Source of the DNA: Gemmatimonadales bacterium
GTDB lineage: Bacteria; Gemmatimonadota; Gemmatimonadetes; Gemmatimonadales; GWC2-71-9
Direction: 5' to 3'
Assembly (NCBI GenBank): GCA_035759745.1
Contig: DASTUF010000084.1
Location: forward strand, 10,784-74,783
DNA length: 64,000 nucleotides
Shown here: positions 1-64,000 of the stretch, one piece after another
Numbering within the stretch: the stretch's first letter is position 1
How the letters are laid out: each line of letters begins with the position of its first letter
The notes under the pieces: generated by a model
Told to the model about the DNA's origin: nothing
Seen by the model: the letters and a program-made list of their open reading frames with translations, nothing else
Databases searched by the model: none
Program-made: the position numbers and the translations under genes

Positions 1-1307
1 CCGCCATCCGCCAGGGCATCACCACCATCATCGCGGGCCAGGATGGCGGGTCGCGCGGCACCGGCGCCGGCGGCCTGGGCGCGTGGTTCAAGGAGATCGA
101 CGCGCTCCAACCCGGTCCCAACGTGGCGTCGATGGTCGGTCTCGGCAGCGTGCGGGGAGCGGTGGTGGGCAATGACGACCGGCCGGCGACGCCTGCGGAG
201 CTCGCCGAGATGACCCGGCTGGTGGAAGCCGCCCTGGCGGACGGAGCCTGCGGCGCCTCATCCGGACTGGAATACACACCGGGCGCCTTTGCCTCGATCG
301 AGGAGCTGATTGCGCTTTGCCGGCCACTCGCCGCGCGCCGGCTACCCTATGCTTCCCACATGCGCAATGAAGACGACCGGCTGCTCGCCGCGATCGATGA
401 GGCCATCGCGGTAGCCCGCGGCGCCGGCTGCCCCCTGCATGTGTCGCATCTCAAGACCCAGGGCCCTCGCAACTGGCCTCGACTGGACGATGCTTTCGCT
501 CGCATCGAGGGGGCCAACAGCGGTGGTGGATCGGCCACCTTCGACCGCTACGCCTACATCGCCTACTCCACCGGGCTCACCAATCTCTTCCCGGTCTGGA
601 GCCGCGACGGCGGCACCGACGATTTCCTGGCGCGACTGGACGCTCCGGAAACCAGCGACCGCATCCGCACCGAAGCGCTCGCCAAGGTCGAGCTTATCGG
701 CGGCTGGCACAACGTGCAGATCTCGTCGGTACGGAACGACGCCGACCGCGCCGCCGAGGGCCAGCGGCTGGATGACTGGGCGCGGATGCGGAATGAGGAG
801 CCGTATGCCGCCACGCTCGGACTGCTTCGCCGCAACCGGGGCGGTGTCGGCATGCTTGGCTTCGCGATGAGCGAGGAGAATCTCGATCGTATCCTCGCCC
901 ACCCGCTCGCGATGGTGTGCACCGACGGCGGCGGATTCGCAATCGACGGCCCCACCCGGCGAGGCAGCCCGCATCCCCGCGGAGCAGGTAGCTTTGCCCG
1001 GGTATTGGGACGCTACGTTCGCGAGCGCAAGGCGCTGACCCTGCCCGATGCCATCCGCAAGATGACGTCGGCACCCGCTGCCCGGCTGCGGCTGGCCGAT
1101 CGCGGCCTGCTGCGACAGGGTTACGCGGCGGATGTCGTGATCTTCGATCCCGACACGGTGGCCGACCGCGCCACGTTCGAGAATCCGTTCCAGTATCCTG
1201 TCGGCATCAGCGCCGTAATCGTCAACGGCCGGTTTGCCTTGCGCGACGGAACACGTACGATGCCGGGCAGCGGACGGTCGCTGCGGCCGGCAGCCAACCC
1301 CCTGTAA
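1..1307 (+). CDS. N-acyl-D-amino-acid deacylase (D-aminoacylase) family amidohydrolase, 5'-partial (runs off the left edge)
   Basis: The frame stays open from nt 3 (AIRQGITTIIAGQDGGS...), upstream of the ORF-track Met at 123. Sequence is typical of D-aminoacylases (GLEYTPGAF, HVSHLK, CTDGGG, DVVIFDP...V.DRATFENP). Confidence 0.8.
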   Translation, partial: AIRQGITTIIAGQDGGSRGTGAGGLGAWFKEIDALQPGPNVASMVGLGSVRGAVVGNDDRPATPAELAEMTRLVEAALADGACGASSGLEYTPGAFASIEELIALCRPLAARRLPYASHMRNEDDRLLAAIDEAIAVARGAGCPLHVSHLKTQGPRNWPRLDDAFARIEGANSGGGSATFDRYAYIAYSTGLTNLFPVWSRDGGTDDFLARLDAPETSDRIRTEALAKVELIGGWHNVQISSVRNDADRAAEGQRLDDWARMRNEEPYAATLGLLRRNRGGVGMLGFAMSEENLDRILAHPLAMVCTDGGGFAIDGPTRRGSPHPRGAGSFARVLGRYVRERKALTLPDAIRKMTSAPAARLRLADRGLLRQGYAADVVIFDPDTVADRATFENPFQYPVGISAVIVNGRFALRDGTRTMPGSGRSLRPAANPL

Positions 1308-1327
1308 TTCCCGTATCGGAGCATGAC

Positions 1328-2743
1328 ATGTCCGTAGGTGCCAGGTTCCTCGCACAGGTCGATCAGGCCTTCGACCGTGCTGCCGCGCTCACCCCGCACG
1401 ACCCGACAATGCTCGCCAACATCAAGGCGTGCAAGAACGTGCTGTACACCAGCTTCCCGCTCAAGCGCGACGACGGCCGCATCGAGGTGATGCACGCATG
1501 GCGGGCGGAGCACAGCCACCACAAGCTCCCCTGCAAGGGCGGCATCCGCTACGCCGAGACGGTCGACGCCGAGGAGATCCAGGCGCTGGCGGCGCTGATG
1601 ACCTACAAGTGCGCGCTGGTGGACGTGCCGTTCGGCGGCGCCAAGGGCGGGGTGATGATCAACCCCAAGAAGTACTCGGCGGCGGAACTGGAACGGGTCA
1701 CCCGTCGCTACGTCTTCGAACTGGTGCGCAAGAACTGCATGGGGCCCGGGCTCGACGTGCCCGCACCCGATGTAGGCACCGGACCGCGAGAGATGGCGTG
1801 GATCGCCGACACCTACAGCCAGCTCAAGCCGGGGGAACTTGACGCGCTGGCATGCGTCACCGGCAAGCCGGTGAGCGCCGGCGGCATCCGCGGGCGGCAG
1901 GAGGCTACTGGCCGGGGCGTGTTCTACGGTACTCGCGAGATCGCCAGCATCAAGGAGGACATGAAGGCCATCGGCCTCTCCACCGGGCTCGAAGGCAAGC
2001 GGGTGGTGATCCAGGGCCTGGGCAACGTGGGCGCCAATGCCGCGCACTTCTTCCAGCAGGAAGGCGCCATCATCGTGGGCCTGGCGGAATCGGAAGGCGC
2101 CATCGCCAACGCCAAGGGCCTCGACGTGGAGAAGGTGCTGGCGCAGCGCGCCGAGCGGCGCACCGTGCTCGGCTTCCCCGGCGCCACCAACCTTGCCAGC
2201 CGGGAAGCGGCGCTCGAGCTCGACTGCGACATCCTCATCCCGGCGGCGCTGGAGCGGCAGATCACCGCCGACAATGCGCCGCGGATCAAGGCGAAGATGG
2301 TGGTGGAGGCAGCCAACGGGCCCACCACCGCGGAAGCCGATGCCATCCTGGCCCAGCGGGGCGTTTTCGTGATCCCCGACGCCTTCATCAATGCCGGTGG
2401 CGTGACCGTTTCGTACTTCGAGTGGGTCAAGGACCTGGGCCATGTGCGGTTCGGCCGGATGCAGAAGCGGGCCGAGCAGGCAGCGTATGCCCGGCTGCTG
2501 ACGGCGGTGGAGCAGGTCACCGGCCGGGAGTTCACCGAGGCCGAGGTGGAGCAGGTCACTCGGGGCTCGAGCGAAGAAGACCTGGTCAATTCGGGCCTGG
2601 AGGAGACCATGATCGGCGCCTATCACCCCATCCGCGAGACCTGGAAGCGGCACGCCGACAAGGCGGACCTCCGCACCGCAGCCATGGTCGTCGCCATCGA
2701 CAAGGTGGCACTGAGCTATGAGCAGCTGGGCATCTTCCCGTAA
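1328..2743 (+). CDS. Glu/Leu/Phe/Val dehydrogenase family protein (glutamate dehydrogenase)
   Basis: 471 aa with the catalytic-Lys motif region KGGIRY...VPFGGAKGG and the Rossmann motif QGLGNVG. ATG at 1328. Confidence 0.9.
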   Translation: MSVGARFLAQVDQAFDRAAALTPHDPTMLANIKACKNVLYTSFPLKRDDGRIEVMHAWRAEHSHHKLPCKGGIRYAETVDAEEIQALAALMTYKCALVDVPFGGAKGGVMINPKKYSAAELERVTRRYVFELVRKNCMGPGLDVPAPDVGTGPREMAWIADTYSQLKPGELDALACVTGKPVSAGGIRGRQEATGRGVFYGTREIASIKEDMKAIGLSTGLEGKRVVIQGLGNVGANAAHFFQQEGAIIVGLAESEGAIANAKGLDVEKVLAQRAERRTVLGFPGATNLASREAALELDCDILIPAALERQITADNAPRIKAKMVVEAANGPTTAEADAILAQRGVFVIPDAFINAGGVTVSYFEWVKDLGHVRFGRMQKRAEQAAYARLLTAVEQVTGREFTEAEVEQVTRGSSEEDLVNSGLEETMIGAYHPIRETWKRHADKADLRTAAMVVAIDKVALSYEQLGIFP

Positions 2744-3230
2744 ACGGCGGCCGGCGTTGGTGCTGGCGGCCATCCTGCTGGCCGTTGGCTGCCAGCCGCC
2801 CCCCCCGGAAACCAGCGCCGACCAGCCGCCGGCTGAGCATCCGGTGGCTGGCAGCTGGCGGGTCGAATTCACGCTCGACAGCGTTCGCAGCGGAACCGGG
2901 CCGTGGACGCCGGCCGATACCGTGAACGTGGTGGGCCAGCTGATTCTGGCTGGCCCCGACACCGGGCAGGCAGTAATGCTCACCGGCAGCTCGGATTTTG
3001 ACTTCACGCCGATGCTGGGCAGGCAGATTTCATGTTACGAGCCGGGCCCGGTGGAAGTCCGGGTCGGAAGAATCGATGAACGGTTCAACCTGCACTTCAC
3101 ACCCGGAGCCGCTGATTGCGGCTTCGGCGCGACCGTGGGCTGGAGCGGTGACTCCCTGACCGGGCGCTGGGGCGAAGCGTCGATCGCGGGGCCGGTGGCC
3201 ATGGGGAGGGTGGTAATGATCCACAGATGA
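2718..3230 (+). CDS. hypothetical lipoprotein
   Basis: N-terminal signal peptide with lipobox LLAVGC. Overlaps the gdh 3' end, and the C-terminal codons run into the left hairpin arm at 3219. Confidence 0.55.
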   Translation: MSSWASSRKRRPALVLAAILLAVGCQPPPPETSADQPPAEHPVAGSWRVEFTLDSVRSGTGPWTPADTVNVVGQLILAGPDTGQAVMLTGSSDFDFTPMLGRQISCYEPGPVEVRVGRIDERFNLHFTPGAADCGFGATVGWSGDSLTGRWGEASIAGPVAMGRVVMIHR

Positions 3231-3315
3231 AACTGATGTATACTCGATGAAGCTGATGTTTGGGTGAACAGCCGACCATCAGCTTCATCAATGTTCATCC
3301 ACTTCATCTGTGGAT
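3219..3315. repeat. long imperfect hairpin built from GATGAAN/CTGATGT-type heptamers (AT-richer member of the heptamer-hairpin family)
   Basis: ATCCACAGATGAA...GATGAAGCTGATG (3219-3260) pairs with CATCAGCTTCATC...TTCATCTGTGGAT (3277-3315). Lies between the lipoprotein stop and the RBS of the next gene. Confidence 0.8.
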
Positions 3316-3327
3316 CTGGAGGCTCCC

Positions 3328-3579
3328 ATGGCCAAGTGCGAAGTCTGCGGCAACGCTTACTACCTCTCCTTCGACGTCGTCGCCGCCGGCGTGACCCATA
3401 CGTTCGATTCCTTCGAGTGCGCCATCCACAAACTGGCCCCGACCTGCGCCCACTGCGGCTGCCGCATCATCGGCCACGGTATCGAGGCCAACGGCACCTT
3501 CTACTGCTGTGCTCACTGCGCCCACCAGGAGGGCGCCACCAAGGTTCGCGACAACGAGGCCCATGCCGCGTCGGACTGA
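3328..3579 (+). CDS. small Cys/His-rich putative metal-binding protein
   Basis: MAKCEVCGN...FECAIHKLAPTCAHCGCRIIGHG...FYCCAHCAHQ. GGAGG RBS at 3317-3321. The ORF-track GTG start at 3310 lies inside the hairpin, so ATG 3328 is preferred. Confidence 0.7.
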   Translation: MAKCEVCGNAYYLSFDVVAAGVTHTFDSFECAIHKLAPTCAHCGCRIIGHGIEANGTFYCCAHCAHQEGATKVRDNEAHAASD

Positions 3580-4006
3580 ATTGCTCGCGCTGATCGCGCT
3601 GGTGGCCCTTGTCGGCTGCGACCGTCGGCGGCAGATGATGCCGCCCGACGGCGCCGATACCGGCGTTGCGATCCTGGACAGCATCCCGACCATCGAGATC
3701 CTCTCGCCTGCGGGGACCGATACGCTGGTGGAGGGCCGTACCCACGTGATCCGCTGGACCGCGTCGGGCGTGCAAACCCTGGACATCGGTGCCGCCATCG
3801 GCGGCAAGGACAAGGGTCATCTCGGCATCGCCATCCCCGCCAGCCCCGATACGCTCGTGTGGACCGTTCCGGAGGGATTCGTTTCCGGCGTCGGCCTCGA
3901 GGCATCGTCCAATGCGCGACTGATGTTCGAGTCGCGCGATCCCGCGGGCGCGCACGCCGAGTCCGAACCATTCACCATCGTGGCCCAGCCGTCCATCGCC
4001 CCATGA
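3563..4006 (+). CDS. hypothetical lipoprotein
   Basis: Internal Met gives MPRRTELLALIALVALVGC (signal peptide plus lipobox). Overlaps the upstream gene by 17 nt. Confidence 0.6.
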   Translation: MPRRTELLALIALVALVGCDRRRQMMPPDGADTGVAILDSIPTIEILSPAGTDTLVEGRTHVIRWTASGVQTLDIGAAIGGKDKGHLGIAIPASPDTLVWTVPEGFVSGVGLEASSNARLMFESRDPAGAHAESEPFTIVAQPSIAP

Positions 4007-4218
4007 CATCCGACTCCGACTTCGACCTGATGCCGCTCGTGGCCGCGGGGGTGGTGCTGGCCGCCGCCTTCCTGGCCCGGCGCTGGCTCCGGAAGCACAC
4101 CGACATCCCCAACGCCTTCCTGGCTGTCGGGGAGGAGCTCATTGTGCCCGTAGTGGCCACGTGGGCCGTGACCCAGGTAGAGCGCCGCAGGCTCCCGCGC
4201 TACGCATCCCGTGCGTGA
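4003..4218 (+). CDS. small hypothetical membrane protein
   Basis: ATG at 4003 overlaps the upstream stop. One hydrophobic helix (LMPLVAAGVVLAAAFLA). No recognisable family. Confidence 0.4.
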   Translation: MTSDSDFDLMPLVAAGVVLAAAFLARRWLRKHTDIPNAFLAVGEELIVPVVATWAVTQVERRRLPRYASRA

Positions 4219-4423
4219 CATCGACGACGACGCCACGGCTGAAGGAGCGGTGGAGCTGCACTGCCCCTGGTGCGGCGAGCCTCACACACTCGAACCCGAT
4301 CCGTCCGGCGGCGCAGTTCAGGAATACGTCGAGGACTGCCCGGTATGCTGCAATCCCTGGCTGGTCAAAGTCCGATTCGCGGCTCCCGGACTTGCCGATG
4401 TGACGCTCGACCGGGCACAATAG
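4211..4423 (+). CDS. CPXCG motif-containing cysteine-rich protein
   Basis: HCPWCGE...QEYVEDCPVCCNPW matches the Cys_rich_CPXG family signature. The GTG start overlaps the upstream stop. Confidence 0.75.
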   Translation: MRDIDDDATAEGAVELHCPWCGEPHTLEPDPSGGAVQEYVEDCPVCCNPWLVKVRFAAPGLADVTLDRAQ

Positions 4424-4428
4424 CCGCA

Positions 4429-4911
4429 ATGGCCACCAGCCTGTTCACCATTCCGGTCACGACCATCGACGGCCGCACCACCACCCTGGAACCGTGGCGG
4501 GGGCAGGTGCTGCTGATAGTGAATGTCGCGAGCCAGTGCGGCTTCACGCCGCAGTATGAAGGACTGGAGGCGCTGCATCGCGCCCACGCCCCACAGGGGC
4601 TCGCGGTGCTTGGCTTCCCCTGCGACCAGTTCGGCCACCAGGAGCCGGGCGACGAGGCCGAGATCCGGGACTTCTGCCGGCTCACCTACGACGTGACGTT
4701 CCCGCTGTTCGCCAGGATCGAAGTCAACGGGCCCGGCACGCATCCACTCTATCGCGAGCTCAAGCGCGCTCGGCGCGGCTTTCTGGGCACCGGCAACATC
4801 AAGTGGAACTTCACCAAGTTCGTGGTGGCTCGCTCGGGTCAGGTGGTCCAGCGCCACCCGCCAACCCGCACCCCGGAGCAACTGCAACCCGGACTCCTGA
4901 AACTGCTCTGA
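4429..4911 (+). CDS. gpx: glutathione peroxidase
   Basis: Internal Met at 4429 gives MATSLFTIPV...LIVNVASQCGFTPQYEGLEAL...LGFPCDQFGHQEPG...WNFTKF, the classical GPx motifs. Confidence 0.9.
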   Translation: MATSLFTIPVTTIDGRTTTLEPWRGQVLLIVNVASQCGFTPQYEGLEALHRAHAPQGLAVLGFPCDQFGHQEPGDEAEIRDFCRLTYDVTFPLFARIEVNGPGTHPLYRELKRARRGFLGTGNIKWNFTKFVVARSGQVVQRHPPTRTPEQLQPGLLKLL

Positions 4912-4921
4912 ACTTCTCGCT

Positions 4922-4984
4922 CTGATCCCTGATCCCAGGTCCCTGACCCCTGACCCCACGCCTCACGTCCCACGCCTCACGCCC
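4922..4984. repeat. single-armed array of nine tandem heptamers (CTGATCC x2, CAGGTCC, CTGACCC x2, CACGCCT, CACGTCC, CACGCCT, CACGCCC)
   Basis: Read directly from the sequence; period 7 with no gaps, beginning 11 nt after the gpx stop. No complementary arm nearby. Confidence 0.9.
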
Positions 4985-5114
4985 TTCCTCGGTTCAATCC
5001 GCAACTCGCGTGACCTGCGCCACAGGCAACCCGGCCGCACTATGCCAGATATGACGGGCTGGTATCGTCACTGTGACGATTCCCCAATGGCACATTCACA
5101 ATTGGAGTTGCTGC

Positions 5115-5510
5115 ATGCTGAAGACGATCCTTGCCGCAGATCTGCGGTTCGCCGCTCGGAAGAGCGGCTTTCTGGCGTTGCTGGCGCTTGCCTCGCTGAC
5201 TGTTGCGGCATGCGACGATGACACCAACGAACCCGAAGTGGGCAATCTCGACGTTACCGTGACGGTCACCGGCGAGGGCGCCGACGCTGACGGCTTCGAC
5301 GTCACGGTTGGAACAGCTTCAATCGGCCCGGTAGCGGCCACTGGCGGCACCGTGTCCGCCACGGCCCTGGCCACTGGCGATACGCAGGTCACGCTGACCG
5401 GCCTGGACGCCAACTGCTCGGTGGATTCCGCCACCAAGACCGCTACGATTACCGATGGCGACACCACCGACGTGACGTTCGAGGTGAGCTGCTCCGCCGT
5501 AGCGGTATAG
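5115..5510 (+). CDS. hypothetical lipoprotein
   Basis: MLKTILAADL...LALASLTVAAC gives a signal peptide plus lipobox. The mature part is Thr/Asp/Gly/Val-rich and looks beta-rich. Confidence 0.6.
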   Translation: MLKTILAADLRFAARKSGFLALLALASLTVAACDDDTNEPEVGNLDVTVTVTGEGADADGFDVTVGTASIGPVAATGGTVSATALATGDTQVTLTGLDANCSVDSATKTATITDGDTTDVTFEVSCSAVAV

Positions 5511-5572
5511 TTTTCCTCCGGGGCGCGGCCTCCCTGTGAGGTCGTGGCCCCGCTCGTCGCGGAGGTAGGCCC

Positions 5573-5794
5573 ATGTCGGTGAAGGGACGGAAGCCCGCCA
5601 AGAAGCAGGCTCGCAAGTACGGCGAAGCGGCAGGGAAGTGGGTGGAACGTGCCATGCGTCGTCGCAAGAAGGGCACGCTCCGCAGCGGACCGGGCGGCAA
5701 GGGTGGCAAGGTGAAGAGCCGCGAGCAGGCGATCGCGATCGGACTGTCCGAAGCTCGCGAGAAGGGAGCGAAGGTGCCCAGGAAGAAGTCGTGA
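5573..5794 (+). CDS. DUF6496-like small basic protein
   Basis: Lys/Arg-rich 73 aa with the SREQAIAIGLSEAREKGAKVP motif typical of that family. Confidence 0.65.
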   Translation: MSVKGRKPAKKQARKYGEAAGKWVERAMRRRKKGTLRSGPGGKGGKVKSREQAIAIGLSEAREKGAKVPRKKS

Positions 5795-5988
5795 GCTTCT
5801 GGAGCCGCTTGTTCGGCCCGCGCGAGACACCCGAGGAAACGGTGCAGCGCACTCGCCGAGCCCTGGAACTGATGGACTCCGGCAAGACCGACGAGGAAGT
5901 GGAACGCGCGCTCTACATGGACGGAGTCCCGGTAGAGCGCGCGCGTGCGTTGGTCGCCGAGGTACGACGAGTAAAAGGTGAAAGGTGA
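5791..5988 (+). CDS. small hypothetical protein
   Basis: A GTG at 5791 overlaps the upstream TGA (GTGA). The 65-aa helical-looking product ends inside the hairpin arm. Confidence 0.35.
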   Translation: MSFWSRLFGPRETPEETVQRTRRALELMDSGKTDEEVERALYMDGVPVERARALVAEVRRVKGER

Positions 5989-6036
5989 ACAGTGAACGGG
6001 AAGCCCTGATCACCGTTCACCTTTCACGCTTCACCT
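5973..6036. repeat. heptamer hairpin (GGTGAAA/GGTGAAC flavour) between convergent genes
   Basis: AAAAGGTGAAAGGTGAACAGTGAACGG (5973-5999) pairs with CCGTTCACCTTTCACGCTTCACCT (6013-6036). Both flanking stop codons lie inside the arms. Confidence 0.85.
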
Positions 6037-8053
6037 ACGGGGTCAGCGGCCTGGTCTCCGGCTCGATCTTCACAATCCACAGGCCGTTGTTGTTGTCATT
6101 CACGTACGCCAGCCCGTCCTTCACCACTACGCCCCACGTGTTGGGCGAGTTCTTCACTTCGCCGTCCATGTCGCCCGTGTGCACGTGGACGATCTCGCGA
6201 TTCTGGGCCCGGAGATCACCCCGCAGCTCGCCGCTGATATCGAAGGCGCGGAACCCGCCCTGGTACGCCCCCATGTAGAGCGTGTCGCCCGCCACCCACA
6301 CGTTGTGCACCCCACCATACTCCGGTTCGTACCACGCCACCGAGCGGGGCTGCTCCATGTCCGACACGTCAATCACCTGCAGGCGGCCGTAGGCGCGCCC
6401 TGCCGCTGCGTCCTTGGCGCCCTTCACCCCGGCGCCGGGGAACACCTCGTCGGCGATGAACACATAGTCGTTGTGGCGCCACGCGGTGTGGGTGCCACGG
6501 ATGAAGCCGGGGCCGCCGACCGCCTCGACTTCCCTATACAGCGCGTTGAGGTCGTACTTGTACTGGGTCACCATCTGGGGGTTGGACGGGCTGCCGCCCT
6601 TCACTCCATTGCCCACGTCGAGGATCACCAGCCCGTCGTTCCAGTAGGACAGGTATGCCAGGCCGTCCTTGATGTCGATGTCGTGCAGGGTACGGCCGGC
6701 ATCGGGCCGATCCGTGCGCCACTGCCCCACTTCCCTGGGATTCGCCGGGTCACCTATGTCCACCACGTGCATGGCGCCGGTGCCGTCGTTGGTGAGGTAC
6801 ACATGGGTGCCGTACTTCGGCTGCTGGTAGATGAACGCCGAGTGGACTCCGGCGTGGACGCCGTCGGTGAACTCCGCGACCACCTTCGGGTGGAGCGGGT
6901 CTTCCAGCGTGGCGATGACGATCCCGTTCTTGCGATCCGACGCGCCCTCGCGGGTGAACACCAGCGTCTTCCCGTCGGGCGTGGTCATCACGTCATTGAC
7001 TCGGCGGGTGTTGGTGACGACCGAGTCGGTCACCACCGGATTCGCCGGATCGCTGATGTCGATCGCGTACATCCGGTCTCCGCCTCGGCCCGTGCCGAGG
7101 TAGGCAGCCTTGCCGCTGGGGTGCACCCAGACCTCCTCGGTGCGGAAGAGCGATCGAGGCAGGCGACCCACCACCGTGGCTGGCCGGCGCACATCGCGCG
7201 GCGCCAGCGTGACCGCGGCGTCAGCGCTGCGGGTCCCGAAGCTCGCGGTGATCAGGTAGTCACCCGGCTCGTAACCCACGAACGCCCCGTCGGCATCGAT
7301 CGTCCCATTGCCAGGCGAGAAACTCCACTGCGGCGTGAGTCCGGCGATCTCTCTGCCGTTGGCATCGCGCGCCACAGCGGTGAGACGCAGCACGTCGCCC
7401 TCCTTCCCCTCCACGCGCGGGGGGCTGATCGCGACGCTGGCAACCGGGGTCGCCACGATCTCGACGGGCACTTCCGTGCGCACGTCGCCCACCGCCGCCG
7501 TGATGACGGCCCGGCCGGGGGCCAGCGCCATCACCACGCCATCTGCCGACACATCCGCCACCCGGGACGCCGAGCTGCGCCATGCGATCTGGTCATCCCG
7601 TTCGTCGCTCGCGGCGGACCACGACGTCGCCGACAGCCGCACACGCTGCCCGATGGCGAGCCGGGAGACTGACGGCGTCACGCTGATGCGGGCCGCCGGG
7701 CCCGGCACCATCCGGATCTGCAACCGCTCGAGATACGGCTTGGCCCCTGGCACGGTCGCGACCGCCCCCACCACGATGGAGCCGGTGGCGCCGGAACGCA
7801 CCAGGCCGCTGGTGTCCACCGAGCCTTCGAAATACCCGCCGGTCAGGAAGTAGCGGATGCTGGCGTTGGGCACCGGCTCGCCATTGGCGCCGAGCGCGCG
7901 CGCGCTCAGGCGCACGGAATCGCCCGCGACCACGGTGAGCTCGGAGCCCGAGGCAAAGGCAATGCGCGAAACGGGTGAGGCTGCCAGGGATGACGTGGGC
8001 GCTTGGGGCGCTTGCTGCATCAGCGCGGCGAGCGCCAGGAGACCTGTGAGCAT
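6035..8053 (-). CDS. secreted Ig-like (Big_2) domain plus LVIVD-repeat beta-propeller protein
   Basis: Signal peptide, N-terminal Big_2-like repeats (ITAAVGDVRTEVPVEIV), and C-terminal LVIVD-type repeats (GLVILDVGN, GLWIVKIE). Confidence 0.8.
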   Translation of the reverse strand: MLTGLLALAALMQQAPQAPTSSLAASPVSRIAFASGSELTVVAGDSVRLSARALGANGEPVPNASIRYFLTGGYFEGSVDTSGLVRSGATGSIVVGAVATVPGAKPYLERLQIRMVPGPAARISVTPSVSRLAIGQRVRLSATSWSAASDERDDQIAWRSSASRVADVSADGVVMALAPGRAVITAAVGDVRTEVPVEIVATPVASVAISPPRVEGKEGDVLRLTAVARDANGREIAGLTPQWSFSPGNGTIDADGAFVGYEPGDYLITASFGTRSADAAVTLAPRDVRRPATVVGRLPRSLFRTEEVWVHPSGKAAYLGTGRGGDRMYAIDISDPANPVVTDSVVTNTRRVNDVMTTPDGKTLVFTREGASDRKNGIVIATLEDPLHPKVVAEFTDGVHAGVHSAFIYQQPKYGTHVYLTNDGTGAMHVVDIGDPANPREVGQWRTDRPDAGRTLHDIDIKDGLAYLSYWNDGLVILDVGNGVKGGSPSNPQMVTQYKYDLNALYREVEAVGGPGFIRGTHTAWRHNDYVFIADEVFPGAGVKGAKDAAAGRAYGRLQVIDVSDMEQPRSVAWYEPEYGGVHNVWVAGDTLYMGAYQGGFRAFDISGELRGDLRAQNREIVHVHTGDMDGEVKNSPNTWGVVVKDGLAYVNDNNNGLWIVKIEPETRPLTP

Positions 8054-8185
8054 GCGGCCTGACTCGATGAGAGGGAATAAGTGGCCCTACGGGGCCCGCC
8101 CGGCGCAGGTTGCGGTCCGGGAAACCCGAACCGCCGCAGGGGCGTAGGTTACGGCCTATTCTACCCCCGACCCGGAGGTCATGCC

Positions 8186-8677
8186 ATGCGCCGTTCGATC
8201 GTCCTGCTGTTCGCTCTGGCTCTCGGTGGCACCGCCTCGGCCAGCGCCCAGGCCACGACCCCGGCCCCGGATCGGGCCGCCGACAGCGCTGCCGTGCTGG
8301 CCGTGGTCCACCGCGTCTTCGACGCCATGCGGAGCCGCGATTCAGCGCTGCTCCGCACCGCCTTTGCCGAGGACGCCCGGCTGTTCACGCCCGGCATGCG
8401 CGACGGCGCGCCGGTGGTGCACGCAGAACCCATCAACGGGTTCATCGAAGCCGTTGGCCAGCCCAGCGACTCGACCTGGGACGAGCGGATCTACGGAACG
8501 GAAGTTCGGCTCGACGGCGGCCTCGCCACCGTGTGGACCGAGTACGACTTTTTCCTCGGCAGCAAATTCCTGCACTGCGGCGTGGACGCCTTCCAGCTCG
8601 CGCGGTATCCCGATGGGTGGAAGATCACGAGCCTTGGGGACACGAGACAGCGGGAGGGGTGCCCCAAGAGACAGTAG
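8186..8677 (+). CDS. secreted NTF2-fold (SnoaL/DUF4440-like) protein
   Basis: Met at 8186 preceded by GGAGG. Signal peptide MRRSIVLLFALALGGTASASAQ. The C-terminal pattern (WTEYDF...CGVDAFQLAR..GWKI) is typical of NTF2-like folds. Confidence 0.7.
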   Translation: MRRSIVLLFALALGGTASASAQATTPAPDRAADSAAVLAVVHRVFDAMRSRDSALLRTAFAEDARLFTPGMRDGAPVVHAEPINGFIEAVGQPSDSTWDERIYGTEVRLDGGLATVWTEYDFFLGSKFLHCGVDAFQLARYPDGWKITSLGDTRQREGCPKRQ

Positions 8678-8680
8678 CAA

Positions 8681-8784
8681 GTGGGGAGTGGGGAGTGGGA
8701 AGTGGGGAGTGGGGAGTGGGGAGTGGGGAGTGGGAGGTGGTCTCTACTTCCTACTTCCCACTCCCCACTTCCCACTTCCCACTC
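8681..8784. repeat. heptamer hairpin (GTGGGGA/GTGGGAA flavour) with unequal arms
   Basis: The G-rich arm has 8 heptamers plus GTGG (8681-8740), then loop TCTC, then a C-rich arm TACTTCC x2, CACTCCC, CACTTCC x2, CACTC (8745-8784). The right arm encodes the last residues of the ligase. Confidence 0.9.
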
Positions 8785-9698
8785 AGCAGTCTTGGGTGTC
8801 TCAGCATCCCGTCATTGGTCCACTCCGAGAACCCCACGCTGGCCTTCAGGCGAGGCGTTACCCAGTGCGCCTTCTCGCTCGGAGCTACCCTGAGGCCTGC
8901 CACTGGCGGTCGCTGGCGCTCCAGCGGCGCCAGCCGCTGCCGGAGCTCACGCAGCATCGCATCGGTGAAGCCGGTGCCCACCTTGCCCGCATAGCGCAGC
9001 GCCCCGGCCTCCTTCACGCCCAGCAGCAGCGCGCCCAGCCCGGCTCGACTGCCCTTCGGCTCAGTCCAGCCGATGATGACGAACTCGCCCTGCTGCACCG
9101 GCTTGAGTTTGACCCAGTCGCGTGAGCGTCCGCTGCGATAGCTGCTGGCAGCGCGCTTTCCCATGAGCCCCTCAAAGCCCGCATCCACCATCGCGGCGAA
9201 CAGTTCGTCAAAGCTGCCATCCAGCACCGGGGTCAGGCGCAGTGCACCGAGGTCCTCGACCGACTGCTCGAGCAGCGCCCGGCGCTCGGTCCATGGAAGG
9301 CGCGTCACTCGCTTGCCTGCAAGCGCCAGGCAATCGAACACCGAATACTCCACCGGTACATCGCGTTGGATCGCCGGCGGCGGATTGGCCCGCTTCATTC
9401 GCTGCTGCAGCCGCGCGAAGCTGGGCACGCCGGTGGCGGGGTCGGTTGCGATGAGCTCGCCATCCACGATCGCGCCGTCGGGCAGCGCCTCGCCCAGCCG
9501 CGCCGCGACCTCGGGATAGTTGCCCTCCACCCGAAGCTTGTTGCGGGAATAGATCCGGATCTCGTTGCCCTGGCGGGACGCAATGGCCCGAACGCCGTCG
9601 AGCTTCGGCTCGTAGATCCAGCCATCCGGCAATGCGAGGGGCTTGACCAGGGTGGCCAGCATCGGCGCGATCCAGCCTCGCGGGCTGGCTTCGCTCAC
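8751..9698 (-). CDS. ligD: ATP-dependent DNA ligase (NHEJ LigD ligase domain protein)
   Basis: Adenylation motif EPKLDGVR and an OB-fold C-terminus. Start overlaps the upstream gene stop. Confidence 0.9.
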   Translation of the reverse strand: MSEASPRGWIAPMLATLVKPLALPDGWIYEPKLDGVRAIASRQGNEIRIYSRNKLRVEGNYPEVAARLGEALPDGAIVDGELIATDPATGVPSFARLQQRMKRANPPPAIQRDVPVEYSVFDCLALAGKRVTRLPWTERRALLEQSVEDLGALRLTPVLDGSFDELFAAMVDAGFEGLMGKRAASSYRSGRSRDWVKLKPVQQGEFVIIGWTEPKGSRAGLGALLLGVKEAGALRYAGKVGTGFTDAMLRELRQRLAPLERQRPPVAGLRVAPSEKAHWVTPRLKASVGFSEWTNDGMLRHPRLLSGKWEVGSGK

Positions 9699-10783
9699 CC
9701 GCCCGGCTCGCTGCCGGCCGCGCCCAGCGCGGCGCCAAGGTCTGCCTTGTGCTCGAGAATATCGGCCCAGGGGTCGCCGTGGCGGGCGATGTGCTCTGCG
9801 GCGGTCCTGAGGGTGAAGTCGGTGGGATAGACCGAGGCCAGCTCATCCCAGCGAAGCGGCATCGACACAGTTGCTGCCGGATGCATTCGCGGCGATAGCG
9901 CCGCCGCCAGCGACTTCCCCCGGACATTCTGGTTGAAATCGAAGAACACCTTGCCGGTGCGGTTTTCCACCGACCACTCGAGCGTCACCTGCTTCGGCGC
10001 CCGCTGGGCCGCGAACTCGCCCAGGGCGCGCGCCATCTCGCGCACCTCGTCGAAGGTGAAATCGCGCAGGATCGGCAGGTACAGATGCAGTCCGGTCTTG
10101 CCCGACGTCTTTACGTAGGCCGAGAGTCCCAGCGACAGCGCGATCTCCCGGACCTCGAGCGCCACGTCGCGCACCATGGCGAAGCCCTTTCGGTGCAGCC
10201 GAGGTTCCTCCCCTTGCCCCTCCTTGCCGGAGTAGAGGTAGGCATCGAGATCCACCACCAGAAAGTCGGGGTAGTTGAGGCGTGACTCCTCGACCGCCGC
10301 CTCGGACGAGGCGTAATCGGTGCCGAGCGAACGGCCATCGGCGCCGCGGCCGATGCGCGAGAACCACACATGGTACTCCAGCGCCGCGAACTGACCCAGC
10401 CAGAGCAGCGTCGCGAGATTGCTCGCCAGCAGCAGGTCGATCGCGCCCTTGTTCTCCGGGCTGAACACCGCCAGCGACCGCACGAAGGCGGGAGCGTCGG
10501 GAAACTTCTTCTGGAAGAACTTCTTTCCCCCCACGCCATCGGGCGCGCGGGTGACGAACACCGGACGATCCTTCAGGTGCGGCAGCAGCCACGGTGACGC
10601 TGCGGCCAGGTAGCGCAGCAGGTCGCGCTTGGTCGCGGCCGGGCGCGCCTCGGGCCAGAGCGGCTTGTCCAGGCTGGTGACGTCCACCCGGTGGCGGCCC
10701 ATGGTGAGGGTCGCCGTGGCGCCGGCGTCGTCCAGCTGCTCCAGCACTTTGGCCACCTGGTCGGCGCTGCCGGGAGACCCCAT
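9695..10783 (-). CDS. ligD: NHEJ DNA polymerase/primase (LigD polymerase domain protein)
   Basis: LigD polymerase-domain features (LDKPLWPE, VDLD...) and its position between ku and the ligase. Confidence 0.85.
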   Translation of the reverse strand: MGSPGSADQVAKVLEQLDDAGATATLTMGRHRVDVTSLDKPLWPEARPAATKRDLLRYLAAASPWLLPHLKDRPVFVTRAPDGVGGKKFFQKKFPDAPAFVRSLAVFSPENKGAIDLLLASNLATLLWLGQFAALEYHVWFSRIGRGADGRSLGTDYASSEAAVEESRLNYPDFLVVDLDAYLYSGKEGQGEEPRLHRKGFAMVRDVALEVREIALSLGLSAYVKTSGKTGLHLYLPILRDFTFDEVREMARALGEFAAQRAPKQVTLEWSVENRTGKVFFDFNQNVRGKSLAAALSPRMHPAATVSMPLRWDELASVYPTDFTLRTAAEHIARHGDPWADILEHKADLGAALGAAGSEPGG

Positions 10784-10786
10784 GCG

Positions 10787-11626
10787 TCAGCCGGCTTTCC
10801 GGCCCGTGGTGCTCTTGCGGGTACGGCGTCGCGCCGGTGCGTTCGGCCTGGCCTTGCTCCCACGCGAACGCTTGAGGCTCCGAGCCAGCGCCTCGCGCAA
10901 GTCGATCACCTCGGTCTCCTTGTGCTCCGGAGCGGCCACGACCTCCTTGCCCTCAAGCTTGGCATCGATCAGCTCCGATACCGCCTCACGGTACGTGTCC
11001 TTGTAGTCCTCGGGGTCGAACGGCTTCCGCAGCATGGTGATCAGTTGCTGGGCCAGCTTCACTTCTTCGGCGGTGACCTTGGTCTTGGAGATGTCGGCGC
11101 CCTCGGTGGCGACGATTTCATCGGGATAGAAGAGCGTCTCCAGCATCAGCGTACCCTCGCGGGGCCGCAGCGCGCAGAGCTGCTCCTTCTTTCGAATGGT
11201 GATGGTGGCGATGGCCAGGAGGTTCTTTTCGGTCAAGGCGCGCATCAGCAGCGCATAAGGCTTCTCGCCCCGGTCACCCGGGAGAAGGTGATAGGCCTTC
11301 TCGAAATAGATCGGGTCGATCTCGGAACCTTCGACGAACGCGCTGATGTCGATGGTGTGCTTGCTGCGCACGGGAAGCTTCTCGAAGTCCTCGTCGGTCA
11401 TGGTCACGAAGCGGTCCTTGCCGTACTCGTAGCCGCGCACGATCTCCTCCCACGCCACTTCCACCTCGTCGGTGGGACACCAGCGCTTCTGCTGGATCGG
11501 CGTTCCGCAGCTCGCGTGGATCAGCTTGAAGGAGACGTCCTTCGAGCGGGTGGCACTGTGCAGTTTCACCGGGATGCTCACCAGCCCGAAGCTGATGATC
11601 CCTGACCAGATTGCTCGTTCCGCCAT
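10787..11626 (-). CDS. ku: Ku protein (NHEJ DNA end-binding)
   Basis: The N-terminus MAERAIWSGIISFGLVSIPVKL is the canonical bacterial Ku start, followed by a basic C-terminal tail. Confidence 0.95.
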   Translation of the reverse strand: MAERAIWSGIISFGLVSIPVKLHSATRSKDVSFKLIHASCGTPIQQKRWCPTDEVEVAWEEIVRGYEYGKDRFVTMTDEDFEKLPVRSKHTIDISAFVEGSEIDPIYFEKAYHLLPGDRGEKPYALLMRALTEKNLLAIATITIRKKEQLCALRPREGTLMLETLFYPDEIVATEGADISKTKVTAEEVKLAQQLITMLRKPFDPEDYKDTYREAVSELIDAKLEGKEVVAAPEHKETEVIDLREALARSLKRSRGSKARPNAPARRRTRKSTTGRKAG

Positions 11627-11829
11627 ATACCCCCCAGGTCGGCCGCATGGATATCCACACGGCTATCCACATCGAATGCACACCGTTTCCACCACAGCGG
11701 GCCGTGAACTTCGGCTCACCGATCAAGTATGCATCGGATTCGGGGGGCTGCGGTGCGGGGCGTCACGAGAGGCAAAGTTCCGCCCGCCGTTGCCGCAGCA
11801 ACCGGGCCCGGTTTTCATTCCCCGCACAG

Positions 11830-12735
11830 ATGCGCGTCTACTACTACCAGGACTCATACGGAAACTTCGGTGACGAGCTGAACCAGTGGCTCTGGCCCCG
11901 GGTGCTTCCGCGTGGTTTTGACCGCAGTGACAACGCCCTGCTGCTCGGCATTGGAACGCTGATCCGCCAGGAAGTGCCGGAGACGGCCATCAAGGTGGTC
12001 ATGGGCGCGGGCGCGGGCTATGGAGAACTGCCGCAGCTGGACGAGCGGTGGCGCTTCTACGCCGTTCGCGGCCCACGCACGGCCGCCGCCCTCGGCCTTC
12101 CCGCTGAGCTGGCCATGACGGATACGGCTGCCCTGGTCAACGCGCTCGAGCCACTCGCCGGTGGGCGTGCGGGGGTGGGGTTCATGCCCCATCACGTGAG
12201 CCGCGACCTGTATGACTGGGCCAGTCTGAGCCGCCGCCTGGGCCTGGTCTATCTCGACCCCCGCGCGCCGGTGCCGCGGCTGCTGGCCCGGATGAAGCGG
12301 CTGAAGCTGGTCCTCGCCGAAGCAATGCACGGCGCGATCGTGGCCGACGCGCTCCGGGTGCCATGGGTACCGGTTCGCGCCTACGACCATATCAACTCGT
12401 TCAAGTGGCACGATTGGGCCGATTCGCTCGAGTTGAGCTACGAGCCGGTCGACCTGCCCGCGCTCGCCGACAACCACCAGCTGCACCCTGCGCGGCGGCT
12501 GAACGATTACGCCAAGCAGGCCTGGCGCCGGAAGTCACTCACCCGCCTCGGCGCACCCAAACGCCAGGTTCCCAGTACCCAGGCAGAGATCGACCACGCT
12601 TCGGCAACGCTTGCTGGACTTGCACGCGAAGAACACGGAAGGCTGTCGGAGGACAGCGTCCTGGCCGACCGCGTCAGGCGGCTCCAGGATGCGCTCGCCC
12701 GTGTGAGCGCCGACTGGTGTGGCCCCGCGGCCTGA
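11830..12735 (+). CDS. polysaccharide pyruvyl transferase family protein (ExoV-like)
   Basis: Internal Met gives MRVYYYQDSYGNFGDELNQWLW, the typical PS_pyruv_trans N-terminus. The upstream part of the ORF looks non-coding. Confidence 0.7.
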   Translation: MRVYYYQDSYGNFGDELNQWLWPRVLPRGFDRSDNALLLGIGTLIRQEVPETAIKVVMGAGAGYGELPQLDERWRFYAVRGPRTAAALGLPAELAMTDTAALVNALEPLAGGRAGVGFMPHHVSRDLYDWASLSRRLGLVYLDPRAPVPRLLARMKRLKLVLAEAMHGAIVADALRVPWVPVRAYDHINSFKWHDWADSLELSYEPVDLPALADNHQLHPARRLNDYAKQAWRRKSLTRLGAPKRQVPSTQAEIDHASATLAGLAREEHGRLSEDSVLADRVRRLQDALARVSADWCGPAA

Positions 12736-12741
12736 CGTCGC

Positions 12742-13872
12742 TCAACTCAGCAATGCAGTCAGGAAACGAATACGAATGCCGCCGGTGACGGTGGAGAACG
12801 TTTCCTCCAGCGGCAGGCCGAGCTGACGTTCGAACTGGGGGTGCGCCACCAGCACTCCCACCATCCACCCGGCTCCATCCCGCCGAAGCAGCTGACCCAG
12901 CCTGGCGTACAGATCGCGCAACCGCATGGCCTCGCCGATCCGCATCCCGTAGGGCGGGTTGGTGAGGAGCAAGCCCGGCACGCCACTCAACTCCAGGGCG
13001 GAGATCGGCTGTTGGGCGATGTCGAGATCACTCAGGACCCCCGCCCGTTCTGCATTGGCGCGGCAAGCAGCAATCGCCCCGGCATCGCGATCAAGGGCAC
13101 GAATCGGCACCGAGGACGCGGGCATTACCTCTGACGACAGCTCGTGCCGGATGGTCGCAGTATCAGCACCGGCCAGCAGCGGCCATTGCTCGCAGGCAAA
13201 GCTTCTCGCCCGGCCGGGCGGAATTCTCCGCGCCAGCATCGCCGCCTCGATCGGGATGGTGCCAGATCCGGCGAAGGGATCCGCCAACGGTCGGTCACCA
13301 GTCCAGCCTGAGCCCATCAGCATCGCTGCTGCCAGCGTTTCGCGGAGGGGCGCCTTGCCGGCGGCTTGACGGTAACCCCGTCGATGCAGCAGTTCCCCCG
13401 AGGCGTCGGCGCTCACCGTGACCTCGTCCCGGAACACCCGCACGATCAGTCGCTGGAGGTTGGCCTCGGCCGGCGCGTCATCCGGCGGCCATCGAACAGC
13501 CGCGAGTCCCTCGACCGCCGAGGCTGCCGCGCGCGCCAGGCGCTCGGCGATGCCACCCTGATGGTAGAGTTTTGATTTTCTGGAGGTGACGCGGAACGCT
13601 ACCTGGTCGCCCGAGCGCAGCACCTCGTGCCAGGGGAGCGCTTTGGCATGACGCTCGAGCTCCGGGAAAGTGCGCGCATGAAATGAATCGAGGCGAAGCA
13701 GCAGCCGGGAGGCAGTACGAAGCTGGAGATTGAGCCGGAAGAGGTCGGCCGGCGCGGCGCGAAACGATACGCCACCGGGCTCGGTGCCGTCAGGCTCGAT
13801 CCCCAGTGCCCGGAGCTCGGCCGCCGTGATCGCTTCGATCCCTGGAGCCGTGACGGCGAAGCACGAATGCAT
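12742..13872 (-). CDS. THUMP-domain class I SAM-dependent RNA methyltransferase
   Basis: Start at MHSCFAVTAPGIEAI (13872). Contains THUMP-like elements and the LLTNPPYG methyltransferase motif IV. The track's 130-aa N-terminal extension crosses a hairpin repeat. Confidence 0.8.
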   Translation of the reverse strand: MHSCFAVTAPGIEAITAAELRALGIEPDGTEPGGVSFRAAPADLFRLNLQLRTASRLLLRLDSFHARTFPELERHAKALPWHEVLRSGDQVAFRVTSRKSKLYHQGGIAERLARAAASAVEGLAAVRWPPDDAPAEANLQRLIVRVFRDEVTVSADASGELLHRRGYRQAAGKAPLRETLAAAMLMGSGWTGDRPLADPFAGSGTIPIEAAMLARRIPPGRARSFACEQWPLLAGADTATIRHELSSEVMPASSVPIRALDRDAGAIAACRANAERAGVLSDLDIAQQPISALELSGVPGLLLTNPPYGMRIGEAMRLRDLYARLGQLLRRDGAGWMVGVLVAHPQFERQLGLPLEETFSTVTGGIRIRFLTALLS

Positions 13873-13882
13873 GCAGGAAAGT

Positions 13883-13953
13883 AGGCGTGGGGCGTGAGGC
13901 GTGCGGCGTGGGGGTTTTGCCTCACGCCCCAGGCCCCACGCCCCACGCCTCAC
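13883..13953. repeat. heptamer hairpin (GGCGTGG/GGCGTGA flavour)
   Basis: AGGCGTGGGGCGTGAGGCGTGCGGCGTGGGGG (13883-13914), loop TTTTG, then CCTCACGCCCCAGGCCCCACGCCCCACGCCTCAC (13920-13953). The upstream gene's stop lies inside the right arm. Confidence 0.9.
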
Positions 13954-14915
13954 CAGGCGACAGCGATCCCATCCGGCCCCGCGCCGGTCTTGAAGCGCCG
14001 CACTTCCTCCAGCGTGCGCAGGTCCACCATCGCGGCCTCGTCGGTGCCCTGGAGCGACACGAACGCATAGGCGCCGTCGGGGCTGATGGCGGTGCCGACC
14101 GGCTGGCCATCGCCGAAGCTGATGGCCCGGCGCTCCGACCTGCTCGCGACGTCGAAGACGCGAAGCACGCCAGTCATCGGTGCCGGAACCAGCGCCGTCC
14201 CCCCGTCCGCCGAAATAGCCACCCGGTACGGCAACCCGGCGGCGGGAAGCGTGTCGAGCACCTTCCAATTCTGCGCGTCGACCACGGTCACGGTGTGGTC
14301 GGTGTTGCTGCCCACCCAGACCTCGCGGCCGTCGGGAGTTACCCCCACGCCCTCGGTGCGAGGCGCCACGTCGAGGCTGCGCACAGGAGTGCCGCCAACG
14401 AGGTCAATTTCAGTGATGGAATTGCTGCCGACGTTGGCAGTGAAGGCTCGGCGTCCGTCGGCAGTGACAGCCACCATGTGGGAGCCGCGCGCGTTGGTGG
14501 AAATAGCCCTTTCGACCACGCCCGTGGCGGGGTTCACGAGCAGCACTGCGGAGTTGGCTTCGACCGTCACTACAACCAGGGAGTCACCCGGTAGCACCAC
14601 GATGCCGTGGGGCCGTCGGTACTCGCCGAGGTCGATGGTACGCCGGACGCTGTGGGTGAGGAGGTCGATGACGGTGAGCGAACTGCCCGGTTCCTGGCCG
14701 CCGTAGTTGGCCACGATCGCCCACTCGCCGCTGCCCGCCACAGCCACTTCATGGGGGCCGCTGCCCGTTGGGACCGTCGCAAGCGCCTGCCCCGAGCCGA
14801 TCTCGATGATCGACGCGGTCGCTTCCTGCTTGTTGGCGACGATGAGGAGCGCACCGGCGGGAACTGCGGCCTGTGCCTGAGCCAGGATGGTGATGGCGAG
14901 GAGGAGGGAGGGCAT
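13950..14915 (-). CDS. secreted YVTN/YncE-like beta-propeller repeat protein
   Basis: Signal peptide MPSLLLAITILAQAQA followed by repeated ...V.PDG...V.N..S..V.V.D motifs. Confidence 0.8.
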   Translation of the reverse strand: MPSLLLAITILAQAQAAVPAGALLIVANKQEATASIIEIGSGQALATVPTGSGPHEVAVAGSGEWAIVANYGGQEPGSSLTVIDLLTHSVRRTIDLGEYRRPHGIVVLPGDSLVVVTVEANSAVLLVNPATGVVERAISTNARGSHMVAVTADGRRAFTANVGSNSITEIDLVGGTPVRSLDVAPRTEGVGVTPDGREVWVGSNTDHTVTVVDAQNWKVLDTLPAAGLPYRVAISADGGTALVPAPMTGVLRVFDVASRSERRAISFGDGQPVGTAISPDGAYAFVSLQGTDEAAMVDLRTLEEVRRFKTGAGPDGIAVAW

Positions 14916-14916
14916 A

Positions 14917-14966
14917 GGGGTCAGGGACTAGGGATCAGGGATGAAGTCCCTACGTCCCTCAAACCC
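14917..14966. repeat. GGGNNNN heptamer array (GGGGTCA GGGACTA GGGATCA GGGATGA) with a short complementary segment
   Basis: Read directly: four G3-4 runs at period 7, followed by AGTCCCTACGTCCCT. Confidence 0.8.
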
Positions 14967-14985
14967 GGAAGGGTTCGGCCCCTCC

Positions 14986-15018
14986 TACTTCCCACTCCCC
15001 ACTAACCACTCCCCACTT
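14986..15018. repeat. single-armed C-rich heptamer array (TACTTCC CACTCCC CACTAAC CACTCCC CACTT)
   Basis: Read directly. Lies 7 nt downstream of the tRNA-Phe 3' end in the minus-strand sense. Confidence 0.85.
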
Positions 15019-15024
15019 GATGCA

Positions 15025-15097
<73 letters not shown>

Positions 15098-15156
15098 GAC
15101 AAGCCGCGGAAAATAAGCCTTGACCGGCCCGCCGTCACCCCCCGACACTCCACCCC

Positions 15157-15534
15157 GTGAGAATATCCTCGACCGCCCTGACCGCCCTGACCGTCCTGAC
15201 CGCCTTGACCGCCCTGACCGGCTGCAGGCCATCACAGGACGCCGAGCTGATGGTGCTCCAGCACCGGGGCGACTCGCTCTGGCTGGTGCCCGCGCCGGGG
15301 GTCCGGATCAGTACCGGCTATGCCCCCCGGCTGCTGCTGGAGTCCGGCCCCGTGATCCGGTTCGACTCCCCTTGGGTCAGCTCCGATTCCCTCTGGTTCA
15401 CCGAGCCGCCCATGGCCGTGGCGCCCCAGCCTGCAGCCGGGCTCTCGGGCACGCTCAAGGCCAGCACCTGTGACAACGATGCCGGCTACTGCCGCCTTGT
15501 CATCGTGGCGGTTGAGGACGGGCAGGTCCGCTGA
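15157..15534 (+). CDS. hypothetical lipoprotein with a tandem-repeat signal peptide
   Basis: GTG start. STALTALTVLTALTALTGC has the LTGC lipobox, and the h-region is encoded by a 9-nt tandem repeat. Confidence 0.55.
   Translation: MRISSTALTALTVLTALTALTGCRPSQDAELMVLQHRGDSLWLVPAPGVRISTGYAPRLLLESGPVIRFDSPWVSSDSLWFTEPPMAVAPQPAAGLSGTLKASTCDNDAGYCRLVIVAVEDGQVR
15171..15224. repeat. 9-nt tandem repeat GACCGCCCT, about 6 copies, in frame
   Basis: GACCGCCCT GACCGCCCT GACCGTCCT GACCGCCTT GACCGCCCT GACCGGCTG, read directly. Confidence 0.9.
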
Positions 15535-15637
15535 GCAGTGCTCCCCGCGGCTGGCGACCCCGCATGGCGGGGGTATCTTGCCCACAGGCTCCGTTGCTTC
15601 CGATCACCTGCACCTTTCAGACTTCGAGTGCTTCGCC

Positions 15638-16804
15638 ATGCGCCTCTTCCGGATCGCGGCCCTGCCCTGCTTCCTCCTCGCCGTCCCGGCGCTGCTCACT
15701 GCCCAGGCTCCTGCCGCACGCGGCGGTTTCGTGGTGACCCTCGGCGACGATACCCTCTCCGCCGAGCAGTTCGTACGTACTGATTCCTCGCTGGAAGTCA
15801 CCCGGGTCGCCCGCTCTCCCCGGGTAACGGTACTCACCGTACGGGCCGACCTCGGCCCGGATGCGCGAATCGTTCGGTTCACGTCGGAAAGCAGGCCGGG
15901 CGGCATGCTGGAGCAGCCGGCTTCCCAGACGAGCTCGGTGGTGTTCACCGACACCAGCGCGCAGGTGACGCTGCGACAGGGCGACAGCACTCGCAGCTAT
16001 GCTACGGCAGTGTCCCCGCATGCCTTGCCGATGCTGAGCGGCACCTACTCCCTCTACGACCAGGCGACGCGCCATGCTGTCGCGGCCGGGCAGGATTCCA
16101 TTCCGCTGCAGTTCGTCTTCCCCGGCGCCATGAATCCGCTGCCGTCCTACGTCGTGCGCCGCGGGGTCGACTCGGCCGTCATCGGCACGTTTGGCCTGCC
16201 CTCGTATGCGCGCATCGGCCCCGATGGCCAGCTCCTCGGACTGGACGGGCGGGAGACCACCGCCAAGGTGAAGGTCTCGCGCGTCGACTCGATGGACATC
16301 GCTGGCCTGGTGAAGGCGTGGACCCTGGCGGAGTCGGAACGGGGGGTGGCAGGGAATCTCTCGCCACGCGACACCGCCGAGGCCGTGATCGGTAATTCGC
16401 GGGTGACGGTCGACTACGGCCGGCCCCGAAAGAGGGGCCGCATGATCTTCGGCGGGATCGTGCCCTGGGGCGAGGTCTGGCGCACAGGCGCCAACGCGGC
16501 GACCCAGCTCATGGTCGAGAGCCCGGTCACGCTGGGCGACACGATCAAGCTCCAGCCGGGTGTGTACACCCTGTGGACACTGCCCACCGAAGACGGCGCG
16601 ACACTGATCATCAACGGCCAGGCCGGGCAGTGGGGCACCGAGTACCATGCCGAGCGCGACATAGGCAGGGTGCCGCTTGTGGTCTCGGCCGGACCAGAGG
16701 TCGAGATGTTCACCATCCAGGTCGAGGAGCGAGGCGACAGCCGCGGTGCGATCGTCTTCGCGTGGGACACCACCCGCTGGGAAGCGGCGTTCGAGGTGGA
16801 GTGA
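15638..16804 (+). CDS. secreted DUF2911 domain-containing protein
   Basis: Met at 15638 gives the signal peptide [24 protein letters not shown]. The C-terminal part ([25 protein letters not shown]...YTLWTLP) resembles DUF2911. Confidence 0.75.
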
Positions 16805-17457
16805 TGTCGCCCGATCGTTCGACGCAGTTGCCGAACCTGACGATCCTCGGGCATCCGCTGATCCAGCACAAGCTGACGCTGCTCCGGGATCGCAGCACCA
16901 GCACCCGTGACTTCAAGCAGCTGGTCAACGAGATCGCCATGCTGATGGCGTACGAGGTCACCAAGGACCTCGTCACCGAGCCGGTGGAGATCGAGACCCC
17001 GCTCGAGCGGACGACCGGCCAGCAGGTCGCCGGCAAGAAGCTCACGCTCGTGCCCATCCTGCGGGCGGGCCTCGGCATGGTCGAGGGCATCGCGCAGCTG
17101 ATTCCCTCTGCGCGGGTCGGTCACATAGGCATGTACCGCGATCACGACTCGCTGGAACCAGTCGACTACTATTTCAAGATCCCGGGTGGCGAGGAGGAGC
17201 GCGACTTTATCATTCTGGATCCGATGCTCGCCACCGGCGGCTCTGCGGTGGCTGCGGTCACGGCGCTCCGCCGTGCCGGTGCCAGGCGGATCCGGTTTCT
17301 CTGCATCGTCAGCGCGCCCGAAGGCGTGAAGCGCCTGCTGGATGCGCACGCCGACGTGCCGGTCTACACCGCCGCACTCGATCGCAAGCTCAATGAGAAG
17401 GGCTACATCCTCCCCGGCCTCGGTGACGCCGGCGACCGGCTGTTTGGAACGAGATAA
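16804..17457 (+). CDS. upp: uracil phosphoribosyltransferase
   Basis: [13 protein letters not shown], the PRPP-binding loop [11 protein letters not shown], and [19 protein letters not shown] overlaps the upstream TGA. Confidence 0.95.
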
Positions 17458-17547
17458 CTAGTGGGGGGTGGGAAGTGGGAAGTGGGCGGACCCACATTCC
17501 ACTTCCCACTCCCCACTCCCCACTCCCCACTTCCCACTTCCCACTAG
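17458..17547. repeat. heptamer hairpin (GTGGGAA/GTGGGGA flavour) bounded by CTAG...CTAG
   Basis: G-rich arm 17458-17486, loop CGGA, then a C-rich arm about twice as long (17491-17547). Starts 1 nt after the upp stop. Confidence 0.9.
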
Positions 17548-17559
17548 TCAGGCAGGTCA

Positions 17560-18960
17560 ATGGCTGCTCCCACACTGCGACTCACCTTCCTCGGCGCCGC
17601 GGGCCAGGTTACCGGCTCGATGCACATGCTCGAAGCTGCCGGCATGAAGCTGGTCCTCGATGCCGGGCTGTTTCAGGGCAGGCGCAAGGAAGCCGACGCC
17701 CTCAATCGCAACCTTCCCTTCGACCCACGGGTGCTCGACGCCGTGGTGCTGAGCCACGCCCATATCGACCATACCGGCCGGGTGCCGCTGCTGGTGAACC
17801 ACGGCTTTCACGGCCCGATCTACGCGACCCCCGCCACGCGCGACCTCTGCGCGGTCATGCTGGCCGACTCGGCGCACATCCAGGAATCCGACTTCGAACA
17901 CCTCAAGCGCCATGACCGCGCGGGCCCGGAATCGGAACCGCTCTACACCATGCGCGACGCGGTTGCCGCCCAGGAGCTGATGGTCGGCGTGCCCTACAAG
18001 CGGATCCAGCACCTGCGGAAGAACCTGACCATCGAATATGTGGACGCCGGACACATCCTCGGGTCGGCGAGCATCGACGTGCGTATCACCGAAGGCAAGC
18101 AGCCGCACCGGCTGGTCTTCTCGGGCGACATCGGCCGCACCGGCATGCCCATCATCCGAAATCCTGATCCGCCCACCGGTCCGATCGATACCCTCATCAT
18201 CGAATCGACCTATGCCCTCAAGACCCACGCGGCGCCGGCGGACGCCGAGAACGACCTGGCGGCGATCATCGCGAAGGTGGTCGGTCGGGGCGGGAAGATC
18301 CTGATCCCGTCCTTTGCCGTCGGCCGCACCCAGGAGATGGTGTACGCCATCCACGAGCTGCTCAGGGCGAAGAAGATCCCCCAGGTGCCGGTCTACATCG
18401 ATAGTCCGCTTGCAACCGAGACGACCACCGTCTTCCGGATGCACCCCGAGATCTTCGACAAGACCGAGGACATGGTGAAGGCGGAGTCGCCGTTGTTCGA
18501 TCACCACCTCGTGACCTACACCAGGAGCGTCGAGGACTCCAAGCGCCTCAACACCCTGAATGGTCCCGCGATCATCATCTCGGCGTCGGGCATGGTCGAG
18601 GCCGGGCGCATCCTCCACCACATCAAGAACCATGGCGGCGACCACCGGAACTGCATCCTCTTCGTCGGGTTCCAGGCCGAACACACCCTGGGGCGGCGCA
18701 TCAAGGACGGCGACCGGAAGGTCAAGATCCACGGCGACGAGGTGGAGCTGCGGGCGGACATCGAAGTGATCGACGGCTACTCGGCGCACGCCGGGCGCAA
18801 CGAGCTGATCGCCTGGATCAAGGCGCTGGGTGGGCCGATCAAGCGGGCCTTTGCGGTGCACGGCGAGCCCGAGTCGCTGGCCGAGATGGCCAGCCTCCTC
18901 AAGCAGGCGGGCGTCTCCGAGGTGCATGTGCCGGCGCAGGGGCAGTCATTCGACCTCTGA
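17560..18960 (+). CDS. MBL-fold beta-CASP ribonuclease (CPSF/RNase J-like)
   Basis: The HAHIDHTG metallo-beta-lactamase motif, beta-CASP-type length and C-terminal His (AHAG). Confidence 0.85.
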   Translation: MAAPTLRLTFLGAAGQVTGSMHMLEAAGMKLVLDAGLFQGRRKEADALNRNLPFDPRVLDAVVLSHAHIDHTGRVPLLVNHGFHGPIYATPATRDLCAVMLADSAHIQESDFEHLKRHDRAGPESEPLYTMRDAVAAQELMVGVPYKRIQHLRKNLTIEYVDAGHILGSASIDVRITEGKQPHRLVFSGDIGRTGMPIIRNPDPPTGPIDTLIIESTYALKTHAAPADAENDLAAIIAKVVGRGGKILIPSFAVGRTQEMVYAIHELLRAKKIPQVPVYIDSPLATETTTVFRMHPEIFDKTEDMVKAESPLFDHHLVTYTRSVEDSKRLNTLNGPAIIISASGMVEAGRILHHIKNHGGDHRNCILFVGFQAEHTLGRRIKDGDRKVKIHGDEVELRADIEVIDGYSAHAGRNELIAWIKALGGPIKRAFAVHGEPESLAEMASLLKQAGVSEVHVPAQGQSFDL

Positions 18961-19000
18961 CGCGGCGTGACAGCGGGCGCACGGGCCGGTAAGTTCCAGC

Positions 19001-19627
19001 GTGCGCCGTCTTCCTCGCCGGGTCGCCAAGCTGCTCGGCCTCCTCCTCGTCGTTGCCGTGATCACCTACACCATCTCATTGGTGGTCGTGCTGGTGACGA
19101 GCTTGCAGGACCAACGCGAGCCGGTAGATGCGATTGTGGTGCTGGGGGCCGCCCAGTACAACGGGCGGCCGTCGCCGGTGCTGCGGGCGCGGCTGGAACA
19201 CGCCCTGTCGCTGTATCGGGACCAGCTCGCACCCCGGATCATGGTCACCGGTGGGGTGGGCCGGGGCGATACCACCAGTGAAGCCGAAGTCAGCCGCCGC
19301 TGGCTGCTGGCACACCGGCTTCCTGATACCGCCGTGGTAGCGCTCCCGCGGGGCCGGTCGTCAGCCGTCTCGATGACCGACGCCGCCGCCTGGCTGCGCG
19401 AACGCGGGCTCAGCCGGGTGCTGCTGGTGAGCGATCCCTTTCACATGGCTCGTCTGCGGTTCGAGGCGCGGCGCACCGAGCTCGACGCGCTGGTGTCACC
19501 CACGCCATCGAGTCCGATTTCCGACAACCCGAACCTCGAACTGCGCTACCTCTTCTGGGAAGGACTCAAGGCTCCGGTTGCGTGGGTACGGAGCTGGTCC
19601 TGGCTGCGAGACCGCGATGTGTTCTGA
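19001..19627 (+). CDS. YdcF/DUF218 family protein (ElyC/SanA-like)
   Basis: N-terminal TM helix and DAIVVLGAA...RL..A..LY......I.VTGG, typical of DUF218. Confidence 0.8.
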   Translation: MRRLPRRVAKLLGLLLVVAVITYTISLVVVLVTSLQDQREPVDAIVVLGAAQYNGRPSPVLRARLEHALSLYRDQLAPRIMVTGGVGRGDTTSEAEVSRRWLLAHRLPDTAVVALPRGRSSAVSMTDAAAWLRERGLSRVLLVSDPFHMARLRFEARRTELDALVSPTPSSPISDNPNLELRYLFWEGLKAPVAWVRSWSWLRDRDVF

Positions 19628-19652
19628 TCCCCAACCGTCAAGGAACCACTCC

Positions 19653-21029
19653 ATGCCGTACTCACGGCCGCTGACCGCGGCCCTCGTCGCCCTTGGCGCA
19701 CTGTGGCCCGGGCGCGGGCTCGCAGCCCAGTCCGCCGCGCTGCAGGTCCCGGTAGTGGTGGACACCCTGGACAACGGCCTCGTCCTGATGGTGCACGAGG
19801 ACGCCTCGGCGCCCATCGTGAACGTCAACGTCTGGTACCACGTGGGTTCAGGTGACGAGAAGCCCGGCCGCACCGGCTTCGCCCATCTCTTCGAGCACCT
19901 CATGTTCATGGGATCGGAGCACGCGCCCTATCCCGAGTTCGACCGGCGGCTGGAGGCGGCGGGCGCCAACAACAACGGCTCCACTACCGAAGACCGCACC
20001 AACTACTACGAGGAAGGCCCCGCCAACGCGCTGCCGCTCATGCTCTGGCTCGAGGCCGACCGGATGGGCTGGATGCTCCCCACCATGGACTCCGCCAAGG
20101 TGGATCTCCAGCGTGATGTGGTGAAGAACGAGCGGCGCCAGAGCTACGAAAACCAGCCGTACGGGATGGTGTGGGACCACCTGCCCCGGATGCTCTACGA
20201 TGCGTCGCACCCGTACTCGTGGCCGGTGATCGGGTCGATGGCGGACCTCAGCGCCGCGTCGCTCGAGGACGTGAAGCAGTTCTTCCGTGAATACTACGCA
20301 CCCAACAATGCTGCCATCGTGATAGCTGGCAACGTCAAGGCCGCCGACGTGAAGGCACTGGCCGAGCGCTATTTCGGGGCGATACCACGGGGGCCGGAGA
20401 TCAGCCGACCCACGCCCGTGGCAATCCCGCTGCGGGGCGACACCCTGCTGGTACTGGAGGATCGGGTGCAGCTCCCGCGGCTGTACTACGCCTGGCACAC
20501 CGTGAAGGGCTGGGCTCCGGATGACGCTGCACTGGATCTCGCCGCTTACGTGCTGACGGGCGCCAAGAACTCGCGCCTCACCAAGGAAATGGTCTACGAG
20601 GAGCAGACCGCCAGCAGCGTCTCGGCCTTCCAGGACGGCAAGCGACTGGCCGGCGAGTTCATGATCATCGCGACGGCGCGGCCGGGCACCACCCTGCCCA
20701 CCCTGCAGCAGGCCATCGACGCCGAGATCGCACGACTCGCAAGCGACGGCCCCACCTCTCGCGAACTGCAGCAGGCACAGAATGCGTTCGAGGCCAGCTT
20801 TCTCGACGGGCTGGAAAGTGTGGGACGCAAGGCGGACCGGCTCAATGCGTACTTCTACGCGCTGGGCGTGCCGGACTCCTTCCAGCGCGACGCCGACCGC
20901 TATCGCGCTGTCACCGCCGACGACATCCGGCGGGTGGTGCGCACCTACCTCACCGGCCCGCGCGCCGTCATCTCCGTTGTTCCCCAGGGTCAGACCAGGA
21001 TGGCTGCCCGTGAAAGGATGACACCATGA
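19653..21029 (+). CDS. M16 family (pitrilysin/insulinase) metallopeptidase, catalytic-type subunit
   Basis: Signal peptide from the Met at 19653. The inverted zinc motif HLFEHLMF (HxxEH) and NGSTTEDRTNY are present. Confidence 0.9.
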   Translation: MPYSRPLTAALVALGALWPGRGLAAQSAALQVPVVVDTLDNGLVLMVHEDASAPIVNVNVWYHVGSGDEKPGRTGFAHLFEHLMFMGSEHAPYPEFDRRLEAAGANNNGSTTEDRTNYYEEGPANALPLMLWLEADRMGWMLPTMDSAKVDLQRDVVKNERRQSYENQPYGMVWDHLPRMLYDASHPYSWPVIGSMADLSAASLEDVKQFFREYYAPNNAAIVIAGNVKAADVKALAERYFGAIPRGPEISRPTPVAIPLRGDTLLVLEDRVQLPRLYYAWHTVKGWAPDDAALDLAAYVLTGAKNSRLTKEMVYEEQTASSVSAFQDGKRLAGEFMIIATARPGTTLPTLQQAIDAEIARLASDGPTSRELQQAQNAFEASFLDGLESVGRKADRLNAYFYALGVPDSFQRDADRYRAVTADDIRRVVRTYLTGPRAVISVVPQGQTRMAARERMTP

Positions 21030-22558
21030 GCATCGACGGCTCGACGGCTCGACGGCTGGTGAGCCTGGTGGCGGCACTGACAGCGGCGCTCCTTGCCGGC
21101 GGTTGCGCCTCGCAGCCCGCACCGGCGACTCCAGCTCCCGCCACGCCGCAGACGGGTGTGCCTTCGGCGGAGGCCGCATCCACCATCATGGCCACCGCGC
21201 CGGACCTCGGCTCGGCGCCCCGGCTGGTGCTCCCATCACCCACGGAGACGACACTACCCAACGGCCTGACCGTCAAGTTGGTCGGCATGCATGAAGTCCC
21301 GGTGGTGCAGGCGGTGCTCACAATCGAGGGCGGCGCCCGGCTGGACGGCGAGCTGGCCGGCCTCGCCACTTTCGTGGGCGGGATGCTCGACGAGGGGGCC
21401 GGCGATCGCGACGCCTTTGAGCTCGCGGCCCAGGTCGAGTATCTCGGCGCCTCGCTCGGCACTGGCGCCGGGTGGGACGCCACCACGATTTCGCTGCGGG
21501 CGCCCAAGCGCACTATCGGGGACGCGATGGCGGTCATGGGCGACGTGGTGCTCCAGCCCCGCTTCGCTGCCGAGGATGTCGAGCGGCAGCGCGACCTTCG
21601 CATCGCCAGCATCCTGCAGTCCCGCGACCAGCCCGGCGCCGTTGCCGGCAACGTGTTCGGCTACACCGTGTACCCGGCGGCACATCCATATCATCGCCCC
21701 ATCGGAGGAGACAGCATCAGCACGGTGCAGCTCGATTCCGCCGTGGTACGCGAGTTCTGGAACCGTGCCGCGGACCCGCGGAGGGCAACCCTGGTGATCG
21801 CCGGCGACCTTACGCTGGACGAAGCGCGAGCCCTGGCGACGAGTGCCCTGGGCAGCTGGCAAGCACCCACCACCACTGCAGCCGCGGATCCAGCCAGGGC
21901 CGCAGAACCGCCGCGCCCGACGACCCGCGTCTTCCTGGTGGACAAGCCGGAGGCCGCGCAGAGCGTGCTGATGATCGGCGCGCCCGGGGTCGCGCGCAGC
22001 TCGCCCGACTACCCCGCGATCACGCTCATGAACACGATCCTTGGTGGCTCCTTCTCGTCCCGGCTCAATGACATCCTCCGGGAACAGAAGGGATTCACCT
22101 ACGGAGCGCGATCGAATTACAGCTGGCGGCCGCTGCCGGGGCCGTTTGTCGCGAGCGCAGCGGTGCGGACCGACGTAACCGACAGCTCGCTCGCGATCTT
22201 CTTCGACGAGTTCCGCCGGATCCGGAGCGAGCCGGTGACGCCACAGGAGCTCGACCGGGCCAAGTCCTACATCACACTGGGTGCGCTGGGCGAGTTCGAA
22301 ACCACGGGGCAGGTTGCAGGAGAACTGTCGTCGCTCGAGATGTTCGGGCTCACCCTCGCCGACATCCCGAAGGAACTGGACCAGGTGAAGGCGCTGGGCG
22401 CAGCTGACGTTCAACGCGCCGCCGAGCGGTACCTTGATCCTGCGCACCTGACGATCGTGGTGGTGGGAGACGTGAAGAACATTCGGGCCGGCGTCGAGGC
22501 ACTGAGCCTCGGGCCGGTGACGCTGCTGGATCACGAGGGAAATGAGGTGACACCGTGA
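21026..22558 (+). CDS. M16 family peptidase-like protein, non-catalytic type (no HxxEH)
   Basis: M16 fold-like sequence with lipoprotein-like signal LLAGGC. The HxxEH motif is absent. 4-nt overlap with both neighbours. Confidence 0.85.
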   Translation: MSIDGSTARRLVSLVAALTAALLAGGCASQPAPATPAPATPQTGVPSAEAASTIMATAPDLGSAPRLVLPSPTETTLPNGLTVKLVGMHEVPVVQAVLTIEGGARLDGELAGLATFVGGMLDEGAGDRDAFELAAQVEYLGASLGTGAGWDATTISLRAPKRTIGDAMAVMGDVVLQPRFAAEDVERQRDLRIASILQSRDQPGAVAGNVFGYTVYPAAHPYHRPIGGDSISTVQLDSAVVREFWNRAADPRRATLVIAGDLTLDEARALATSALGSWQAPTTTAAADPARAAEPPRPTTRVFLVDKPEAAQSVLMIGAPGVARSSPDYPAITLMNTILGGSFSSRLNDILREQKGFTYGARSNYSWRPLPGPFVASAAVRTDVTDSSLAIFFDEFRRIRSEPVTPQELDRAKSYITLGALGEFETTGQVAGELSSLEMFGLTLADIPKELDQVKALGAADVQRAAERYLDPAHLTIVVVGDVKNIRAGVEALSLGPVTLLDHEGNEVTP

Positions 22559-23916
22559 GAATGGAATCCGTGCTGGCGCTGGCGCTGCTGTCGGTCGGTG
22601 GCACCGCGTCGGCCCAGACGCTCGACGTGCCGACCGACACGTTCACGCTCGACAACGGCCTGCGCGTGGTGGTGCACGAGGACCACTCCGCGCCGGTGGC
22701 GTCGGTGAACATCTGGTATCACGTCGGCTCCGGCCGGGAAACCGAGGGCCGCACCGGCTTCGCCCACCTGTTCGAGCACATGATGTTCCAGGGCTCGGCC
22801 AACGTGGGCGACGATGCCCACTTCAAGACCATCCAGGGCGCCGGCGGCACCCTCAACGGCTCCACCAACGGTGATCGCACCAACTATTACGAGACGGTGC
22901 CCGCCAATTACCTGGAGACCGCGCTCTGGCTCGAGGCGGACCGGATGGGCTGGCTGCTGCCGGCCATGACCCAGGGCAAGCTCGACAACCAGCGCGACGT
23001 GGTGAAGAACGAGCGGCGCCAGAACTACGAAAACCGCCCCTACGGCATGACCTCGATCCGGATCAGCGAGATGCTGTACCCCGCTGATCATCCGTATCAC
23101 TGGCCCACCATCGGTTCCCAGCAGGACCTGACTGCAGCTTCCATGGAGGACGTGCAGGGCTTCTTCCGCACCTGGTACGCGCCCAACAACGCGTCGCTGG
23201 TGGTGGCGGGTGACGTGCAGCCAGCGGAGGTTCGGAGGCTGGCCGAGAAGTACTTCAGCGCCATTCCTTCGGGAGAGCCGATTCCTTCGCCGAAAGCGCG
23301 GCCGGTGACGCTCGACGCCGATCGTCGCGCCGTGCTGGAGGACCGGGTGACGCTGCCCCGGGTGCAGCTCACGTGGCCCACCGTCGAGGGGTGGCATGCC
23401 GATGAAGCAGCGCTCGACATTATGGGCAGCATCCTCGGTGGCGGCAGAACCTCGCGGCTGTACGAGCGGCTGGTCTACCGGGAGCAGGCGGCACAGAGTG
23501 CCTTCGCGTTCAATAGCTCGAGGGAACTGGCCGGCAGCTTCGGGATAACCATCACCGCCCGGCCGGGCACCAGCCTGTCGCAGATGGAGCGCGCGGCCTA
23601 CGAGGAAATCCGGCGGCTGGCGGAAGAGGGCCCCACCCCCGAGGAGGTGGCGGCGGCCCGCAACGGCATCGAGTCGTCCTTCGTGTTCCGGCTCGGTTCC
23701 ACCGCGGGCAAGGCCAACCAGCTCAACGACTACAACACCTTCCGCGGCGCGCCTGACATGTTCAATCAGGACCTGGCGCGCTTCACCGCCGTTACCGCGG
23801 CCGACGTGCAGCGGGTGGCGCAAACCTACCTGGCCGGCAAGCCCAAGGTGGTGCTGTCGACCGTTCCCAACGGCCAGCCCGAGCTGGCCGCCCAGCCGCC
23901 AGAGGTGCAACCGTGA
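22555..23916 (+). CDS. M16 family metallopeptidase, catalytic-type subunit
   Basis: HLFEHMMF (HxxEH) is present. Clear paralogue of 19653-21029. Confidence 0.9.
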   Translation: MRMESVLALALLSVGGTASAQTLDVPTDTFTLDNGLRVVVHEDHSAPVASVNIWYHVGSGRETEGRTGFAHLFEHMMFQGSANVGDDAHFKTIQGAGGTLNGSTNGDRTNYYETVPANYLETALWLEADRMGWLLPAMTQGKLDNQRDVVKNERRQNYENRPYGMTSIRISEMLYPADHPYHWPTIGSQQDLTAASMEDVQGFFRTWYAPNNASLVVAGDVQPAEVRRLAEKYFSAIPSGEPIPSPKARPVTLDADRRAVLEDRVTLPRVQLTWPTVEGWHADEAALDIMGSILGGGRTSRLYERLVYREQAAQSAFAFNSSRELAGSFGITITARPGTSLSQMERAAYEEIRRLAEEGPTPEEVAAARNGIESSFVFRLGSTAGKANQLNDYNTFRGAPDMFNQDLARFTAVTAADVQRVAQTYLAGKPKVVLSTVPNGQPELAAQPPEVQP

Positions 23917-25358
23917 TCCGGACCTTCACTCGCGTCGCCGTGGGCGCGGCGCTCCTCGCGTCTCCGCTTGCGGCCCAGGAGCTGGACCGCACCATTCCGC
24001 CCACTCCTGGTCCGACGCCTTCGGTGGCAATGCCCGACGTTCAAGTCCGGACACTGCCCAACGGCCTGACGCTCTGGGTGGTCGAGTCTTCGGAGTTGCC
24101 GACCATCAACGCGGTGCTGACCTTCAGCGCCGGGTCGGCCCAGGATGGCGACCTGCCGGGCCTCGCGGCCATGACAGCGGAGCTGCTCGACGACGGCGCC
24201 GGCAGTCGAGATGCGCTCCAGTTTGCCCGGGCGGTCGAACTGCTCGGCATCGGCCTCAGTGCCTTTGCCTCCGAAGAGCGTGTAAGCGTCTCGCTGTCCA
24301 CGCTCACCCGGACCGCCGATTCGGCGTTCGCGCTGATGGGTGACCTGGTGATGCGTCCCACCTTTGCGCCGGAGGAACTCGAGCGCGAGCGGAAGTCGCG
24401 GCTGCAGTCGCTGCGGCAGCAGCAGGATCAGGCCTCGACGGTCGCGACGCTGACCTTCAACGAACTGGTTTATGGCAGCAGCCATCCCTATGGGCGCCCG
24501 TCGAACGGCACCCCCGAAGCAGTCGGGCGCATCAGTCGGGATGATATCCAGAAGTACTTCTCCACCTGGATCCGGCCCAACAACGCCGTGATGGTTGTGG
24601 TAGGCGATGTCACTCCCGATGCCGCGATGGCGCTGGCGCAACGCACCTTCGGCGGGTGGGAGAAGGGTCCGATTCCGGAAGCCGCAAAGGCCAGCCCCGC
24701 CCGCCCGGAGGCGCGGAGTGCCACCGGGGTGTACCTGGTGGACAAGCCCGGCGCAGCCCAAAGCGAGATCCGGATCGGGCATGTCGGCGTGCCGCGTAGC
24801 TCGAAGGACTACTATCCACTCCAGGTGATGAACGCGCTGCTGGGCGGGCAGTTCACCAGCCGCATCAACCTCAACCTGCGCGAGGACAAGGGTTACACCT
24901 ACGGCGCGCGCAGCGGTTTCTCGTTTGACCGCGGACCCGGGCCGTTCGTCGCGTCGGCCGGCGTCTTCACCGCCAAGACCGACAGCTCGCTCATCGAGTT
25001 CATGAAGGAGCTGCGCGACATCCGGAGCAGCCGCCCGGCCACCGAGGCCGAGGTGAGCTTCGCCCGGGGATCGCTGGTCCAGTCGTATCCGCGGATGATC
25101 GAGACCAACAGCGGTGTTGCCAGCCGGCTGGCGGAACTCGCCTTCTTCGGCTTGCCGCCTGCCGAACTCGCGCGCTATCCCGAGGCGATCGAGGCCGTGA
25201 CCACGGCCGACGTGGCGCGGGTGGCGAAGGAGTATCTCCACCCCGACCACGCGGTGATCGTGGTGGTGGGCGACCTGGCGACCATCCGGGGCGGCATCGA
25301 GGCGCTGCACCTCGGCCCGGTGACCGTGGTGCCGGGGGAGGAGGCGGGGACGCGGTAA
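23913..25358 (+). CDS. M16 family peptidase-like protein, non-catalytic type
   Basis: Paralogue of 21026-22558 (shared ...FTSRINLNLREDKGYTYGARS / ...FSSRLNDILREQKGFTYGARS). No HxxEH. Confidence 0.85.
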   Translation: MIRTFTRVAVGAALLASPLAAQELDRTIPPTPGPTPSVAMPDVQVRTLPNGLTLWVVESSELPTINAVLTFSAGSAQDGDLPGLAAMTAELLDDGAGSRDALQFARAVELLGIGLSAFASEERVSVSLSTLTRTADSAFALMGDLVMRPTFAPEELERERKSRLQSLRQQQDQASTVATLTFNELVYGSSHPYGRPSNGTPEAVGRISRDDIQKYFSTWIRPNNAVMVVVGDVTPDAAMALAQRTFGGWEKGPIPEAAKASPARPEARSATGVYLVDKPGAAQSEIRIGHVGVPRSSKDYYPLQVMNALLGGQFTSRINLNLREDKGYTYGARSGFSFDRGPGPFVASAGVFTAKTDSSLIEFMKELRDIRSSRPATEAEVSFARGSLVQSYPRMIETNSGVASRLAELAFFGLPPAELARYPEAIEAVTTADVARVAKEYLHPDHAVIVVVGDLATIRGGIEALHLGPVTVVPGEEAGTR

Positions 25359-25378
25359 CCTCCATCAGAGGTCGCCGC

Positions 25379-25496
25379 ACCGGAAGGGGCGCACCGCGTG
25401 CGCCCTTTTCTTTTCCGTGCTCCGTCCATGCCCGTGCGCGCCCGAATGGCCCGTGGTCGCCCGACCATGGGCGCACGCGGTGCGCCCCTTCCCGGT
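25379..25496. repeat. inverted doublet of a 27/28-nt palindromic REP-like element (REPIN-like)
   Basis: Copy 1 is ACCGGAAGGGGCGCACCGCGTGCGCCC (25379-25405). The reverse complement of copy 2 (25469-25496) is ACCGGGAAGGGGCGCACCGCGTGCGCCC. They are 63 nt apart and directly 3' of the RAYT gene. Confidence 0.85.
25386..25415 (+). terminator. intrinsic terminator after the M16 operon (also REP-like copy 1)
   Basis: GGGGCGCAC-CGC-GTGCGCCC stem-loop followed by TTTTCTTTTCC. Confidence 0.75.
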
Positions 25497-25502
25497 CCGG
25501 CG

Positions 25503-26024
25503 TCATGGCGGGAAGCGTCGGTGCGGGCCGCGATAATCCAATGGATTCCGTTCGATGTACCGCGTTGCATGGAAGAGGTGCTCATCGTTCCGGATATGGC
25601 TCTCGCGGTAATTGCGTTGCCACACACGAGCACCTGGAGTGCTGCGCAGGATGTTGATCTGGGAGGTACACGAAGCCTTGAATCCCGCGATCAGCGACCC
25701 GAGGCTCCCCTTGGGGCGTCTGTAAGCCCCCGCGAAGGTCACACCAGAACGGCTCGATCCGTCGAGATGGAGGATGCCGTGCATGTGATCGGGCATCACG
25801 ACAAAGGCGCCCGACCTGACCTCTGGTCGGAGCTCCTCACAGTTGCGCCACTCCGCTTCAACGACCTTGCCGAGGTCGGACAGCTCCATCTGCTGGCCGA
25901 CGACAACCCCGAAGAGCGGCTCCCGCAAATACGTGCAGAGAGTCACGAAGTAGCTGGCTCGCGCGCGATAATCCCGATCGCGAAATCGCAGCGAACGCCG
26001 TAAGTGATCTTCAGGATTGGACAT
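25503..26024 (-). mobile_element. REP-associated tyrosine transposase (RAYT; IS200/IS605-type Y1 HUH transposase-like), solitary
   Basis: 173 aa with HUH motif VVMPDHMHGILHL and catalytic-Tyr region ATRYIERNPL. No tnpB and no IS ends seen. Flanked on the 3' side by the REP-like doublet. Confidence 0.8.
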
Positions 26025-26098
26025 GAACTATTGTTCATGCTGGCCGCCCAGAGACATAACCAGACAAACTCAGGCCTACTCCCGAAACTCCAGACCCC

Positions 26099-26635
26099 AT
26101 GCCCTTCCTCTCCACCCAGCGCATCCACACCGGCAAGGTGCTGAACCTCGACATCGACACCGTCGAGTTTCCCGATGGATCCACCGGCACGCTCGAGATG
26201 ATCCGGCATCCCGGTGCCAGCGCGGTGCTGCCGTTCCTCGATGATCCCGGTGAGCCCGATCCCCGCGCCCTGCTCATTCGCCAGTTTCGCCACGCTGCCG
26301 ACGGCGACATTTGGGAGATCCCCGCCGGACGGCTCGATCCGGGCGAGGAGCCGGTCGATTGTGCCCATCGGGAGCTGGCCGAGGAGACGGGATACGCCGC
26401 CACCACAATCGAGCCGCTCATCAGCGTGTTCACCACCCCCGGCTTCACCGACGAGGTGATCCACCTCTTCGTCGCCACCGGCCTCACAGCCGGCACCCCC
26501 CGCCGGGAAGCCGACGAATTCGTCGAGACCCACGAGCTGCGCTGGTCCGAGGTGCTCCGGCTGGTCCAGTCCGGCGAAATCCGCGACGGAAAGACCCTCG
26601 CGGCCATCCTCTATCTGCAGGCGTTTCGCCGATAG
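26099..26635 (+). CDS. NUDIX hydrolase (ADP-ribose pyrophosphatase-like)
   Basis: Nudix box GRLDPGEEPVDCAHRELAEETGY. Confidence 0.9.
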   Translation: MPFLSTQRIHTGKVLNLDIDTVEFPDGSTGTLEMIRHPGASAVLPFLDDPGEPDPRALLIRQFRHAADGDIWEIPAGRLDPGEEPVDCAHRELAEETGYAATTIEPLISVFTTPGFTDEVIHLFVATGLTAGTPRREADEFVETHELRWSEVLRLVQSGEIRDGKTLAAILYLQAFRR

Positions 26636-26689
26636 CCGCTGCTTTCACTGAAGCTTTCTGGATACCCCGCAGGGCGGTAAGATTCCCCA

Positions 26690-27742
26690 ATGCCGTCCCG
26701 CACCATGAAGGAAGTCTCCGTAGAAGTCCGGAAGGGCTCGTTTGCCCCCGCCTACCTCCTCCACGGCTCCGAAGAGATCCTGAAGGACGAGATGGCGCGG
26801 GTGATCCTGGAGCAGGCCCTCGATCCTTCCACCCGTGACTTCAACCTCGACCAGGTCTCGGCGGCATCCCTGGACGACGAGGGCGTGGAATCACTCTGCA
26901 ACACCCTGCCGATGATGGCGGACCGTAGGGCGGTCGTGATCCGCGATCTCGATGCCTGGAAGCGGCGGGCCAAGGCCAAGTCGGCTTTCCTGCGCTACCT
27001 CAGCCAGCCCTCCGAGTCCACGGTGGTGGTCCTGATCCAGGCCGGGGACGACGCACCGGACAAGGACATCGCCAAGCAGGCCGTGACGATCAACTGCACT
27101 CCCGAGAGCACCCGGGCCCGGGAGAGCTGGGTTCGCCGCAAGGCCGAAGCCCAGGACGTCGTGTTGGACGATGAGGTGCTGCGGCACCTGGTACAGGCGA
27201 CCGACAGCCTGGCGGGCGCTTCGCTCGAGGTGCAGAAGCTCGCTTCGCTCCCTGCCGGCACCACGATGACCCTCGAGCTGGTGGGCGACCTGATCGGGGT
27301 GAGGCACGGCGAGACCAGCCTCGACTGGCGCAACGCCATCATGGACGGGGAGCCGGGCAAGGCGGTGGCGTTGCTCGAACCGGTGCTGGGCCAGTCCGGC
27401 ATGAGTGGGGTCAAGCTGGTCAACCTGCTGAGCGTCACGCTGGCCGGCGTGGGCGTCGCGCGTGCCGCGTATGACCGGGGTAGCCGAGGTGCCGCTCTGT
27501 CGAAGGTCGCGATGGACAGCATGCGGGAAGCGCGTCCCTTCGGACTCGGCTCCTGGAGCGACGAGTCCAGTCGCTGGGCGCGCTGGGCGGCATCCTGGCC
27601 CGAGCACCGGTTGCAGCGGGCTGTCTCGCACACACTTGCTGCTGACACCGCCCTCAAGTCCACGACGCTGTCAGGCGAGGTGGGTGTGCTGACCGACCTG
27701 ATCTTCCAGCTGGCTCCGACCGAGGTGATGGCCGCGCGATGA
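26690..27742 (+). CDS. holA: DNA polymerase III subunit delta
   Basis: The N-terminus ...APAYLLHGSEEILKDE and overall length are typical of HolA. The start could instead be the Met at 26705. Confidence 0.8.
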   Translation: MPSRTMKEVSVEVRKGSFAPAYLLHGSEEILKDEMARVILEQALDPSTRDFNLDQVSAASLDDEGVESLCNTLPMMADRRAVVIRDLDAWKRRAKAKSAFLRYLSQPSESTVVVLIQAGDDAPDKDIAKQAVTINCTPESTRARESWVRRKAEAQDVVLDDEVLRHLVQATDSLAGASLEVQKLASLPAGTTMTLELVGDLIGVRHGETSLDWRNAIMDGEPGKAVALLEPVLGQSGMSGVKLVNLLSVTLAGVGVARAAYDRGSRGAALSKVAMDSMREARPFGLGSWSDESSRWARWAASWPEHRLQRAVSHTLAADTALKSTTLSGEVGVLTDLIFQLAPTEVMAAR

Positions 27743-28773
27743 GATTGCTCCGTTCCCCGCTGGCCTTCCTGGTCGTGGTCCTTCTGGCCGCCGGAGCGCC
27801 ACGTGAGGCGCTGTCCCAGACCGATGCCCGGCTGACCGGTGCGGTGGCGCTGGCCCAGGAAGGTCACGGCGATTCCGCGCGTGCCATCGTGCAGCAGGTG
27901 CTGGGCTCGGTAACATCCTCCGATCCGCTTTACGTCGAGGCGTTGCTGGCCCGGGCCCGGTTGGCCGAGTCTGCCGACACGATGCGCCGCCAGCTGCAGC
28001 AGATCACCGTCGAGCACGCGCTGTCACCGTGGGCTGACGATGCACTGCTGGCGCTGGCCGAGCTGGAATACGCCAGTGGCAACATCCCCGCGACCACGCG
28101 AAATCTGGAGCGCTTCCGCAGCGACTATTCAGCGTCATCGCTGCTGTCCGCGGCGGCGTTCTGGGCGGCGCGGGCCTACTTCGATACCCGCAACGAGAGA
28201 GCGGCGTGCGAGTGGGTGGGAATGGGCCTGGCTCGCATTGCACGTGCTCCCGCCGACATTGCGCCCCAGCTCGAGTTCTTTGCCCGGCGCTGTCCTTCCA
28301 CCGCACTCGCAGCGGGCAGCGCCCAGCTGCCGCCCCTCCCGCCGGCCGACACGATCGCACTGGTGACGACTCCCGATCCGGGGCGGCCCACCATGGACCC
28401 GGCGCCGAGTCCCGCGGCACGCGACACTGCCGTGGTCCTGAAGCCGCCCCCGCACGACTCGCTGCGACGCGACCCCGGCGTGATCATCGCGCGCCTGGAC
28501 ACCACCAGTCAGGCAGCTCCACCTGCGCCCTCTCCTGCACCGGAGCCGGGCCCTCGGCTCTACCGGATTCAGGTGGTTGCGGCAAGTAATGCGGCCGACG
28601 CCGCCGCCGCGGTCGAAAAACTCAGGGCCCATGGCTACGACGGACGCGTGGTTCAGGAGGGCGGCTACCACAAGGTGCGCGCTGGCGGCTGGCCCACCCG
28701 GAACGGCGCGCGCGCGGCGCTCCCCGCGCTGTCGGCGCTCTTCCCTGGCGCCTTCGCCGTTAGGGATCCCTGA
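27739..28773 (+). CDS. TPR-like plus SPOR domain-containing protein
   Basis: Signal peptide, helical-repeat middle, a Pro-rich linker, and a C-terminal SPOR-like YRIQVVAASNAADAAAAVEKLRAHGYDGRVVQEGGYHKVRAG. Confidence 0.75.
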   Translation: MRLLRSPLAFLVVVLLAAGAPREALSQTDARLTGAVALAQEGHGDSARAIVQQVLGSVTSSDPLYVEALLARARLAESADTMRRQLQQITVEHALSPWADDALLALAELEYASGNIPATTRNLERFRSDYSASSLLSAAAFWAARAYFDTRNERAACEWVGMGLARIARAPADIAPQLEFFARRCPSTALAAGSAQLPPLPPADTIALVTTPDPGRPTMDPAPSPAARDTAVVLKPPPHDSLRRDPGVIIARLDTTSQAAPPAPSPAPEPGPRLYRIQVVAASNAADAAAAVEKLRAHGYDGRVVQEGGYHKVRAGGWPTRNGARAALPALSALFPGAFAVRDP

Positions 28774-28775
28774 AC

Positions 28776-31358
28776 GTGGCCGTGCGTGACGCAGGCAGCA
28801 CTCCGCTCATGCAGCAGTATCGCGAGATCAAGGCGCGCCACCCGGGTGCGATCCTGTTCTTTCGCATGGGCGATTTCTACGAGATGTTTTTCGACGACGC
28901 CGAGCTTGGCGCTCGAATCCTCGACATAACGCTCACGTCGCGCGGCGATGGCGTGCCCCTCGCCGGGGTGCCGGTCAAGGCGGCCGCTGAGTATCTCCGG
29001 CAACTGGTGGCGGCGGGCCAGCGGGTTGCCATCTGTGAGCAGGTTGAGGATCCCCGCCTGGCCAAGGGCATCGTCAAGCGCGAAGTAGTGGAGACCGTCA
29101 CCCCCGGGGCGTTGCTGCAGGACGGCTGGGTGCCCGGCAGCACCAATAACTGGCTGGTGGCGCTGGCGCGCACCGATGCGTCGGTCGGCATCGCCGCTGC
29201 CGACCTGGGAACCGGCGAGTTCCTGCTGGAGACCGTGCCGGCCGATGGCGCGTCCGAGGCGATCGCCCGGCTGGCGCCGCGCGAAGTGGTTCTGCCCGAT
29301 GACGATGACACCGCGCTGGATGACAGTGTGATGCGCACCACCCGCGACCGCTGGGAGTTCGACCCGGCGCAGGCGCGGGACGAGATCGCTCGCCGATTCA
29401 AGCTGGCCACGCTGGATGGCCTCGGCCTTGACGCCGGAGACAACGCTGCGATAGGCGCGGCGGGTGCTTTGCTTCGTTACCTCTCCGACCTGCAGCCAGC
29501 GGGGCTGCCCCACCTCTCCCGTCCCACCGTCCGCCGGAGCGATGCGCTGCTCTGGGTGGACGAGATGACCCGTCGCAATCTCGAGCTGGTGGAGCCGCTC
29601 AGGGCCGGTGCCAAGGGCACCACGCTGCTCGAGACCATCGACGCAACGCTCACTGCTCCGGGCGCGCGCCTGCTCCGGCAGTGGGTCCTGTCGCCTCTGC
29701 GCGATCCGGTCGCCATCAACCATCGGCTTGACGCGGTCGAGACGCTGGTGAACGACAGCCGCGGCCGCGCCCGCCTGCGCGAGGCGCTCGACGGCGTGCG
29801 CGATCTCGAACGTCTCGGTGGACGCGCTGCTGCCGGGCGAGCTGCGCCTCGTGAGCTGGGCGCGCTGCGCGATTCCTTCCGCAGGCTGCCAGACGTGCTC
29901 GACGCCGTGCGTAGTCTCGGCGGGCTGGAGCAGAGCGATGTGCTCTCGGGCGTCGAACGCGAGTTCGACCTGCTGCACGACCTCCGCCAGTTACTCGACG
30001 CCGCGCTGGAGGAACGCCAGCCGGTCATGCTGTCGGACGGGAACGTCATCCGGCCCGGCTTCGATGCCGAGCTCGATGAGTTGCGGACCCTGCGTGACGG
30101 CGGCAAGTCCTACATCGCCGCATTGCAGCAGCGCGAGCGTGAACGCACCGGCATCACGTCACTCAAGGTCGGCTTCAACAAGGTCTTCGGATACTATCTC
30201 GAGATCAGCAACGCCCACCAGAGCCGGGTGCCCGCCGACTACGAGCGCCGCCAGACCCTCACCAACGGTGAGCGCTATGTCACCCCCGAGCTCAAGGAGT
30301 ACGAGTCCAGGGTCCTCGGCGCCGAGGAGCAGCTGACGCTGCGGGAGGCGGAGCTGTTCGGAGCGTTGCGGGCCAGGGTCGGCGCCGAAGTGGAGCGGGT
30401 TCAGAGAACGGCCCGGAGCATCGCCCTGCTGGATGTGCTGGCGGCGCTGGCGGAGCAGGCCGTATCGCACCGCTACGTGCGCCCCGTGATGAACGATGGC
30501 CCCGTGCTGCGGCTGGTCGCCAGTCGGCACGCTGTGATCGAACGGCTCATGCCCCGGGAGCAGTTCATTCCCAATGACGTCCATATGGACGACGCCGAGC
30601 GGGTGCTGCTGGTCACCGGACCCAACATGGCCGGCAAGAGCACCATCCTGCGGCAGATAGGGATCTGCCAGCTGCTGGCGCAGATGGGAAGCTTCGTGCC
30701 GGCCGACTCGGCCGAGATCGGCGTGGCCGACAGGCTGTTCACCCGGGTGGGCGCCAGCGACAACCTCGCCCGGGGCCAGTCCACCTTCATGGTGGAGATG
30801 AGCGAGACCAGCGCCATCCTGCATGGCGCGACCGCGCGCAGCCTGGTGCTGCTGGATGAGATCGGACGCGGAACGTCCACGTATGACGGCGTCGCGATTG
30901 CGTGGGCGGTCACCGAGCATCTGCACGACAAGGTGGGTTGCAAGGTGATGTTCGCCACCCACTACCACGAGCTGATGCAGCTGCCCGAGCAGCTGGCGCA
31001 TGCCCGGAACTACAATGTCGTGGTGCAGGAGTCGGGCGACCGGGTCGTGTTCCTCCATCGGCTGGCGCCGGGCGGTACCGATAGGTCGTATGGCGTGCAC
31101 GTGGCCCAGCTTGCCGGCCTGCCGGCGGGGGTTGTGGCCCGGGCGCACGCGCTGCTCGAAACGCTGGAAGGAGAGCATCGCGTGGTGCCGGGACCGCCGC
31201 CGCCGCCACCCGACCCGGGCCAGTTGGCGCTCTTTCACGGAGCGGAACCGGATCCCGTAGTCGAGGACCTTCGTGCGCTCGATGTCGATCGCCTCACCCC
31301 GCTGGAAGCGCTCAACCGGCTTTCCGAGCTGCAGCACCGCGCCCGCAAGCGAACCTGA
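28776..31358 (+). CDS. mutS: DNA mismatch repair protein MutS
   Basis: TPLMQQY..IK......LFFRMGDFYEMF at the N-terminus, Walker A GPNMAGKST, and TFMVEM/DEIGRGTSTYDG. Confidence 0.97.
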   Translation: MAVRDAGSTPLMQQYREIKARHPGAILFFRMGDFYEMFFDDAELGARILDITLTSRGDGVPLAGVPVKAAAEYLRQLVAAGQRVAICEQVEDPRLAKGIVKREVVETVTPGALLQDGWVPGSTNNWLVALARTDASVGIAAADLGTGEFLLETVPADGASEAIARLAPREVVLPDDDDTALDDSVMRTTRDRWEFDPAQARDEIARRFKLATLDGLGLDAGDNAAIGAAGALLRYLSDLQPAGLPHLSRPTVRRSDALLWVDEMTRRNLELVEPLRAGAKGTTLLETIDATLTAPGARLLRQWVLSPLRDPVAINHRLDAVETLVNDSRGRARLREALDGVRDLERLGGRAAAGRAAPRELGALRDSFRRLPDVLDAVRSLGGLEQSDVLSGVEREFDLLHDLRQLLDAALEERQPVMLSDGNVIRPGFDAELDELRTLRDGGKSYIAALQQRERERTGITSLKVGFNKVFGYYLEISNAHQSRVPADYERRQTLTNGERYVTPELKEYESRVLGAEEQLTLREAELFGALRARVGAEVERVQRTARSIALLDVLAALAEQAVSHRYVRPVMNDGPVLRLVASRHAVIERLMPREQFIPNDVHMDDAERVLLVTGPNMAGKSTILRQIGICQLLAQMGSFVPADSAEIGVADRLFTRVGASDNLARGQSTFMVEMSETSAILHGATARSLVLLDEIGRGTSTYDGVAIAWAVTEHLHDKVGCKVMFATHYHELMQLPEQLAHARNYNVVVQESGDRVVFLHRLAPGGTDRSYGVHVAQLAGLPAGVVARAHALLETLEGEHRVVPGPPPPPPDPGQLALFHGAEPDPVVEDLRALDVDRLTPLEALNRLSELQHRARKRT

Positions 31359-31373
31359 CCCTGGAGGGGCCTG

Positions 31374-32591
31374 ATGTTCAGTCGCCTCACGATCACTCTC
31401 GTCATCGTGGCCACACTCGGCGCCTGCGCGTCGGAAGCCGCTGAGGAGGCGTTCACCGTCACTGACAGCGCCGGTGTAGCGATAGCGGTAAGCCATGAGC
31501 CGCTGTGGCCTGAGGGCCGCGGGTGGCGATTGGGCGGTCAGCCCAGCGTACTGATCGGCGGAGGTATCACCGACACCAGCGCTATCGTCGGGCCCATCGC
31601 GGGCGCCATGCGACTCCCTGACGGCCGGATCCTGGTGGCTGATGCCGGCGCGACTCGGCTACGCTGGTTTGCCGATGACGGCACAATCCTGCAGAGCGTC
31701 GGGCGCAAGGGTGAAGGTCCGGGAGAGATGCAACGGATGGACGCCCTGCTGCATGTGGGCGATTCCATTGCGATCCTGGACGGTAGCACGGCGCGGGTTT
31801 CGGTGTTCAGTCTTGACGGCGTGTTCGGGCGGCGCTTCAAGATGGCGGCGCCTCCCAAGTCCGCTTTCGCGCTGCGGATCATTGGCCGATTGGCAACCGG
31901 GGAGTGGATCGGGAGGACCGGTAGCTCCGTGAGGGAAGTGCCCAGCGGAATCAGGCGCGACACATTCGAGATCTGGCTGAGTGGCTCCGATGGCGGTGTT
32001 GGAAGGCATGTAGCGGACGTGCTTGGCGGTGAAGCCCTGGTCGTGAATGGCGGGACGTGGGGTGCGGTCACCCGTGCGCCGTTCGAACACGAGACGACTG
32101 TACACTTTCATGACGGTGACCTCTGGGTCGGCACGGGCGACGAGTTCCGGGTGGATCAGTTCGCACTTTCTGGAGAGCTGCTTCGAAGTGTGCGGTTGGC
32201 CGAAGCGCCGACGCCGATAAGCACCAGCGAGCTGGATGCAGTGCTCGATAGCGCCCGGGACCACTACGCCGAGATGAATGATCGCATGCGAGAAGGGTTC
32301 ACGAGAGTGCTCGAGGAGGCGCCCCGTCCCACGGTCAAGCCGGCGTACACCAGCTTCCTGCTGGACGATGACGACAACATCTGGATCGCGCGCTACGGCA
32401 GCGGACCGGCACTGCCCTCCCACTGGTCCGTGATCGACACCGCCGGACGCTGGCTGGGTGACGTACCGCTGCCTCCGGGCTTCGAGCCCACCCACGTAGG
32501 CACCGACGAGGTGCTCGGCGTCTGGACTGATCCCGACGGTCTCGAACGCGTCGTCGCCTATCCACTGATCCGCGACAGCACCGGCATGTGA
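31374..32591 (+). CDS. hypothetical lipoprotein (probable beta-propeller)
   Basis: Lipobox ATLGAC. Repeated beta-strand-rich segments. No catalytic motifs recognised. Confidence 0.6.
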   Translation: MFSRLTITLVIVATLGACASEAAEEAFTVTDSAGVAIAVSHEPLWPEGRGWRLGGQPSVLIGGGITDTSAIVGPIAGAMRLPDGRILVADAGATRLRWFADDGTILQSVGRKGEGPGEMQRMDALLHVGDSIAILDGSTARVSVFSLDGVFGRRFKMAAPPKSAFALRIIGRLATGEWIGRTGSSVREVPSGIRRDTFEIWLSGSDGGVGRHVADVLGGEALVVNGGTWGAVTRAPFEHETTVHFHDGDLWVGTGDEFRVDQFALSGELLRSVRLAEAPTPISTSELDAVLDSARDHYAEMNDRMREGFTRVLEEAPRPTVKPAYTSFLLDDDDNIWIARYGSGPALPSHWSVIDTAGRWLGDVPLPPGFEPTHVGTDEVLGVWTDPDGLERVVAYPLIRDSTGM

Positions 32592-33766
32592 CCCAACGCC
32601 TCTACTACACCGACGCTCGGCTGACCACGTTCGACGCCCGCGTCACCGGGCGGAGCGATGACAGCCGTCGGATCCAGCTGGATCGCACCGCCTTCTACCC
32701 CACCTCCGGCGGCCAGCCCCACGACACCGGTGTCCTCGGTGGCGCCCGGGTGATCGACGTTGTTGAAGAGGACGATGTGATCGTCCACGTGCTGGCCCAG
32801 CCAGCGCCACTTGACGGCGTCGTGACCGGCGCTGTGGACTGGCCCAGGCGCTTCGACCACATGCAGCAGCACACCGGCCAGCACCTGCTGTCGGGGCTGC
32901 TGCACGACCTGGCCCACGCGCCCACGACCAGCGTGCACTTCGGACCCGAGTCATCCACCGTGGACGTGGCAGTCACCGGCGTCCCGGAGCGCACGCTCGA
33001 GGCCATCGAGGACCGCGCCAACGAGATCATCGCCGAGCGGAGGCCGGTCATCGTGTCGTTCGAGGAAGCGGCGACGATCGAAGGGCTGCGCAAGGCTTCC
33101 GCGCGCACCGGTACCCTTCGCATCATCACCATCCAGGACGCCGACCGGAGCGCCTGCGGCGGCACCCATGTCGCCGACACCGGCGAGATCGGTGCACTCG
33201 CGGTACGCAGAGTCGAGAAGATGAAACAGGGAGTCCGGATCGAGTTTCTCTGCGGTCATCGGGTTCTGACACGCGCTCGGCGCGATGCCGGGATCGTTGC
33301 GCAAGTAGGCACCCTGCTTTCCGCCGGGCCATCGGATATCATCGCCGGCGTCACCGCGCTCAAGGATGGCGCACGCTCTGGCGCATCCGCACTGAAGCGG
33401 CTGCAGGCCGACCTGGCGCGCGCGCACGCGCGAGAGGCCTACGCCGCGACGGCACCAGCTGCCGACGGGACCCGACTCATCTCGGCTCCAGCTGGCCTGG
33501 ACCTGGACGCGCTGGTGGCGCTGGGCCAGGCGGTGTCTGAGCTCGCGGCGGCGCGCTTCGTCGGGGCACTGGATGAGCCACCGACGCTGTTCATCGCCGC
33601 CGCCACCGACGCCGGCTGGAATGCCGGCGCGCTCATCAAGGACCTCATTGCAAAGATCGGCGGCAAGGGTGGCGGCTCTCCCCGCCAGGCCCAGGCGAGC
33701 ATGCCCGACGGATCGGCGCTTGCCCGCGCACTCGGCCTGCTTGTCGCTTCCATCCGTGACACGTAA
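32588..33766 (+). CDS. alaX: alanyl-tRNA editing protein (AlaX-L type; tRNA synthetase SAD plus DHHA1-like C-terminus)
   Basis: MTQRLYYTD...FYPTSGGQPHD, HxxxH (HTGQHLL) and the CGGTHV zinc/editing motifs. Confidence 0.85.
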   Translation: MTQRLYYTDARLTTFDARVTGRSDDSRRIQLDRTAFYPTSGGQPHDTGVLGGARVIDVVEEDDVIVHVLAQPAPLDGVVTGAVDWPRRFDHMQQHTGQHLLSGLLHDLAHAPTTSVHFGPESSTVDVAVTGVPERTLEAIEDRANEIIAERRPVIVSFEEAATIEGLRKASARTGTLRIITIQDADRSACGGTHVADTGEIGALAVRRVEKMKQGVRIEFLCGHRVLTRARRDAGIVAQVGTLLSAGPSDIIAGVTALKDGARSGASALKRLQADLARAHAREAYAATAPAADGTRLISAPAGLDLDALVALGQAVSELAAARFVGALDEPPTLFIAAATDAGWNAGALIKDLIAKIGGKGGGSPRQAQASMPDGSALARALGLLVASIRDT

Positions 33767-33823
33767 CTTGTCGTAAACCTGCCCGATCAATTCAGCGTTG
33801 TTCCACCCCGTCGCGAGGCGGTC

Positions 33824-36124
33824 ATGTCACTGCATCGAGTCGCCACATGTCTCGTTGTGCTTGGCGCACTGTTTCCGGTTTGGCTGCTCGCGCAGCGACC
33901 AGCCACCGGGACCGCCCAGAATCACGACTCGCTGTATCAGTACCTCCGCCACCTGGAGCCGGACCCTGCGCAAGGCGCGACGGTGCGGAATGTGGTGCTG
34001 GATCGCGATGGCGTCCGGGTGGAGCTCGAGGAAGGCACGCTCTGGTTGGCCCAGCCGCTCGGCGATCGCACGGTGGGGGCGATGTTCACGGGTCGGGGCC
34101 GGGCTCGGATGGCACCGCCCAGCCCGGTGGAGCAGGGACAGATGAAGCTGGTGCTGGGCGACTCGACGCTCGATGCGCCGATCGACGGTGCGTTCCTGCT
34201 GTTTGCCGACTCCACCGAAAGCCAGTTGCGCAGCCTGCTCAGCTTCGGTCCCATCAATCCCACCAGCGAAGCGAAGGCCATTGCCGGCGAAGCCTTCGAC
34301 TATCTCCGCCTGCGGCAGGAAGTGACGGTTGATCCGGGCGTGCTCCTCCCGCTGCTCAACGGCACCACGTCCGACCTCTTCTACGTCCACGTCGACCGGA
34401 GCCGGGGCGGACCGGTCATCCTGGTGGTGGACCCGACTGAGCGCGAACGGGTGCAGCTTCGCACCCGCGCTCGCGGTGTGAGCGCGTTCCGCGCCACCGA
34501 AGGCGTGGCCCAGTTTGACTCCCGGGGTGGCCCGCTCACCGGCGACCAGGCGCCGAGCGCCATCGTCGCAAAGTACGTCATCGATACGCGGATCGATCGC
34601 AGCGCGATGGGCGAGGCCCGCTTCTCGGCGCGGGCCACCATGGACATCACCTCGCCGGTGGCCGCGGGGCCGTGGGTTCCCTTCTACCTGGCGAACGAAC
34701 TCGAGGTGGATTCGGCGCGTGCCGCCGATGGATCGGCCCTCGCTTTCTACAAGCACAAGGACGGCTCGATGCTGTGGCTCCGGCTGCCCACGCCGCTCGA
34801 GCCGGGCCAGACCCTGCCCGTCACTCTGCATTACCAGGGTGACCTGATCGATCGCTACGGCGACTTCTTCTTCATAAAGTCTTCCAGCGCCTGGTACCCG
34901 CGGCCGCTGGAATCACGTTCGCACGCACTTTTCGACCTCACATTTCATACTCCGTCGAACTACCGCTTTGCCAGCGTGGGGGAGCTCAAGGACTCGACGG
35001 TGACCGACCGGGTGCTCACCACCCGCTGGGTAAGTCCCGCGCCGATGCGGAATGCCTCCTTCAACTTCGGCCTCTTCGAGGACGACTACCGGATCGATAC
35101 CGAAAACGGGCCGCCCGTCACGGTGTTCTACTCCGACCGCGCCAGCCGGGAGATGGGTATCGTGTCCATCTCCAATGCCAGGGAGCGAGTGGGCCAGGAT
35201 GTGAGCGAGGCACTGCGGTTCTTCACCACGATGTTCGGGCCGCTTCCCGTGAAGCACCTCTACGCTACCCAGATCCCCTATGCGCACGGAGAGGCGTTTC
35301 CCGGCCTGATCCACCTGTCCTTCATCACCTTCGCCGCCAAGGAAAGCGGACGGGGTGATTTCGACCAGTTCTTCCGGGCCCACGAGGTGGCGCACCAGTG
35401 GTTTGGTATCGGCGTGGATTTCGCCACCTACCGCGACCAGTGGCTGAGCGAGGGCATGGCGAGTTACGCCGGCCTGTGGTACACCCAGGTGGCCCAGAAG
35501 AAGAATGAGTACTACTTCGACGAGCTGCGTCGCTGGCAGGCGGACCTCGACGTCCGCCGCAACGAGGTGGGCCCGATCGCCCTGGGTTACCGCACCGCGT
35601 CTCCCCGCGACGGCTCCGAGTACGACCTGGTGGTCTATCGAAAGGGCGCCTGGGTGGTCCACATGCTGCGAGTGCTGCTGCTGGATCTCAAGACCATGAA
35701 TGACGACCGGTTCACAGCCGCCCTGCGTGATTTCTACCAGACATATCAGGGAAGCAAGGCCTCGACCGAGGACTTCCGCCGCGTCATGGAACGCCACGCT
35801 GGCGCGGACCTCGGCTGGTTCTTCGACCAGTGGCTCCGGACCACCGCGATGCCGGAGTATCGCTGGGCCTGGCGCACCGAGCCCGCGCCTGACGGCCGGC
35901 ACCGGGTTTTCCTCCGGGTAGAGCAGCGAGGCGTGCCGGACGACTTCCTGGCCTACGTGCCCGTGACGATCAAGCTCGCGAACGGCGGTGAAGGGCGACT
36001 TCGGGTCAAGGTCACCGGCGCACGGACCGAAATGGAGCTGGCCCCGATGCCATCAGAGCCCGAGGACGTGGTCTTCAATGACCTGGAAGGGGTCCTGGCC
36101 AAGGTGAGCAAGGTCAGCTGGTAG
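33824..36124 (+). CDS. M1 family metallopeptidase (aminopeptidase N-like)
   Basis: The HEVAHQWFG (HExxH) motif with a downstream WLSEG glutamate. Signal peptide present. Confidence 0.9.
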   Translation: MSLHRVATCLVVLGALFPVWLLAQRPATGTAQNHDSLYQYLRHLEPDPAQGATVRNVVLDRDGVRVELEEGTLWLAQPLGDRTVGAMFTGRGRARMAPPSPVEQGQMKLVLGDSTLDAPIDGAFLLFADSTESQLRSLLSFGPINPTSEAKAIAGEAFDYLRLRQEVTVDPGVLLPLLNGTTSDLFYVHVDRSRGGPVILVVDPTERERVQLRTRARGVSAFRATEGVAQFDSRGGPLTGDQAPSAIVAKYVIDTRIDRSAMGEARFSARATMDITSPVAAGPWVPFYLANELEVDSARAADGSALAFYKHKDGSMLWLRLPTPLEPGQTLPVTLHYQGDLIDRYGDFFFIKSSSAWYPRPLESRSHALFDLTFHTPSNYRFASVGELKDSTVTDRVLTTRWVSPAPMRNASFNFGLFEDDYRIDTENGPPVTVFYSDRASREMGIVSISNARERVGQDVSEALRFFTTMFGPLPVKHLYATQIPYAHGEAFPGLIHLSFITFAAKESGRGDFDQFFRAHEVAHQWFGIGVDFATYRDQWLSEGMASYAGLWYTQVAQKKNEYYFDELRRWQADLDVRRNEVGPIALGYRTASPRDGSEYDLVVYRKGAWVVHMLRVLLLDLKTMNDDRFTAALRDFYQTYQGSKASTEDFRRVMERHAGADLGWFFDQWLRTTAMPEYRWAWRTEPAPDGRHRVFLRVEQRGVPDDFLAYVPVTIKLANGGEGRLRVKVTGARTEMELAPMPSEPEDVVFNDLEGVLAKVSKVSW

Positions 36125-36140
36125 AGGATATTTTGCGGGG

Positions 36141-36548
36141 GTGAAGACCCGACACCTCATCCTGTCAGCCTGCCTCACCCTCGCCTGTGGTGGCGGGGGA
36201 GACGGCATCGTGGCGCTCCCGGCTACGTCGGGAGAGCTCGCCAGTCGCGACGACGCCCCGCCGGTCGCGGTGAACCCCACCTCCCCGGTGGTGTACCCGG
36301 CCGCGCTCGCCCGCGAGGGCATCGAGGGCACCGTCCTGCTCCGCCTGACGGTGGATTCGACGGGTCAGGTGCTGCGCGATTCGATCGCTGTCGCCGAGTC
36401 GAGTGGCTATCCCGCCCTCGACGCTGCAGCCATCGCCGGCGCCGCCGGGCTGCGATTTGCGCCGGCGCTCCGGCGCGGTTCCCCGGTGAGCGCCTCGTTC
36501 ATCCAGCCGGTGCACTTCCGGAACCCCGCCGTGCCGGAGAGGCCATGA
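36141..36548 (+). CDS. TonB C-terminal domain lipoprotein
   Basis: Lipobox LTLACGG and the TonB_C pattern VYPAALAREGIEGTVLLRLTVDSTGQV...SSGYPALDAAA. GTG start. Confidence 0.8.
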   Translation: MKTRHLILSACLTLACGGGGDGIVALPATSGELASRDDAPPVAVNPTSPVVYPAALAREGIEGTVLLRLTVDSTGQVLRDSIAVAESSGYPALDAAAIAGAAGLRFAPALRRGSPVSASFIQPVHFRNPAVPERP

Positions 36549-37930
36549 CTCCCCCGCATTCCCGTCCCTACGACAACGTCCTCGATACCGTCGGCTGGAC
36601 CCCGCTGATCCGGCTGTCCCGGGTCGGCGCCGGGATCCGCACCCCGGTGTATGGCAAGGCGGAGTACGCCAATCCGGGCGGCTCGGTGAAGGACCGCATC
36701 GGCCTCGCCATCATCGAGGCCGCCGAGCGGGCGGGCGAACTCAAGCCCGGCGGCACCGTGGTCGAGGGCACCAGCGGCAACACCGGCGTCGGGCTCGCCA
36801 TGGCGGCCGCGCTCAAGGGCTATCGCTGCATTTTCACCATGCCCGACAAGATGTCGCAGGAGAAGGTCCGGCTGCTCAAGGCCTACGGTGCCGAAGTGGT
36901 CGTGACGCCCACCGCGGTGCCGGCGGATCACCCCGACAACTACGTGATGAAGGCCAAGCACATAGTCCACGATACGCCGGGCGCCGTGCTGGCCAATCAG
37001 TTCTACAACCAGGTCAACCCGGAAGCACACTATGCCACCACCGGCCCGGAGATCTGGGAGCAGACCGAAGGCAAGGTGACCCATCTGGTAGCGGGCGCCG
37101 GCACCGGCGGGACCATCAGCGGCGCGGGAAAGTTCCTCAAGGAGAAGAATCCGAAGATCCGGGTCATCGCCGGCGACCCGGTCGGATCGCTCTACAGCGG
37201 CTACGCTGCGACCAGGACGATGGGCGAGGGCCACCCCTACAAGGTGGAAGGCATCGGCGGCGACAAGATCCCCACCACGGTCTGGTTCGACGTGATCGAC
37301 GAATGGCGCCAGCTGCCCGACAAGGCCTCGATGAGCATGGCCCGGCGGATCGCCCGTGAGGAGGGCATCCTGGTCGGCGGATCTGCCGGGCTCAATGTCC
37401 ACCTCGCGCTGGACGTGGCGCGCGAAGCGGATGATCCGGCAGCGTGCGTCGTCACCATCCTGTGCGACACCGGCGAGCGCTACCTGTCGAAGTTGTTCAA
37501 CGATGCGTGGATGGAAGAAAACCAGATGCTGGATCGCGCCCCGGTCACGGTGGAGCAGCTCCTCGCCGAGCGCGATGGCGGCGCACCCGAACTGGTGAGC
37601 GTGGCGCCGGCGGCGGCAGTGCGCCAGGCGCTCAACCTGATGAGTTCATGGGGCGTGAGCCAGATTCCCGTCATCGACAACGGGACGTCCGTGGGGGGAC
37701 TCATCGAAGGCCAGCTCATGGCCCGCGCGCTGGCACAGCCCGCCATGCTGGACCGCCCGGTGCGCGAGGTGATGGAAGCGCCCTTCCCCGAAGTCGACGC
37801 CGCATTCCCGGTGGACCGGCTGGCACCGGCGCTCACCCGCGAGAGCCCGGCTGCGTTGGTGACCCGCGACGGCAAGGTGATCGGGATTGTCAGTCGGTAT
37901 GATCTATTGAAAAGGCTCATTGGAGCCTGA
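36545..37930 (+). CDS. cystathionine beta-synthase (PLP-dependent CysK/CBS family plus tandem CBS domains)
   Basis: The PLP-Lys region NPGGSVKDR, the GTSGNTG loop, and a C-terminal CBS pair. Confidence 0.9.
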   Translation: MTPPHSRPYDNVLDTVGWTPLIRLSRVGAGIRTPVYGKAEYANPGGSVKDRIGLAIIEAAERAGELKPGGTVVEGTSGNTGVGLAMAAALKGYRCIFTMPDKMSQEKVRLLKAYGAEVVVTPTAVPADHPDNYVMKAKHIVHDTPGAVLANQFYNQVNPEAHYATTGPEIWEQTEGKVTHLVAGAGTGGTISGAGKFLKEKNPKIRVIAGDPVGSLYSGYAATRTMGEGHPYKVEGIGGDKIPTTVWFDVIDEWRQLPDKASMSMARRIAREEGILVGGSAGLNVHLALDVAREADDPAACVVTILCDTGERYLSKLFNDAWMEENQMLDRAPVTVEQLLAERDGGAPELVSVAPAAAVRQALNLMSSWGVSQIPVIDNGTSVGGLIEGQLMARALAQPAMLDRPVREVMEAPFPEVDAAFPVDRLAPALTRESPAALVTRDGKVIGIVSRYDLLKRLIGA

Positions 37931-37988
37931 GGCGTGAGGCGTGGGGAAATACCTCACGCCCCACGCCCTACGCCCCACGCCCCACACC
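37928..37988. repeat. heptamer hairpin (GGCGTGA/GGCGTGG flavour)
   Basis: TGAGGCGTGAGGCGTGGGG (the first TGA is the CBS stop), loop AAATAC, then CTCACGCCCCACGCCCTACGCCCCACGCCCCACACC. The right arm is about twice the length of the left. Confidence 0.9.
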
Positions 37989-37995
37989 AACTTCA

Positions 37996-38997
37996 ATGCG
38001 CATAACTCTGCTCACCGGCGGCACCTCCTCCGAACGCGATGTCGCGCTTGCCTCGGGCCACCAGATCCTCGGCGCGCTCCGGAGCCGGGGGCATCAGGTC
38101 GAGGTCATCGACACCGCCCTGGGCTACGTGGCGAGCGAGGATGAGGAGCGACTGCTGGCGGGGGCGGTGCGGGCCGAGCCTCCCTCGATCGAGAAACTCC
38201 GGGCGCTCGAGCGAGGGCTCCTGCTCAAGGGCCTCGGCGAACTGCGCGCGGTCAAGGAAGCCGACGTGCTGTTCCTGGCGTTGCACGGCGGCAGCGGTGA
38301 GGACGGCACGCTGCAGACTTTGCTGGAAATGGTGGACGTGCCCTACACCGGGAGCGGCCGGCTGGGCAGCGCCATGGCCATGGACAAGGACATTTCCAAG
38401 CGCCTGTTCCTGCAGGCAGGCGTGCCCACGGCCGGCTGGTATATGGCCCCGGTGCCGCTGGCCCGGGTGGAGCGCGAGTTTGGCTGGCCAGTCGTGGTAA
38501 AGCCCTCGAAACAGGGATCCACCGTCGGGCTGACCATCGTGAAAGCGGCGGACCAGTTCGAGGCGGCTGTCGCGCTGGCAGGACAATTCGATGACGAAGT
38601 GATGGTGGAGCAGTTTGTGCCGGGCCGGGAGCTGACCGTGGGGATCCTGGAGGGCAAGGCGCTGGCCGTGGGTGAAATCATCCCCCGGCACGAAACTTTC
38701 GACTATGAATGCAAGTACACCCCGGGCATGTCGGAGGAGATCTTCCCCGCCGACCTCCCCGAGGAGGTCGCGAGAGAGTGCGGCCGACTGGGCGTCCTCG
38801 CCCACGAGGCCCTCAAACTGGGGGGCTATTCCCGGGTGGATTTTCGCTTGACACCCGACGGGAAGCTCTTCTGTTTAGAGGTGAATACCCTGCCCGGCAT
38901 GACGGCGACCAGCTTGCTGCCCCAGTCCGCCGCGGCCGTCGGGATCACCTTTCCCGAGCTCTGCGAACAGATATGCCGCATCGCGCAGCGGGCGTGA
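37996..38997 (+). CDS. ddl: D-alanine--D-alanine ligase
   Basis: ATP-grasp Ddl motifs (GGTSSERDVAL, HGGSGEDGTLQ, VVKPSKQGSTVG, EVNTLPGMT). Confidence 0.95.
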   Translation: MRITLLTGGTSSERDVALASGHQILGALRSRGHQVEVIDTALGYVASEDEERLLAGAVRAEPPSIEKLRALERGLLLKGLGELRAVKEADVLFLALHGGSGEDGTLQTLLEMVDVPYTGSGRLGSAMAMDKDISKRLFLQAGVPTAGWYMAPVPLARVEREFGWPVVVKPSKQGSTVGLTIVKAADQFEAAVALAGQFDDEVMVEQFVPGRELTVGILEGKALAVGEIIPRHETFDYECKYTPGMSEEIFPADLPEEVARECGRLGVLAHEALKLGGYSRVDFRLTPDGKLFCLEVNTLPGMTATSLLPQSAAAVGITFPELCEQICRIAQRA

Positions 38998-39042
38998 TCG
39001 GATTGACTGCCGGCGGTGTGGCCGGCCAGGAGTGACCACCGG

Positions 39043-39882
39043 ATGAGCTATCTGCCAGTGCCACGTGTGACGCCCTGGGTGGGCCGGCTCATCGCAGCCA
39101 ATGCGGTGGTGCTGCTCCTCCTGGAGACGCTCTTCACGTCGCCTGAACTCCGGTCCGCCCTGGCCTTCAATCCCGGCGCCGTGCTCACCCGGCCGTGGAC
39201 CTTCGTGTCGTACATGTTCGTTCACGGCGGCCTGCTCCACCTGCTCTTCAATTCCATCGGCCTCTTCGTGTTTGGCGGGCCAGTCGAGCAGCGGCTGGGG
39301 TCGCGCAACTTTCTCCTTTTCTATCTCTACTGCGGCATCGGCGCGGCCATTTTCTGCTGGCTCCTGAGCCTTGCCACCCCGATCACGCCTTTCATCGGCG
39401 CCTCCGGTTCGGTGCTGGGCCTTGCGGTCGCGTTTGCGCTCTTCTGGCCCGACGCCAGGCTCATCGTCTTCCCGATTCCGGTGCCGATCACCGCCAGGAC
39501 ACTGGTCATCGCCCTGGTCGCACTGGACTTGTTCTTCGCACTGCTGTCACGGCAGGACAATATTGCCCATCTGGCGCATGTCGGCGGTGCGCTCGCGGGA
39601 TTCCTCTACTTCCGGCTGCAGGGCTTTGCTCCGGCGCGCGTACCCCAGCGGCGGGCGCCCGAGCGGCTGGTGCGCACCGCCCGCGTTCCACGGGAGACCG
39701 CGGCACGGCGGAGGCCCTCGCCAGCACCGGAGGCGAGCAAGCGCGTGCACCAGGACGCCCGTGATGGCGCCAACGCGGAGATGGATCGGCTACTCGACAA
39801 GATCAGCGCCAGTGGAATGGCGAGCCTCACACCCACCGAGCGCAGGTTTCTCGACGAATTCGCGCGTCGCGGAAAGTCGTAG
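39043..39882 (+). CDS. rhomboid family intramembrane serine protease
   Basis: HLLFN and GASGSVLG (catalytic Ser) and AHLAHVGGALAG (catalytic His). Basic C-terminal tail. Confidence 0.9.
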   Translation: MSYLPVPRVTPWVGRLIAANAVVLLLLETLFTSPELRSALAFNPGAVLTRPWTFVSYMFVHGGLLHLLFNSIGLFVFGGPVEQRLGSRNFLLFYLYCGIGAAIFCWLLSLATPITPFIGASGSVLGLAVAFALFWPDARLIVFPIPVPITARTLVIALVALDLFFALLSRQDNIAHLAHVGGALAGFLYFRLQGFAPARVPQRRAPERLVRTARVPRETAARRRPSPAPEASKRVHQDARDGANAEMDRLLDKISASGMASLTPTERRFLDEFARRGKS

Positions 39883-39930
39883 CGGCCGCGCTACTCTTGC
39901 ACCGTTGGCACGCGCTCCATATCATGTCGC

Positions 39931-40875
39931 GTGCTCATCGATCTGGTTCCCGAATTTCTCTCCGTAACCAACGCCGCCGATCCTGAGCGCGCCTACGCGC
40001 GCTATCGCGACGAGCATCGCGCCGTTCTCGACGCCTACTGGCGCAACTACGTCCTCGATCCCGATACGTCCCAGGCGGAAGAGGTGGTTCGGGCAGCGCT
40101 GAGCGCCGACCGCACCGATCTCCGCGCCGTCGTGGCCGGGCTCAACCTGCCGCAGCTGGTCGAGGAGACCATCGCACGCGCCACCGACGTGCTCGGCATC
40201 GACCAGCCGACCGACGTGTACCTGATGGTGGGAATGGGTGCCGCCAACGCCGGCGAGCTGGTAATCAACGGCCGCGGCGCCGCCTTCATCTGCATCGAGC
40301 ACTTCACCGGCCGGCCCAACCCCCAGAGCTACGGCATGGGGCTCTCGCCCGAGCGAATTCCCCTCTGGGTGGCGCACGAATTGGCGCACACGGTGCGGTA
40401 CACGTCGCCTGACAGCCGGAGCGAGATGCACCGGCTGGTGGCGGAGAACGCCGGCTACTACGACTTCTGGCTCACCGGAAGCCGCGCGACGCTGCGCGAA
40501 CTGATGGTCAATGAAGGGCTCGCCGTGCACGCCTCCCAGGCGGTCGTGCCCGGATGCCGCGAAGCTGACTACTTCGGCTATCCACGCCGCCAGTACCAGC
40601 GCCTCCGCGAGATGGAGTCGTTCCTTCGCCGGTCCACCGAGCACGAACTCGAGCTGGCCGGCCTGGGTCTTCGGCTGCGCTACCTGACCGGAGGGATGAG
40701 TCCCGCTGCCCGGCTGGTGCAGGGACGGGTCCTGCCCGAACGGGGCGGCTACTACCTCGGCTGGAGGATGGCGGACCCGATGGTCAGCGCACGCGGAATC
40801 CGCGAAGCACTCAGGGCCTCTGCGCAGGACGTCTGCGCCTGGGAGTCGCGATCCCGCGAGATGGCCGCAGGGTAA
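39931..40875 (+). CDS. DUF2268-like putative zinc metalloprotease
   Basis: HELAHTVR (HExxH) in a roughly 310-aa cytoplasmic protein. GTG start. Confidence 0.65.
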   Translation: MLIDLVPEFLSVTNAADPERAYARYRDEHRAVLDAYWRNYVLDPDTSQAEEVVRAALSADRTDLRAVVAGLNLPQLVEETIARATDVLGIDQPTDVYLMVGMGAANAGELVINGRGAAFICIEHFTGRPNPQSYGMGLSPERIPLWVAHELAHTVRYTSPDSRSEMHRLVAENAGYYDFWLTGSRATLRELMVNEGLAVHASQAVVPGCREADYFGYPRRQYQRLREMESFLRRSTEHELELAGLGLRLRYLTGGMSPAARLVQGRVLPERGGYYLGWRMADPMVSARGIREALRASAQDVCAWESRSREMAAG

Positions 40876-40879
40876 TCCA

Positions 40880-40909
40880 CCGTCGGTCGGCTGCCGCCGA
40901 CGGCTATTT
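40880..40909. terminator. weak hairpin between convergent genes
   Basis: CCGTCGG-N10-CCGACGG followed by CTATTT. Overlaps the mnmE stop region. Confidence 0.3.
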
Positions 40910-42256
40910 GCCGACGCAGAACTCGCTGAACACCCGTCCCAGCACCTCCTCGACATCCACCACCCCGATCAGCTCATCCAGCGCCAGCACGGCCTGCCGG
41001 ACGTGATGGGCGCACAGCACCGCGTCGCCGAGTGGCGCCGCGAGTTGAGCGCGGGCCACACCCAGCTCGCCGCGTGCACGTTCCAGCGCCACCCGGTGGC
41101 GGGTGCGCGTGAGCATCGGCTCCAGATCCGCCAGCTGCACCCGGTCACCGAAGAGTCTGTCGGCGATCGTGCGCCGGAGGTCCGCCAATCCTTGCCCCGT
41201 CACTACCGATACTCCATCTGACCGACCGGTCAGATCCGCCTTGGTATGGACAATGAGTTCAGAGTTGAGAGTTGAGAGCTGAGAGTTGAGATCCTTGGTC
41301 GGGACGAGGGTGGTCACTCTCAACTCTTGACTCTCAACTCTCGACTCGTCCGCACACACTAGCACTAAATCCGCACTATCCAGCCACCGTCGACTCACTG
41401 CGACACCCAGAGCCTCGATTCGGTCACTGGTGTCGCGAATGCCGGCCGTATCGACCAGCCGGACCGGCCAGCCGAGGAAGGTAACGTGCGCCTCGATCGC
41501 GTCCCTGGTGGTGCCAGGAACTTCGGTGACTATGGCTCGCTCGGAGCCCAGCAGCGCATTGAAGAGCGAGGACTTGCCCGCGTTTGGCCGACCGGCCAGT
41601 ACGACAAGGGCGCCCTCGCGGAGCCGAGTTCCTTCCGGCGCGGTGGACAGTAATGTGTCAATTCTGGCGCAGGTCTGGTCCAGCTGACTCTGGAGCCTGT
41701 CGGGCGCGATGGGCCCGTCGTCTTCGCCGGGGAAATCGATCTCGTAGCTGAGAAGGCCGAGCAGGTCGAGGAGCGAGCTGCGGAGTTCGAGGATGCGGCG
41801 GGAAAGGTTGCCGTCGAGCTGGGCCAGCGCTGCGCGCGCCTGGGCCGGAGCGGTCGCATCGATCAGGTCACCCACCGCCTCGGCCTGGACCAGGTCCATG
41901 CGGCCGTTGAGCACCGCACGGCGGGTGAACTCTCCAGCGGCGGCCTGGCGGGCACCGGCGGCGATGAGCGCGGCCAGCAGTCGTTCCGGAGCCACCAGAC
42001 CGCCGTGGCAGGAGAACTCGACGGTGTCCTCTCCGGAGTAGCTGGCCGGTGCGGGAAAGACGGTGTACAGCCCGCGGTCGATGGGCCGGTCGCCCGAATC
42101 GTGAAAGGTCGCGAGCTGGGCGACCCGAGGTTCGGCCCGGAATCCCTGCACTATTTTCGCCGCGATCTCGAATGCTCCGGGGCCCGCCAGCCGCACGATC
42201 GCCAGCGCCGAGCGGCCCGGCGGTGTGGCGAGCGCGACTATCGCGTCCCCGAACAT
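40904..42256 (-). CDS. mnmE: tRNA modification GTPase MnmE
   Basis: N-terminal DAIVALATPPG, G1 GRPNAGKSS, G3 DTAG, G4-like TKAD, and the C-terminal CVGK. Contains a heptamer hairpin in frame. Confidence 0.95.
   Translation of the reverse strand: MFGDAIVALATPPGRSALAIVRLAGPGAFEIAAKIVQGFRAEPRVAQLATFHDSGDRPIDRGLYTVFPAPASYSGEDTVEFSCHGGLVAPERLLAALIAAGARQAAAGEFTRRAVLNGRMDLVQAEAVGDLIDATAPAQARAALAQLDGNLSRRILELRSSLLDLLGLLSYEIDFPGEDDGPIAPDRLQSQLDQTCARIDTLLSTAPEGTRLREGALVVLAGRPNAGKSSLFNALLGSERAIVTEVPGTTRDAIEAHVTFLGWPVRLVDTAGIRDTSDRIEALGVAVSRRWLDSADLVLVCADESRVESQELRVTTLVPTKDLNSQLSTLNSELIVHTKADLTGRSDGVSVVTGQGLADLRRTIADRLFGDRVQLADLEPMLTRTRHRVALERARGELGVARAQLAAPLGDAVLCAHHVRQAVLALDELIGVVDVEEVLGRVFSEFCVGK
41255..41347. 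repeat. heptamer hairpin (GAGTTGA flavour) located inside the mnmE coding sequence
   Basis: GAGTTCA GAGTTGA GAGTTGA GAGCTGA GAGTTGA (41255-41289), a 25-nt loop, then ACTC TCAACTC TTGACTC TCAACTC TCGACTC (41316-41347). Confidence 0.9.
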
Positions 42257-42266
42257 GGGTCCCCGG

Positions 42267-43955
42267 CTACTTCCCGGACCTGGTCTTCACGTTGACGATG
42301 GCTGCCGCCACCTTCTTCCTGCGTTCGCGCGACAGCATCCATTGCTGGGGGATGCTGGCAATGTTGCTGACCGCGTAGTACAGGTTGAGCCCCGACGCGA
42401 GGTTGACGAAGAACACCGTCATCATCACCGGCATGACGTACAGCATCATCTTCATCTGCGGGTTGGGCTCCATGCCAAGCTGCCCCACCTTGCTCAGCAC
42501 GAACATCGAAAGTCCCATCACCACCGGGATGATGTACAGCGGATCGGCGCGAGCAAGGTCGGGCAGCCAGAGGAACGACTGGCCCCTGAGCTCGATCGCG
42601 TTCTGGAACACGAAGAACAGGGCGAACAGCACCGGCATCGGCAGCAGCATCGGCCAGCACCCGCTCAGCGGGTTGGCACCGTGTTCCTTGTACAGCCGGA
42701 ACATCTCCTGCTGCAGCAGCGCCGGCTGCTCCTTGTAGCGCTCCTGCGCCGACTTCAAGTGGGGCTGGATCTCCTGCATCTTCATGTTGGCGCGCATGGC
42801 CTTCTGGTTCAGCGGCCAGAGCAGCACCCGCACCAGGATCCCGAACAGCACCAGCACCACGCCGTACGCCAGGTTCAGCTGCTCATGCATCTGCACCAGC
42901 AGCCACCGCACCGGCACCGCGAAGAACTGGACCATGGTCCGGAACCCGGGCCAGCCATAGGGATTAACGTCGTCGAATTCGTGACCCAGGCTGGTCAGCC
43001 GGTCATACTCCATTGGCCCGATGTAACTGCGCCAGGAGAAGGTCCCGCTGGCCGGCACCGGCAGCACCGCGGCCGTGATCACCGTGTTCGGATCCTTGCC
43101 GGCCATCACTGGTGCCGTGGCCGTTACCCCGCTGATCCGGGGCGACTGGCCCGCCGAATCCACCGCGAAGAGGCTGGCCACGAAGTACATCGACTTGATC
43201 GCGGTCCACGCGAACGGGCCGTTGAGAACCTTGGTCTCGCCCGGGTCGAACGCCCTGAAGTCGGTCCGGTCGACCCCGCCAGCCATGGTAACGATGGCGT
43301 AGGACCGGAAGTTGAGCGATGAATCGGTTTCGGCGTTGTGGAGCCCGCTGCCGAGCGACACCAGCAGCGATGCGCCCTGGGGGGCCAGGGGGGTAACCGT
43401 GCCGGCCACCTCGACCTGATAGTCGGGGTGGAAGGTGTAGGTCAGCTGAACCGACGTACCGCCGCGCTGGGCCGAGAGCGTGAGTGGCGTCGGCCCGTCT
43501 ACGGTGAGCGCCGTGGCGCTGGGCTCGAAGGTCCAGTCCCGGAAATCGATAGTGTCCCGGCCATTGACCAGCGCCAGCCCGAAGAGCCCGTCACCCGGCC
43601 GGATGAGCTGGACGTTGCCCGAGTCACCCTTCGCCAGGGTGCGATACTCGTTCAACTCAGCGCCGACCAGTCGAGCACCGCGGGTGCTGATCCGCCAGGT
43701 GTAGAGCGGAGCACTGACGGTGACCAGCTGCTCGGCGGGCTGGTAGTCGCCGGTCGCGAGATTCGAGTCGGGAGGCGTGGCCTGCATGGCAGGCGCCTGC
43801 GCGGTCGGTGCTGTCGCCCCGCTGTCGGCGGGGAGCACGGTGTCGGCCGCCCCGACGGCAGGGGCGTTCCGGGCGGGCGGGCGCTTGAACAGGAATGTCG
43901 GGGCGAGTGCGATCACCATGATCAGCATGATCGCCCAGGCAAAGCGTCGGTCCAT
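42267..43955 (-). CDS. yidC: membrane protein insertase YidC
   Basis: Large periplasmic P1 domain plus the conserved C-terminal TM core (...WPLNQKAMRANMKMQEIQP...GCWPMLLPMPV...). Confidence 0.95.
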   Translation of the reverse strand: MDRRFAWAIMLIMVIALAPTFLFKRPPARNAPAVGAADTVLPADSGATAPTAQAPAMQATPPDSNLATGDYQPAEQLVTVSAPLYTWRISTRGARLVGAELNEYRTLAKGDSGNVQLIRPGDGLFGLALVNGRDTIDFRDWTFEPSATALTVDGPTPLTLSAQRGGTSVQLTYTFHPDYQVEVAGTVTPLAPQGASLLVSLGSGLHNAETDSSLNFRSYAIVTMAGGVDRTDFRAFDPGETKVLNGPFAWTAIKSMYFVASLFAVDSAGQSPRISGVTATAPVMAGKDPNTVITAAVLPVPASGTFSWRSYIGPMEYDRLTSLGHEFDDVNPYGWPGFRTMVQFFAVPVRWLLVQMHEQLNLAYGVVLVLFGILVRVLLWPLNQKAMRANMKMQEIQPHLKSAQERYKEQPALLQQEMFRLYKEHGANPLSGCWPMLLPMPVLFALFFVFQNAIELRGQSFLWLPDLARADPLYIIPVVMGLSMFVLSKVGQLGMEPNPQMKMMLYVMPVMMTVFFVNLASGLNLYYAVSNIASIPQQWMLSRERRKKVAAAIVNVKTRSGK

Positions 43956-43974
43956 GGGGCGTCAGGTCACAGGT

Positions 43975-44205
43975 TCAGGGAACGGGATCGGGCCCGCCGG
44001 GATTCCAGGGGTGGCACCGGGCCAGCCGTCGAATGGAGAGCCAGCCGCCCTTGAGAACCCCGTACCGGCTCAGTGCCTCGACTGCGTAGTGCGAGCAGGT
44101 GGGGTAGAAGCGGCAGGAAGCCGGCAGTGCGGCCGAGATGGTCACCTGGTAGCCGCGAATGAGAAGCATCAGCGCGCGCCGCGGCAGTTGGGACAGCGGG
44201 GGCAC
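43975..44205 (-). CDS. yidD: membrane protein insertion efficiency factor YidD
   Basis: [11 protein letters not shown]...HG...G..L...R..RCHPW signature. Confidence 0.95.
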
Positions 44206-44211
44206 GGGTCG

Positions 44212-44565
44212 TCACCTCTCGGGCGTCACGGCGTCGCGCCAGGCCGCCACTTGGCGACGCAGTTCGCCGAAGGGCTGGCCGTAGGCCTCGCGCCGGGCCC
44301 GGATGACCAGGTCCCAGGCGGGCGACTGTGGCAGCACGTCGCGGCGCCAGATCTCCCGCAGCTGCCGCCGCAAACGATTGCGGGCCACCGCGCTGGTTCC
44401 GTACTTCGGAACGATGAGACCCATGCGCGGGTGGCCCGTCAAGTTGTCAGCCCAGATCATTTCCAGATGTTCCGACCGCCGGCGCCGCCCCCGAGCGAGA
44501 CAGCGGCGGACATCAGCGGCCCGCGCGAGCCGGTTGGCCCGCCCGAGACGCTCGCCGTCCGTCAG
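44212..44565 (-). CDS. rnpA: ribonuclease P protein component
   Basis: The RnpA core ([25 protein letters not shown]) follows the Met at 44460. The conserved N-terminal part ([25 protein letters not shown]) lies upstream in frame with no ATG/GTG/TTG. The only candidate start is a CTG at 44565-44563 that overlaps the rpmH stop. The minimal call is 44212-44460. Confidence 0.75.
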
Positions 44566-44723
44566 GCGCTCCCGTGCTTCGACGGGATCGAGACGGTCAG
44601 CCGCTTCCGGCCCTTCTTGCGGCGGCGCGAGAGCACGTCACGGCCCCATCGGGTGGCCATGCGGGCGCGGAATCCATGCTTGGCAATCCGGCGCTTGTTG
44701 CGCGGACGGTACGACGGCTTCAT
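44562..44723 (-). CDS. rpmH: 50S ribosomal protein L34
   Basis: [42 protein letters not shown] is the canonical L34 sequence. Confidence 0.97.
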
Positions 44724-44785
44724 GAAACACTTCCTCCAGTGAGCCCGGAAAGCTATATGGGGACTGAAGTTTGGGCAAGCCCTTA

Positions 44786-44854
44786 GCGTGAACGGGAGCA
44801 GCAATCGCGTGAAAAGGTGGCCTCCCTTTCACGCTTTTTCCTTTCCGTTCACGC
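44786..44854. repeat. nested hairpin (GCGTGAA flavour) in the rpmH-dnaA intergenic region
   Basis: The outer stem pairs GCGTGAACGG (44786-95) with CCGTTCACGC (44845-54). The inner stem pairs GCGTGAAAAGG (44807-17) with CCCTTTCACGC (44824-34). Confidence 0.8.
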
Positions 44855-44880
44855 AGTTGCTGTTCCCGCGGTTTTGGTAT

Positions 44881-44909
44881 TTGACTTTTCCACACACGAC
44901 CCGTAACAT
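44881..44909 (+). promoter_or_regulatory. candidate sigma70-type dnaA promoter with an embedded DnaA box
   Basis: TTGACT (44881-86), a 17-nt spacer, then TAACAT (44904-09). TTTTCCACA (44886-94) is one mismatch from the TTATCCACA consensus and overlaps the -35/spacer. Confidence 0.4.
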
Positions 44910-44949
44910 CCCTCGCCCTTGGAACAACCCTCAGCTTTTTCGAGTGTAG

Positions 44950-46335
44950 ATGCAGCAGTCCGCCCGGGACGCGTGGAAGCGTATTCTCGATTCCGCCAAG
45001 CGCGATCTACCCGATCACACGATCCGCACCTGGCTCGAACCCACGGAAGCCATCGAGTACGACGATGGCCGCCTGGTCGTCGCCGCGCCCGATCAATTCG
45101 CGGTTGAATGGAACGAGACCAAGCACGCCCCCGTGCTTGCCCGCATCGCGCAGGAAGTGCTGGGCGAGCCGGTGACGCTGGTCTTCCGGGTCCAGGAGGA
45201 CCGCCAGCGCCGCCCGCAGATGGACTTCTTCGTGGCGCCTTCGCCCGCGGTGGCGCCGCCGGCGGTGCCCGTCAATCCCAGTAGCCAGCCGCTCAACGAG
45301 CGCTACGGGTTTGCCCAGTTCGTCATCGGCAAGTCCAATGAGCTGGCGGCCGCGGCCGCCCACGCGGTGACGTCGGCGCCGGGCAAGACCTACAACCCGC
45401 TCTTCATTTATGGCGCCACCGGGCTGGGCAAGACCCACCTGATGCAGGCCATCGCCCACAAGGTGCTGGAGAACAACCCGGACTCCCGGGTACTGTATGT
45501 GGGCGCCGAGCAATTCATCAACGAAGTCATCGAAAGCATCCACAGCCGGACCATGCCGGAGTTCCGGCGCCGGTACCGGAGTGACGTGGACCTCTTCCTG
45601 GTGGACGACGTGCATTTCCTTGAGGGCAAGGAAATGACCCAGGAGGAGTTCTTCCACACCTTCAATGCGCTCTACGAGGCGGGCAAGCAGATCGTCCTGA
45701 CGTCGGACCGCCCGCCCAAGGAAATCCCGAACCTCGAGGCCCGGCTGGTCAGCCGCTTCGAATGGGGCATGGTGGCCGACGTGGGCCAGCCCGACCTGGA
45801 GCACCGGATCGCCATTCTGCGGAAGAAGCAGGAGCAGGACCATCTCGAGCTCACCATTCCGGACGACGTGCTCCGCTTCATCGCCGAGCACGTCCGGACC
45901 AGCGTGCGCGAGCTCGAGGGCTGCATCATCAAGATGCTGCTCTACGCCTCGCTCAAGCACCGCGAGATTTCCATTGAGCTGGCCCGCGAGGCCCTGGCCG
46001 ACAAGATCCGCTCCGACGATGACGAGCTCGAACCCGAAGCACGGCCGACCATCTCGCGGGTGCAGGAGGTCGTCGCCCGCCGCTGGGGTGTCACACCCGA
46101 GGGGCTCCGGAGCAAGGCCCGGATCAAGACCCTCACCGTGCCGCGGCAGATCGCGATGTACCTCGCGCGTGAGGTGCTGCAGATGCAACTTGTGGAAATC
46201 GGCCAGGCCTTCGGCGGCCGCGACCACTCGACAGTGATTCACAGTGTCGACAAGGTGCAGCGACAGATGCAGCGCGATCGCACATTTCGCGAGCGCGTGG
46301 AGCACGCCAGGCACGAAGTGGTGACAGCCGGCTGA
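44950..46335 (+). CDS. dnaA: chromosomal replication initiator protein DnaA
   Basis: AAA+ Walker A GATGLGKTHL, sensor motifs, and the C-terminal DNA-binding domain (...GGRDHSTVIHS). Confidence 0.98.
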   Translation: MQQSARDAWKRILDSAKRDLPDHTIRTWLEPTEAIEYDDGRLVVAAPDQFAVEWNETKHAPVLARIAQEVLGEPVTLVFRVQEDRQRRPQMDFFVAPSPAVAPPAVPVNPSSQPLNERYGFAQFVIGKSNELAAAAAHAVTSAPGKTYNPLFIYGATGLGKTHLMQAIAHKVLENNPDSRVLYVGAEQFINEVIESIHSRTMPEFRRRYRSDVDLFLVDDVHFLEGKEMTQEEFFHTFNALYEAGKQIVLTSDRPPKEIPNLEARLVSRFEWGMVADVGQPDLEHRIAILRKKQEQDHLELTIPDDVLRFIAEHVRTSVRELEGCIIKMLLYASLKHREISIELAREALADKIRSDDDELEPEARPTISRVQEVVARRWGVTPEGLRSKARIKTLTVPRQIAMYLAREVLQMQLVEIGQAFGGRDHSTVIHSVDKVQRQMQRDRTFRERVEHARHEVVTAG

Positions 46336-46582
46336 GCGTCACCCACAGAATCTTCCACGCGTTGAAAGCGGGAATGTAGGTAATCTGGACGACGGGGATT
46401 TTCGGGGGTTGGGAAGCGCATTCGTCCCCATCCCCCACGGAGGTCCAACACGAACGGAGCGCTGGAGACAGTGCAGTACGTAGGAGTTGTGCCGCCGGTC
46501 CACATTTCCGGCCTCTCTACTACTACTGCTATATCTCTTAAATTGGTGAAGTAGTCTTAATTAGAGCCATCCGAGGAGAGGC
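46336..46582. other. candidate oriC / DNA-unwinding region (dnaA-dnaN intergenic)
   Basis: DnaA-box-like sites TCACCCACA (46339-47), TCTTCCACG (46351-59) and CGGTCCACA (46496-504). (TAC)3 at 46518-26, then a conspicuously AT-rich tract to about 46566 in an otherwise GC-rich genome. Confidence 0.5.
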
Positions 46583-47695
46583 ATGAAGTTCTCGATCACG
46601 CGCGAGCAGATGCAGGAAGGACTCGTCGCCGTCGCGGCAGCGGTGCCGTCGAAGACGACACTGCCGGTGCTCTCGAATATCCTGGTCGAGGCGGGCAAGG
46701 ACGGGATCCGGCTCTCGGGCACCGACCTCGACGTCTCGGTGAGCACGACCGTGAGCGCATCGGTCGACCAGGAAGGCGCCATCACGCTGCCGGCCCGCAA
46801 GCTGGTCGAGATCGTGCGCGAACTTCCCAGCGCCTCGATCCGGATCACAGGATCGGGTGAGCAGCGGGTGTCCATCGAGTGCGGCCGGTCGCGCTTCAAG
46901 CTGCTGGGCCTGCCCAAGGAAGAGTTCCCCGCCTTTCCGGCAGTCAAGTTCGACAAGGCCTGGCGGGCGACATCGGGCGACCTCCAGAAGCTCATCTCCC
47001 ACGTGGCGTTCGCCGCCAGCACCGAGGAAAGCCGCCCGATTCTCAACGGCGTGCTCTGGGAGCTCCGGCCTGAACGGATGCGCATGGTCGCCACCAACGG
47101 CCATCGCCTCGCCAAGATGGACGTCCCCGCCACCGCAGGCGGTGGCGCCCAGGCCGACCTCATCGTACCACCCAAGGCCCTGGAGCAGATCCGCCGGCTG
47201 TTTGGTTCCGATGAGGATGTCGAGATCGCCCGGAGCGAGAATCACCTCGCCTTCCGGACCGGTTCGACCCAGATCTACACCCGGCTGATCGACGGACCGT
47301 ATCCCAACTACGAGCAGGTGATTCCGCGGGAAAACGACAAGGTCGCCACCACCGACAAGGCGGCGATCGCGGCGGCGCTGCGGCGCATGAGCATCGTCGC
47401 CAGCGACCAGACCCACCGGATCCGGCTGGCCTTCGCCAATGGCTCGTGCAAGCTGTCGGTGCAGACCCCTGACCTGGGCGAGGCCCAGGAAGAGGTGACG
47501 GTGAGTTACGAGGGGGACCCGCTGGAGATCGGCTTCAACGCGGCCTACATGCTCGAGATCCTGAAGTTCATGCCCACCGACGAGGTGCGGTTCACCTTCA
47601 AGGCACCCGAGCGCGCGGCGACCTGCGAACCGGTGGGCTGGGACGACCCGGCCAGCTACCTCGCCCTGGTCATGCCACTCAGGCTCGTAGACTAG
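46583..47695 (+). CDS. dnaN: DNA polymerase III subunit beta (sliding clamp)
   Basis: MKFSITREQ...TLPVLSNILVEA...NGHRLA...MPLRL. RBS GAGGAGAGG upstream. Confidence 0.97.
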   Translation: MKFSITREQMQEGLVAVAAAVPSKTTLPVLSNILVEAGKDGIRLSGTDLDVSVSTTVSASVDQEGAITLPARKLVEIVRELPSASIRITGSGEQRVSIECGRSRFKLLGLPKEEFPAFPAVKFDKAWRATSGDLQKLISHVAFAASTEESRPILNGVLWELRPERMRMVATNGHRLAKMDVPATAGGGAQADLIVPPKALEQIRRLFGSDEDVEIARSENHLAFRTGSTQIYTRLIDGPYPNYEQVIPRENDKVATTDKAAIAAALRRMSIVASDQTHRIRLAFANGSCKLSVQTPDLGEAQEEVTVSYEGDPLEIGFNAAYMLEILKFMPTDEVRFTFKAPERAATCEPVGWDDPASYLALVMPLRLVD

Positions 47696-47712
47696 ACTAG
47701 ACTAGACTAGAC
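47688..47712. repeat. (TAGAC)5 pentanucleotide tandem repeat containing the dnaN stop codon
   Basis: TAGAC x5, read directly. This puts TAG in all three plus-strand frames. Confidence 0.9.
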
Positions 47713-47718
47713 TGGGAT

Positions 47719-47804
47719 GTGATTGGTGAAGGGTGAACGGTGATGGGTGATTGGGCGACTGCGCCTCCCTGCCCCGTTCACTCATCACCGCTCACTTTTC
47801 ACTC
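47719..47804. repeat. heptamer hairpin (GTGATTG/GTGAAGG/GTGAACG flavour)
   Basis: GTGATTG GTGAAGG GTGAACG GTGATGG GTGATTG (47719-53) pairs with CCGTTCAC TCATCAC CGCTCAC TTTTCAC TC (47774-804). The stop of the convergent gene lies in the right arm. Confidence 0.85.
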
Positions 47805-48342
47805 AGAGCGTCTCCTGCCCCTCCCGCTCCGTCGCCGGATACCCGTTCTCCATCGACACTTCTTCCAGCCGCCTCAGCGCGTCCGCCGTGCTGGGCGTGA
47901 CCCGGTTGCGCTTGGCGGCGCGGTGCTCGCTCCACCGGGCCGAAGCACTGTGGCGGAAGTCATCGATGGTGCTGCTGGCCCAGTTGCGGGCCTTGCGAGT
48001 GCTCTCGGGGGCCAGCGCAGCCGCCACGGCGGCACCGGCCAGGGATCCGAGTGTGGCGTAGAGCGCGCCGTGAGACTTGGGCTGACGGCGACCATGGCGG
48101 ACCCGCTCGTAACTGTCCAGGGCTGCTGCCCCCAGCGAACTGGCTCGGCTGGGCAGGTCGAGATCGCGCACCTTGCGGGACACGTCGCGCGAAGTCTCGC
48201 GCCCCCGTTCAGTCGCGACCAGCAACGCCACACCGGCGCCCACCGCTGCGGCCACGGTCATCGCGGGAACGTGGTTCCACCACGACGACCCGGACCGCTC
48301 TGATTCAATATCGGTCAAGAGATCCTGCGAGCGTTCAGGCAT
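47803..48342 (-). CDS. hypothetical membrane-associated protein
   Basis: The Met at 48342 has a GGAGG 8 nt upstream. One TM-like segment (VPAMTVAAAVGAGVALLVA). The track's 200-aa N-terminal extension is Pro/Arg/Gly-rich and looks non-coding. Confidence 0.55.
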   Translation of the reverse strand: MPERSQDLLTDIESERSGSSWWNHVPAMTVAAAVGAGVALLVATERGRETSRDVSRKVRDLDLPSRASSLGAAALDSYERVRHGRRQPKSHGALYATLGSLAGAAVAAALAPESTRKARNWASSTIDDFRHSASARWSEHRAAKRNRVTPSTADALRRLEEVSMENGYPATEREGQETL

Positions 48343-48434
48343 GGGAGCACCTCCGTAATTGGCTGCGAACCACTTGTTCTCCCTCAAAAGTTGGCCATGC
48401 GGGCCGCTGCTGCGGTGACCGATGACCAGCAGAG

Positions 48435-49307
48435 TCAGGGAGTCGGGAGGGGTATGGGGACGGTCCTCGGCTCTACCGGGACCACCACGGGCGTTCCGGG
48501 CTGCTCCACCGGCTGGGCGATGTCCTGGGCCTTCGGCAATTCCTCGGTCTCCCGGGGGACTTCCACCCACTCGCCCCGCATCCGGCGGAGGATCAGCGCC
48601 TGCCGCGCCCGCATCCGGCCCGGCTGATAGTCCGGATTGGATGACAGTGGAAACGGCAGCGTCGCTGCCAGGGCGGCGGCCTGGTGCCGGGTGAGCCGCG
48701 ATGGCGCCCGATCGAAGTACGCCTCGCTCGCGTCGCGCACCCCCCAGACGCCCGGGCCCAGCTCGACGACGTTGACGTAGAGCTCCAGCAGGCGATCCTT
48801 TCCGAGCGCCCACTCCAGCCGATAGGCGGTGACCGCCTCCTTCACCTTGCGCAGCGGGTTCCGCGACGGCGACAGGTACAGGTTCTTGGCCAGCTGCTGC
48901 GAAATCGTGCTGGCCCCACGAAGCCGGCTGCGCCGCCTCCACGCGCCCGGCAGCGCTTCCAGCAGCGCGTCCCAGTCGCGGCCGCTGGTCCAGCTGAAGT
49001 GGTCACGAGGGTAGCCCAGCGCCTTCCGGAGCTCCACGAAGTCGAGGCCGCCATGGCTCCGGAACCGGTTGTCCTCACCCCGGATGACCGCGGCAAGGAA
49101 CAGCGGCGAGATGCTGTCGAGCGGCACCGGCTGATAGGGAGGCTCGAGCGACGCGATCGGTATCCGCTCCCGCATCCGCATGAATGCGGTCTCGGACGGG
49201 AAGTGGGTCGCGTACCAGATGGGCGGTGGCCAGACGGCAAACAGCCACCCCACGAAAATCAGCGAGGCGGCTGCAATGCCGAGAAGAAACCGACGGACGA
49301 TGCGCAC
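48435..49307 (-). CDS. mtgA: monofunctional biosynthetic peptidoglycan transglycosylase
   Basis: GT51 motifs RGEDNRFRSHGGLD and ISQQLAKNLYL. The probable GTG start at 49307 gives an N-terminal TM anchor (VRIVRRFLLGIAAASLIFVGWL). Confidence 0.85.
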   Translation of the reverse strand: MRIVRRFLLGIAAASLIFVGWLFAVWPPPIWYATHFPSETAFMRMRERIPIASLEPPYQPVPLDSISPLFLAAVIRGEDNRFRSHGGLDFVELRKALGYPRDHFSWTSGRDWDALLEALPGAWRRRSRLRGASTISQQLAKNLYLSPSRNPLRKVKEAVTAYRLEWALGKDRLLELYVNVVELGPGVWGVRDASEAYFDRAPSRLTRHQAAALAATLPFPLSSNPDYQPGRMRARQALILRRMRGEWVEVPRETEELPKAQDIAQPVEQPGTPVVVPVEPRTVPIPLPTP

Positions 49308-49317
49308 CGGCGGTGAA

Positions 49318-50196
49318 TCAGCGCAGCAGGATTGCGCGAGCGGTGCCCCGCTGCCGACCCTCCACCGTCTGGCCCACCGATGGCACCGTGACCCGGACCA
49401 GCGACGATTCGGCAGACTCGAATCCTGCCGGCACTCCGTCGGTGCCGAGGTACACCGTGGTGGCACGCTCGCCCTGGGTGTCGATGTCGCGCTGCTGGCC
49501 GAACTCGGTGACCGACCCCTGCTGGGTGAAAGTTCCCTGGCCGGTCAGCACCAGCGCCGTGCGGGCACCGCGAACCGACGGCCCCGACGCGACCCAACTC
49601 ATGCGTGCAACTTCCTTGACCGTCGAGCTCGGTCCGCCCAGCGCGGCGATGGTCGTGTCGGTCCACACTGCCCCGGTTGCCACACCACCCGCTGGAAGCG
49701 ACGGCACCAGGAACCGGATCAGCGATTCCACCCTCCCTGCCAGCAGGTTGGTGCGATCCACGCTCAGCGAATCGAGGTGGCCGTTGGGGGTCACGCGAAT
49801 TGACCACACCGTGCCGCGGGCGCTGTCCAGCAGCGCCGGAGGCACCGGCACCTGGGTTGATGCCAGGATCGAATCCAGGACAAATGTCAGCCGGAACCCC
49901 CTGTCGGCGGCCTCGGCACTCTGGCCCAGCCACGCCGTGATGGCAATGTACTGAACCACCGAATCACCGTTGGGCATCGCGAATGCCGTGGTGTCGTTCA
50001 TCAACACCTGGTACCGCGCCGTCATGCTCGGCGAGAGCAGCACTACATCGCCGGTGCCTGGGCGACTGACCGGTATCGCCGTATCGACCGGCGTCACCAC
50101 TCCGGTCGGAGCCGGCGGCAACGGCCGCGCTGGCGGCGCCGCCGTGGCACAGCCCGCCAGACCCAGCATAAGGATGACTGAACGTGCAGCTGTCAT
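49318..50196 (-). CDS. hypothetical lipoprotein
   Basis: Lipobox MLGLAGC. No recognised domain. Its start overlaps the upstream gene's stop. Confidence 0.6.
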   Translation of the reverse strand: MTAARSVILMLGLAGCATAAPPARPLPPAPTGVVTPVDTAIPVSRPGTGDVVLLSPSMTARYQVLMNDTTAFAMPNGDSVVQYIAITAWLGQSAEAADRGFRLTFVLDSILASTQVPVPPALLDSARGTVWSIRVTPNGHLDSLSVDRTNLLAGRVESLIRFLVPSLPAGGVATGAVWTDTTIAALGGPSSTVKEVARMSWVASGPSVRGARTALVLTGQGTFTQQGSVTEFGQQRDIDTQGERATTVYLGTDGVPAGFESAESSLVRVTVPSVGQTVEGRQRGTARAILLR

Positions 50197-50951
50197 TGCA
50201 GCATCGTGATCGTGCCTGACACCTGGTTCGCGATGGGAATTACCCCGGCGCCTGGTGGAGCAAGCAGGAGGTCGGATTGATCGTCGGACTTGCCGCTCAG
50301 CACCCAGCCGCCGGGAGCCACATGCACTTCGGCAGTGGAATTGCCCCTGCCCTCGAGGGGCAGCCCACCCTGAACGGTGCCCGACAGCGAGTAGGCTGAC
50401 TTCGACGTGATCTTGAGTGCGCCGCCGTCGCCGGCTGCGGCCATGTGGTTGGTCACGGCACTTCGACTGGTGATGCCCGTCGGTATCGTGTCGGTGGTGC
50501 TCACCGTGTCGCTCCAGCTGTCACCGGCCTTGGTGCCAGGCTTGACCATGGGGAACAGTCCGTCCACCAGGCCGCGCAGCTGCGGCCCCCGCACCGAGTC
50601 TACATCCACAAAGCCTTCAGCTTCGCCTTCAGCGGTCACGAAACCCGCACCACGCAGATCCTTGAACCCACCGATCATGGCGGCCAGGGCGGGATTGTCG
50701 GCACCCGGCCCCGGTACCACCGAGTCCACGGTGGCCCGGACGGCTCGGCCGCCGGCGCTGTCCGTCACCTCCAAGGTCAGGTACAGGTCGTACGCAGCCG
50801 ACAGTACCTGCTCAGCCTGGCCCATGGCCGAAAGGTCCACGACCTGGTCTATCTGCTGTTGAATCCTGTAGCGCAGCGTCTCGGCAGCGCCCGAGGGCGA
50901 GGCTATGAGCGCGGCGACGGTAACGGCGGCAATTGCGGTACTCGGGATCAT
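50193..50951 (-). CDS. hypothetical secreted protein
   Basis: The Met at 50951 gives the signal peptide MIPSTAIAAVTVAALIASPSGAAE. The longer track ORF would run into rnpB. Confidence 0.6.
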   Translation of the reverse strand: MIPSTAIAAVTVAALIASPSGAAETLRYRIQQQIDQVVDLSAMGQAEQVLSAAYDLYLTLEVTDSAGGRAVRATVDSVVPGPGADNPALAAMIGGFKDLRGAGFVTAEGEAEGFVDVDSVRGPQLRGLVDGLFPMVKPGTKAGDSWSDTVSTTDTIPTGITSRSAVTNHMAAAGDGGALKITSKSAYSLSGTVQGGLPLEGRGNSTAEVHVAPGGWVLSGKSDDQSDLLLAPPGAGVIPIANQVSGTITMLQ

Positions 50952-51029
50952 TCTCAGCTCGGGTAAAGGGTTCGGAAAAGTACGAGAATTGCCGGTTGAA
51001 CAGGTAGGGTTCAATTCTGCAACAGAAAT

Positions 51030-51053
51030 GGGCCCCCGAAGTTCGGGGGCCCA
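51030..51053 (-). terminator. rnpB terminator hairpin
   Basis: On the minus strand GGGCCCCCGAACTTCGGGGGCCC is followed by ATTTCTGTTG, directly after the 3' strand of the P1 stem. Confidence 0.6.
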
Positions 51054-51418
51054 TCGGGCCAGGCCGTAAGCCGAGTTCTGTTCCGTCCGCCGGAGCGGAG
51101 GGATGATCATCTGTCTGGGACGGTCGTCGCCGACCGCCTCGTGCAGCCTACCCGCGGCTCGGTCGGTGTGGGTCACACCTCGCCGCTTATTTGGCCTTGC
51201 TCCGGCTGGGGGTTACCGTGCCACCACCGTTACCGGCGGTGCGGTGGGCTCTTACCCCACCGTTTCACCCTTACCCGACGGTTGCCCGCCTGGCGGTCTG
51301 TTCTCTGTGGCCCTGTCCGTCGCCTTGCGGCGCCCAGGCGTTACCTGGCAGCCTACCCGTTGGAGCTCGGACTTTCCTCCAGACGCTTCCGCGCCCAGCG
51401 ACCATCACGCCCGGCCCA
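51054..51418 (-). ncRNA. rnpB: RNase P RNA, bacterial type A
   Basis: The reverse complement contains the universally conserved blocks GGAGGAAAGTCCGAGCTCC, GGGTAGGCTGCCAGGTAACGCCTGG, CACAGAGAACAGACCGCC, GGTAAGGGTGAAACGGTGGGGTAAGAGCCCACCGC, CCGGAGCAAGGCCAAATA, AGACAGATGATCATCC and ACAGAACTCGGCTTA. P1 pairs GGGCCGGGCGT with ACGGCCTGGCCC. Ends are accurate to about 5 nt. Confidence 0.92.
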
Positions 51419-51423
51419 CCCTC

Positions 51424-51429
51424 AATATA
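51424..51429 (-). promoter_or_regulatory. candidate -10 box (TATATT) for rnpB
   Basis: TATATT on the minus strand lies 6-7 nt upstream of the predicted P1 5' end. Confidence 0.4.
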
Positions 51430-51460
51430 CCCGGGCGGCCGGCGGGCCGCCCCTAATCCT

Positions 51461-51502
51461 CACTTCCCAATTCCCACTTCCCACTTCCCACTTCCCACTT
51501 CA
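51461..51502. repeat. single-armed heptamer array (CACTTCC x4, CAATTCC, CACTTCA); G-rich on the minus strand
   Basis: Read directly. The kinase stop codon is the last triplet of the array, and no complementary arm is nearby. Confidence 0.9.
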
Positions 51503-54500
51503 ACCCCTGACCCCCGAAATCCCCGCCAGCCCCTCGCGCGCAAACCGCACGTAGCCCTGCAGCGACTCGTCGGCGTATTTCCATTGCTCCAGCACCCGTT
51601 CGTACTCGGTCCGGGCCTCGGCGGTGCGCCCCAGCCGGTGGAGCAGTTCCGCCCGCAGCAGCCGCACCCGTCCCAGCATGGCCCAGCGGGGATCGAAGCT
51701 GCCGGTGCGCAGCAACTCCGGCTCGTACCCCTCGAGCAGGGCGAGCGCGGTCTGGTACTCGCCCAGCGCAGCCCAGGCCTGGGCCGCGAGCGGCCTGCGA
51801 TACACCACGTACTTCTGCATCATGCCCTGGGCCGAGTCCGACTCAGCCAGCGCAGCGCGCGCGGTGGCCGAGTCAGCCCGCGTGATCTCGGTGCCGGACA
51901 GCGCCAGCAGTGCACGGACTTCGGCTGGGAGCGGCTGCCTGGTGAGCGCTGCGAGCTCGGTGACGGCAGTGGTATCCATCTGCAAGCCGGTGAAGAGCCC
52001 GATCGCGGCAGCAGCACCGCTGTTGAGGACCGGCTCGCGACGTTCCTCAGGTGCCTCGCGCGCGGCCTCGGCCGCGCTCTGCCACACCCGGCGCAACGCG
52101 GAGCCGGGTGCACCCGACGCGGCGTACAGTTCTCCCAGGGCAGTGCGGCTCCAGTTCCCACCACCGCCTGCCTCATCGCCGATGTAGGGATAGACCGACG
52201 ATCGCACCCGCTCGGCCAGCTCGATGGAGCGCGCAGCCGCGGCGAGGTCGCCCTGATAGGCAAACACGTTCGCGGCCGACGCTACATCGCCGAACACCGC
52301 CGGGGTGCTGGCGAGAGGGCGGAAGTCCTCCGGCCCGGTGGAATCGAGCGCGGCCCGCAACAACTCCGCCGCCTGCTCCACCCGCCCGGCGGCGAAATGC
52401 ACCTGGGCCTCGATGAACGGCGTTTCCGGGTGCTCCGTCGTTACGGCACGATAGCGTTCGATCTCGGATATCGCGCCGTCGAAATTGCGCGAGCCGACCA
52501 GTGCATCCACCAGCGCGCCGTGCGCCCGGGGAGCGGTCGGCTGGGTCGCAACCCAGGACTGGGCCAGGTTCACCGCGGTCGAACGTGCGCGGTCGGCATT
52601 GCGCGCGCGCCCCGCAGCGTCGGACGGTCGGGTGGCGGTTCGGGCCAGGGCGAACGAGTCATTGGCAAGCAACGCCACCGACGCGCCTTCCCGCGCGGCG
52701 CTGTTGAGCATCTGCTCGATGTGCTCGTACGCCAGCACATAGTCCGGGTCCAGCGCGAGGGTGCGCCGGAAGGAGCGCAACGCCTGGGTCATCGTTGCCG
52801 GCATCGAGTCGAGCCCCGACTCATCGTGGAACCAGGCTTCGCCCAGTCCGTACCAGGCGTCGACATCAGTGGAGTCGCGGGCGATCAGCTCCTGGTAGAG
52901 ATTCCGGGCGCTACCGTAGTCAGCCTCCAGAAATGCGCGGTAGGCCGCGATGATCTTGCGCTCGTGCAGCGGCAGCTTGGCGCTGAACGCGACCGCCCGG
53001 GCCATCGCGTGGTCGCTCACGGAATCCGCCGGGCCCACCATCCAGCCGCGGGTCAGCGCCAGCTTGTAGTACGCCAGCCCGAACGTACTGTCGGTGCGGG
53101 TGGCCTCGCGGAGCGCGCGCTCGGCGGAGGTGAGGTCCCAGTGATTGAGCGCCTCGACGCCCTGCAGATACGAGCGATACGCCGCGAGCGACCCGGTGGT
53201 CGCCTGAGTCAGCGCGGTGCGCGCCTGAGCCGGAGCCCCGGCCAGGTCGAGCAACTGGAAGGCAAGCCGGTCGTACAGCAGGCGGGGGTCGGCCAGCGCC
53301 GCGCCTGATGCCTCTGCCGTCTCGAGCGCCTCGCCCGAAGCCACATCATAGAGCGTCGCCACAACCCGCAGCGAATCACCTACCCGCTCGAACCGTCCCA
53401 GCGCCACCGTCCACACGCCGGCGTCGCGGGCAATCTCACGCGCCTCGTCCCGGCCGATCGCCTCGCCCTCGGCAACATTGTGCTGCTCCAGCAGGTCGTG
53501 CACCCGGTCTGCATCGACCAACTGCAGGTCATTCCACTGTGCCAGGCTCATCGTGAGAATGCTGACACTGCCGCTACCGAGCCACGCCACCGACGAATCG
53601 TTGCGCAGGTTGTCGAACGGGAGCACGAGCAGCGAGTGCCGGGGATTGACGCCTTCGGGCGGCCCGTTCGCGCGCCCGCTCAATGTCACGCCCAGCGCGG
53701 CAAGCAACACCGCGCCCAGCCCACCGATCATCGCCAGCCGCTTGACCTTCCGCCGGCGAGGCGGGGAGATCTCGCCGGCGATGGCCCGGCGGAAGTCCTC
53801 ACCTGACTGCCACCGCTGGGACGGATTCTTCTCCAGCGCATGCGCGATGGCGGCGGCGAGCGGTTCCGGCGTGTCGGGGCGGAGCTTGCGCACCGGTGGC
53901 GCCGGCTCGGCGATGTGGCGCGAGACCACGACCCGGTTGGGTCCCTCGAAGGGTGGCGATCCCGCGAGCATCTCGAACGCCACCACGCCCAGTGAGTAGA
54001 GATCGCTGCGCGAATCCACTTCCTCTCCCGCCGCCTGCTCGGGACTCATGTAGGCGGGGGTGCCCACCGCCACGCCGCTGGCGGTCCGCTCGCCGGTTTC
54101 CGCCTGCAGCAACACCCGGGCGATCCCGAAGTCGGCCAGCATCGCGCGGCCCGAGCCGCTGTCGAGCAGGACGTTCTCCGGCTTTACGTCGCGGTGAACA
54201 ATTCCCGCGTGGCTGGCGGCGTCCAGTGCCGCCGCGATGTCGGAAGCGATGCGTGCCACTTCGGCGGACGGCAGCCGGCGTTCGCGCAGCAAGCGCGCGC
54301 GAAGGGTTTCGCCCGGCACCTCGTCCATGACGTAGTAGAGCAGTCCCTCGCCGGTGCCGGCGGCATGGACGGTGACGATGTTGGGATGGCGCAGCCTGGC
54401 GATGGTGCGGGCTTCGGAGAGGAACCGCCGCGCGAGAGTCTCGTGGCCGGCCAGTTCGGGATGGATGACCTTGATCGCGACCGGGCGGTCCAGCGTTACG

Positions 54501-54616
54501 TCGGTGCCCTGGAATACCACGCCCATGCCGCCGCGTCCCAACTCCCGCTCGACGCGGTACTGGGTGCCGAGCGCCCGGCGCAGGCGCTGGAACAGGTCGT
54601 CGGCGTCGTCGGTCAC
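51500..54616 (-). CDS. serine/threonine protein kinase with a TM segment and a large TPR-repeat C-terminal region
   Basis: Hanks kinase motifs (GRGGMGVV, AIK, HRDVKPEN, DFG, SPEQ), a TM helix near residue 300, and TPR-like repeats to the C-terminus. Confidence 0.9.
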   Translation of the reverse strand: MTDDADDLFQRLRRALGTQYRVERELGRGGMGVVFQGTDVTLDRPVAIKVIHPELAGHETLARRFLSEARTIARLRHPNIVTVHAAGTGEGLLYYVMDEVPGETLRARLLRERRLPSAEVARIASDIAAALDAASHAGIVHRDVKPENVLLDSGSGRAMLADFGIARVLLQAETGERTASGVAVGTPAYMSPEQAAGEEVDSRSDLYSLGVVAFEMLAGSPPFEGPNRVVVSRHIAEPAPPVRKLRPDTPEPLAAAIAHALEKNPSQRWQSGEDFRRAIAGEISPPRRRKVKRLAMIGGLGAVLLAALGVTLSGRANGPPEGVNPRHSLLVLPFDNLRNDSSVAWLGSGSVSILTMSLAQWNDLQLVDADRVHDLLEQHNVAEGEAIGRDEAREIARDAGVWTVALGRFERVGDSLRVVATLYDVASGEALETAEASGAALADPRLLYDRLAFQLLDLAGAPAQARTALTQATTGSLAAYRSYLQGVEALNHWDLTSAERALREATRTDSTFGLAYYKLALTRGWMVGPADSVSDHAMARAVAFSAKLPLHERKIIAAYRAFLEADYGSARNLYQELIARDSTDVDAWYGLGEAWFHDESGLDSMPATMTQALRSFRRTLALDPDYVLAYEHIEQMLNSAAREGASVALLANDSFALARTATRPSDAAGRARNADRARSTAVNLAQSWVATQPTAPRAHGALVDALVGSRNFDGAISEIERYRAVTTEHPETPFIEAQVHFAAGRVEQAAELLRAALDSTGPEDFRPLASTPAVFGDVASAANVFAYQGDLAAAARSIELAERVRSSVYPYIGDEAGGGGNWSRTALGELYAASGAPGSALRRVWQSAAEAAREAPEERREPVLNSGAAAAIGLFTGLQMDTTAVTELAALTRQPLPAEVRALLALSGTEITRADSATARAALAESDSAQGMMQKYVVYRRPLAAQAWAALGEYQTALALLEGYEPELLRTGSFDPRWAMLGRVRLLRAELLHRLGRTAEARTEYERVLEQWKYADESLQGYVRFAREGLAGISGVRG

Positions 54617-54780
54617 AGGTCGTCCTGACGGTCAGCCCGCCTGAAGGTGGAACAGAACCCCGCACAACCCCTTGTTGGATGCTGCCTGCCGTCGAAAGGT
54701 TGCGGCTGGAGCCGTGGGGGTTGCATCGGGTACCGCCTGGCGTTGAGCCTCGGTTGAGCCGGCGCGCCTACGTTGGCCCC

Positions 54781-55626
54781 ATGCATTACTCGAACGGCGC
54801 CATTACGGTGGCAGCGGTGCTCACCTCGTCCGAGCGCCAGCGCATTGAAGTTGCAGCCGGTGGCGTCTTCTCGCTGGTTCACCGCGATTCGGTGCGGGAC
54901 GCCGCAACTGTGGTGCGGGAGCGGCCGGTGGACGCGGTGCTGGTTTCGGTGCATCGCTGTGGCCGGGAGCAGGTGGACGCAGTCCGCAACCTGGTGCGCG
55001 ATTTCCCCGGGGTCCCGACGCTCGCGCTGCTGTCCCAGCATGACGCCGCTGCCTCCGAGATGCTGCTGGCCTTCGGCGCATCGGGTGTCCGCCAGGTGGT
55101 GGACGTCTCGTCGCCGGTCGGTTGGGCTCACCTGCGGCAGGTGGTGGCCCAGCCCGCCAGCCGGGCCGTGGCCCGGATCCAGGGCGCCACCTTCGGCACC
55201 CTGGGAGAAATTCCGCCCGATGCGCTGCTCTTTCTGGAGACGCTGATCCGGGTGGCTCCCGATACACCGACCGTGCGGCGTTTCGCCGAGATGCTGGACG
55301 TCACGCCCAGCACGCTCATGTCGCGCTTCGCGCGAGCTGCGCTTCCCAGTCCCAAGAACTATCTCGCGTCGGTGCGGCTGCTGCATGCGGCCCATCTCTT
55401 CGAGAGCCAGGGGCTCTCCATCGCGGACGTGGCCTACCGGCTCGACTATTCCTCACCCCAGAGTTTCGGCCGCCACCTGCGCACCATGCTGGGCATCACA
55501 TCGTCCGAGTTCCGGACCCGGATGACCTTCCCTCAGGCGGTGGACCGCTTTGTCGAACTCATGATTCTACCCTACGTACCGACGTGGCGGGCGTTCCATC
55601 CCCTGGCAGGGGAGCGCCACCGGTAG
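54781..55626 (+). CDS. AraC family helix-turn-helix transcriptional regulator
   Basis: C-terminal AraC-type HTH (IADVAYRLDYSSPQSFGRHLRTMLGITSSEFR) and a receiver-like N-terminal half. The Met at 54781 is preferred. Confidence 0.75.
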   Translation: MHYSNGAITVAAVLTSSERQRIEVAAGGVFSLVHRDSVRDAATVVRERPVDAVLVSVHRCGREQVDAVRNLVRDFPGVPTLALLSQHDAAASEMLLAFGASGVRQVVDVSSPVGWAHLRQVVAQPASRAVARIQGATFGTLGEIPPDALLFLETLIRVAPDTPTVRRFAEMLDVTPSTLMSRFARAALPSPKNYLASVRLLHAAHLFESQGLSIADVAYRLDYSSPQSFGRHLRTMLGITSSEFRTRMTFPQAVDRFVELMILPYVPTWRAFHPLAGERHR

Positions 55627-56935
55627 GCAGGATCCGTCCGGCGCACCGTCCCAGCCCCACCCGGCGGAACCCCTCGCGCTCGGCCCAGCCAGCCAGGATC
55701 ACTTCGTCGCCGTCCTCCAGGAAGCCGCGCTGTTCGCCTCCCGGTAGTGACAGCGGGTCCTTGCCTCGGCGGGTCAGCTCCAGCAGGCAGCCCCGGCTGC
55801 CAGGAGTGGCGCCGCTGACGGTCCCACTGGCAAAGAGGTCGCCCGGCCGGAGGTTGCAGCCATTGCTGGCGTGGTGCGCCAGCATCTGCCCCAAGGTCCA
55901 GTACATGTCGACGAAGCTGCCGCGCGAGACCCGGATGGGGTCCGTGTTCGCCGCCCGCATCGCCTCGCTCCGGAGCCAGACCTCGAGCGTCAGCGCCAGA
56001 CCGCCCTGGGCCTCATTCGCGGGGTCGAAGAGATGTGGCAGCGGGGCGGGATCGCCCTCGGCCCGGCGGAAGACCGGAGCCCGGAACGGCGCCAGCGCTT
56101 CCAGCGTCACCACCCAGGGGCCGATGGTCGTGGCGAAGCTCTTGGCCAGAAAGGGGCCCAGCGGCTGGTACTCCCATGCCTGCACATCGCGGGCGGACCA
56201 GTCATTCACGAGACACACACCGAAGATGCGAGACTCCGCCTCCGCCAGCGGCACTGATTCACCCAGCGGGTTGCCGGGTCCGACGAAGGCTCCGAGTTCG
56301 AGCTCGTAGTCCAGCTGGCGCGACGGGCCGAACGACGGCTCGGTGGCGTCGGGCGGCTTGCGCTGCCCGGCGGGCCGGCGCACGGTCTGGCCCGAAACCA
56401 CGATGGACGACGCGCGGCCGTGATAGCCGATTGGCACCCACTTGTAGTTGGGCAGCAGCGGATTGTCGGGCCGGAACATCGCGCCGACGTTGGTGGCGTG
56501 ATGCACTGAGGCGTAGAAGTCGGTGTAATCGCCGATCTGTGCCGGCAGCAGCAGCTCGGCCTGGTCCTGCGGCACCAGCATCTCGTCCGCATGTTCCCGC
56601 GCTGCGGTGGCCATCAACCCCTTGCTGCCCAGCAGGGACTGCAAGGCGCGCCGCAGTTCACTCCAGGCGGGCGCACCAAGCGCCATGAGCGGGTTGAGCA
56701 CTGGCGCGTCGCACGCCGCGCCGGCCTCGCCCAGGTCCCAGTGCCGATGTGCCAGTGCGACGTCGAGGATCCTGTCGCCGATAGCCACGCCCACCCGTGG
56801 CGCCTCGGTGCCCTGCTTCCGGCGGAACACGCCGAAGGGGAGGTTCTGCAAGGGGAAATCGGTCGCCGGATCGTTGGCCGATTCGATCCAGCTCTCCAGT
56901 GACGGGTCGTGGGTCTCGTTGATCTCGATGGTCAT
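55559..56935 (-). CDS. fahA: fumarylacetoacetase
   Basis: Start at MTIEINETHDPSLESWIESAN...FPLQNLPFGVF, with the FAH C-terminal domain (...GDLFASGTVSG...GCLLE...). The roughly 20-aa C-terminal tail overlaps the convergent AraC gene by 68 nt. Confidence 0.9.
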   Translation of the reverse strand: MTIEINETHDPSLESWIESANDPATDFPLQNLPFGVFRRKQGTEAPRVGVAIGDRILDVALAHRHWDLGEAGAACDAPVLNPLMALGAPAWSELRRALQSLLGSKGLMATAAREHADEMLVPQDQAELLLPAQIGDYTDFYASVHHATNVGAMFRPDNPLLPNYKWVPIGYHGRASSIVVSGQTVRRPAGQRKPPDATEPSFGPSRQLDYELELGAFVGPGNPLGESVPLAEAESRIFGVCLVNDWSARDVQAWEYQPLGPFLAKSFATTIGPWVVTLEALAPFRAPVFRRAEGDPAPLPHLFDPANEAQGGLALTLEVWLRSEAMRAANTDPIRVSRGSFVDMYWTLGQMLAHHASNGCNLRPGDLFASGTVSGATPGSRGCLLELTRRGKDPLSLPGGEQRGFLEDGDEVILAGWAEREGFRRVGLGRCAGRILPTGGAPLPGDGTPATSVRRVES

Positions 56936-56936
56936 A

Positions 56937-57845
56937 TCAGAGCAATCCCAGCGCGCGGAGGTCATCCAGCGGCTCGGTGAAGGAGCAGGAGCCGAATGAG
57001 ATCGCCACCCGGCTGCGAACCCGGTCGATGGTGGCACGATCGGCGTGGAAGTGACTCCAACCCACGCCGTCGGCCTCGAAGGTGAAGGCGTCCGCCTCGC
57101 GCTCCACCAGCACCGCCTCCAGCTCCTCGAGCGAAAGGCCCTGATCGGCCAGCGCCGCGGCGACCAGCAGGTTGAGGTGGCCGTACATTGTGCCTTCCGC
57201 ACTGCCCGGTTCGTAGGTCAGCCGGTGCTCGCCCAGCAGGGGATGATGCAACCCGGCGGTGGCCTTGAACGGCACCGCCTGATCAACACAACTGCGAATG
57301 AAGCGCGCAACGGCGCGAGGTGGTGGGAAGGCGTCGGCCGTGGTGCCGCCGGTGCGGATCTTGGCGCGCGCGTCGAGGTTGGCCAGTGCGGCGATCGCGT
57401 CGGTGTGGTCGTCCTGCCATGGGAGCTCGATGTAGACGGTGACGTCTGCCGGGGCAGACCGGACCCGCAGCTCCAGTTCGGCGAGATCCGAGGCGCGAGC
57501 TTCGAGGGTGTCGATCACCGCGCGGCCCAGCGCCGCCGTCGCATGGCGTTCATTGAAGTTGAAAATCAGTTCGGCGTCATGGGCCGGATCCCGGCCGCTG
57601 AGCAGCGCGATGGTCCACGGCTCGGCGTCCTGCTCGCGGGGAAGGAGTGCGGCAGCGGCGCCCTCGAATTCATCGAGGCGACCGGACGTGACAATGAACC
57701 GGCCCAGGGCCCAGGCGTCGGGTCCCGCGCGATACTGGGCAAACCGCTCCACGGCGCCGGCCATCTCGAGCTGCGCCGGCGGAAAGAGGCCGGCGTAATC
57801 GATCGCGTGGCGGAGGAGGGCGCGGATGGTGTCGGGTTCTGACAT
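56937..57845 (-). CDS. conserved hypothetical protein (no recognised family)
   Basis: 302-aa ORF with good coding character, ending 1 nt before the fahA start. Motifs KIRTGG and FKATAGLHHP noted. Confidence 0.6.
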   Translation of the reverse strand: MSEPDTIRALLRHAIDYAGLFPPAQLEMAGAVERFAQYRAGPDAWALGRFIVTSGRLDEFEGAAAALLPREQDAEPWTIALLSGRDPAHDAELIFNFNERHATAALGRAVIDTLEARASDLAELELRVRSAPADVTVYIELPWQDDHTDAIAALANLDARAKIRTGGTTADAFPPPRAVARFIRSCVDQAVPFKATAGLHHPLLGEHRLTYEPGSAEGTMYGHLNLLVAAALADQGLSLEELEAVLVEREADAFTFEADGVGWSHFHADRATIDRVRSRVAISFGSCSFTEPLDDLRALGLL

Positions 57846-57914
57846 GGTGGGAATATAGGGCGGCGGCTCGGCGCTGCGGCGTCCTGAGCCCAGCGAACGA
57901 GCCGAGCTCTCACG

Positions 57915-58046
57915 TTCACCACAGAGCCACAGAGAACACAGAGATATCGAGCAATCGTTTTGCAGGTTTGCCGCGGTCGGCGTTGCCTTGCGATGGCACC
58001 CACAACAAACAGTTCCTCTCCGTGTGCTCTGTGGCTCTGTGGTTGA
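57915..58046. repeat. long-loop inverted repeat (CACAGAG/CCACAGAG flavour)
   Basis: TTCACCACAGAGCCACAGAGAACACAGAG (57915-43) pairs with CTCTCCGTGTGCTCTGTGGCTCTGTGGTTGA (58017-46), separated by about 73 nt. Lies in a divergent intergenic region. Confidence 0.85.
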
Positions 58047-58141
58047 TCTTGCCCTTCTTCGCGTCCTTGGTGTCTTCGTGGTAGATACCTTACGCTTTGA
58101 AACCGCCCAACCCGCATGCCCGTACGGACCGCCGTTCTCTA

Positions 58142-59386
58142 ATGAGGTCTCACGTGCCCTCGCTCAATGCCGGTGCGCTGGGGGTGGCCCTCTCCACCCT
58201 GCGCTCGAATCCACTGCGTACCCTGCTGTCCACCCTCGGCATCGTTATGGGCATGGCCTCGCTGGTTGCCGTACTGTCCATCGGCGATGGCCTCGAACGA
58301 TTCGCGCGCGACCAGGTGTCCCGTACCACCGACGTCCAGACCATCGTGGTGCAGCCGACCGAGGTGGATGTGGTGGACGGGGTCGCGGTGCCTCGCACCG
58401 ACTACGCCCGCTTCGACCTTGCCGATCGGAATGCACTGCAGGATCGACTTGGCGCCCGCGCCGGCGTCGGCATCGCCACCACTGGTGGTTCGCGACTCGT
58501 CGCCGGCGATTCAGCGCGGGGCGTGATCGTGGCAGCGGTCACACCGGAGATGTTCGAGCAGACCATGGATTCGCTCGCTGCAGGTGCCGCATTCAGTGCG
58601 GATGCCGTGCGGGACTCGAGCCGAGTCGCGATGATCTCGTGGACGCTCGCGAGCGCGCTCGACTCGTCGACGCCTGCCGATGTCGTTGGACGAAAACTTC
58701 AGCTGGAAGAGGCGACGTTTGAGGTTGTGGGAGTGGAGCGCGCCCAGGAGGGGCCGGCTGCGCGAAGCCTTCGAGCGGTTGTGCCGTTCACGACTCAGGA
58801 GGTTGCGCTTGCCCGTGCCAGCTCCGCCCGGGCAGCGCAAATGGTGGTGCGAGTGCGCGCGGTGGAGGACCTGGACGCCGTACGCGCGGAGGTGGAATCG
58901 TGGCTGGCCGAGCGCGGCGGTGTTGCCGAAGTGCGGACGTACAGCGCGGCTCGCATCGAGCAGGTCCAGCAGGGTATCCTGATTTTCAAGCTTGCGATGG
59001 GCACTTTCGCCGGCATCTCGCTGCTGGTGGGCGGCATCGGTATCATGAACGTGCTGCTGGCGTCGGTCACCGAGCGCACCCGCGAGATCGGCATCCGCAA
59101 GGCCACCGGCGCGAGCCATCGGGATCTGCTGGCGCAGTTCCTCACCGAGTCAGTCGCCATCTCGGCGGTCGGCAGCGTCCTGGGCGCCGCGCTCGGCATC
59201 GGCGGCGCCTACGCCGCGACGGCGATCATGCGCGCCAAGGCCGGCGCATTCATCTACGCCGGCCTCAGCCTGAGCACCCTGCTGGTGGCAGCCGCCATCT
59301 CGGTGGCTACCGGGCTCCTCTTCGGGGCCTACCCCGCCCTGCGCGCCGCGCGGTTGTCACCGATAGAGGCAATACGGCACGAATAG
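58142..59386 (+). CDS. ABC transporter permease (MacB/FtsX-like)
   Basis: N-terminal TM, a periplasmic MacB_PCD-like domain, and a C-terminal FtsX domain (ERTREIGIRKATGAS...). Confidence 0.85.
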   Translation: MRSHVPSLNAGALGVALSTLRSNPLRTLLSTLGIVMGMASLVAVLSIGDGLERFARDQVSRTTDVQTIVVQPTEVDVVDGVAVPRTDYARFDLADRNALQDRLGARAGVGIATTGGSRLVAGDSARGVIVAAVTPEMFEQTMDSLAAGAAFSADAVRDSSRVAMISWTLASALDSSTPADVVGRKLQLEEATFEVVGVERAQEGPAARSLRAVVPFTTQEVALARASSARAAQMVVRVRAVEDLDAVRAEVESWLAERGGVAEVRTYSAARIEQVQQGILIFKLAMGTFAGISLLVGGIGIMNVLLASVTERTREIGIRKATGASHRDLLAQFLTESVAISAVGSVLGAALGIGGAYAATAIMRAKAGAFIYAGLSLSTLLVAAAISVATGLLFGAYPALRAARLSPIEAIRHE

Positions 59387-59415
59387 GGTCCGCCAAGCGG
59401 CCGCCCCTATTCGCG

Positions 59416-61332
59416 TCACTCCCTCTGCGCCACCTCCCCCGCCATTCCCTGCGCGGCATGCACCAGCCGGATGAACTCGCCCCTGATGCCGTAGGCGTCT
59501 TCACCCCGGCCGCGTGACGCCAGCCGGAGGACTTCCTCCCAGCTCGCCCCTCCACGATGGTCCGACTCGCGCAGCAGCATGCCGAATTCCGCCACGGCCG
59601 CCGCGAATGCGAAGTCGCCACTCATTTCGCCGACTTCGTCGCGCGCCCGAAGTGTCTGGGTTAGCAGCGAGCTGCGCCCACCCTTGGACGGCTGGTACCG
59701 CAGCTTGACCGTGAGCCACTCGTCGCTCGGCCCGATGCGGGCGCCTGATGGCTGCTGGTACTTGAGCGGGGTCGCATCCGGCAGGTCGAGATCGGTGTCG
59801 GCACCCACCGGCACCACCTCGTACAACGCAGTCACCCGGTGCCCGGCGCCGAGCTCGCCCGCGTCCTTGGTGTCATCGTCGAAGTCCTCCGTGGCCAGCA
59901 TCCGGTTCTCGTACCCGATCAGCCGGTAGGCCCGCACCAGGGCGGGGTTGAACTCCACCTGGATCTTCACGTCCTTGGCGATGGTGAAGAGGGTGCCGGT
60001 CAGCTCGCTGCCGAACACCTTCTGGGCCTCGAGGATGTTGTCCACGTAGGCGAAGTTGCCGTCGCCCTTGTCGGCCAGCGACTCCATCCGGGAATCCTTG
60101 TAGTTGCCGGTGCCGAAGCCCAGCACGGTGAGATGTATCCCGCCCTTGCCTTCGGCCTCCACCAGCCGCACCAGCTCGCCCTCGCTCGAGACGCCCACAT
60201 TGAAGTCCCCGTCGGTGGCGAGGATGACCCGGTTGTTGCCCTCGGGCAGGAACTGCTCCCGCGCAATGCGATACGCCAGCTGGATCCCGGCGCCGCCTGC
60301 GGTGGAGCCACCGGCGTGGAGCCGGTCGATGGCGTGGCGGATGCGCTCGCGATGGGCACCACTGGTCGAGGGCAGCACCAGCCCGGCACTGCCGGCATAG
60401 ACCACGATCGCCACCTGATCCTCGGGACGCAGCTTGTCCACCAGCACGCCGAGGGACTGCTGCACCAGGGGCAGCTTGTCGGGTGGGGTCATTGAGCCGG
60501 ACACGTCGATCAGAAACACCAGGTTGCTGGGCGGCATCTCCCGGCGGTCGCTCCGGCGTCCCTGCAACCCGATCCGCACCAGCCGATGTTCCGGGCGCCA
60601 TGGCGCCGGCGCAATGTCCGTCGTGACGCTGAAGGGATGCCGGCCGGTCGGTTCGGCGTAGTCGTAGTCGAAGTAGTTGACCAGTTCCTCGATGCGCACC
60701 GCATCCACCGGCGGCCGCTGGCCGTTCATCAGGAATCGGCGGACGTTGGCGTAGGACGCCCGGTCGACGTCGATGGAGAAGGTGGAGAGCGGATTGTTGG
60801 TCACGCCCTGCCAGCGATTCTCCTTGATGTAGGCGTATTCCTCGGTGTTCCACGGCTCGCGTCGCGGGTGATCGATGTAGCCATGCGACTCTGCGATCCT
60901 CCCGCCGCGCAGGGTTAGCCTGCTGCGAACCGACACCTCGTCCCTGGGCGCCGCCTGCGGTGATGCGTTGACGACGATGTCCTCGATAACGACGGTGCTG
61001 GCCGTCAGCGTGAAGTCCACGACGGTAGTGTCGCCTGACCCTACCGTCACATTGTCGTGGCGAACAGCGCGGTATCCGATGAACGCCGCGCGCAGCGACC
61101 AGGTGCCGGCCGGCACGCCGGCCAGGCGGTACTCGCCGCGCCCGTTTGTGAGAGCGCTGTGCGTGGTCGAGACAACGCTCACCTGGGCGTTGGCAATGGG
61201 AGCGCCTGCGTCGTCACGCACATGTCCGATGATGACACCGGTGACAAGGAAGGAATCGAGATGGGGATCGGGAGTGCGAAGTGGCAGCGGCACGAGCGCC
61301 GCCGCCAGCAGGACCGACGTGAGACGAGACAT
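59416..61332 (-). CDS. von Willebrand factor type A domain protein (YfbK-like: CarboxypepD_reg, VWA, DUF3520)
   Basis: Signal peptide, a carboxypeptidase-regulatory-like beta-sandwich, the MIDAS motif DVSGSM and a conserved C-terminal extension. GGAGG RBS. Confidence 0.85.
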   Translation of the reverse strand: MSRLTSVLLAAALVPLPLRTPDPHLDSFLVTGVIIGHVRDDAGAPIANAQVSVVSTTHSALTNGRGEYRLAGVPAGTWSLRAAFIGYRAVRHDNVTVGSGDTTVVDFTLTASTVVIEDIVVNASPQAAPRDEVSVRSRLTLRGGRIAESHGYIDHPRREPWNTEEYAYIKENRWQGVTNNPLSTFSIDVDRASYANVRRFLMNGQRPPVDAVRIEELVNYFDYDYAEPTGRHPFSVTTDIAPAPWRPEHRLVRIGLQGRRSDRREMPPSNLVFLIDVSGSMTPPDKLPLVQQSLGVLVDKLRPEDQVAIVVYAGSAGLVLPSTSGAHRERIRHAIDRLHAGGSTAGGAGIQLAYRIAREQFLPEGNNRVILATDGDFNVGVSSEGELVRLVEAEGKGGIHLTVLGFGTGNYKDSRMESLADKGDGNFAYVDNILEAQKVFGSELTGTLFTIAKDVKIQVEFNPALVRAYRLIGYENRMLATEDFDDDTKDAGELGAGHRVTALYEVVPVGADTDLDLPDATPLKYQQPSGARIGPSDEWLTVKLRYQPSKGGRSSLLTQTLRARDEVGEMSGDFAFAAAVAEFGMLLRESDHRGGASWEEVLRLASRGRGEDAYGIRGEFIRLVHAAQGMAGEVAQRE

Positions 61333-61434
61333 GCGAACCTCCGGACTGGGGGAACGTCCGCAACTGCGGACTTAACCCGGGAGATGCGCCTGCCTGCCGA
61401 TGATGCACATGGGGGGAAACTGCAGGGAACTGCG

Positions 61435-61905
61435 CTAGGTGGGCACCACGAGCAAAATGTGGCCGGCCGGCGTGCCATCAGCGTTCTGCAGCGGCCGCCC
61501 TGAGACCATCAGCGTGATGGGGTCGCCCACCCGGTGCTGGAACCGGGCGGTGATGGGAGGTGCGCCGGAGGTAGCTATGTGATCAAGCACCCGTTGCCGC
61601 TCGGATTCGTCCACAAAACCGCCGAACGACCGGGCAATCTCGAGCGCCTCGCTGCGGGTGTCGTAGCCCAGCAGCCGGGCTAGTACCACGTTGAGCTGCT
61701 CGAACTGGCCCTCAGGTCCCAGGCGGCAGATGCCGCCGGGTGCCTCCTCAACCAGGGCGCGGTATTCCTCCTCCGAACGGCGTACCGCCTGCTCGGCTCG
61801 CCAGCGGGCCACCGCGGCGTCCTTGAGGTCCTGGACCTGCTTGCGCAGGCCGATTACCTCGTTCACCAGCTCCTGTCGGGGGCGATTGTCATCGCGCATG
61901 TGCAT
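61435..61905 (-). CDS. PAS domain-containing protein
   Basis: From MHMRDDN: a coiled-coil N-terminus then a PAS-like core (EEYRALVEEAPGGICRLGPEGQFEQLN...). The longer track ORF overlaps the ferredoxin gene. Confidence 0.6.
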   Translation of the reverse strand: MHMRDDNRPRQELVNEVIGLRKQVQDLKDAAVARWRAEQAVRRSEEEYRALVEEAPGGICRLGPEGQFEQLNVVLARLLGYDTRSEALEIARSFGGFVDESERQRVLDHIATSGAPPITARFQHRVGDPITLMVSGRPLQNADGTPAGHILLVVPT

Positions 61906-61999
61906 TGTCGGTACAGCGAAGTGAAAACGTGAAACACCGCAACGGCATCTGGGAGGGGAGACGGACAAGTGGGCGGGGGATGCACTGCGAAGGAATCGT

Positions 62000-62374
62000 T
62001 CAGGTTCCAGGGCCGGAAGTGGCGATGACGTGATCGGCAACCGGCTGGCCGCCGATGAGGTGCTCCTGGATGATGCGTTCGAGCACCGGCGGCGAGCAGG
62101 AGTGGTACCAGACCCCTTCAGGATATACCACGGCAACCGGACCCATCGTGCAGACGCGGAGGCAGTTGGCCTTGGTGCGCTGGATGCCGCCCCGGCCCGC
62201 GAGGCCCAGTTCGTTCAGCCGTCGCTTGAGATACTTCCAGGATTCGAGCCCGTCGGCGCGGCTGCAGCACTTGGGCTCGGTCTGGTCGGAGCAGAGGAAG
62301 ATGTGCCGCCGAGTTCCCGCGAGGCCCAGTTCTGCCGCCTTCTGCTGTAACTCGCCGTAGTCCTCGCTGGTCAT
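62000..62374 (-). CDS. (2Fe-2S) ferredoxin domain-containing protein (thioredoxin-like fold)
   Basis: The Cys pattern HIFLCSD...KCC...CLRVC and the [12 protein letters not shown] motif. Confidence 0.8.
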
Positions 62375-63048
62375 GCGGGGACCGTGTCCCGGCTTGAGCG
62401 CCGCCGCCGGAGTTCCAGCTCCACCCGCGCCAGTACCATCTCCACCCCGATCCGGTTGTGGCCGCCTCCCGGCAGGATGATGTCGGCATATCGCTTGGAG
62501 GGCTCCACGAACTCGAGGTGCATCGGACGCACGGTCTCGAGGTACTGCCGGATCACCATGGCCACACTGCGTCCCCGCTCGGTGAGGTCGCGCTCCAGCC
62601 GGCGGATGAACCGGACATCGTCGGCCACATCCACGAACACCTTGATGTCGAACAGCTCCCGCACCCGCGGCTCCACGAACAGCAGGATACCGTCCACCAG
62701 AACGACATCCTTCCGGGGAATCGTCACCTTTTCGGCGGCGCGGGTATGAGCAGTGAAGTCGTAGGTCGGTTTCTCGATAGTCTCGCCCCGCGACAGGCGG
62801 GTGAGGTGATCCACGAACAGGTCGGTGTCGATCGAGTCGGGGTGATCAAAATTCACTCGCTGGCGCTCGGCCAGTTCGAGGTGGGCAAGGTCGAGGTAGT
62901 ACGCATCCTGGTCGATGAATGCAGTGTCCACGCTGAGCGCGTCGTGAATGGCGCGCGCCACCGTGGTCTTGCCGGAACCCGAGCCACCAGCCACTCCGAT
63001 GATGAGGGGCCGAATCCCGGGATGTCTCGCCTCAGCGGCTTCGCTCAC
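62371..63048 (-). CDS. udk: uridine kinase
   Basis: P-loop [13 protein letters not shown] and the DHPDS.D motif. Confidence 0.93.
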
Positions 63049-63368
63049 AAATCGGCGCCGCCCAGTGAGAACCCGGCGTCGAGGTCGGCTCGGGAGAAGG
63101 CGCGGAAGGCGATCAGCGTTTCTGTGGCCTGGATACCATCGAGCTCCACCATGTGCCTGGTCACCAGCTCGGCCAGGTCGTCATTGCGTTCCACCCGGAT
63201 GACTGCTGCCAGGTCGTAACGGCCGGCCACGGAATAGACCTCGGCCACGCCAGGCAGGGCCGCCAGCCGCTCGGCGACTTCATTCACCCGCCCGCGCGCC
63301 ACGGTGAGCAGGATCAGTGCGGTAACCATTGTGTTTCCCTCGTCCCCATCGTGAAATCCGTCACTCAA
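63045..63368 (-). CDS. Lrp/AsnC ligand-binding (RAM/ACT-like) domain protein
   Basis: VTALILLTV...V.E.LAALPGV.EVYSV.G.YDL...IRV. The true start may be the Met at 63329. Confidence 0.7.
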   Translation of the reverse strand: MSDGFHDGDEGNTMVTALILLTVARGRVNEVAERLAALPGVAEVYSVAGRYDLAAVIRVERNDDLAELVTRHMVELDGIQATETLIAFRAFSRADLDAGFSLGGADL

Positions 63369-63386
63369 ACGTGTGTGACCGTCTCG

Positions 63387-64000
63387 TCAGGCGCCAGTCA
63401 CCGCCGCCGAGCGTAGCGCCTCGCGGAAGCGCCCGACGATGGCAGCCACCGGCTCCACTGCATCGATGCCTTCCACGCTCCGGCCGGCCTGCCAGTAGTC
63501 GTGCTCGCCCGATTCATCGAGCGATGCCCGCTTCAGCTGCCAGAGCGACCGTAGCGCGTAGAGGGTGCGCATGAGGTGCTTGGTGCGGCGATGCCGGAGC
63601 ATCCAGCGGGCTACCGGCCCGGCCCGGAGCCCGGCGCGTTCGACCCACGGGGTCCGGATCACCGCCACCGGCACGCCGGTGATTCGCTCGGTGAGCACGA
63701 TGTCCTCCGGGCCCGACGCGACGATCGCCGCCTTGTATGCCTCACTTGCCCGGCACTCAGTCGTGGCGATGAACCGCGTTCCCACCTGCACGCCGGCGTA
63801 TCCCATGCGCATCAGCCGCACGAACTCCGCGGCATCGCCGGCCCCGCCGGCAGCCACGACGGGCAGGCCCAGCGGGGCAAGCTCATCCAGCAGTGCCTCG
63901 GGTGTGCGGTTGCCAGGATGTCCTCCGGCGTTGCGGTTGACCGCAATCAGTCCATGCACGCCCGCGTCCCTTCCCTTCGTGGCCCACTTCAGCTCGGTGG
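63387..64000 (-). CDS. nitronate monooxygenase / NAD(P)H-dependent flavin oxidoreductase family, 5'-partial (runs off the right edge)
   Basis: AGGHPG, VVAAGG and GYAGVQVGTRF motifs. The frame stays open upstream of the track's GTG at 63959, through to nt 64000. Confidence 0.8.
   Translation of the reverse strand, partial: TELKWATKGRDAGVHGLIAVNRNAGGHPGNRTPEALLDELAPLGLPVVAAGGAGDAAEFVRLMRMGYAGVQVGTRFIATTECRASEAYKAAIVASGPEDIVLTERITGVPVAVIRTPWVERAGLRAGPVARWMLRHRRTKHLMRTLYALRSLWQLKRASLDESGEHDYWQAGRSVEGIDAVEPVAAIVGRFREALRSAAVTGA

Follow-up and report, generated by a model that had tools for sequence, protein, structure and literature searches.

Tandem-heptamer palindromes of Gemmatimonadales look more like by-products of DNA copying errors than dedicated gene-end signals

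A 64-kb stretch of DNA from a soil Gemmatimonadales bacterium (hereafter the window) contains a genuine class of elements built from short tandem units that cannot be attributed to chance. They resemble the outcome of faulty DNA copying more than a dedicated gene-end signal. Their best explanation, to which we assign a probability of about 0.5, is that they are palindromes of long-unit (7-8 nt) microsatellites, a lineage-wide product of DNA replication or repair rather than a dedicated genetic signal. The genomes compared below directly show the arrays with their polarity and contexts; they also show that elements persist at orthologous sites while the unit turns over, and that some lie within coding sequences.

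TRF detects 19 period-7 arrays in the window, compared with a mean of 2.6 and a maximum of 5 in 50 dinucleotide shuffles; at scores of at least 40, there are 13 versus 0.0. Such arrays are called at 4922, 4957, 5974, 6010, 8680, 8746, 13884, 13919, 14916, 14987, 17460, 17491, 37928, 37955, 41255, 41316, 47719 and 51461. When folded as DNA and scored against 200 shuffles each, 10 of the 13 loci listed in the initial annotation outfold all of their shuffles (z -4.4 to -9.5). The one architecture proposed there for at least 13 loci is thus partly upheld: ten loci fold strongly, but three hairpins lack period 7 and three arrays are unpaired. No heptamer element matches Rfam, and the earlier statement that they are not REP/BIME, MITE or CRISPR elements stands.

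The biggest heptamer hairpin (8680-8784, z -9.5; RNA fold of 8681-8784, -95.8 kcal/mol) lies in the spacer of convergent genes and pairs (GTGGGGA)x7.9 at 8680-8734 with (ACTTCCC)x5.4 at 8746-8783; its right arm includes the minus-strand stop (8751-8753) of a gene that had been called a kinase and appears to encode a LigD-type ATP-dependent ligase. At 5974-6036 (z -7.1), a left arm of GGTGAAA/GGTGAAC units (5974-5999) faces TCACCTT units (6010-6036) that end at the minus-strand stop of an LVIVD-repeat gene (6035-6037). The hairpin at 13884-13953 ((GGCGTGG)x4.3 versus (GCCCCAC)x5.0, z -7.2) is flanked by two minus-strand genes, and the stop of a YncE-like propeller gene (13950-13952) falls within its right arm. 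Arms are unequal, as had been noticed, at 17458-17547 ((AGTGGGA)x3.9 versus (CCCACTT)x7.9, z -5.6), which occupies the spacer from the upp stop (17455-17457) to a beta-CASP RNase gene (17560, plus strand), and at 37928-37988 ((TGAGGCG)x2.3 versus (CACGCCC)x4.4, z -4.9), which occupies the 65-nt spacer between PALP-CBS and ddl and has the PALP-CBS TGA (37928-37930) as the first triplet of its arm. At 47688-47804 (z -5.3), a pentamer array, (TAGAC)x5.2 at 47688, overlaps the dnaN stop (47693-47695) and is followed by a heptamer hairpin with a left arm of GTGATTG/GGTGAAG/GGTGAAC/GGTGATG (47719-47751) and its complement at 47767-47804, where a convergent YtxH-like gene has its stop (47803-47805). 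Finally, the hairpin at 41255-41347 (minus strand; (GAGTTGA)x5.3 versus (ACTCTCG)x4.6, z -5.0) lies within the mnmE coding sequence (40904-42256, minus strand), where its 93 nt form 31 in-frame codons in a variable loop ahead of the TKAD motif at the GTPase domain's G4 position.

Two further loci described as 7-mer arrays, 3219-3315 (-27.3 kcal/mol, z -7.1) and 44786-44854 (z -4.4), are good hairpins in which TRF finds no period-7 array. The former is flanked by a 170-aa ORF, whose stop (3228-3230) falls within the outer arm, and by the next plus-strand gene, with an RBS, GGAGG, just past the element; it contains GATGAAR/CTGATGT motifs. By eye, the internal repeats of the two loci have spacings of about 10 and 21 nt. 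The hairpin at 44786, in the divergent spacer between rpmH (44562-44723, minus strand) and dnaA (44950, plus strand), directly precedes the conserved dnaA promoter and is a degenerate orthologue of G-array/C-array elements found there in many relatives. The supposed 7-mer arms at 57915-58046 (z -6.1) consist of 8-9-nt CACAGAG-type units at 57918-57944 and 58017-58043 around 72 nt of central sequence. The spacer that holds them is divergent (56937-57845 on the minus and 58097 on the plus strand), and the C-rich arm comes first, an atypical polarity. Three other loci were misread as hairpins. At 4922-4983 (plus strand), two different C-rich arrays, (CTGATCC)x5.1 (4922-4957) and (CACGCCT)x3.9 (4957-4983), abut each other 10 nt past a glutathione-peroxidase stop and have no complementary partner (z -0.9). 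Directly 3' of tRNA-Phe (15025-15097, minus strand), the element at 14916-15017 reads on the minus strand as (GGGGAGT)x4, a small core hairpin GAACCCTTCCGGGTTT and (CCCTGAT)x4, with non-complementary arms (z -1.5). The array at 51461-51501, (CACTTCC)x5.9 on the plus strand and GGAAGTG on the minus strand, separates a 1038-aa gene, with its stop at 51500-51502 (minus strand), from the start of the RNase P RNA (51051-51418, minus strand) and lacks both a partner arm and structure. That the primary sequence differs by locus is half true, as the families GGGRAGT (four loci), GRGGCGT (three), GGTGAAN (three) and GGGRTCA (two) recur.

The coordinates confirm that arrays touch or overlap stop codons, which lie in or at an arm at 3228, 6035, 8751, 13950, 47803 and 51500 and 0-3 nt ahead of one at 8675 and 17455; in all, 9 or 10 of the 12 intergenic window elements abut or overlap a stop. 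This arrangement would suit selected RNA structures, i.e. factor-independent bidirectional terminators without a U-tract and/or 3' mRNA stabilisers for which repeats offer an easy route to a long stem, a reading that we consider possible but doubtful. It would fit that all three array-bearing large convergent spacers (5973, 8681, 47719) have their element across both stops, that a hairpin of some kind directly follows dnaN in most of 77 relatives, and that complementarity of the arms survives a change of unit. Canonical T-tract terminators are likewise not enriched (8 terminator-like sites in positions 1-20000 versus 7.6 expected), and none of these coincides with an element, in agreement with the earlier remark that the elements usually lack a T-tract. 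Yet U-tract-less hairpins are poor terminators in vitro in mycobacteria, and mismatched arms and lone arrays are unable to fold. Moreover, besides positions past stop codons, elements occupy the space between the divergent rpmH and dnaA promoters and, in frame, linkers of mnmE and yidC. The described location between convergent and co-directional genes does not extend to 41255 in mnmE or to 44786 and 57915 in divergent spacers, and the same three elements speak against a class of 3'-end signals or terminators. In relatives, where gene calls rest on a crude GC3-based heuristic and context counts are therefore approximate, 17 of 83 inverted pairs lie inside coding sequences, 9 in divergent and 8 in convergent spacers (with similar background counts of both spacer types); pairs per spacer amount to about 7% for convergent, about 7% for divergent and 12% for co-directional spacers. 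In a comparison of sense and antisense RNA, folding showed no advantage for the sense strand (28 versus 38 pairs, p=0.11).

The comparison set comprised 80 dnaA loci from other Gemmatimonadales, to which independent Ku loci were added. At the dnaA loci, TRF arrays scoring at least 45 have period 7 in 79 cases and period 8 in 56, with just 1-2 arrays each for periods 6, 10 and 11. Among 89 inverted pairs (83 at dnaA and 6 at Ku loci), the G-rich arm is 5' on both strands in 82 (76 of 83 at dnaA loci), while plain inverted repeats, which presumably would do the same job as RNA hairpins, show no such bias (344:342). This polarity is limited to repeat-built palindromes and comes without an RNA strand preference, which points to how the arrays arise and not to hairpin function. 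Units are also genome-specific: an identical canonical unit is shared by 24% of within-genome element pairs versus 1.9% between genomes. For instance, GCTAACA recurs in relative L015 at four loci whose centres are unrelated, and L061 has all four combinations of one 8-mer and one 7-mer; some pairs even have arms of unrelated units, so that no hairpin is possible. The polarity, the 8-mer variants and the genome-specific families had escaped the initial annotation.

Such a repertoire, common to loci with unrelated centres, together with a strict polarity that holds even for non-complementary arms, could indicate binding arrays for a trans-acting protein or RNA factor that reads genome-specific 7-8-nt units in DNA or RNA in one fixed direction. 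Conceivable examples are a nucleoid or recombination signal akin to the polar Chi/KOPS motifs, given that both G-rich strands of a convergent pair point 3' to the centre, or an RNA-binding protein with one unit per domain, for which the number of units per arm (about 4.3) would be in keeping. We regard this as unlikely, however, since a single genome contains several unit families that are unrelated to each other (at least six in the window alone), the consensus gives nothing more informative than a purine-rich unit containing one or two pyrimidines, the orientation of isolated arrays follows no clear rule with respect to genes, and no candidate factor was identified. The geometry of two G-strands running 3' to a junction (82 of 89 pairs) is also exactly that expected of healed double-strand breaks, if a repeat-adding polymerase or reverse transcriptase extended both 3' ends with G-rich repeats before joining, resulting in head-to-head G-strand arrays reminiscent of telomere fusion. 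While this would cover unequal or mismatched arms, genome-specific units and variable centres, it is highly improbable: centres are often conserved older sequence (the dnaN cores described below, the 14917 core hairpin and GTGACC in mnmE), many unit families coexist per genome, and a repeat-adding enzyme is neither known nor was one found. Ku-LigD is encoded in the window, a circumstantial observation.

An origin by copying errors of the slippage type, as suggested earlier, agrees with the comparisons, in that orthologous sites keep an array while its unit turns over. Relative L085, about 81-86% identical to window positions 2221-11539, carries elements at each of the four orthologous sites; the sequence of the 3219 hairpin is largely kept, and the units differ at the three array sites, with (CCAACCC)x3 plus (CGTGACT)x6 at 4922, a lone 8-mer array, CTTACCGC, at 5974 and a GTGATRR hairpin at 8680. 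The variable loop of mnmE contains mutually unrelated arrays (GAGTTGA in the window, GGCGCGG in L059, a GGCGGTT type in L061, GAGGGAC in L078 and GGCTCGNC in L071 and L080) and no array in most relatives; these arrays arose independently in several genomes, again in line with slippage. The window's mnmE element still resembles the ancestral sequence, as found in L001 and L013, in its outermost unit, GAGTCGA, and in its centre, GTGACC. In yidC, the linker from TM1 to the periplasmic domain harbors inverted 8-mer arrays of 100-185 nt in 11 relatives (predicted -75 to -142 kcal/mol), each with a different unit; an RNA terminator makes no sense there, yet complementarity is kept. Arrays also flank older cores. 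Many relatives share a plain post-dnaN hairpin core, GACGGTGCCC...GGGCACCGTT, which arrays surround in L015 and L008; in L043 and L038, arrays flank a different GC-rich hairpin that has a short T-rich stretch after it, and at 14917 in the window they likewise enclose a small core hairpin.

From these patterns we infer that a short run of a purine- or G-rich unit may expand by strand slippage beside or within a pre-existing short hairpin, while intra-palindrome template switching (quasipalindrome correction), and not only selection for pairing, would keep the opposite arm complementary. The product would persist where extra sequence is tolerated, namely in spacers up to the stop codon, in promoter-distal parts of divergent spacers and, if its length is a multiple of three, in flexible protein linkers. 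Elements just 3' of genes probably have a secondary role as extended transcript-end hairpins, which may form a 3' exonuclease barrier similar to the REP elements of E. coli and possibly support some U-tract-independent termination. More speculatively, the polarity could arise if a polymerase entering the G-rich template arm stalls at the element centre, which would favour fold-back copying of the newly made arm. Simple local slippage, however, does not predict a common unit at different loci of one genome, and slippage alone predicts neither the polarity nor mismatched arms from a genome's repertoire. The absence of copy-number variation among four near-identical (at least 99.8%) assemblies of one strain lends no support to hypermutability, and the long positional conservation at the dnaN 3' end, the rpmH-dnaA spacer and the yidC linker could reflect selection instead.

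Heptamer repeats are reported to be over-represented, which has been ascribed to polymerase slippage. The closest precedent comes from Xanthomonas, where GGGAATC heptamers form convergent pairs that are mostly intergenic, near upstream stop codons (mean distance from the upstream ORF, 28 nt) and mostly transcribed, features that would also suit RNA structures; four units are preferred there, in keeping with the Gemmatimonadales arms, and similar repeats with few inverted pairs were described in Nostoc (Rehm et al. 2015, PMC4692102). The novelty of the class is reduced by these reports on a little-studied type of repeat. Spread by transposition of non-autonomous MITE- or REPIN-like elements, with tandem units as terminal inverted repeats, might account for the recurrence of one unit at several loci of a genome and for the insertion-like occupancy of coding loops, which recalls Rickettsia palindromic elements. 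Such mobility seems quite unlikely, as copies have only the repeat unit in common, with unrelated centres, lengths and flanks, no target-site duplications were seen, orthologous sites are occupied by different units in several genomes, and both the edges and the centre of the mnmE element still show ancestral sequence. The motif GTCAAG recurs beside dnaA-upstream elements but is present in array-free relatives too and is thus not an insertion signature; judging from its reverse complement, which contains TTGAC, it is a possible -35-like motif.

With a G+C content of 64-70% and a gene content that includes mnmE, yidC, rnpA, rpmH, dnaA and dnaN as well as separate genes for Ku, a LigD primase-polymerase and a LigD ligase, the window is the origin-proximal region of the genome of an uncultured soil Gemmatimonadales bacterium; the origin of replication was not located in it. 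Four Logan contigs from public sequencing runs, which encode an identical DnaN, are at least 99.8% identical to the window, and hence its sequence is not an assembly oddity. The repeat elements themselves were found again in independent short-read, long-read and Logan assemblies, which rules out an assembly artefact. A short-read Logan contig of the same strain (L084) ends at window position 47698, exactly at the arrays after dnaN, and this suggests that the arrays can fragment short-read assemblies; two further contigs (L081 and L082) break off within the gene for RNase P RNA, at 51204 and 51268. The relatives compared are 80 metagenome-assembled genomes whose DnaA is 77-88% identical to that of the window, and almost all of them bear the label Gemmatimonadales or Gemmatimonadota; their dnaA loci amount to 1.24 Mb of scanned sequence.

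The initial annotation had assigned 13 loci, referred to here by their start positions, to one architecture in which an arm of tandem heptamers is followed by a loop and an arm of reverse-complement units. The period-7 component is well founded: Tandem Repeats Finder detects 19 such arrays in the window, compared with a mean of 2.6 and a maximum of 5 in 50 dinucleotide shuffles, and the 13 arrays that score at least 40 have no counterpart in any shuffle. Folding, which had been proposed as a check, likewise spoke for the elements, as 10 of the 13 loci beat all 200 shuffles as single-stranded DNA (z -4.4 to -9.5), while 8681-8784 folded as RNA reaches -95.8 kcal/mol. The list is heterogeneous, however. 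No period-7 array underlies the hairpins at 3219 and 44786, 57915 consists of 8-9-nt units around a 72-nt centre, 4922 comprises two unrelated C-rich arrays in tandem, and 51461, which has a stop codon on one side and the RNase P RNA gene rnpB (51051-51418, minus strand) on the other, is an array without a partner. At 14917, the arms are not complementary to each other. Since Rfam and ARAGORN place a tRNA-Phe gene, which like rnpB was not visible to the initial annotation, at 15025-15097 on the minus strand, 14917 is the trailer of this tRNA; directly 3' of the gene, the minus strand carries (GGGGAGT)x4, a small hairpin GAACCCTTCCGGGTTT and (CCCTGAT)x4. Arms of unequal length, as originally described, are present at 17458 (3.9 versus 7.9 copies) and 37928 (2.3 versus 4.4 copies).

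Elements occur about once per 5 kb in the lineage of the window and, according to a rough gene map of the window, occupy about half of all spacers of at least 60 nt. Twelve of the 13 loci are intergenic and most adjoin stop codons, a contact that had been noted before and is borne out. Their stated placement between convergent or co-directional genes describes the elements that follow stop codons there, but not 41255, which lies inside mnmE, nor 44786 and 57915, which are situated between the divergent rpmH and dnaA genes and in the spacer of another divergent gene pair, respectively. The largest heptamer hairpin, 8681, overlaps the stop codon of an ATP-dependent ligase (8751-9698), which is encoded on the minus strand together with the other non-homologous end-joining genes, separate ORFs for a LigD primase-polymerase (9695-10783) and Ku (10787-11626).

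Arrays that score at least 45 in the 80 dnaA loci comprise 79 of period 7 and 56 of period 8, with 1-2 each for periods 6, 10 and 11. If an inverted pair is defined as two arrays with reverse-complement units within 150 nt, the relatives harbor 83 (58 of 7-mers and 25 of 8-mers, from 87 before removal of duplicates), with a median element length of 107 nt and a mean of 4.3 copies per arm. The centre is long or structured in some of them, and copy number shows no asymmetry between left and right arms (41 versus 40). These palindromes display a polarity that was absent from the initial annotation: the 5' arm contains more G than C in 76 of the 83 pairs and is purine-rich in 77. As in any palindrome, the same bias applies to either strand, and both G-rich strands point 3' to the centre. 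Adjacent 7/8-mer arrays are arranged G-then-C in 70 cases and C-then-G in six; in five cases both are C-rich and in one both are G-rich. Ku loci of soil metagenomes, which are unrelated to the dnaA loci, added another six pairs, and all six have a G-rich 5' arm. In contrast, plain inverted repeats from the same sequences, i.e. stems of at least 11 without a tandem repeat, have no such polarity (344 versus 342 overall and 78 versus 63 in spacers). The polarity is therefore a property of the arrays and not of hairpins as such. A translation-based rule with G-rich arrays after stops and C-rich arrays before starts was rejected, as isolated arrays do not clearly obey it (31:20 and 15:13); hence, polarity belongs to pairs and was found in repeat-built palindromes only.

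Pairing of arrays is frequent, not obligatory. Ten of the 70 convergent neighbouring arrays are not complementary, a type to which 14917 also belongs, and at L061, the dnaA locus of one relative, the 8-mer GGCGRTTR and the 7-mer GCGGGAA are present in all four arm combinations, including long non-pairing arrays of 76 and 103 nt. Sixteen viral contigs from IMG/VR (L165-L180, for example L170 4200-4330, L179, L180 and L166; 42-61% G+C) carry (GGTGAAC)x3. Heptamer hairpins are formed in several of these contigs, some with the opposite geometry, in which the C-rich arm comes first. Repeat-built hairpins thus also exist on phage DNA of other hosts, without the Gemmatimonadales polarity.

The statement that the primary sequence differs by locus is correct insofar as several unit families coexist, yet units recur across loci and are genome-specific rather than locus-specific. 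In the window, GGGRAGT is found at four loci, GRGGCGT and GGTGAAN at three each and GGGRTCA at two, while in the relative L015 four loci are built from GCTAACA-type units and two from GAGAAGT, their centres and flanks being unrelated. Pairs of elements have an identical canonical unit in 24% of cases within a genome versus 1.9% between genomes, and units that differ by at most one base account for 37% and 10% of the respective comparisons. The G-strand of the 7-mers is composed of 45% G, 26% A, 15% T and 14% C, and a search for a common unit motif with optimised rotation returned only the trivial feature of one or two pyrimidines in a purine/G-rich unit. At least four tracts of three or more G occur only in GGGRAGT arrays and most units contain no G-runs; judged by their sequence, most units here are not expected to form G-quadruplexes, which would set them apart from the Xanthomonas and Nostoc repeats discussed below. 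Units may have come to be shared within a genome because templates were switched between loci, or because a determinant acts on them in trans. Carried further, the latter possibility would mean that one or a few determinants per genome fix the 7-8-nt unit and the polarity at many unrelated loci, and these could be a template RNA or DNA for a repeat-adding or template-switching polymerase, or a unit-selecting factor. Units that are common within but not between genomes, mismatched arm combinations drawn from the genome's own repertoire and a polarity specific to arrays all fit such a determinant, which we nevertheless consider improbable. If it existed, the arrays would be the output of an undescribed repeat-writing or repeat-reading system, in principle common to Xanthomonas and cyanobacteria.

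The previously proposed comparison of orthologous regions indicates that an element is kept at its site while the unit turns over. In L085, a contig of metagenomic origin with about 81-86% identity to window positions 2221-11539, an element is present at all four orthologous positions. The 3219 hairpin is conserved, (CTGATCC)(CACGCCT) at 4922 corresponds to (CCAACCC)(CGTGACT), the heptamer hairpin at 5973 to a single 8-mer array, and GTGGGGA at 8681 to GTGATRR in both arms. The 47719 element is unchanged in the four Logan contigs, which are too close to the window (at least 99.8% identity) to be informative. Directly after dnaN, a hairpin was found in most of 77 relatives, in many of them a plain one with a recurring core (GACGGTGCCC...GGGCACCGTT). 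This core is surrounded by arrays on both sides in L015 and L008, in L043 and L038 the arrays flank another GC-rich hairpin with a short T-rich stretch behind it, and in other relatives the entire hairpin consists of arrays starting at the stop codon. An origin of the elements by break healing, akin to telomere fusion, would match their geometry, but the centres often are conserved older sequence, and this model was therefore given less weight.

Many relatives carry a G-array/C-array element in the rpmH-dnaA spacer, just upstream of a conserved dnaA promoter-like sequence, and the 44786 hairpin of the window is its degenerate counterpart. The strongly conserved sequence itself, TTGACTTTTCCACA-N9-CGTAACATC, lies at 44880-44949 in the window and within 260 nt upstream of dnaA in L001-L046; it resembles a -35/-10 promoter and includes a DnaA-box-like TTTTCCACA. 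GTCAAG motifs recur upstream of it, the reverse complement of which contains TTGAC, a possible -35-like motif pointing to rpmH. GTCAAG was also considered as a target duplication beside the elements and rejected, as it is found in relatives without arrays as well.

Elements inside genes provide a further constraint. The 41255 element comprises 93 nt (31 codons) in frame within mnmE, in a variable loop just before the TKAD motif, which occupies the G4 (NKxD) position of the GTPase domain. Unrelated arrays fill this loop in the window, L059, L061, L078 and L071/L080, most relatives have a shorter, non-repetitive loop, and the outermost unit and centre of 41255 resemble the mnmE sequence of array-free relatives. 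In yidC, the linker that joins the first transmembrane helix to the periplasmic domain contains inverted 8-mer arrays of 100-185 nt in 11 relatives (L006, L007, L010, L018-L021, L024, L028, L040 and L047; e.g. L007 8685-8844), in frame and translated as low-complexity peptide; the orthologous linker of the window, at about 43700-43870, has none. By approximate gene calls in the relatives, 17 of the 83 inverted pairs lie inside coding sequences, while 49 lie in co-directional, 8 in convergent and 9 in divergent spacers, compared with a background of 411, 117 and 121 spacers of the respective type.

These positions weigh against the earlier reading of the elements as terminators or 3' mRNA stabilisers. 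Their occurrence in mnmE, yidC, the rpmH-dnaA spacer and other divergent spacers shows that they are not confined to 3' ends, and mismatched arms, polarity of arrays only and the lack of a strand preference fit this reading equally poorly. Sense and antisense folding energies were unbiased among 66 pairs with a defined transcribed strand (28 versus 38, p=0.11), and inconsistent also in the window alone. The observation that a T-tract is usually missing proved accurate: a terminator scan of positions 1-20000 returned 8 sites, where 7.6 are expected, and none at an element, and no T-run follows the arms at 8784, 17547 and 37988. Rho-independent terminators likewise place a stable GC-rich hairpin right behind a stop codon, and some relatives have core hairpins followed by a T-rich stretch, but the window elements lack a 3' U-tract, have stems far longer than needed and also occupy sites other than 3' ends.

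The initial separation from established repeat classes can be maintained. At gathering thresholds, no Rfam family matches any element, and only RNase P RNA and tRNA-Phe were matched in the window by covariance models. CRISPR arrays consist of identical 24-48-nt direct repeats with unique spacers of similar length, whereas the units here are 7-8 nt long and contiguous. Besides terminal inverted repeats, MITEs would have internal sequence in common and target duplications, neither of which was seen, and orthologous sites hold different units. REP/BIME/REPIN elements of enterobacteria and pseudomonads are abundant extragenic palindromes, often just after stops and between convergent genes, which occur as singlets and inverted doublets and stabilise upstream mRNA. 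The elements described here resemble them in these placements and forms. REPs, however, are copies of one conserved imperfect palindrome of 20-40 nt mobilised by a RAYT transposase, while here the arms are tandem arrays, the loci have only a 7-8-nt unit in common with unrelated centres and flanks, and there is no consensus palindrome; no RAYT (IS200/IS605-type) transposase was noticed among the ORFs scanned in 64 kb of genome. Rickettsia palindromic elements are copies of one mobile sequence. Like Borg repeats (PMC9879509), they resemble the mnmE and yidC arrays in being tolerated, with the frame kept, in permissive loops or linkers of genes that are otherwise conserved; Borg tandem repeats are direct, not inverted.

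The closest precedent comes from Xanthomonas and Nostoc, which carry G-rich heptamer repeats with the units GGGAATC and GGGGA(C/T)T, respectively (Rehm et al. 2015, PLoS One, PMC4692102). These repeats have about four units per array, are 89-93% intergenic and close to the stop of the upstream ORF, vary in length and sequence at the same spacer among related species and are without known function, and Xanthomonas has 70-75 cases per genome of two arrays convergent on opposite strands and able to form stem-loops. Tandem 7-nt units far above chance, convergent pairs, a mainly intergenic position near upstream stops and about four copies are thus common to both. Differences from what is described there include the phylum, Gemmatimonadota, many unit families per genome instead of one consensus and 8-mers besides 7-mers. 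The consensus GGGNATC or GGGGA(C/T)T is not matched and is resembled only by GGGATCA/GGGGTCA (4922 and 14917) and by GGGRAGT (8681, 14987, 17458 and 51461), and not by GRGGCGT, GGTGAAN, GAGTTGA, CACAGAG or the dozens of further units, including 8-mers, of the relatives. The sections considered of that paper do not mention arms that fail to match, copies that lie in frame within essential genes or any contrast to plain hairpins. An excess of heptanucleotides among long prokaryotic simple-sequence repeats (Mrazek et al. 2007), the STRR heptanucleotide arrays of Calothrix and Nostoc and the (GATAGRA)n satellites of Chloroflexus (PMC6749651) are similar as mainly intergenic, lineage-specific period-7 arrays ascribed to polymerase slippage; they are described as direct arrays, and a paired polar hairpin is not their defining trait. 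No description of such repeats in Gemmatimonadota was found in the searched literature. The multiplicity of unit families per genome, the 8-mer variants, the polarity contrast with plain hairpins, the mismatched arms, the genome-specific repertoires and the in-frame copies in essential genes appear to be new.

Taken together, the elements may be long-unit microsatellites that expand by slippage beside or within short hairpins and persist at any site tolerating extra sequence, those adjoining stop codons serving secondarily as transcript-end hairpins; we assign this combined reading a probability of roughly 0.5. The data agree with the slippage origin considered initially, but polarity and the sharing of units within genomes are not predicted by simple local slippage. 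Arms are complementary even in yidC and mnmE, where an RNA hairpin is hardly a plausible target of selection, and this points to a mechanical homogeniser. The obvious candidate, the action of which we infer here, would be template switching within quasipalindromes, by which imperfect inverted repeats in E. coli and yeast become more perfect, and the identity of their arms is extended, without selection (PMC7202029, PMC3820800). It would fit the complementarity within coding sequences, although it has been described as a hotspot mechanism for point mutations or short tracts and not as a genome-wide generator of repeat-built palindromes. Speculatively, a polymerase on either strand would first copy the C-rich 3' arm of its template and then, halfway through the element, run into the G-rich arm, where stalling would favour fold-back copying of the arm just made; palindromes with the G-rich arm first would in this way perfect themselves, and those with the C-rich arm first would not. 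By analogy with REP elements, the position of copies next to stop codons suits a role as transcript-end hairpins, likely a secondary use.

An excess of heptamer repeats is reported for many bacterial genomes. This lineage offers an unusually rich and varied sample, in which palindrome-only polarity, mismatched arms, genome-specific unit sets, long persistence at a site despite unit turnover and tolerance inside essential genes constrain any explanation. Provided that the mutational reading is correct, the loci would naturally report on slippage and on template switching at hairpins, and new protein-linker sequence would arise from them. In practice, the elements can mislead gene callers and terminator predictors in Gemmatimonadota.

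Several other repeats in the window are of different make. A (TAGAC)x5.2 pentamer array (47688-47713), which yields a TAG in all reading frames, contains the dnaN stop codon (47693-47695) and directly precedes the 47719 heptamer hairpin. The convergent spacer between the genes at 23913-25358 (plus strand) and 25503-26024 (minus strand) holds a perfect 24-nt inverted repeat (25382-25405 and 25469-25492, with 63 nt between the arms) that is not made of tandem units and each arm of which is itself a small palindrome (GGCGCAC..GTGCGCC). A second REP-like family based on GGCGCAC...GTGCGCC was dropped, as only this pair and one site in L001 were found; a similar hairpin follows dnaN in L001. Finally, a 9-nt repeat (GACCGCCCT)x5.6 at 15171-15220, also called with a 27-nt period, is presumably a coding repeat in an ORF region upstream of a DUF2911 gene, and a 21-nt repeat (x2.1) at 62404-62447, within a minus-strand ORF region, probably encodes a 7-residue repeat.

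Follow-up and report, generated by a model that had tools for sequence, protein, structure and literature searches.

The spacer between an M16 peptidase operon and a gene encoding a NUDIX hydrolase in the 64-kb stretch of Gemmatimonadales DNA analyzed here (referred to below as the window) is occupied by a RAYT gene, i.e., a gene encoding a TnpA_REP-like Y1 HUH transposase (25503..26024, minus strand; 173 aa), which was identified from the ORF, a family alignment, a profile, and a structural model. The genome is a metagenome-assembled one, and the protein has the NCBI entry HEU4800882.1 with the locus tag VFS94_09630, where it is labelled 'hypothetical protein'. Two REP copies in inverted orientation were found 3' of the gene: a proximal one (25469..25496, minus strand), which begins a few nucleotides past the RAYT stop codon, and a distal one (25379..25405, plus strand), which forms part of an intrinsic-terminator-like structure of the M16 peptidase operon (25382..25415, plus strand). 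The doublet spacer located between them (25406..25468; 63 nt) is poorly conserved between lineages. The divergent spacer between the RAYT and NUDIX genes (26025..26098; 74 nt) contains no REP copy, both REPs being located 3' of the RAYT gene. The sequence TGAACAATAGT is present directly before the RAYT start codon and is kept in all three of the RAYT-bearing lineages described below. No tnpB gene is present beside the RAYT, the flanking genes encoding the M16 peptidase and the NUDIX hydrolase, and no second RAYT-like ORF was seen in the 64-kb window. The tandem M16 (pitrilysin-type) peptidase genes run through positions 19700-25358 and show internal paralogy at an offset of 2,881 nt (76% identity between 19954-20168 and 22835-23049, for example).

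The transposase and its family

The 173-aa product carries VVMPDHMHGILHL and RYIERNPLDY, in agreement with the minus-strand Y1/HUH ORF reported in a first-pass annotation of this DNA. The HUH motif corresponds to H79-M-H81, and the catalytic tyrosine is Y155, within YIERNP. H79 and H81 do not vary among 25 aligned homologs, and Y155, W134, N159, and P160 show almost no variation. No family was found in a Pfam search at E ≤ 0.01: PF01797 gives the protein 12.9 bits, which is below the cut-off of 23, and the score obtained with the NCBIfam model NF047646 (REP_Tyr_transpos; E 3e-17, 62.8 bits) is below the cut-off of 80. The class 2 TnpA_Y1 proteins are poorly covered by PF01797 according to Quentin et al. 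(PMC6006769). These sub-threshold scores mark the RAYT of the window as a divergent branch of the family. All 25 aligned homologs match NF047646, and five of them also weakly match the IS200 model.

When a profile of the alignment of these homologs was searched against the PDB, the top match was 4ER8, the TnpA_REP of E. coli (E 2.6e-7), with the IS200 protein 2EC2 behind it (E 1e-4); the IS200 and ISDra2 transposases ranged from 1e-4 to 4e-3. The profile was needed here, since a PDB search with the single sequence reached 4ER8 at an E-value of only 0.61. The AF2 model of the protein (pLDDT 86.5, low in the 91-110 blocks) matched exclusively Y1 transposases in Foldseek (E ≤ 1e-3), among which 4ER8 gave the best query TM-score and coverage (TM 0.59, rmsd 4.8 Å), the other Y1 matches having query TM-scores of 0.45-0.51. 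The agreement between the fold, the motifs, and the profile searches supports the view that this protein belongs to the REP-associated Y1 transposases and resembles E. coli TnpA_REP more than it does IS200 TnpA. Together with the single-copy, syntenic occurrence of the gene in relatives (see below), it bears out the earlier suggestion that this is a domesticated RAYT rather than an IS200 TnpA.

After clustering at 50%, the wider family comprises 18,855 representatives at E ≤ 1e-3 and 8,692 at E ≤ 1e-10. The whole Gemmatimonadales clade falls into one 50% cluster, all the other members of the family showing at most about 50% identity. Residue S141 of the window's RAYT (codon at about 25602-25604) aligns with H101 of E. 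coli TnpA_REP, a residue that contacts GTAG (PMC6006769). At the equivalent position, Ser is found in the Gemmatimonadales clade (ES[HY]IR), and R or H in most of the other homologs aligned.

The REP doublet and its counterparts beside other RAYT homologs

The doublet consists of two inverted copies of GGAAGGGGCGCACCGCGTGCGCCC, the arms of which (25382-25405 and 25469-25492) are 24 nt long, 100% complementary, and 63 nt apart. In its 27/28-nt form, ACCGG(G)AAGGGGCGCACCGCGTGCGCCC, the element covers 25379-25405 on the plus strand and 25469-25496 on the minus strand, with a one-base indel between the two copies, and these coordinates confirm exactly the inverted pair that the first-pass annotation had described. 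Beyond this, on the 5' side, the copies are more loosely similar over about 5 nt (CCGSACCGG). Each copy is composed of a tetranucleotide followed by a GGGCGCAC-N3-GTGCGCCC hairpin, as had also been reported: the proximal REP reads ACCGG-GAAG-GGGCGCAC-CGC-GTGCGCCC on the RAYT sense strand, folds into a hairpin as ssDNA, and has no T-tract, and the distal REP reads ACCG-GAAG-GGGCGCAC-CGC-GTGCGCCC, with its GAAG at 25383-25386. The 161-nt doublet region folds as one long hairpin (-96.8 kcal/mol, z = -6.1), and an Rfam search over the doublet gave two chance-level matches, far under the gathering scores. The doublet, with its inverted REPs, its short spacer, and the single long hairpin that it can form, has the layout of a REPIN, as previously proposed, although the feet are GAAG and not the canonical GTAG.

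When the 20-mer core of the REP was searched for in the 64-kb window with up to 3 mismatches, the two sites of the doublet were found and no others. The number expected by chance was 0.15, and none of 100 shuffled sequences gave two matches. No REP was detected beyond the two at the gene in the window, where no further copy had been seen at first pass either, or in the flanks of the relatives. The absence of further copies in 64 kb bounds their density at about ≤47 per Mb. Since the 16-mers flanking Group 4 RAYTs are scarce, amounting to about 14 occurrences per replicon (PMC5581495), no extra copy is to be expected in a stretch of 64 kb, and the window data are fully compatible with an ordinary small REP population in the genome.

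The same hairpin occurs beside other RAYT homologs. At L132 (41% identity), which like L130, L131, and L133 below is a locus picked by its protein alone, inverted copies of GTAGGGGCGCACCGTGGTGCGCCC are located on both sides of the RAYT, and arrays of the same REP core run alongside the RAYT of a 47% homolog (L130). Six further homologs (39-55% identity over the aligned stretch) adjoin GTAGGGGCGCAC-YGC-GTGCGCCC. At the paralogous loci, the REPs read GTAG. No such REP was recognized at the locus of a 43% homolog (L131), which has only C/G-rich repeats, and a 38% homolog (L133) is accompanied by a different GTAG REP, GTAGCGGCGGCCTTTATGGCCGCC. The sequence of the hairpin is therefore clade-specific and not family-wide.

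A metagenome scan with GGWAGGGGCGCACYGCGTGCGCCC yielded at least 152 matches on at least 120 contigs. Among the matches listed, up to 4 REP copies were present per contig of 1.5-3 kb, and the hosts had GC contents of 37-45% and 56-74%. Neighboring REPs in the matches listed are mostly convergent, with the tetranucleotides outermost as in the window, and their spacers usually measure 18-34 nt. In this sample, which is not a census and in which the known JGI contig of the relative L129 is not among the matches listed, 151 of the 152 exact REP matches read GTAG and one reads GAAG. An adjacent RAYT homolog is present on at least eight of the REP-bearing contigs, two of which correspond to the L123-type locus described below. 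The scan of genome contigs with AAGGGGCGCACNNNGTGCGCCC was generic: the matches listed were hairpins from many phyla, and no RAYT homolog was found within 8 kb of any of the loci among them.

Since the same core flanks homologs of 40-55% identity at unrelated loci and occurs in other organisms as a dispersed, often doubled REP, we regard it as settled, at the level of sequence association, that the tetranucleotide plus GGGCGCAC-N3-GTGCGCCC hairpin is the putative cognate REP of this RAYT clade. The first-pass annotation had left unclear which repeat family this RAYT serves, if any: the association of the core with RAYT homologs elsewhere points to the doublet's own hairpin, and not to the heptamer hairpins which are also present in the window.

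At two of the homologous loci, REP cores were found within the RAYT-aligning region itself, at about position 1391 in L220 and, in the form of an inverted pair, at about 602-651 in L230 (RAYT-sense coordinates). These internal cores fall in the stretch of variable length which separates the HUH motif from the Tyr motif. In subclass 2.4, REPs located within the tnpA_REP gene have likewise been described (PMC6006769). On low-GC contigs (0.37-0.45), the REP is included in a longer conserved repeat, TATTATTGCGCCAAT-GGTAGGGGCGCACYGCGTGCGCCC-AAAATGTCATCTAGATATTT, which is carried by L136, L141, L143, L154, L159-L161, L163, L167, L173, L175, L177, L183, L184, and L186.

Inheritance of the locus, the distal arm, and the tetranucleotide

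The gene order M16 operon, RAYT, and NUDIX-holA-SPOR-mutS is common to the window and to two other types of locus: the L123 type, represented by many Logan contigs, and the L129/L256 type, represented by JGI contigs. The RAYTs of these two types show 72% and 71-72% amino acid identity with that of the window, respectively. The nucleotide identity between the RAYT gene of the window and its L123 and L129 orthologs is 71-75%, and the dN/dS ratio of 0.14-0.20 indicates that the RAYT is under purifying selection. In a further relative, L255 (a 79-kb ENA contig), the M16 and NUDIX genes are 96 nt apart, with neither RAYT nor REP, and the entire 740-nt segment is absent.

The tree based on the identity of the flanks is ((window, L256), L255), L123, and the RAYT distances roughly track it. 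Since L255 nests within the RAYT-bearing lineages in terms of flank identity, a loss in L255 is preferred, and a single ancient presence at the M16|NUDIX site followed by this one loss would be the most parsimonious scenario. Synteny and the flank tree show that the RAYT already occupied this site before these Gemmatimonadales lineages diverged from one another, and that it has descended vertically at one locus. The data support the pattern expected of a domesticated RAYT, namely that of a single-copy, syntenic gene.

Between the window and L129, the amino acid identity is 71% in the case of the RAYT versus 92-93% in that of its neighbors (22555-25358 and 26099-28773), and dS is 0.92 versus 0.26-0.31, which amounts to an about threefold faster divergence, with dN/dS staying low. 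This excess divergence may be due either to faster evolution or to the replacement of the allele by recombination, both of which are possible. It could also be taken to mean that this is an active IS200/IS605-type element or a recently acquired mobile REPtron, the presence or absence of which would reflect insertion; the lack of the whole 740-nt segment in L255 and the fact that five of the 25 homologs weakly match the IS200 model would suit this explanation as well. However, the same site is occupied in the outgroup L123 and in two ingroup lineages, and three independent insertions at one site would therefore be required. In addition, the RAYT distances roughly follow the flank tree, there is no tnpB, only a single copy is present in the window, and the hairpins are identical and located on one side, instead of forming distinct left and right ends; the absence of tnpB and of IS ends, which had been claimed earlier, was thus corroborated. 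An explanation based on mobility is highly improbable in our opinion, and vertical inheritance with one loss is the reading adopted here.

At L123 and L129, the orthologous loci, 23 of the 24 nt of the proximal REP are conserved. Although the gene has diverged by 25-29%, neither REP shows more than one difference in its 24 nt from one lineage to another; at that divergence, the probability of this is about 0.003-0.009 per copy, and the hairpins are therefore constrained. The contig L190 was inferred to be the M16-side half of the L123 locus because the two share a 23-nt repeat at their contig ends and their flank distances are equal. The doublet spacer contains a different short tandem duplication in each lineage: two copies of a 16-nt unit in the window (25430-25464, the near-duplicates being located at 25430-25445 and 25449-25464), three copies of CATGGGCGCACGCAGT, repeating the left half of the REP, in L256 (7568-7615), and a 23-24-nt unit in the L123 type (L123 3520-3548 with L190 1-23). 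All eight of the eight L123-type contigs, which come from independent assemblies, end inside the 23-24-nt array.

The distal hairpin lies 24 nt past the stop codon of the last gene in the M16 operon and is followed by TTTTCTTTTCC. A terminator consensus scan found this copy to be terminator-like, with 13 pairs and a loop of 3, in line with the T-tract terminator which the first-pass annotation had assigned to it and which can be regarded as a predicted one. In the ssDNA fold, the AAG of the distal GAAG pairs with the start of the T-tract and an 11-bp stem is formed, versus a stem of 8-9 bp in the case of a GTAG copy. The copies equivalent to the distal REP adjoin the M16 stop codon in L129/L256 and in L190, and T-rich tails are retained at these copies in L256 (…CCCCTTTTCG) and L190 (…CCCCTTCTTGTTT). 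From the sequence and the folding, it is very likely that the distal arm has been recruited as an intrinsic terminator by the M16 peptidase operon, which runs convergently, and it is plausible that the longer stem resulting from the AAG:T-tract pairing could explain the retention of GAAG in this arm.

The question arises here as to whether the two hairpins are a mere terminator pair serving two convergent genes and unconnected to the transposase. The position of the distal hairpin and its T-tract directly past the M16 stop codon could be explained in this way, and AAGGGGCGCAC-N3-GTGCGCCCCTT hairpins were found to trail genes in many phyla among the matches listed. On the other hand, the proximal copy has no T-tract, the 24/24-nt identity between the arms is needless in the case of terminators, the same core flanks RAYT homologs of 40-55% identity in unrelated gene neighborhoods, and a quite different hairpin is present at this spacer in the RAYT-less L255. 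It is thus very unlikely that the hairpins are terminators and nothing else, and they are treated below as the REPs of this RAYT.

Both arms carry GAAG and a CGC loop in the window, instead of the canonical GTAG, and both carry GAAG and a TGC loop in L256/L129. The arms of the outgroup differ at 2 sites, the proximal one being GTAG/CGC (L123) and the distal one GAAG/TGC (L190, the inferred M16 side). The two arms of the window do not differ from each other, nor do those of L256, and the difference between the window and L256 lies in the loop (C/T), this comparison involving two variable sites and three lineages. Conversion between the arms or selection for arm-to-arm pairing may account for their identity. 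As regards the tetranucleotide, a change at position 2 (GCAG) in the case of S. maltophilia TnpA_Sm leaves binding intact and nearly abolishes cleavage (PMC8266576), and it may be that the local GAAG REPs are poor substrates for this reason. In the case of Marinomonas TnpA_Mb, selectivity is mainly for positions 3-4, and changes in the first two are tolerated (PMC8266576).

These data raise the possibility that the pair may be frozen, i.e., that there are no dispersed REPs, that the GAAG arms are no longer cleaved, and that the protein is kept for a local or non-REP host role. The lack of extra REPs in 64 kb, the presence of GAAG in both arms when 151 of the 152 exact metagenome matches listed read GTAG, the persistence of purifying selection, and the Ser at the position of the GTAG-contacting H101 of E. 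coli, where R or H occurs elsewhere (PMC6006769), are all consistent with this idea. However, the bound which the window sets on further copies is the density given above, low-abundance 16-mers are typical of Group 4 (PMC5581495), and the tolerance of TnpA_Mb extends to the first two positions of the tetranucleotide (PMC8266576). We consider it unlikely that the pair is frozen. The particular scenario in which the RAYT has long been under purifying selection with its sole REPIN at its own 3' end, the foot having drifted to GAAG and the distal arm serving as a terminator, and has been kept for a local function, seems more doubtful still. If the pair were indeed frozen, this lineage would provide a natural case for the cellular role of a RAYT, with the RAYT-less L255 as a control.

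Comparison with known systems and interpretation

E. coli TnpA_REP/RayT (YafM; 4ER8) shares the Y1 HUH fold with the RAYT of the window, and the HUH, WQ, and Y-x-x-x-NP motifs of the two proteins align. It is also encoded by a single-copy chromosomal gene, beside which there are REP hairpins in inverted orientation, each with a tetranucleotide as its 5' foot. The identity between the two proteins is only about 22%, the E. coli system (REP/BIME) belonging to RAYT Group 2 and to Quentin subclass 2.2. In the REPs of E. coli, the stem contains a bulge and no change in the GTAG is tolerated (PMC8266576), whereas the stem in the window forms a perfect 8-bp palindrome around a 3-nt loop and is preceded by GAAG.

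By resemblance, the window's RAYT seems to be most like subclass 2.4 of Quentin (2018), which corresponds to Group 4 of Bertels (2017). The features in common are a segment of variable length between the HUH strand (beta3) and the next helix (alphaC), the fact that many relatives of the window's RAYT match in two stretches, the REP copies inside the RAYT ORF (L220 and L230), a stem foot consisting of three G-C pairs, the lack of a C-terminal extension, and scattered hosts, the GC contents of which range from 37 to 69%. These traits are listed for subclass 2.4, which occurs in Cyanobacteria, Bacteroidetes, and scattered phyla (PMC6006769). The fit between the motifs is partial: NH[IFV]H, WQ, and YIxNNP in subclass 2.4 versus DHMH, WQ, and YIERNP in the window. 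The REPtron Sm of S. maltophilia resembles the present locus in that GTAG directly precedes a perfect 16-nt palindrome with a 3-nt interruption (PMC8266576); it belongs to Group 3/subclass 2.5, its protein carries DH[LF]H and YI[VI]ANP and is about 151 aa long, and its REPs are highly abundant. The IS200/IS605 TnpA proteins (IS608, ISDra2, and IS200) share their fold and their catalytic motifs with the RAYT of the window, but their profile scores are weaker, and the window's gene lacks both tnpB and distinct left and right ends and has a position which is fixed across lineages.

Most RAYTs have one REP on each side of the gene. This is the case at L132 and L223, whereas both REPs are located on one side in the window. 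The REPINs of Pseudomonas fluorescens, which were reportedly described by Bertels and Rainey in 2011, are similar to the doublet in that they have inverted REPs, a short spacer, one long hairpin, an adjacent RAYT, and arms that are alike within the genome. The Pseudomonas REPINs occur in hundreds, whereas in the window there is a single doublet at the gene, with a terminator-like distal arm.

Altogether, it seems probable that this locus is a minimal 'REPtron', consisting of a domesticated RAYT and its own cognate REPIN, which has been inherited vertically and of which the distal arm has been co-opted. By analogy with E. coli, S. maltophilia, and Marinomonas, the RAYT would bind the folded single-stranded GGGCGCAC-N3-GTGCGCCC along with the tetranucleotide at its 5' foot, and the DNA would be nicked and rejoined via Y155, with the HUH pair holding a metal ion. 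The RAYT is ancient at this one locus, where it has been passed on vertically, and was probably dropped in one lineage. The distal REP arm would have been taken over as the terminator of the M16 operon, the AAG of GAAG extending the stem, and the arms may have been homogenized by conversion, or their pairing selected, as in the case of REPINs.

The gene, which has its own REP doublet, is a divergent and unannotated representative of the large RAYT family already known. The local twists observed, namely the one-sided doublet, the GAAG feet, the terminator-like arm, and the RAYT-less sister lineage, stay within known RAYT/REPIN biology and are modestly interesting. This analysis provides both an identity and a likely DNA target for a gene which NCBI calls 'hypothetical protein' and which Pfam misses, and GTAG-GGGCGCAC-N3-GTGCGCCC, which is common to distant phyla, is found to go with one RAYT clade. 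Three lineages with RAYT and doublet and one lineage without them provide a natural comparison at a single spacer, which bears on the reasons for the retention of domesticated RAYTs; the present knowledge of RAYTs is not altered in kind.

The window also carries intergenic hairpins of another type, which are composed of tandem heptamers followed by complementary heptamers, with the units (AGTGGGG)n/(CCCCACT)n, (GGCGTGG)n/(CCACGCC)n, and (GAGTTGA)n/(TCAACTC)n. They are located at 8673-8797, 17453-17552, 14977-15019, and 51445-51513, at 13884-13953, 4922-4983, and 37943-37985, and at 41255-41347. The sequence of the unit varies from site to site, the architecture being constant, and no link with the RAYT was seen. 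The idea that the RAYT might serve these heptamer hairpins was rejected: they have no sequence in common with the hairpins flanking RAYTs, having rightly been called unrelated at first pass, and in the relative that has no RAYT, the spacer is taken up by a similar hairpin made of repeats. In the latter case (L255, 7447-7542), the whole M16|NUDIX spacer is a hairpin in which about 5.6 copies of GTAGAAGAG precede the complementary sequence, and this hairpin occupies the place of the REP doublet and RAYT of the window.

Follow-up and report, generated by a model that had tools for sequence, protein, structure and literature searches.

The DNA analysed here, a stretch of 64,000 nt from a Gemmatimonadales bacterium (the window), carries a mnmE gene in which both arms of a heptamer hairpin are read in frame (Table 1). 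The mnmE product showed full Pfam matches to TrmE_N, MMR_HSR1, and MnmE_helical, aligned end to end with MnmE crystal structures (E = 7.5e-82), and was 100% identical to a protein annotated as MnmE from a Gemmatimonadales MAG (P0001). The MnmE motifs GRPNAGKS, DTAG, and TKAD were conserved, as was the CVGK end (C-terminal CxGK). The ORF thus remains intact, as had been claimed in the original prediction. The same prediction called mnmE essential, which is overstated, as the gene is dispensable in most E. coli backgrounds. Programmed frameshifting and ribosome hopping were considered and rejected, the ORF being continuous.

Table 1. Features of the mnmE locus and of the neighbouring yidC gene, in positions of the window.
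Feature	Position	Strand	Description
mnmE (tRNA-modification GTPase), host of the element	40904..42256	-	Intact 450-aa ORF; Pfam, crystal-structure match, P0001
G3 motif DTAG, codons 269-272	41441..41452	-	Invariant in alignments A1 and A2
β-strand before the element, codons 297-302 (LVLVCA)	41351..41368	-	Conserved; invariant Cys301; strand in both AlphaFold models
Whole heptamer hairpin	41255..41347	-	93 nt, exactly codons 304-334 of mnmE; peptide ESRVESQELRVTTLVPTKDLNSQLSTLNSEL
5′ arm in mRNA	41316..41347	-	GAGTCGA GAGTTGA GAGTCAA GAGTTGA GAGT...; G-rich; holds the stop-avoiding variant units (TRF, sense-strand sequence, idealised-array test)
Variant unit GAGTCAA	41327..41333	-	CAA is codon Q310 (41327-41329); consensus GAGTTGA there would give an in-frame TGA
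Loop	41292..41315	-	24 nt; small inner stem inside; one SNP (K321M) versus independent assemblies
3′ arm in mRNA	41255..41291	-	TCTCAAC TCTCAGC TCTCAAC TCTCAAC TCTGAAC TC; C-rich, near-perfect, without stop in three frames
β-strand and G4 motif after the element, codons 335-341 (IVHTKAD)	41234..41254	-	T338, K339, and D341 invariant; model strand 333-337
Degenerate GACTCGN array in yidC, neighbouring gene	43743..43771	-	In frame, linker after the first membrane helix

Tandem Repeats Finder (TRF) detected a period of 7 in both arms, with 5.3 copies, 90% matches, and the consensus GAGTTGA in the 3′ arm, and 4.6 copies and 80% matches in the 5′ arm. These TRF scores were retained as the evidence for the period, and array counts at lags 4-12, which had unequal thresholds, were set aside. 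Identity at lag 7 within the element was 0.53, versus 0.18-0.36 for other lags. The arms were found to be inverted repeats of 30-32 nt, with a complementarity of 84-87%. A two-unit pattern (GAGTTGAGAGTTGA, with at most 2 mismatches) was matched 7 times in the window, every time within the element, versus a mean of 0.25 and a maximum of 2 matches in shuffled sequences (100 trials). The existence of a two-armed hairpin inside the mnmE ORF, as first described, was confirmed by the TRF results, the inverted repeats, and the in-frame position of both translated arms; two heptamer arms were indeed present, with the above copy numbers, but the loop was 1 nt shorter than the 25 nt initially given.

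The RNA fold of the element was predicted at -53 kcal/mol on the mRNA strand (z = -6.4) and -61.9 kcal/mol on the opposite strand (z = -7.4), and the element folded at -26.5 kcal/mol as single-stranded DNA (z = -4.05); none of these values was matched by any shuffle. The fold of the opposite strand is 9 kcal/mol stronger because mismatches become G-U pairs there. The left arm had a GC skew of +0.76 and the right arm one of -0.73, corresponding to convergent arrays in which the G-rich strand comes first on both strands. The unit GAGTTGA contains no G tract, whereas other elements of the window do have G3-4 units (AGTGGGG, GGGATCA). Downstream of the stem, the sequence reads CGTCCGCACAC on the + strand and ATTGTCCATACC on the - strand, with no U-tract. 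No terminator-like site was found on either strand in 40800-42400, and a promoter scan found no promoter-like site at the element. In Rfam 15, no family reached its gathering score, the sole hit being a chance match to mir-2576 (20.7 bits versus 83, E = 0.89).

At the protein level, the element codes for the region between DTAG and TKAD (residues 338-341). The distance from Cys301 to the threonine of TKxD was 36 residues versus 24 in outgroups, i.e., 12 aa longer, although the element itself encodes 31 aa; it was 4 aa longer than in 9hip, the best-matching solved MnmE. The proposal that the element occupies or replaces a variable loop was therefore borne out insofar as replacement prevails over addition, but the canonical segment is helix α3 plus its loops. 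In the AlphaFold model based on 117 sequences (mean pLDDT 75), pLDDT was below 50 at residues 306-330, and 10-residue blocks averaged 84-89 at the flanking strands (297-302 and 333-337). A shallower model, based on 25 sequences, agreed in its low confidence at the same segment; both models were only of moderate quality (pTM 0.54 and 0.37 with 117 and 25 sequences, respectively). At this quality, residues 306-330 were modelled as coil, with a single helix of 4 residues (314-317). The peptide of the 3′ arm, LNSQLSTLNSEL, shows a 4-3-4 spacing of leucines and could form an amphipathic helix. Our best reading is that the site corresponds to the β4-α3-β5 stretch of the G domain, which lies at the surface and tolerates change in this clade, and that the translated segment, as modelled, is a low-confidence hydrophilic linker in place of helix α3.

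The departures of the 5′ arm from its consensus appeared to be related to translation. An idealised (GAGTTGA)5 arm translates as ELRVES*, versus ESRVESQ for the actual sequence: every third unit of a perfect (GAGTTGA)n array contributes a TGA, and GAGTCAA is the unit actually present in that frame. The TCAACTC array is free of stops in all frames. Likewise, in the relative P0008, the sole deviant unit, AGTTAGA, removes the TGA of an AGTGAGA array. The repeat is broken only by units where a perfect repeat would give an in-frame TGA. The best reading of these sequences is that purifying selection on the segment would bear only on the reading frame and the absence of stops. The asymmetry of the fold between strands is accounted for by these stop-avoiding transitions, which lie in the sense 5′ arm, and an antisense RNA marked by the stronger opposite-strand fold, considered as a candidate, was rejected on this basis.

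We compared 11 lineages, i.e., the window and ten relatives that, with the segment excluded, share 80-89% DNA identity with it. The rest of the gene (891 + 342 nt) showed zero indels across these lineages, and the length of the segment ranged from 75 to 144 nt. Units differed by lineage (GAGTTGA, AAGTCGC, AAGTCRC, GAGGCRC/AAGGCAC, AGTGGGA or AGTGAGA). No relative was found to encode the same peptide without period 7, a finding that would have spoken against the original prediction; relatives encode different peptides from different heptamers. With differing 7-base repeats at one and the same site, the segment therefore looks like a fast-mutating repeat hotspot tolerated by the protein. Pairs of lineages that were 98-99% identical outside the segment were only 65-81% alike inside it, and one pair, 95% identical outside, had segments of 102 versus 144 nt. 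P0002 and P0003, in contrast, were closer inside the segment (90%) than outside (87.8%), and change therefore seems to have been episodic or partly recombinational rather than steady. Moreover, the left flanks of P0008 and P0014 were mosaic and resembled other lineages, so that alleles appear to have been exchanged by recombination.

The two-armed hairpin was absent in 5 of the 11 lineages, in which mnmE was intact; the hairpin is evidently not required at this site. A single arm was present in P0006, P0008, P0010, and P0012, and P0005 had lost 21 nt (3 units) of the 5′ arm relative to its closest relatives; the segments of these five relatives folded at -10 to -30 kcal/mol. In P0014, a 21-nt block was tandemly duplicated, bringing to at least two the length changes in 21-nt steps. 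The arms of the window paired with each other at -56.7 kcal/mol, and with the arms of other lineages at -20 to -48 kcal/mol. Judging from the sequences, the arms co-evolve between lineages.

More distant Gemmatimonadales (at most 68% identity) had a conserved, ordinary segment of 24 residues with no lag-7 signal, and some of the close relatives had segments shorter than that of the outgroup. Since period 7 is lacking in these outgroups, the array appears to be derived and clade-specific. A search of metagenome contigs with the MnmE protein returned nothing above 67% identity over the full length and added no allele of the clade; a search of genome contigs with MnmE returned outgroups only, which were used as controls.

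The window contains a dispersed family of about 10 heptamer hairpins in 64 kb. Their repeat unit varies from locus to locus, so that there is no consensus common to the copies. According to GC3-based gene calling with relaxed strictness, 6 of the 9 other elements abut a stop codon. The claim that all the other members are intergenic does not quite hold, since two further arrays are coding. The ORF at 8751..9698(-) ends in ...SGKWEVGSGK*, its last 11 codons being the AGTGGGA array of the element at 8680-8783, and the second array is the one in yidC (Table 1); at the yidC site, the relatives L081, L087, L088, and L089 have clear arrays, translated as 7-aa RDSxLxT repeats. The G-rich arm came first in all skewed elements (11 out of 11), a strict polarity suggestive of a directional process or of some function. 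Our best reading is that the mnmE hairpin is a coding-region instance of a genome-wide and order-wide heptamer hairpin family.

At orthologous intergenic sites, the presence of an element varied between relatives. At the site of a sister element (37925-37988), relatives have an empty site at which two genes abut, and in L088 the unit at this site, GGCGTGA, is identical to the 7 nt that end the upstream gene, including its stop codon. Comparison of filled and empty sites revealed no target-site duplication at 37925-37988. An origin in situ is thus documented, as far as sequence comparison goes, for this sister element. Units of the AGTGGGR type were found at no fewer than 4 unlinked loci of the window, as well as in mnmE of one subclade, and GRGGCGT-type units also recurred at several loci. 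The recurrence of AGTGGGR at unlinked loci is not predicted by pure local seeding.

Overall, the mnmE hairpin is probably a heptanucleotide simple-sequence repeat turned quasi-palindrome, which arose in place in mnmE of the ancestor of one genus-level clade, and which is driven by mutation and tolerated by the protein. Replication slippage would make the arrays grow, shrink, and change unit; intramolecular template switching would copy the arms onto each other, maintaining complementarity without any need of function; and short-patch recombination between diverged alleles would provide extra turnover. We infer slippage and template switching from the overall pattern. Most likely, the hairpin has no dedicated role in MnmE. 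Its predicted stem of -53 kcal/mol within the mRNA could well affect translation or decay.

It is unlikely that the hairpin is a selected regulatory structure, either a translational pause or RNase III-type cleavage site in the mRNA, or an antisense or insulator hairpin on the opposite strand, acting against read-through from the convergent DUF2268 gene. Such a structure would be in line with the very strong fold of both strands, the co-variation of the arms between lineages, and the location of family members directly at stop codons, which suggests a 3′-end role. However, mnmE does without a two-armed hairpin in nearly half of the lineages compared, template switching alone can keep the arms complementary (PMC8794818), and no U-tract, terminator-like site, promoter-like site, or Rfam family was found; as for the stronger fold of the opposite strand, which might also point to regulation, the avoidance of stop codons by the sense 5′ arm accounts for it.

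Adaptive hypervariability seems improbable as well, whether as diversifying selection on an exposed surface of MnmE (e.g., escape from a phage or toxin protein) or as a contingency locus, with mnmE turned on and off by heptamer slippage. All 27 full-length alleles were in frame, although each 7-nt unit gained or lost shifts the frame; because no on/off frameshift allele was found among them, mnmE does not appear to be a contingency locus, nor is it a typical contingency gene. A nonsense allele was observed once, in L173, as a CAG-to-TAG change at the start of the segment, but it rests on one short-read contig. The extreme divergence of the segment beside flanks that are 98-99% identical, together with the exchange of alleles by recombination in P0008 and P0014, would fit a cassette under selection. 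On the other hand, alleles within 90%-identity clusters keep equal length, and the arrays of the window are interrupted, identical units never being adjacent in the 5′ arm and never more than two in a row in the 3′ arm, an arrangement that disfavours slippage. Moreover, the similar arrays in the yidC linker and in the ORF tail point to mutational supply rather than to selection specific to MnmE. A diversity-generating retroelement target was also considered for this segment and rejected, given the length changes and periodic units; no template repeat was present in the flanks examined.

We also give little probability to a broader view, in which a directional process, lineage-specific and operating in Gemmatimonadales, would write or maintain the heptamer hairpins, with seeding on the 7 nt that end a gene, the G-rich arm always first, and recurrent AGTGGGR and GRGGCGT units. 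Rather than passive products of slippage, the hairpins would be 3′-end or insulator structures. The mnmE copy would then be a functional internal site (for RNA processing or pausing, or as a recombination-driven variable cassette of the G domain), whose arms are selected for complementarity.

Insertion of a mobile repeat (REP/BIME-, REPIN-, or MITE-like) into mnmE, with the frame kept by chance, is very unlikely. The family is indeed dispersed, AGTGGGR and GRGGCGT units occur at several loci, and presence varies among relatives at orthologous intergenic sites; however, the unit is locus-specific, filled and empty sites show no target duplication, the unit of L088 matches the end of the flanking gene, and a net gain of 12 aa for a 31-aa element, with some relatives shorter than the outgroup, fits replacement in place. 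Finally, an assembly or sequencing artefact of the metagenome-assembled genome can practically be dismissed: misassemblies classically arise at repeats and palindromes, and the array of L089 is broken by a run of N, but both arms were unchanged in L171 and L172, two Logan assemblies of different sequencing runs (with 2 SNPs in 1353 nt relative to the window, one of them in the loop), the mnmE ORF is intact, and arrays occur at the same site in ten relatives from independent projects, so that the assembly error envisaged at the outset as a possible refutation was not borne out.

The locus offers a series of natural alleles of a single conserved gene, with DNA sequences from 11 lineages and 27 full-length protein alleles, in which the birth of a 7-nt repeat hairpin, the joint change of unit in both arms, the loss of an arm, and trimming by 21 nt can be followed. 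The unexplained, long-noted excess of heptanucleotide repeats in bacteria thereby becomes directly testable, as does the maintenance of hairpin-arm complementarity by template switching rather than by selection. The series indicates that essentially any hydrophilic sequence can take the place of the α3 segment in the G domain of MnmE. It also carries a warning for annotation, since repeat dynamics can generate, as side effects, both 'compensatory' changes in stems and hypervariable loops in proteins.

Heptameric repeats are over-represented in bacteria (PMC4692102), and the closest counterparts of the window family are the G-rich, GGGNATC-type heptameric repeats of Xanthomonas and Nostoc (Rehm et al. 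2015, PMC4692102). In both cases, tandem 7-nt units are dispersed over the genome, form many convergent, stem-loop-capable array pairs in which the G-rich strand comes first on either strand, favour the 50 bp or less after stop codons with a minority overlapping ORFs, and are not conserved at the same genes in related species. Xanthomonas genomes have 70-75 convergent inverted heptamer pairs each, and 7-11% of repeats overlap an ORF at least partly (PMC4692102). Two elements of the window (4922-4957 and 14913-14942) use GGGAYCW-type units, close to the Xanthomonas/Nostoc type. However, Xanthomonas has one genome-wide consensus, whereas the unit of the window family is locus-specific; the mnmE unit, unlike GGGNATC-type units, lacks a G3 tract and is unable to form a G-quadruplex; and both arms of the mnmE element, unlike the intergenic type, are translated within a conserved housekeeping gene. 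PMC4692102 describes no series of orthologous alleles in which the arms co-evolve and stop codons are avoided.

The cyanobacterial STRR and the TAACTGA repeats of Beggiatoaceae and Microcystis (MacGregor 2015, PMC4679880) are also 7-nt arrays, mostly intergenic and near gene ends; in ORFs, as here, all three frames are read, giving 7-residue peptide repeats, and stop-containing units are constrained. They differ in having 169 direct sets versus one indirect set, a single fixed unit, and no locus-specific hairpins (PMC4679880). Quasi-palindrome template-switch hotspots share with the mnmE element imperfect inverted repeats and homogenised arms, and produce multi-nucleotide 'compensatory' changes without selection on structure (PMC7202029; PMC8794818). 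Hairpins can be created as well as maintained by template switching (PMC8794818), and the process can act in coding sequence and alter proteins, as reported in yeast (PMC8604942). Classical quasi-palindromes, however, are short and non-repetitive, whereas the mnmE arms are slippage-prone heptamer arrays, so that two mutational processes would be coupled here.

REP/BIME and REPIN sequences resemble the window family as abundant extragenic hairpins near stop codons in compact bacterial genomes, but REPs have a conserved sequence and are mobilised by RAYT, whereas the window hairpins have no common sequence and were seemingly seeded from local DNA at the one site compared. The units of Borg repeats within ORFs are reportedly multiples of 3, unlike the 7-nt unit of mnmE, which forces 21-nt steps. 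In Borg elements, as here, fast-evolving tandem repeats in ORFs give hydrophilic, low-confidence protein segments (PMC9879509). With phase-variable contingency genes, finally, the mnmE array shares a unit that is not a multiple of 3 and can shift the frame.

The window (67% G+C) derives from a Gemmatimonadales metagenome-assembled genome, and its mnmE gene (40904..42256, minus strand) is a complete ORF of 450 aa, with the Pfam domains TrmE_N, MMR_HSR1, and MnmE_helical and an end-to-end alignment to solved MnmE structures (E = 7.5e-82). As first noted from the sequence, a two-armed heptamer hairpin lies in frame within it: the 93 nt of the element are exactly codons 304-334 (peptide ESRVESQELRVTTLVPTKDLNSQLSTLNSEL), located after DTAG (269-272) and before TKAD (338-341). 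Its arms are inverted repeats of 30-32 nt, with 84-87% complementarity and a 24-nt loop between them, and all 7 matches to the two-unit pattern in the window fell within the element (0.25 expected). Fold energy was -53 kcal/mol (z = -6.4) for RNA of the mRNA strand, -61.9 kcal/mol (z = -7.4) for RNA of the opposite strand, and -26.5 kcal/mol (z = -4.05) for single-stranded DNA. No Rfam family matched the element, and a scan found no promoter-like or terminator-like sites there. Directly downstream, a perfect 9-bp inverted repeat whose arms are 2 nt apart (ATCTGACCG AC CGGTCAGAT; 41215-41236) falls in the codons that encode DLTGRSD; its core was almost constant in 11/11 relatives, although overall identity was 80-89%.

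Coordinates of repeat arrays, heptamer elements and RNA genes (window positions unless a relative's locus is named)
Feature	Position	Strand	Unit or score
mnmE hairpin, 3' arm	41255-41291		period 7, 5.3 copies, 90% matches, GAGTTGA (Tandem Repeats Finder)
mnmE hairpin, 5' arm	41316-41347		period 7, 4.6 copies (Tandem Repeats Finder)
heptamer element	4922-4983		CTGATCC+CACGCCT
heptamer element	5974-6036		AAAGGTG
heptamer element	8680-8783		AGTGGGG (AGTGGGA array in ORF tail)
heptamer element	13884-13953		GGCGTGG
heptamer element	14913-15017		GGGATCA+AGTGGGG
heptamer element	17460-17545		AGTGGGA
heptamer element	37928-37985		GAGGCGT
heptamer element	47688-47795		GGTGAWN
heptamer element	51461-51501		AGTGGGA
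yidC array, L081	8454-8476		GACTCGN
yidC array, L087	942-964		GACTCGN
yidC array, L089	8454-8476		GACTCGN
yidC array, L088	1458-1491		GACTCGN
yidC remnant	43743-43771	minus	GACTCGN, degenerate
RNase P RNA	51051-51418	minus	285.7 bits
tRNA (one)	15025-15097	minus	

A protein search with the window MnmE returned a single identical protein plus a close group at 81-88% identity (435-458 aa); the next tier was at most 68% identical and mostly 437-441 aa. Within the close group, near-identity extended throughout, except from the invariant Cys301 to TKxD, where length and sequence varied. We compared the alleles of 11 lineages, namely the window and the DNA of 10 close relatives, all of which showed the same synteny (dnaA, rpmH, rnpA, yidC, mnmE, DUF2268, rhomboid, ddl). 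Without the variable segment, 11/11 genes consisted of 891 + 342 nt with zero indels; the segment measured 75, 81, 81, 84, 96, 102 (four alleles), 120, or 144 nt and was made of heptamer arrays in all 11 lineages, with differing units. Hairpins, with fold energies of about -40 to -68 kcal/mol, were found in the window (GAGTTGA) and in the relatives' alleles P0004 (AAGTCGC), P0007 (AAGTCRC), P0002 and P0003 (GAGGCRC / AAGGCAC), and P0014 (a 21-nt block, tandemly duplicated, plus a GCGCCTC arm). The one-armed alleles P0006, P0010, and P0012 (AGTGGGA) and P0008 (AGTGAGA), as well as P0005, with the unit of P0002/P0003 and a 5' arm truncated by 21 nt, folded at about -10 to -30 kcal/mol. In one Logan short-read contig carrying a P0012-type allele (L173, 821-830), a CAG to TAG change places a premature stop in the first codons of the segment and divides mnmE into two called ORFs; the change could be genuine, giving a null allele, or erroneous.

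In forty outgroup loci, the segment was conserved and followed the pattern VLLCVEAGRExxxDExAIAAxRPTLVVRTKxD, and a clear lag-7 signal was absent from all 40. The Cys-to-Thr spacing was typically 24 residues in outgroups of at least 60% identity and 26-29 in more distant ones, compared with 21-44 in the close clade and 36 in the window, where the 31-aa element amounts to a net gain of only 12 residues. The array is thus derived and specific to the clade, where it has taken the place of the ancestral segment. The proposal that the element replaces sequence, and does not merely lengthen MnmE, was borne out; the close relatives carry heptamer arrays of other units.

P0010, P0006, and P0008 were 98.0-98.9% identical outside the segment and 65-81% alike inside it, and in P0008 every unit had switched to the AGTGAGA type relative to the AGTGGGA alleles, a whole-array change that amounts to concerted evolution. 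The opposite held for P0002 and P0003 (90% inside versus 87.8% outside). P0007 and P0014, 95.3% identical outside the segment, had about half of it in common. Within 90%-identity clusters, segment length was constant, with point changes only. Among the 11 lineages, length differed in 21-nt steps in two cases (P0005 and P0014). We also compared the unique left flank of the array (20-40 nt) between loci that are 95-99% identical elsewhere, L083 with L088 (P0014 with P0007) and L089 with L081 (P0008 with P0010). The flanks of P0014 and P0008 were closer to the P0002/P0003 lineage than to their own nearest relatives, which suggests that short-patch recombination has acted around the repeat.

Duplex energies were computed for each lineage's 5' arm with each lineage's 3' arm. 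Own arms averaged -47.6 kcal/mol and cross-lineage pairs -36.3 kcal/mol (for the window arms, -56.7 versus -20 to -48 kcal/mol), and thus both arms changed unit together. This is the expectation under stem selection, but template switching from one quasi-palindrome arm to the other predicts it equally; this mutational process is documented and can create and maintain hairpins (PMC8794818, PMC7202029, PMC8604942). Because mnmE is intact in the 5 of 11 lineages without a two-armed hairpin, we favour the mutational reading, and a regulatory RNA structure seems unlikely. An adaptive or phase-variable cassette is about equally improbable.

Since 7 is coprime with 3, translation of a heptamer array passes through all three frames, so that a perfect (GAGTTGA)n contains an in-frame TGA every third unit; swapping the window 5' arm for the consensus gave ELRVES*. 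The actual unit at the would-be TGA position is GAGTCAA, giving Gln310, and the sole deviant unit of P0008, AGTTAGA, abolishes the in-frame TGA expected of an AGTGAGA array. The window 3' arm (TCAACTC), which has no stop in any frame, is nearly perfect. The stop-avoiding sense transitions in the 5' arm appear as A-C mismatches when the mRNA folds but as G-U pairs when the opposite strand does, and the opposite strand therefore folds better than the mRNA strand in the window, P0004, and P0007; antisense RNA is not needed to explain this difference.

In Ras-like G domains, the stretch from β4 to the NKxD-bearing β5 is helix α3. By HMM alignment to solved MnmE, the element faces ...DPAEIWPEFIARLP.... 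AlphaFold with 117 sequences (mean pLDDT 75, pTM 0.54) placed strands at 297-302 and 333-337, in 10-residue blocks averaging pLDDT 84-89, and gave pLDDT < 50 for residues 306-330, where the sole helix had 4 residues; a 25-sequence model was concordant. The segment peptides of all alleles are hydrophilic (S, E, R, G, K, Q, T, D), and with this low confidence the segment is a tolerated surface linker. LNSQLSTLNSEL shows a 4-3-4 Leu spacing and is a candidate for a surrogate helix. Overall, we consider it probable that mnmE harbours a self-renewing hotspot, in which the heptanucleotide repeat and quasi-palindrome would renew themselves, the G-domain segment would be permissive, and selection on frame and stop codons would filter the repeat variants.

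About ten heptamer elements, that of mnmE included, were present in the window, or about one per 6 kb, and the unit differed from locus to locus. Array density was 0.19 per kb in the window, 0.18 in the close clade, 0.08-0.12 in Gemmatimonadales at 60-67% identity, 0.013 in more distant Gemmatimonadota, and 0.02 in Clostridia and other distant controls. Comparable elements occurred in the Gemmatimonadales loci L009, L011, L019, L020, and L098, and were rare in distant Gemmatimonadota and Clostridia. Six of the nine non-mnmE elements abutted or overlapped a stop codon (6035, 8677, 13950, 37928, 47693, and 51500), with the G-rich arm first on that gene's mRNA. TGA or TAG is present in many units, and three such units provide stops in all three frames. 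Among the compositionally skewed two-armed elements of the window, L011, L019, L088, and L098, the G-rich (purine-rich) arm came first and the C-rich arm second in 11/11, identically on either strand; this polarity might arise because template switching follows stalling at G-rich arrays, or because it serves a function. Gene-end arrays are not all of period 7, since a perfect array of pentamers, (TAGAC)x5.2, runs from the dnaN TAG stop (47688-47713) and is followed by the GGTGAWN hairpin. The window spans the replication-origin neighbourhood (dnaA, dnaN, rpmH, rnpA, yidC, mnmE; listed at 44950-47695), and heptamer arrays flank both the RNase P RNA and tRNA genes.

The mnmE copy, initially thought to be unique in coding sequence, is the only complete in-ORF hairpin in the window but not the only translated member, because the tail of ORF 8751..9698 (minus strand) and the yidC linker also contain translated arrays. 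The final 11 codons of that ORF (8751-8783; C-terminus ...RHPRLLSGKWEVGSGK*) are the AGTGGGA array, its stop is a variant unit (AGTAG), and its tail SGKWEVGSGK is the peptide filling the mnmE segment of P0006. In yidC (minus strand), the linker that follows the first membrane helix is variable and in relatives holds in-frame arrays, translated as 7-aa RDSxLxT repeats; their unit is that of the 3' arm in the P0004 and P0007 mnmE hairpins, about 2.5 kb away.

The array between the CBS-domain gene and ddl (37925-37988) is missing from four relatives (empty sites: L081 14210-14240, L084, L087, and L089), where the genes abut without a spacer (ATGCGCAT/CTACGCCCC...), while at the filled sites (the window and L088 7240-7314) the array begins at the stop codon. 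The L088 unit, GGCGTGA, is the upstream gene's final 7 nt, TGA stop included, and the filled-versus-empty comparison revealed no target-site duplication. Together, these sequences argue for seeding from local sequence and not transposition, and a mobile element is very improbable. An artefact is barely conceivable, as the arms are identical in two independent assemblies built from other runs, with just 2 SNPs in the gene.

The traits of the window family match those of heptameric repeats in Xanthomonas and Nostoc, whose convergent inverted pairs (always convergent, as reported, in Xanthomonas) number 70-75 per genome. Those repeats are found within 50 bp downstream of stop codons, show little conservation from one species to another, and in 7-11% of cases lie at least partly inside an ORF (PMC4692102). 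The family also recalls the TAACTGA repeats (PMC4679880). The mnmE element belongs with the known bacterial heptameric repeats and inverted pairs; what makes it valuable is the series of alleles and the stop-avoidance that can be seen, rather than any new mechanism.
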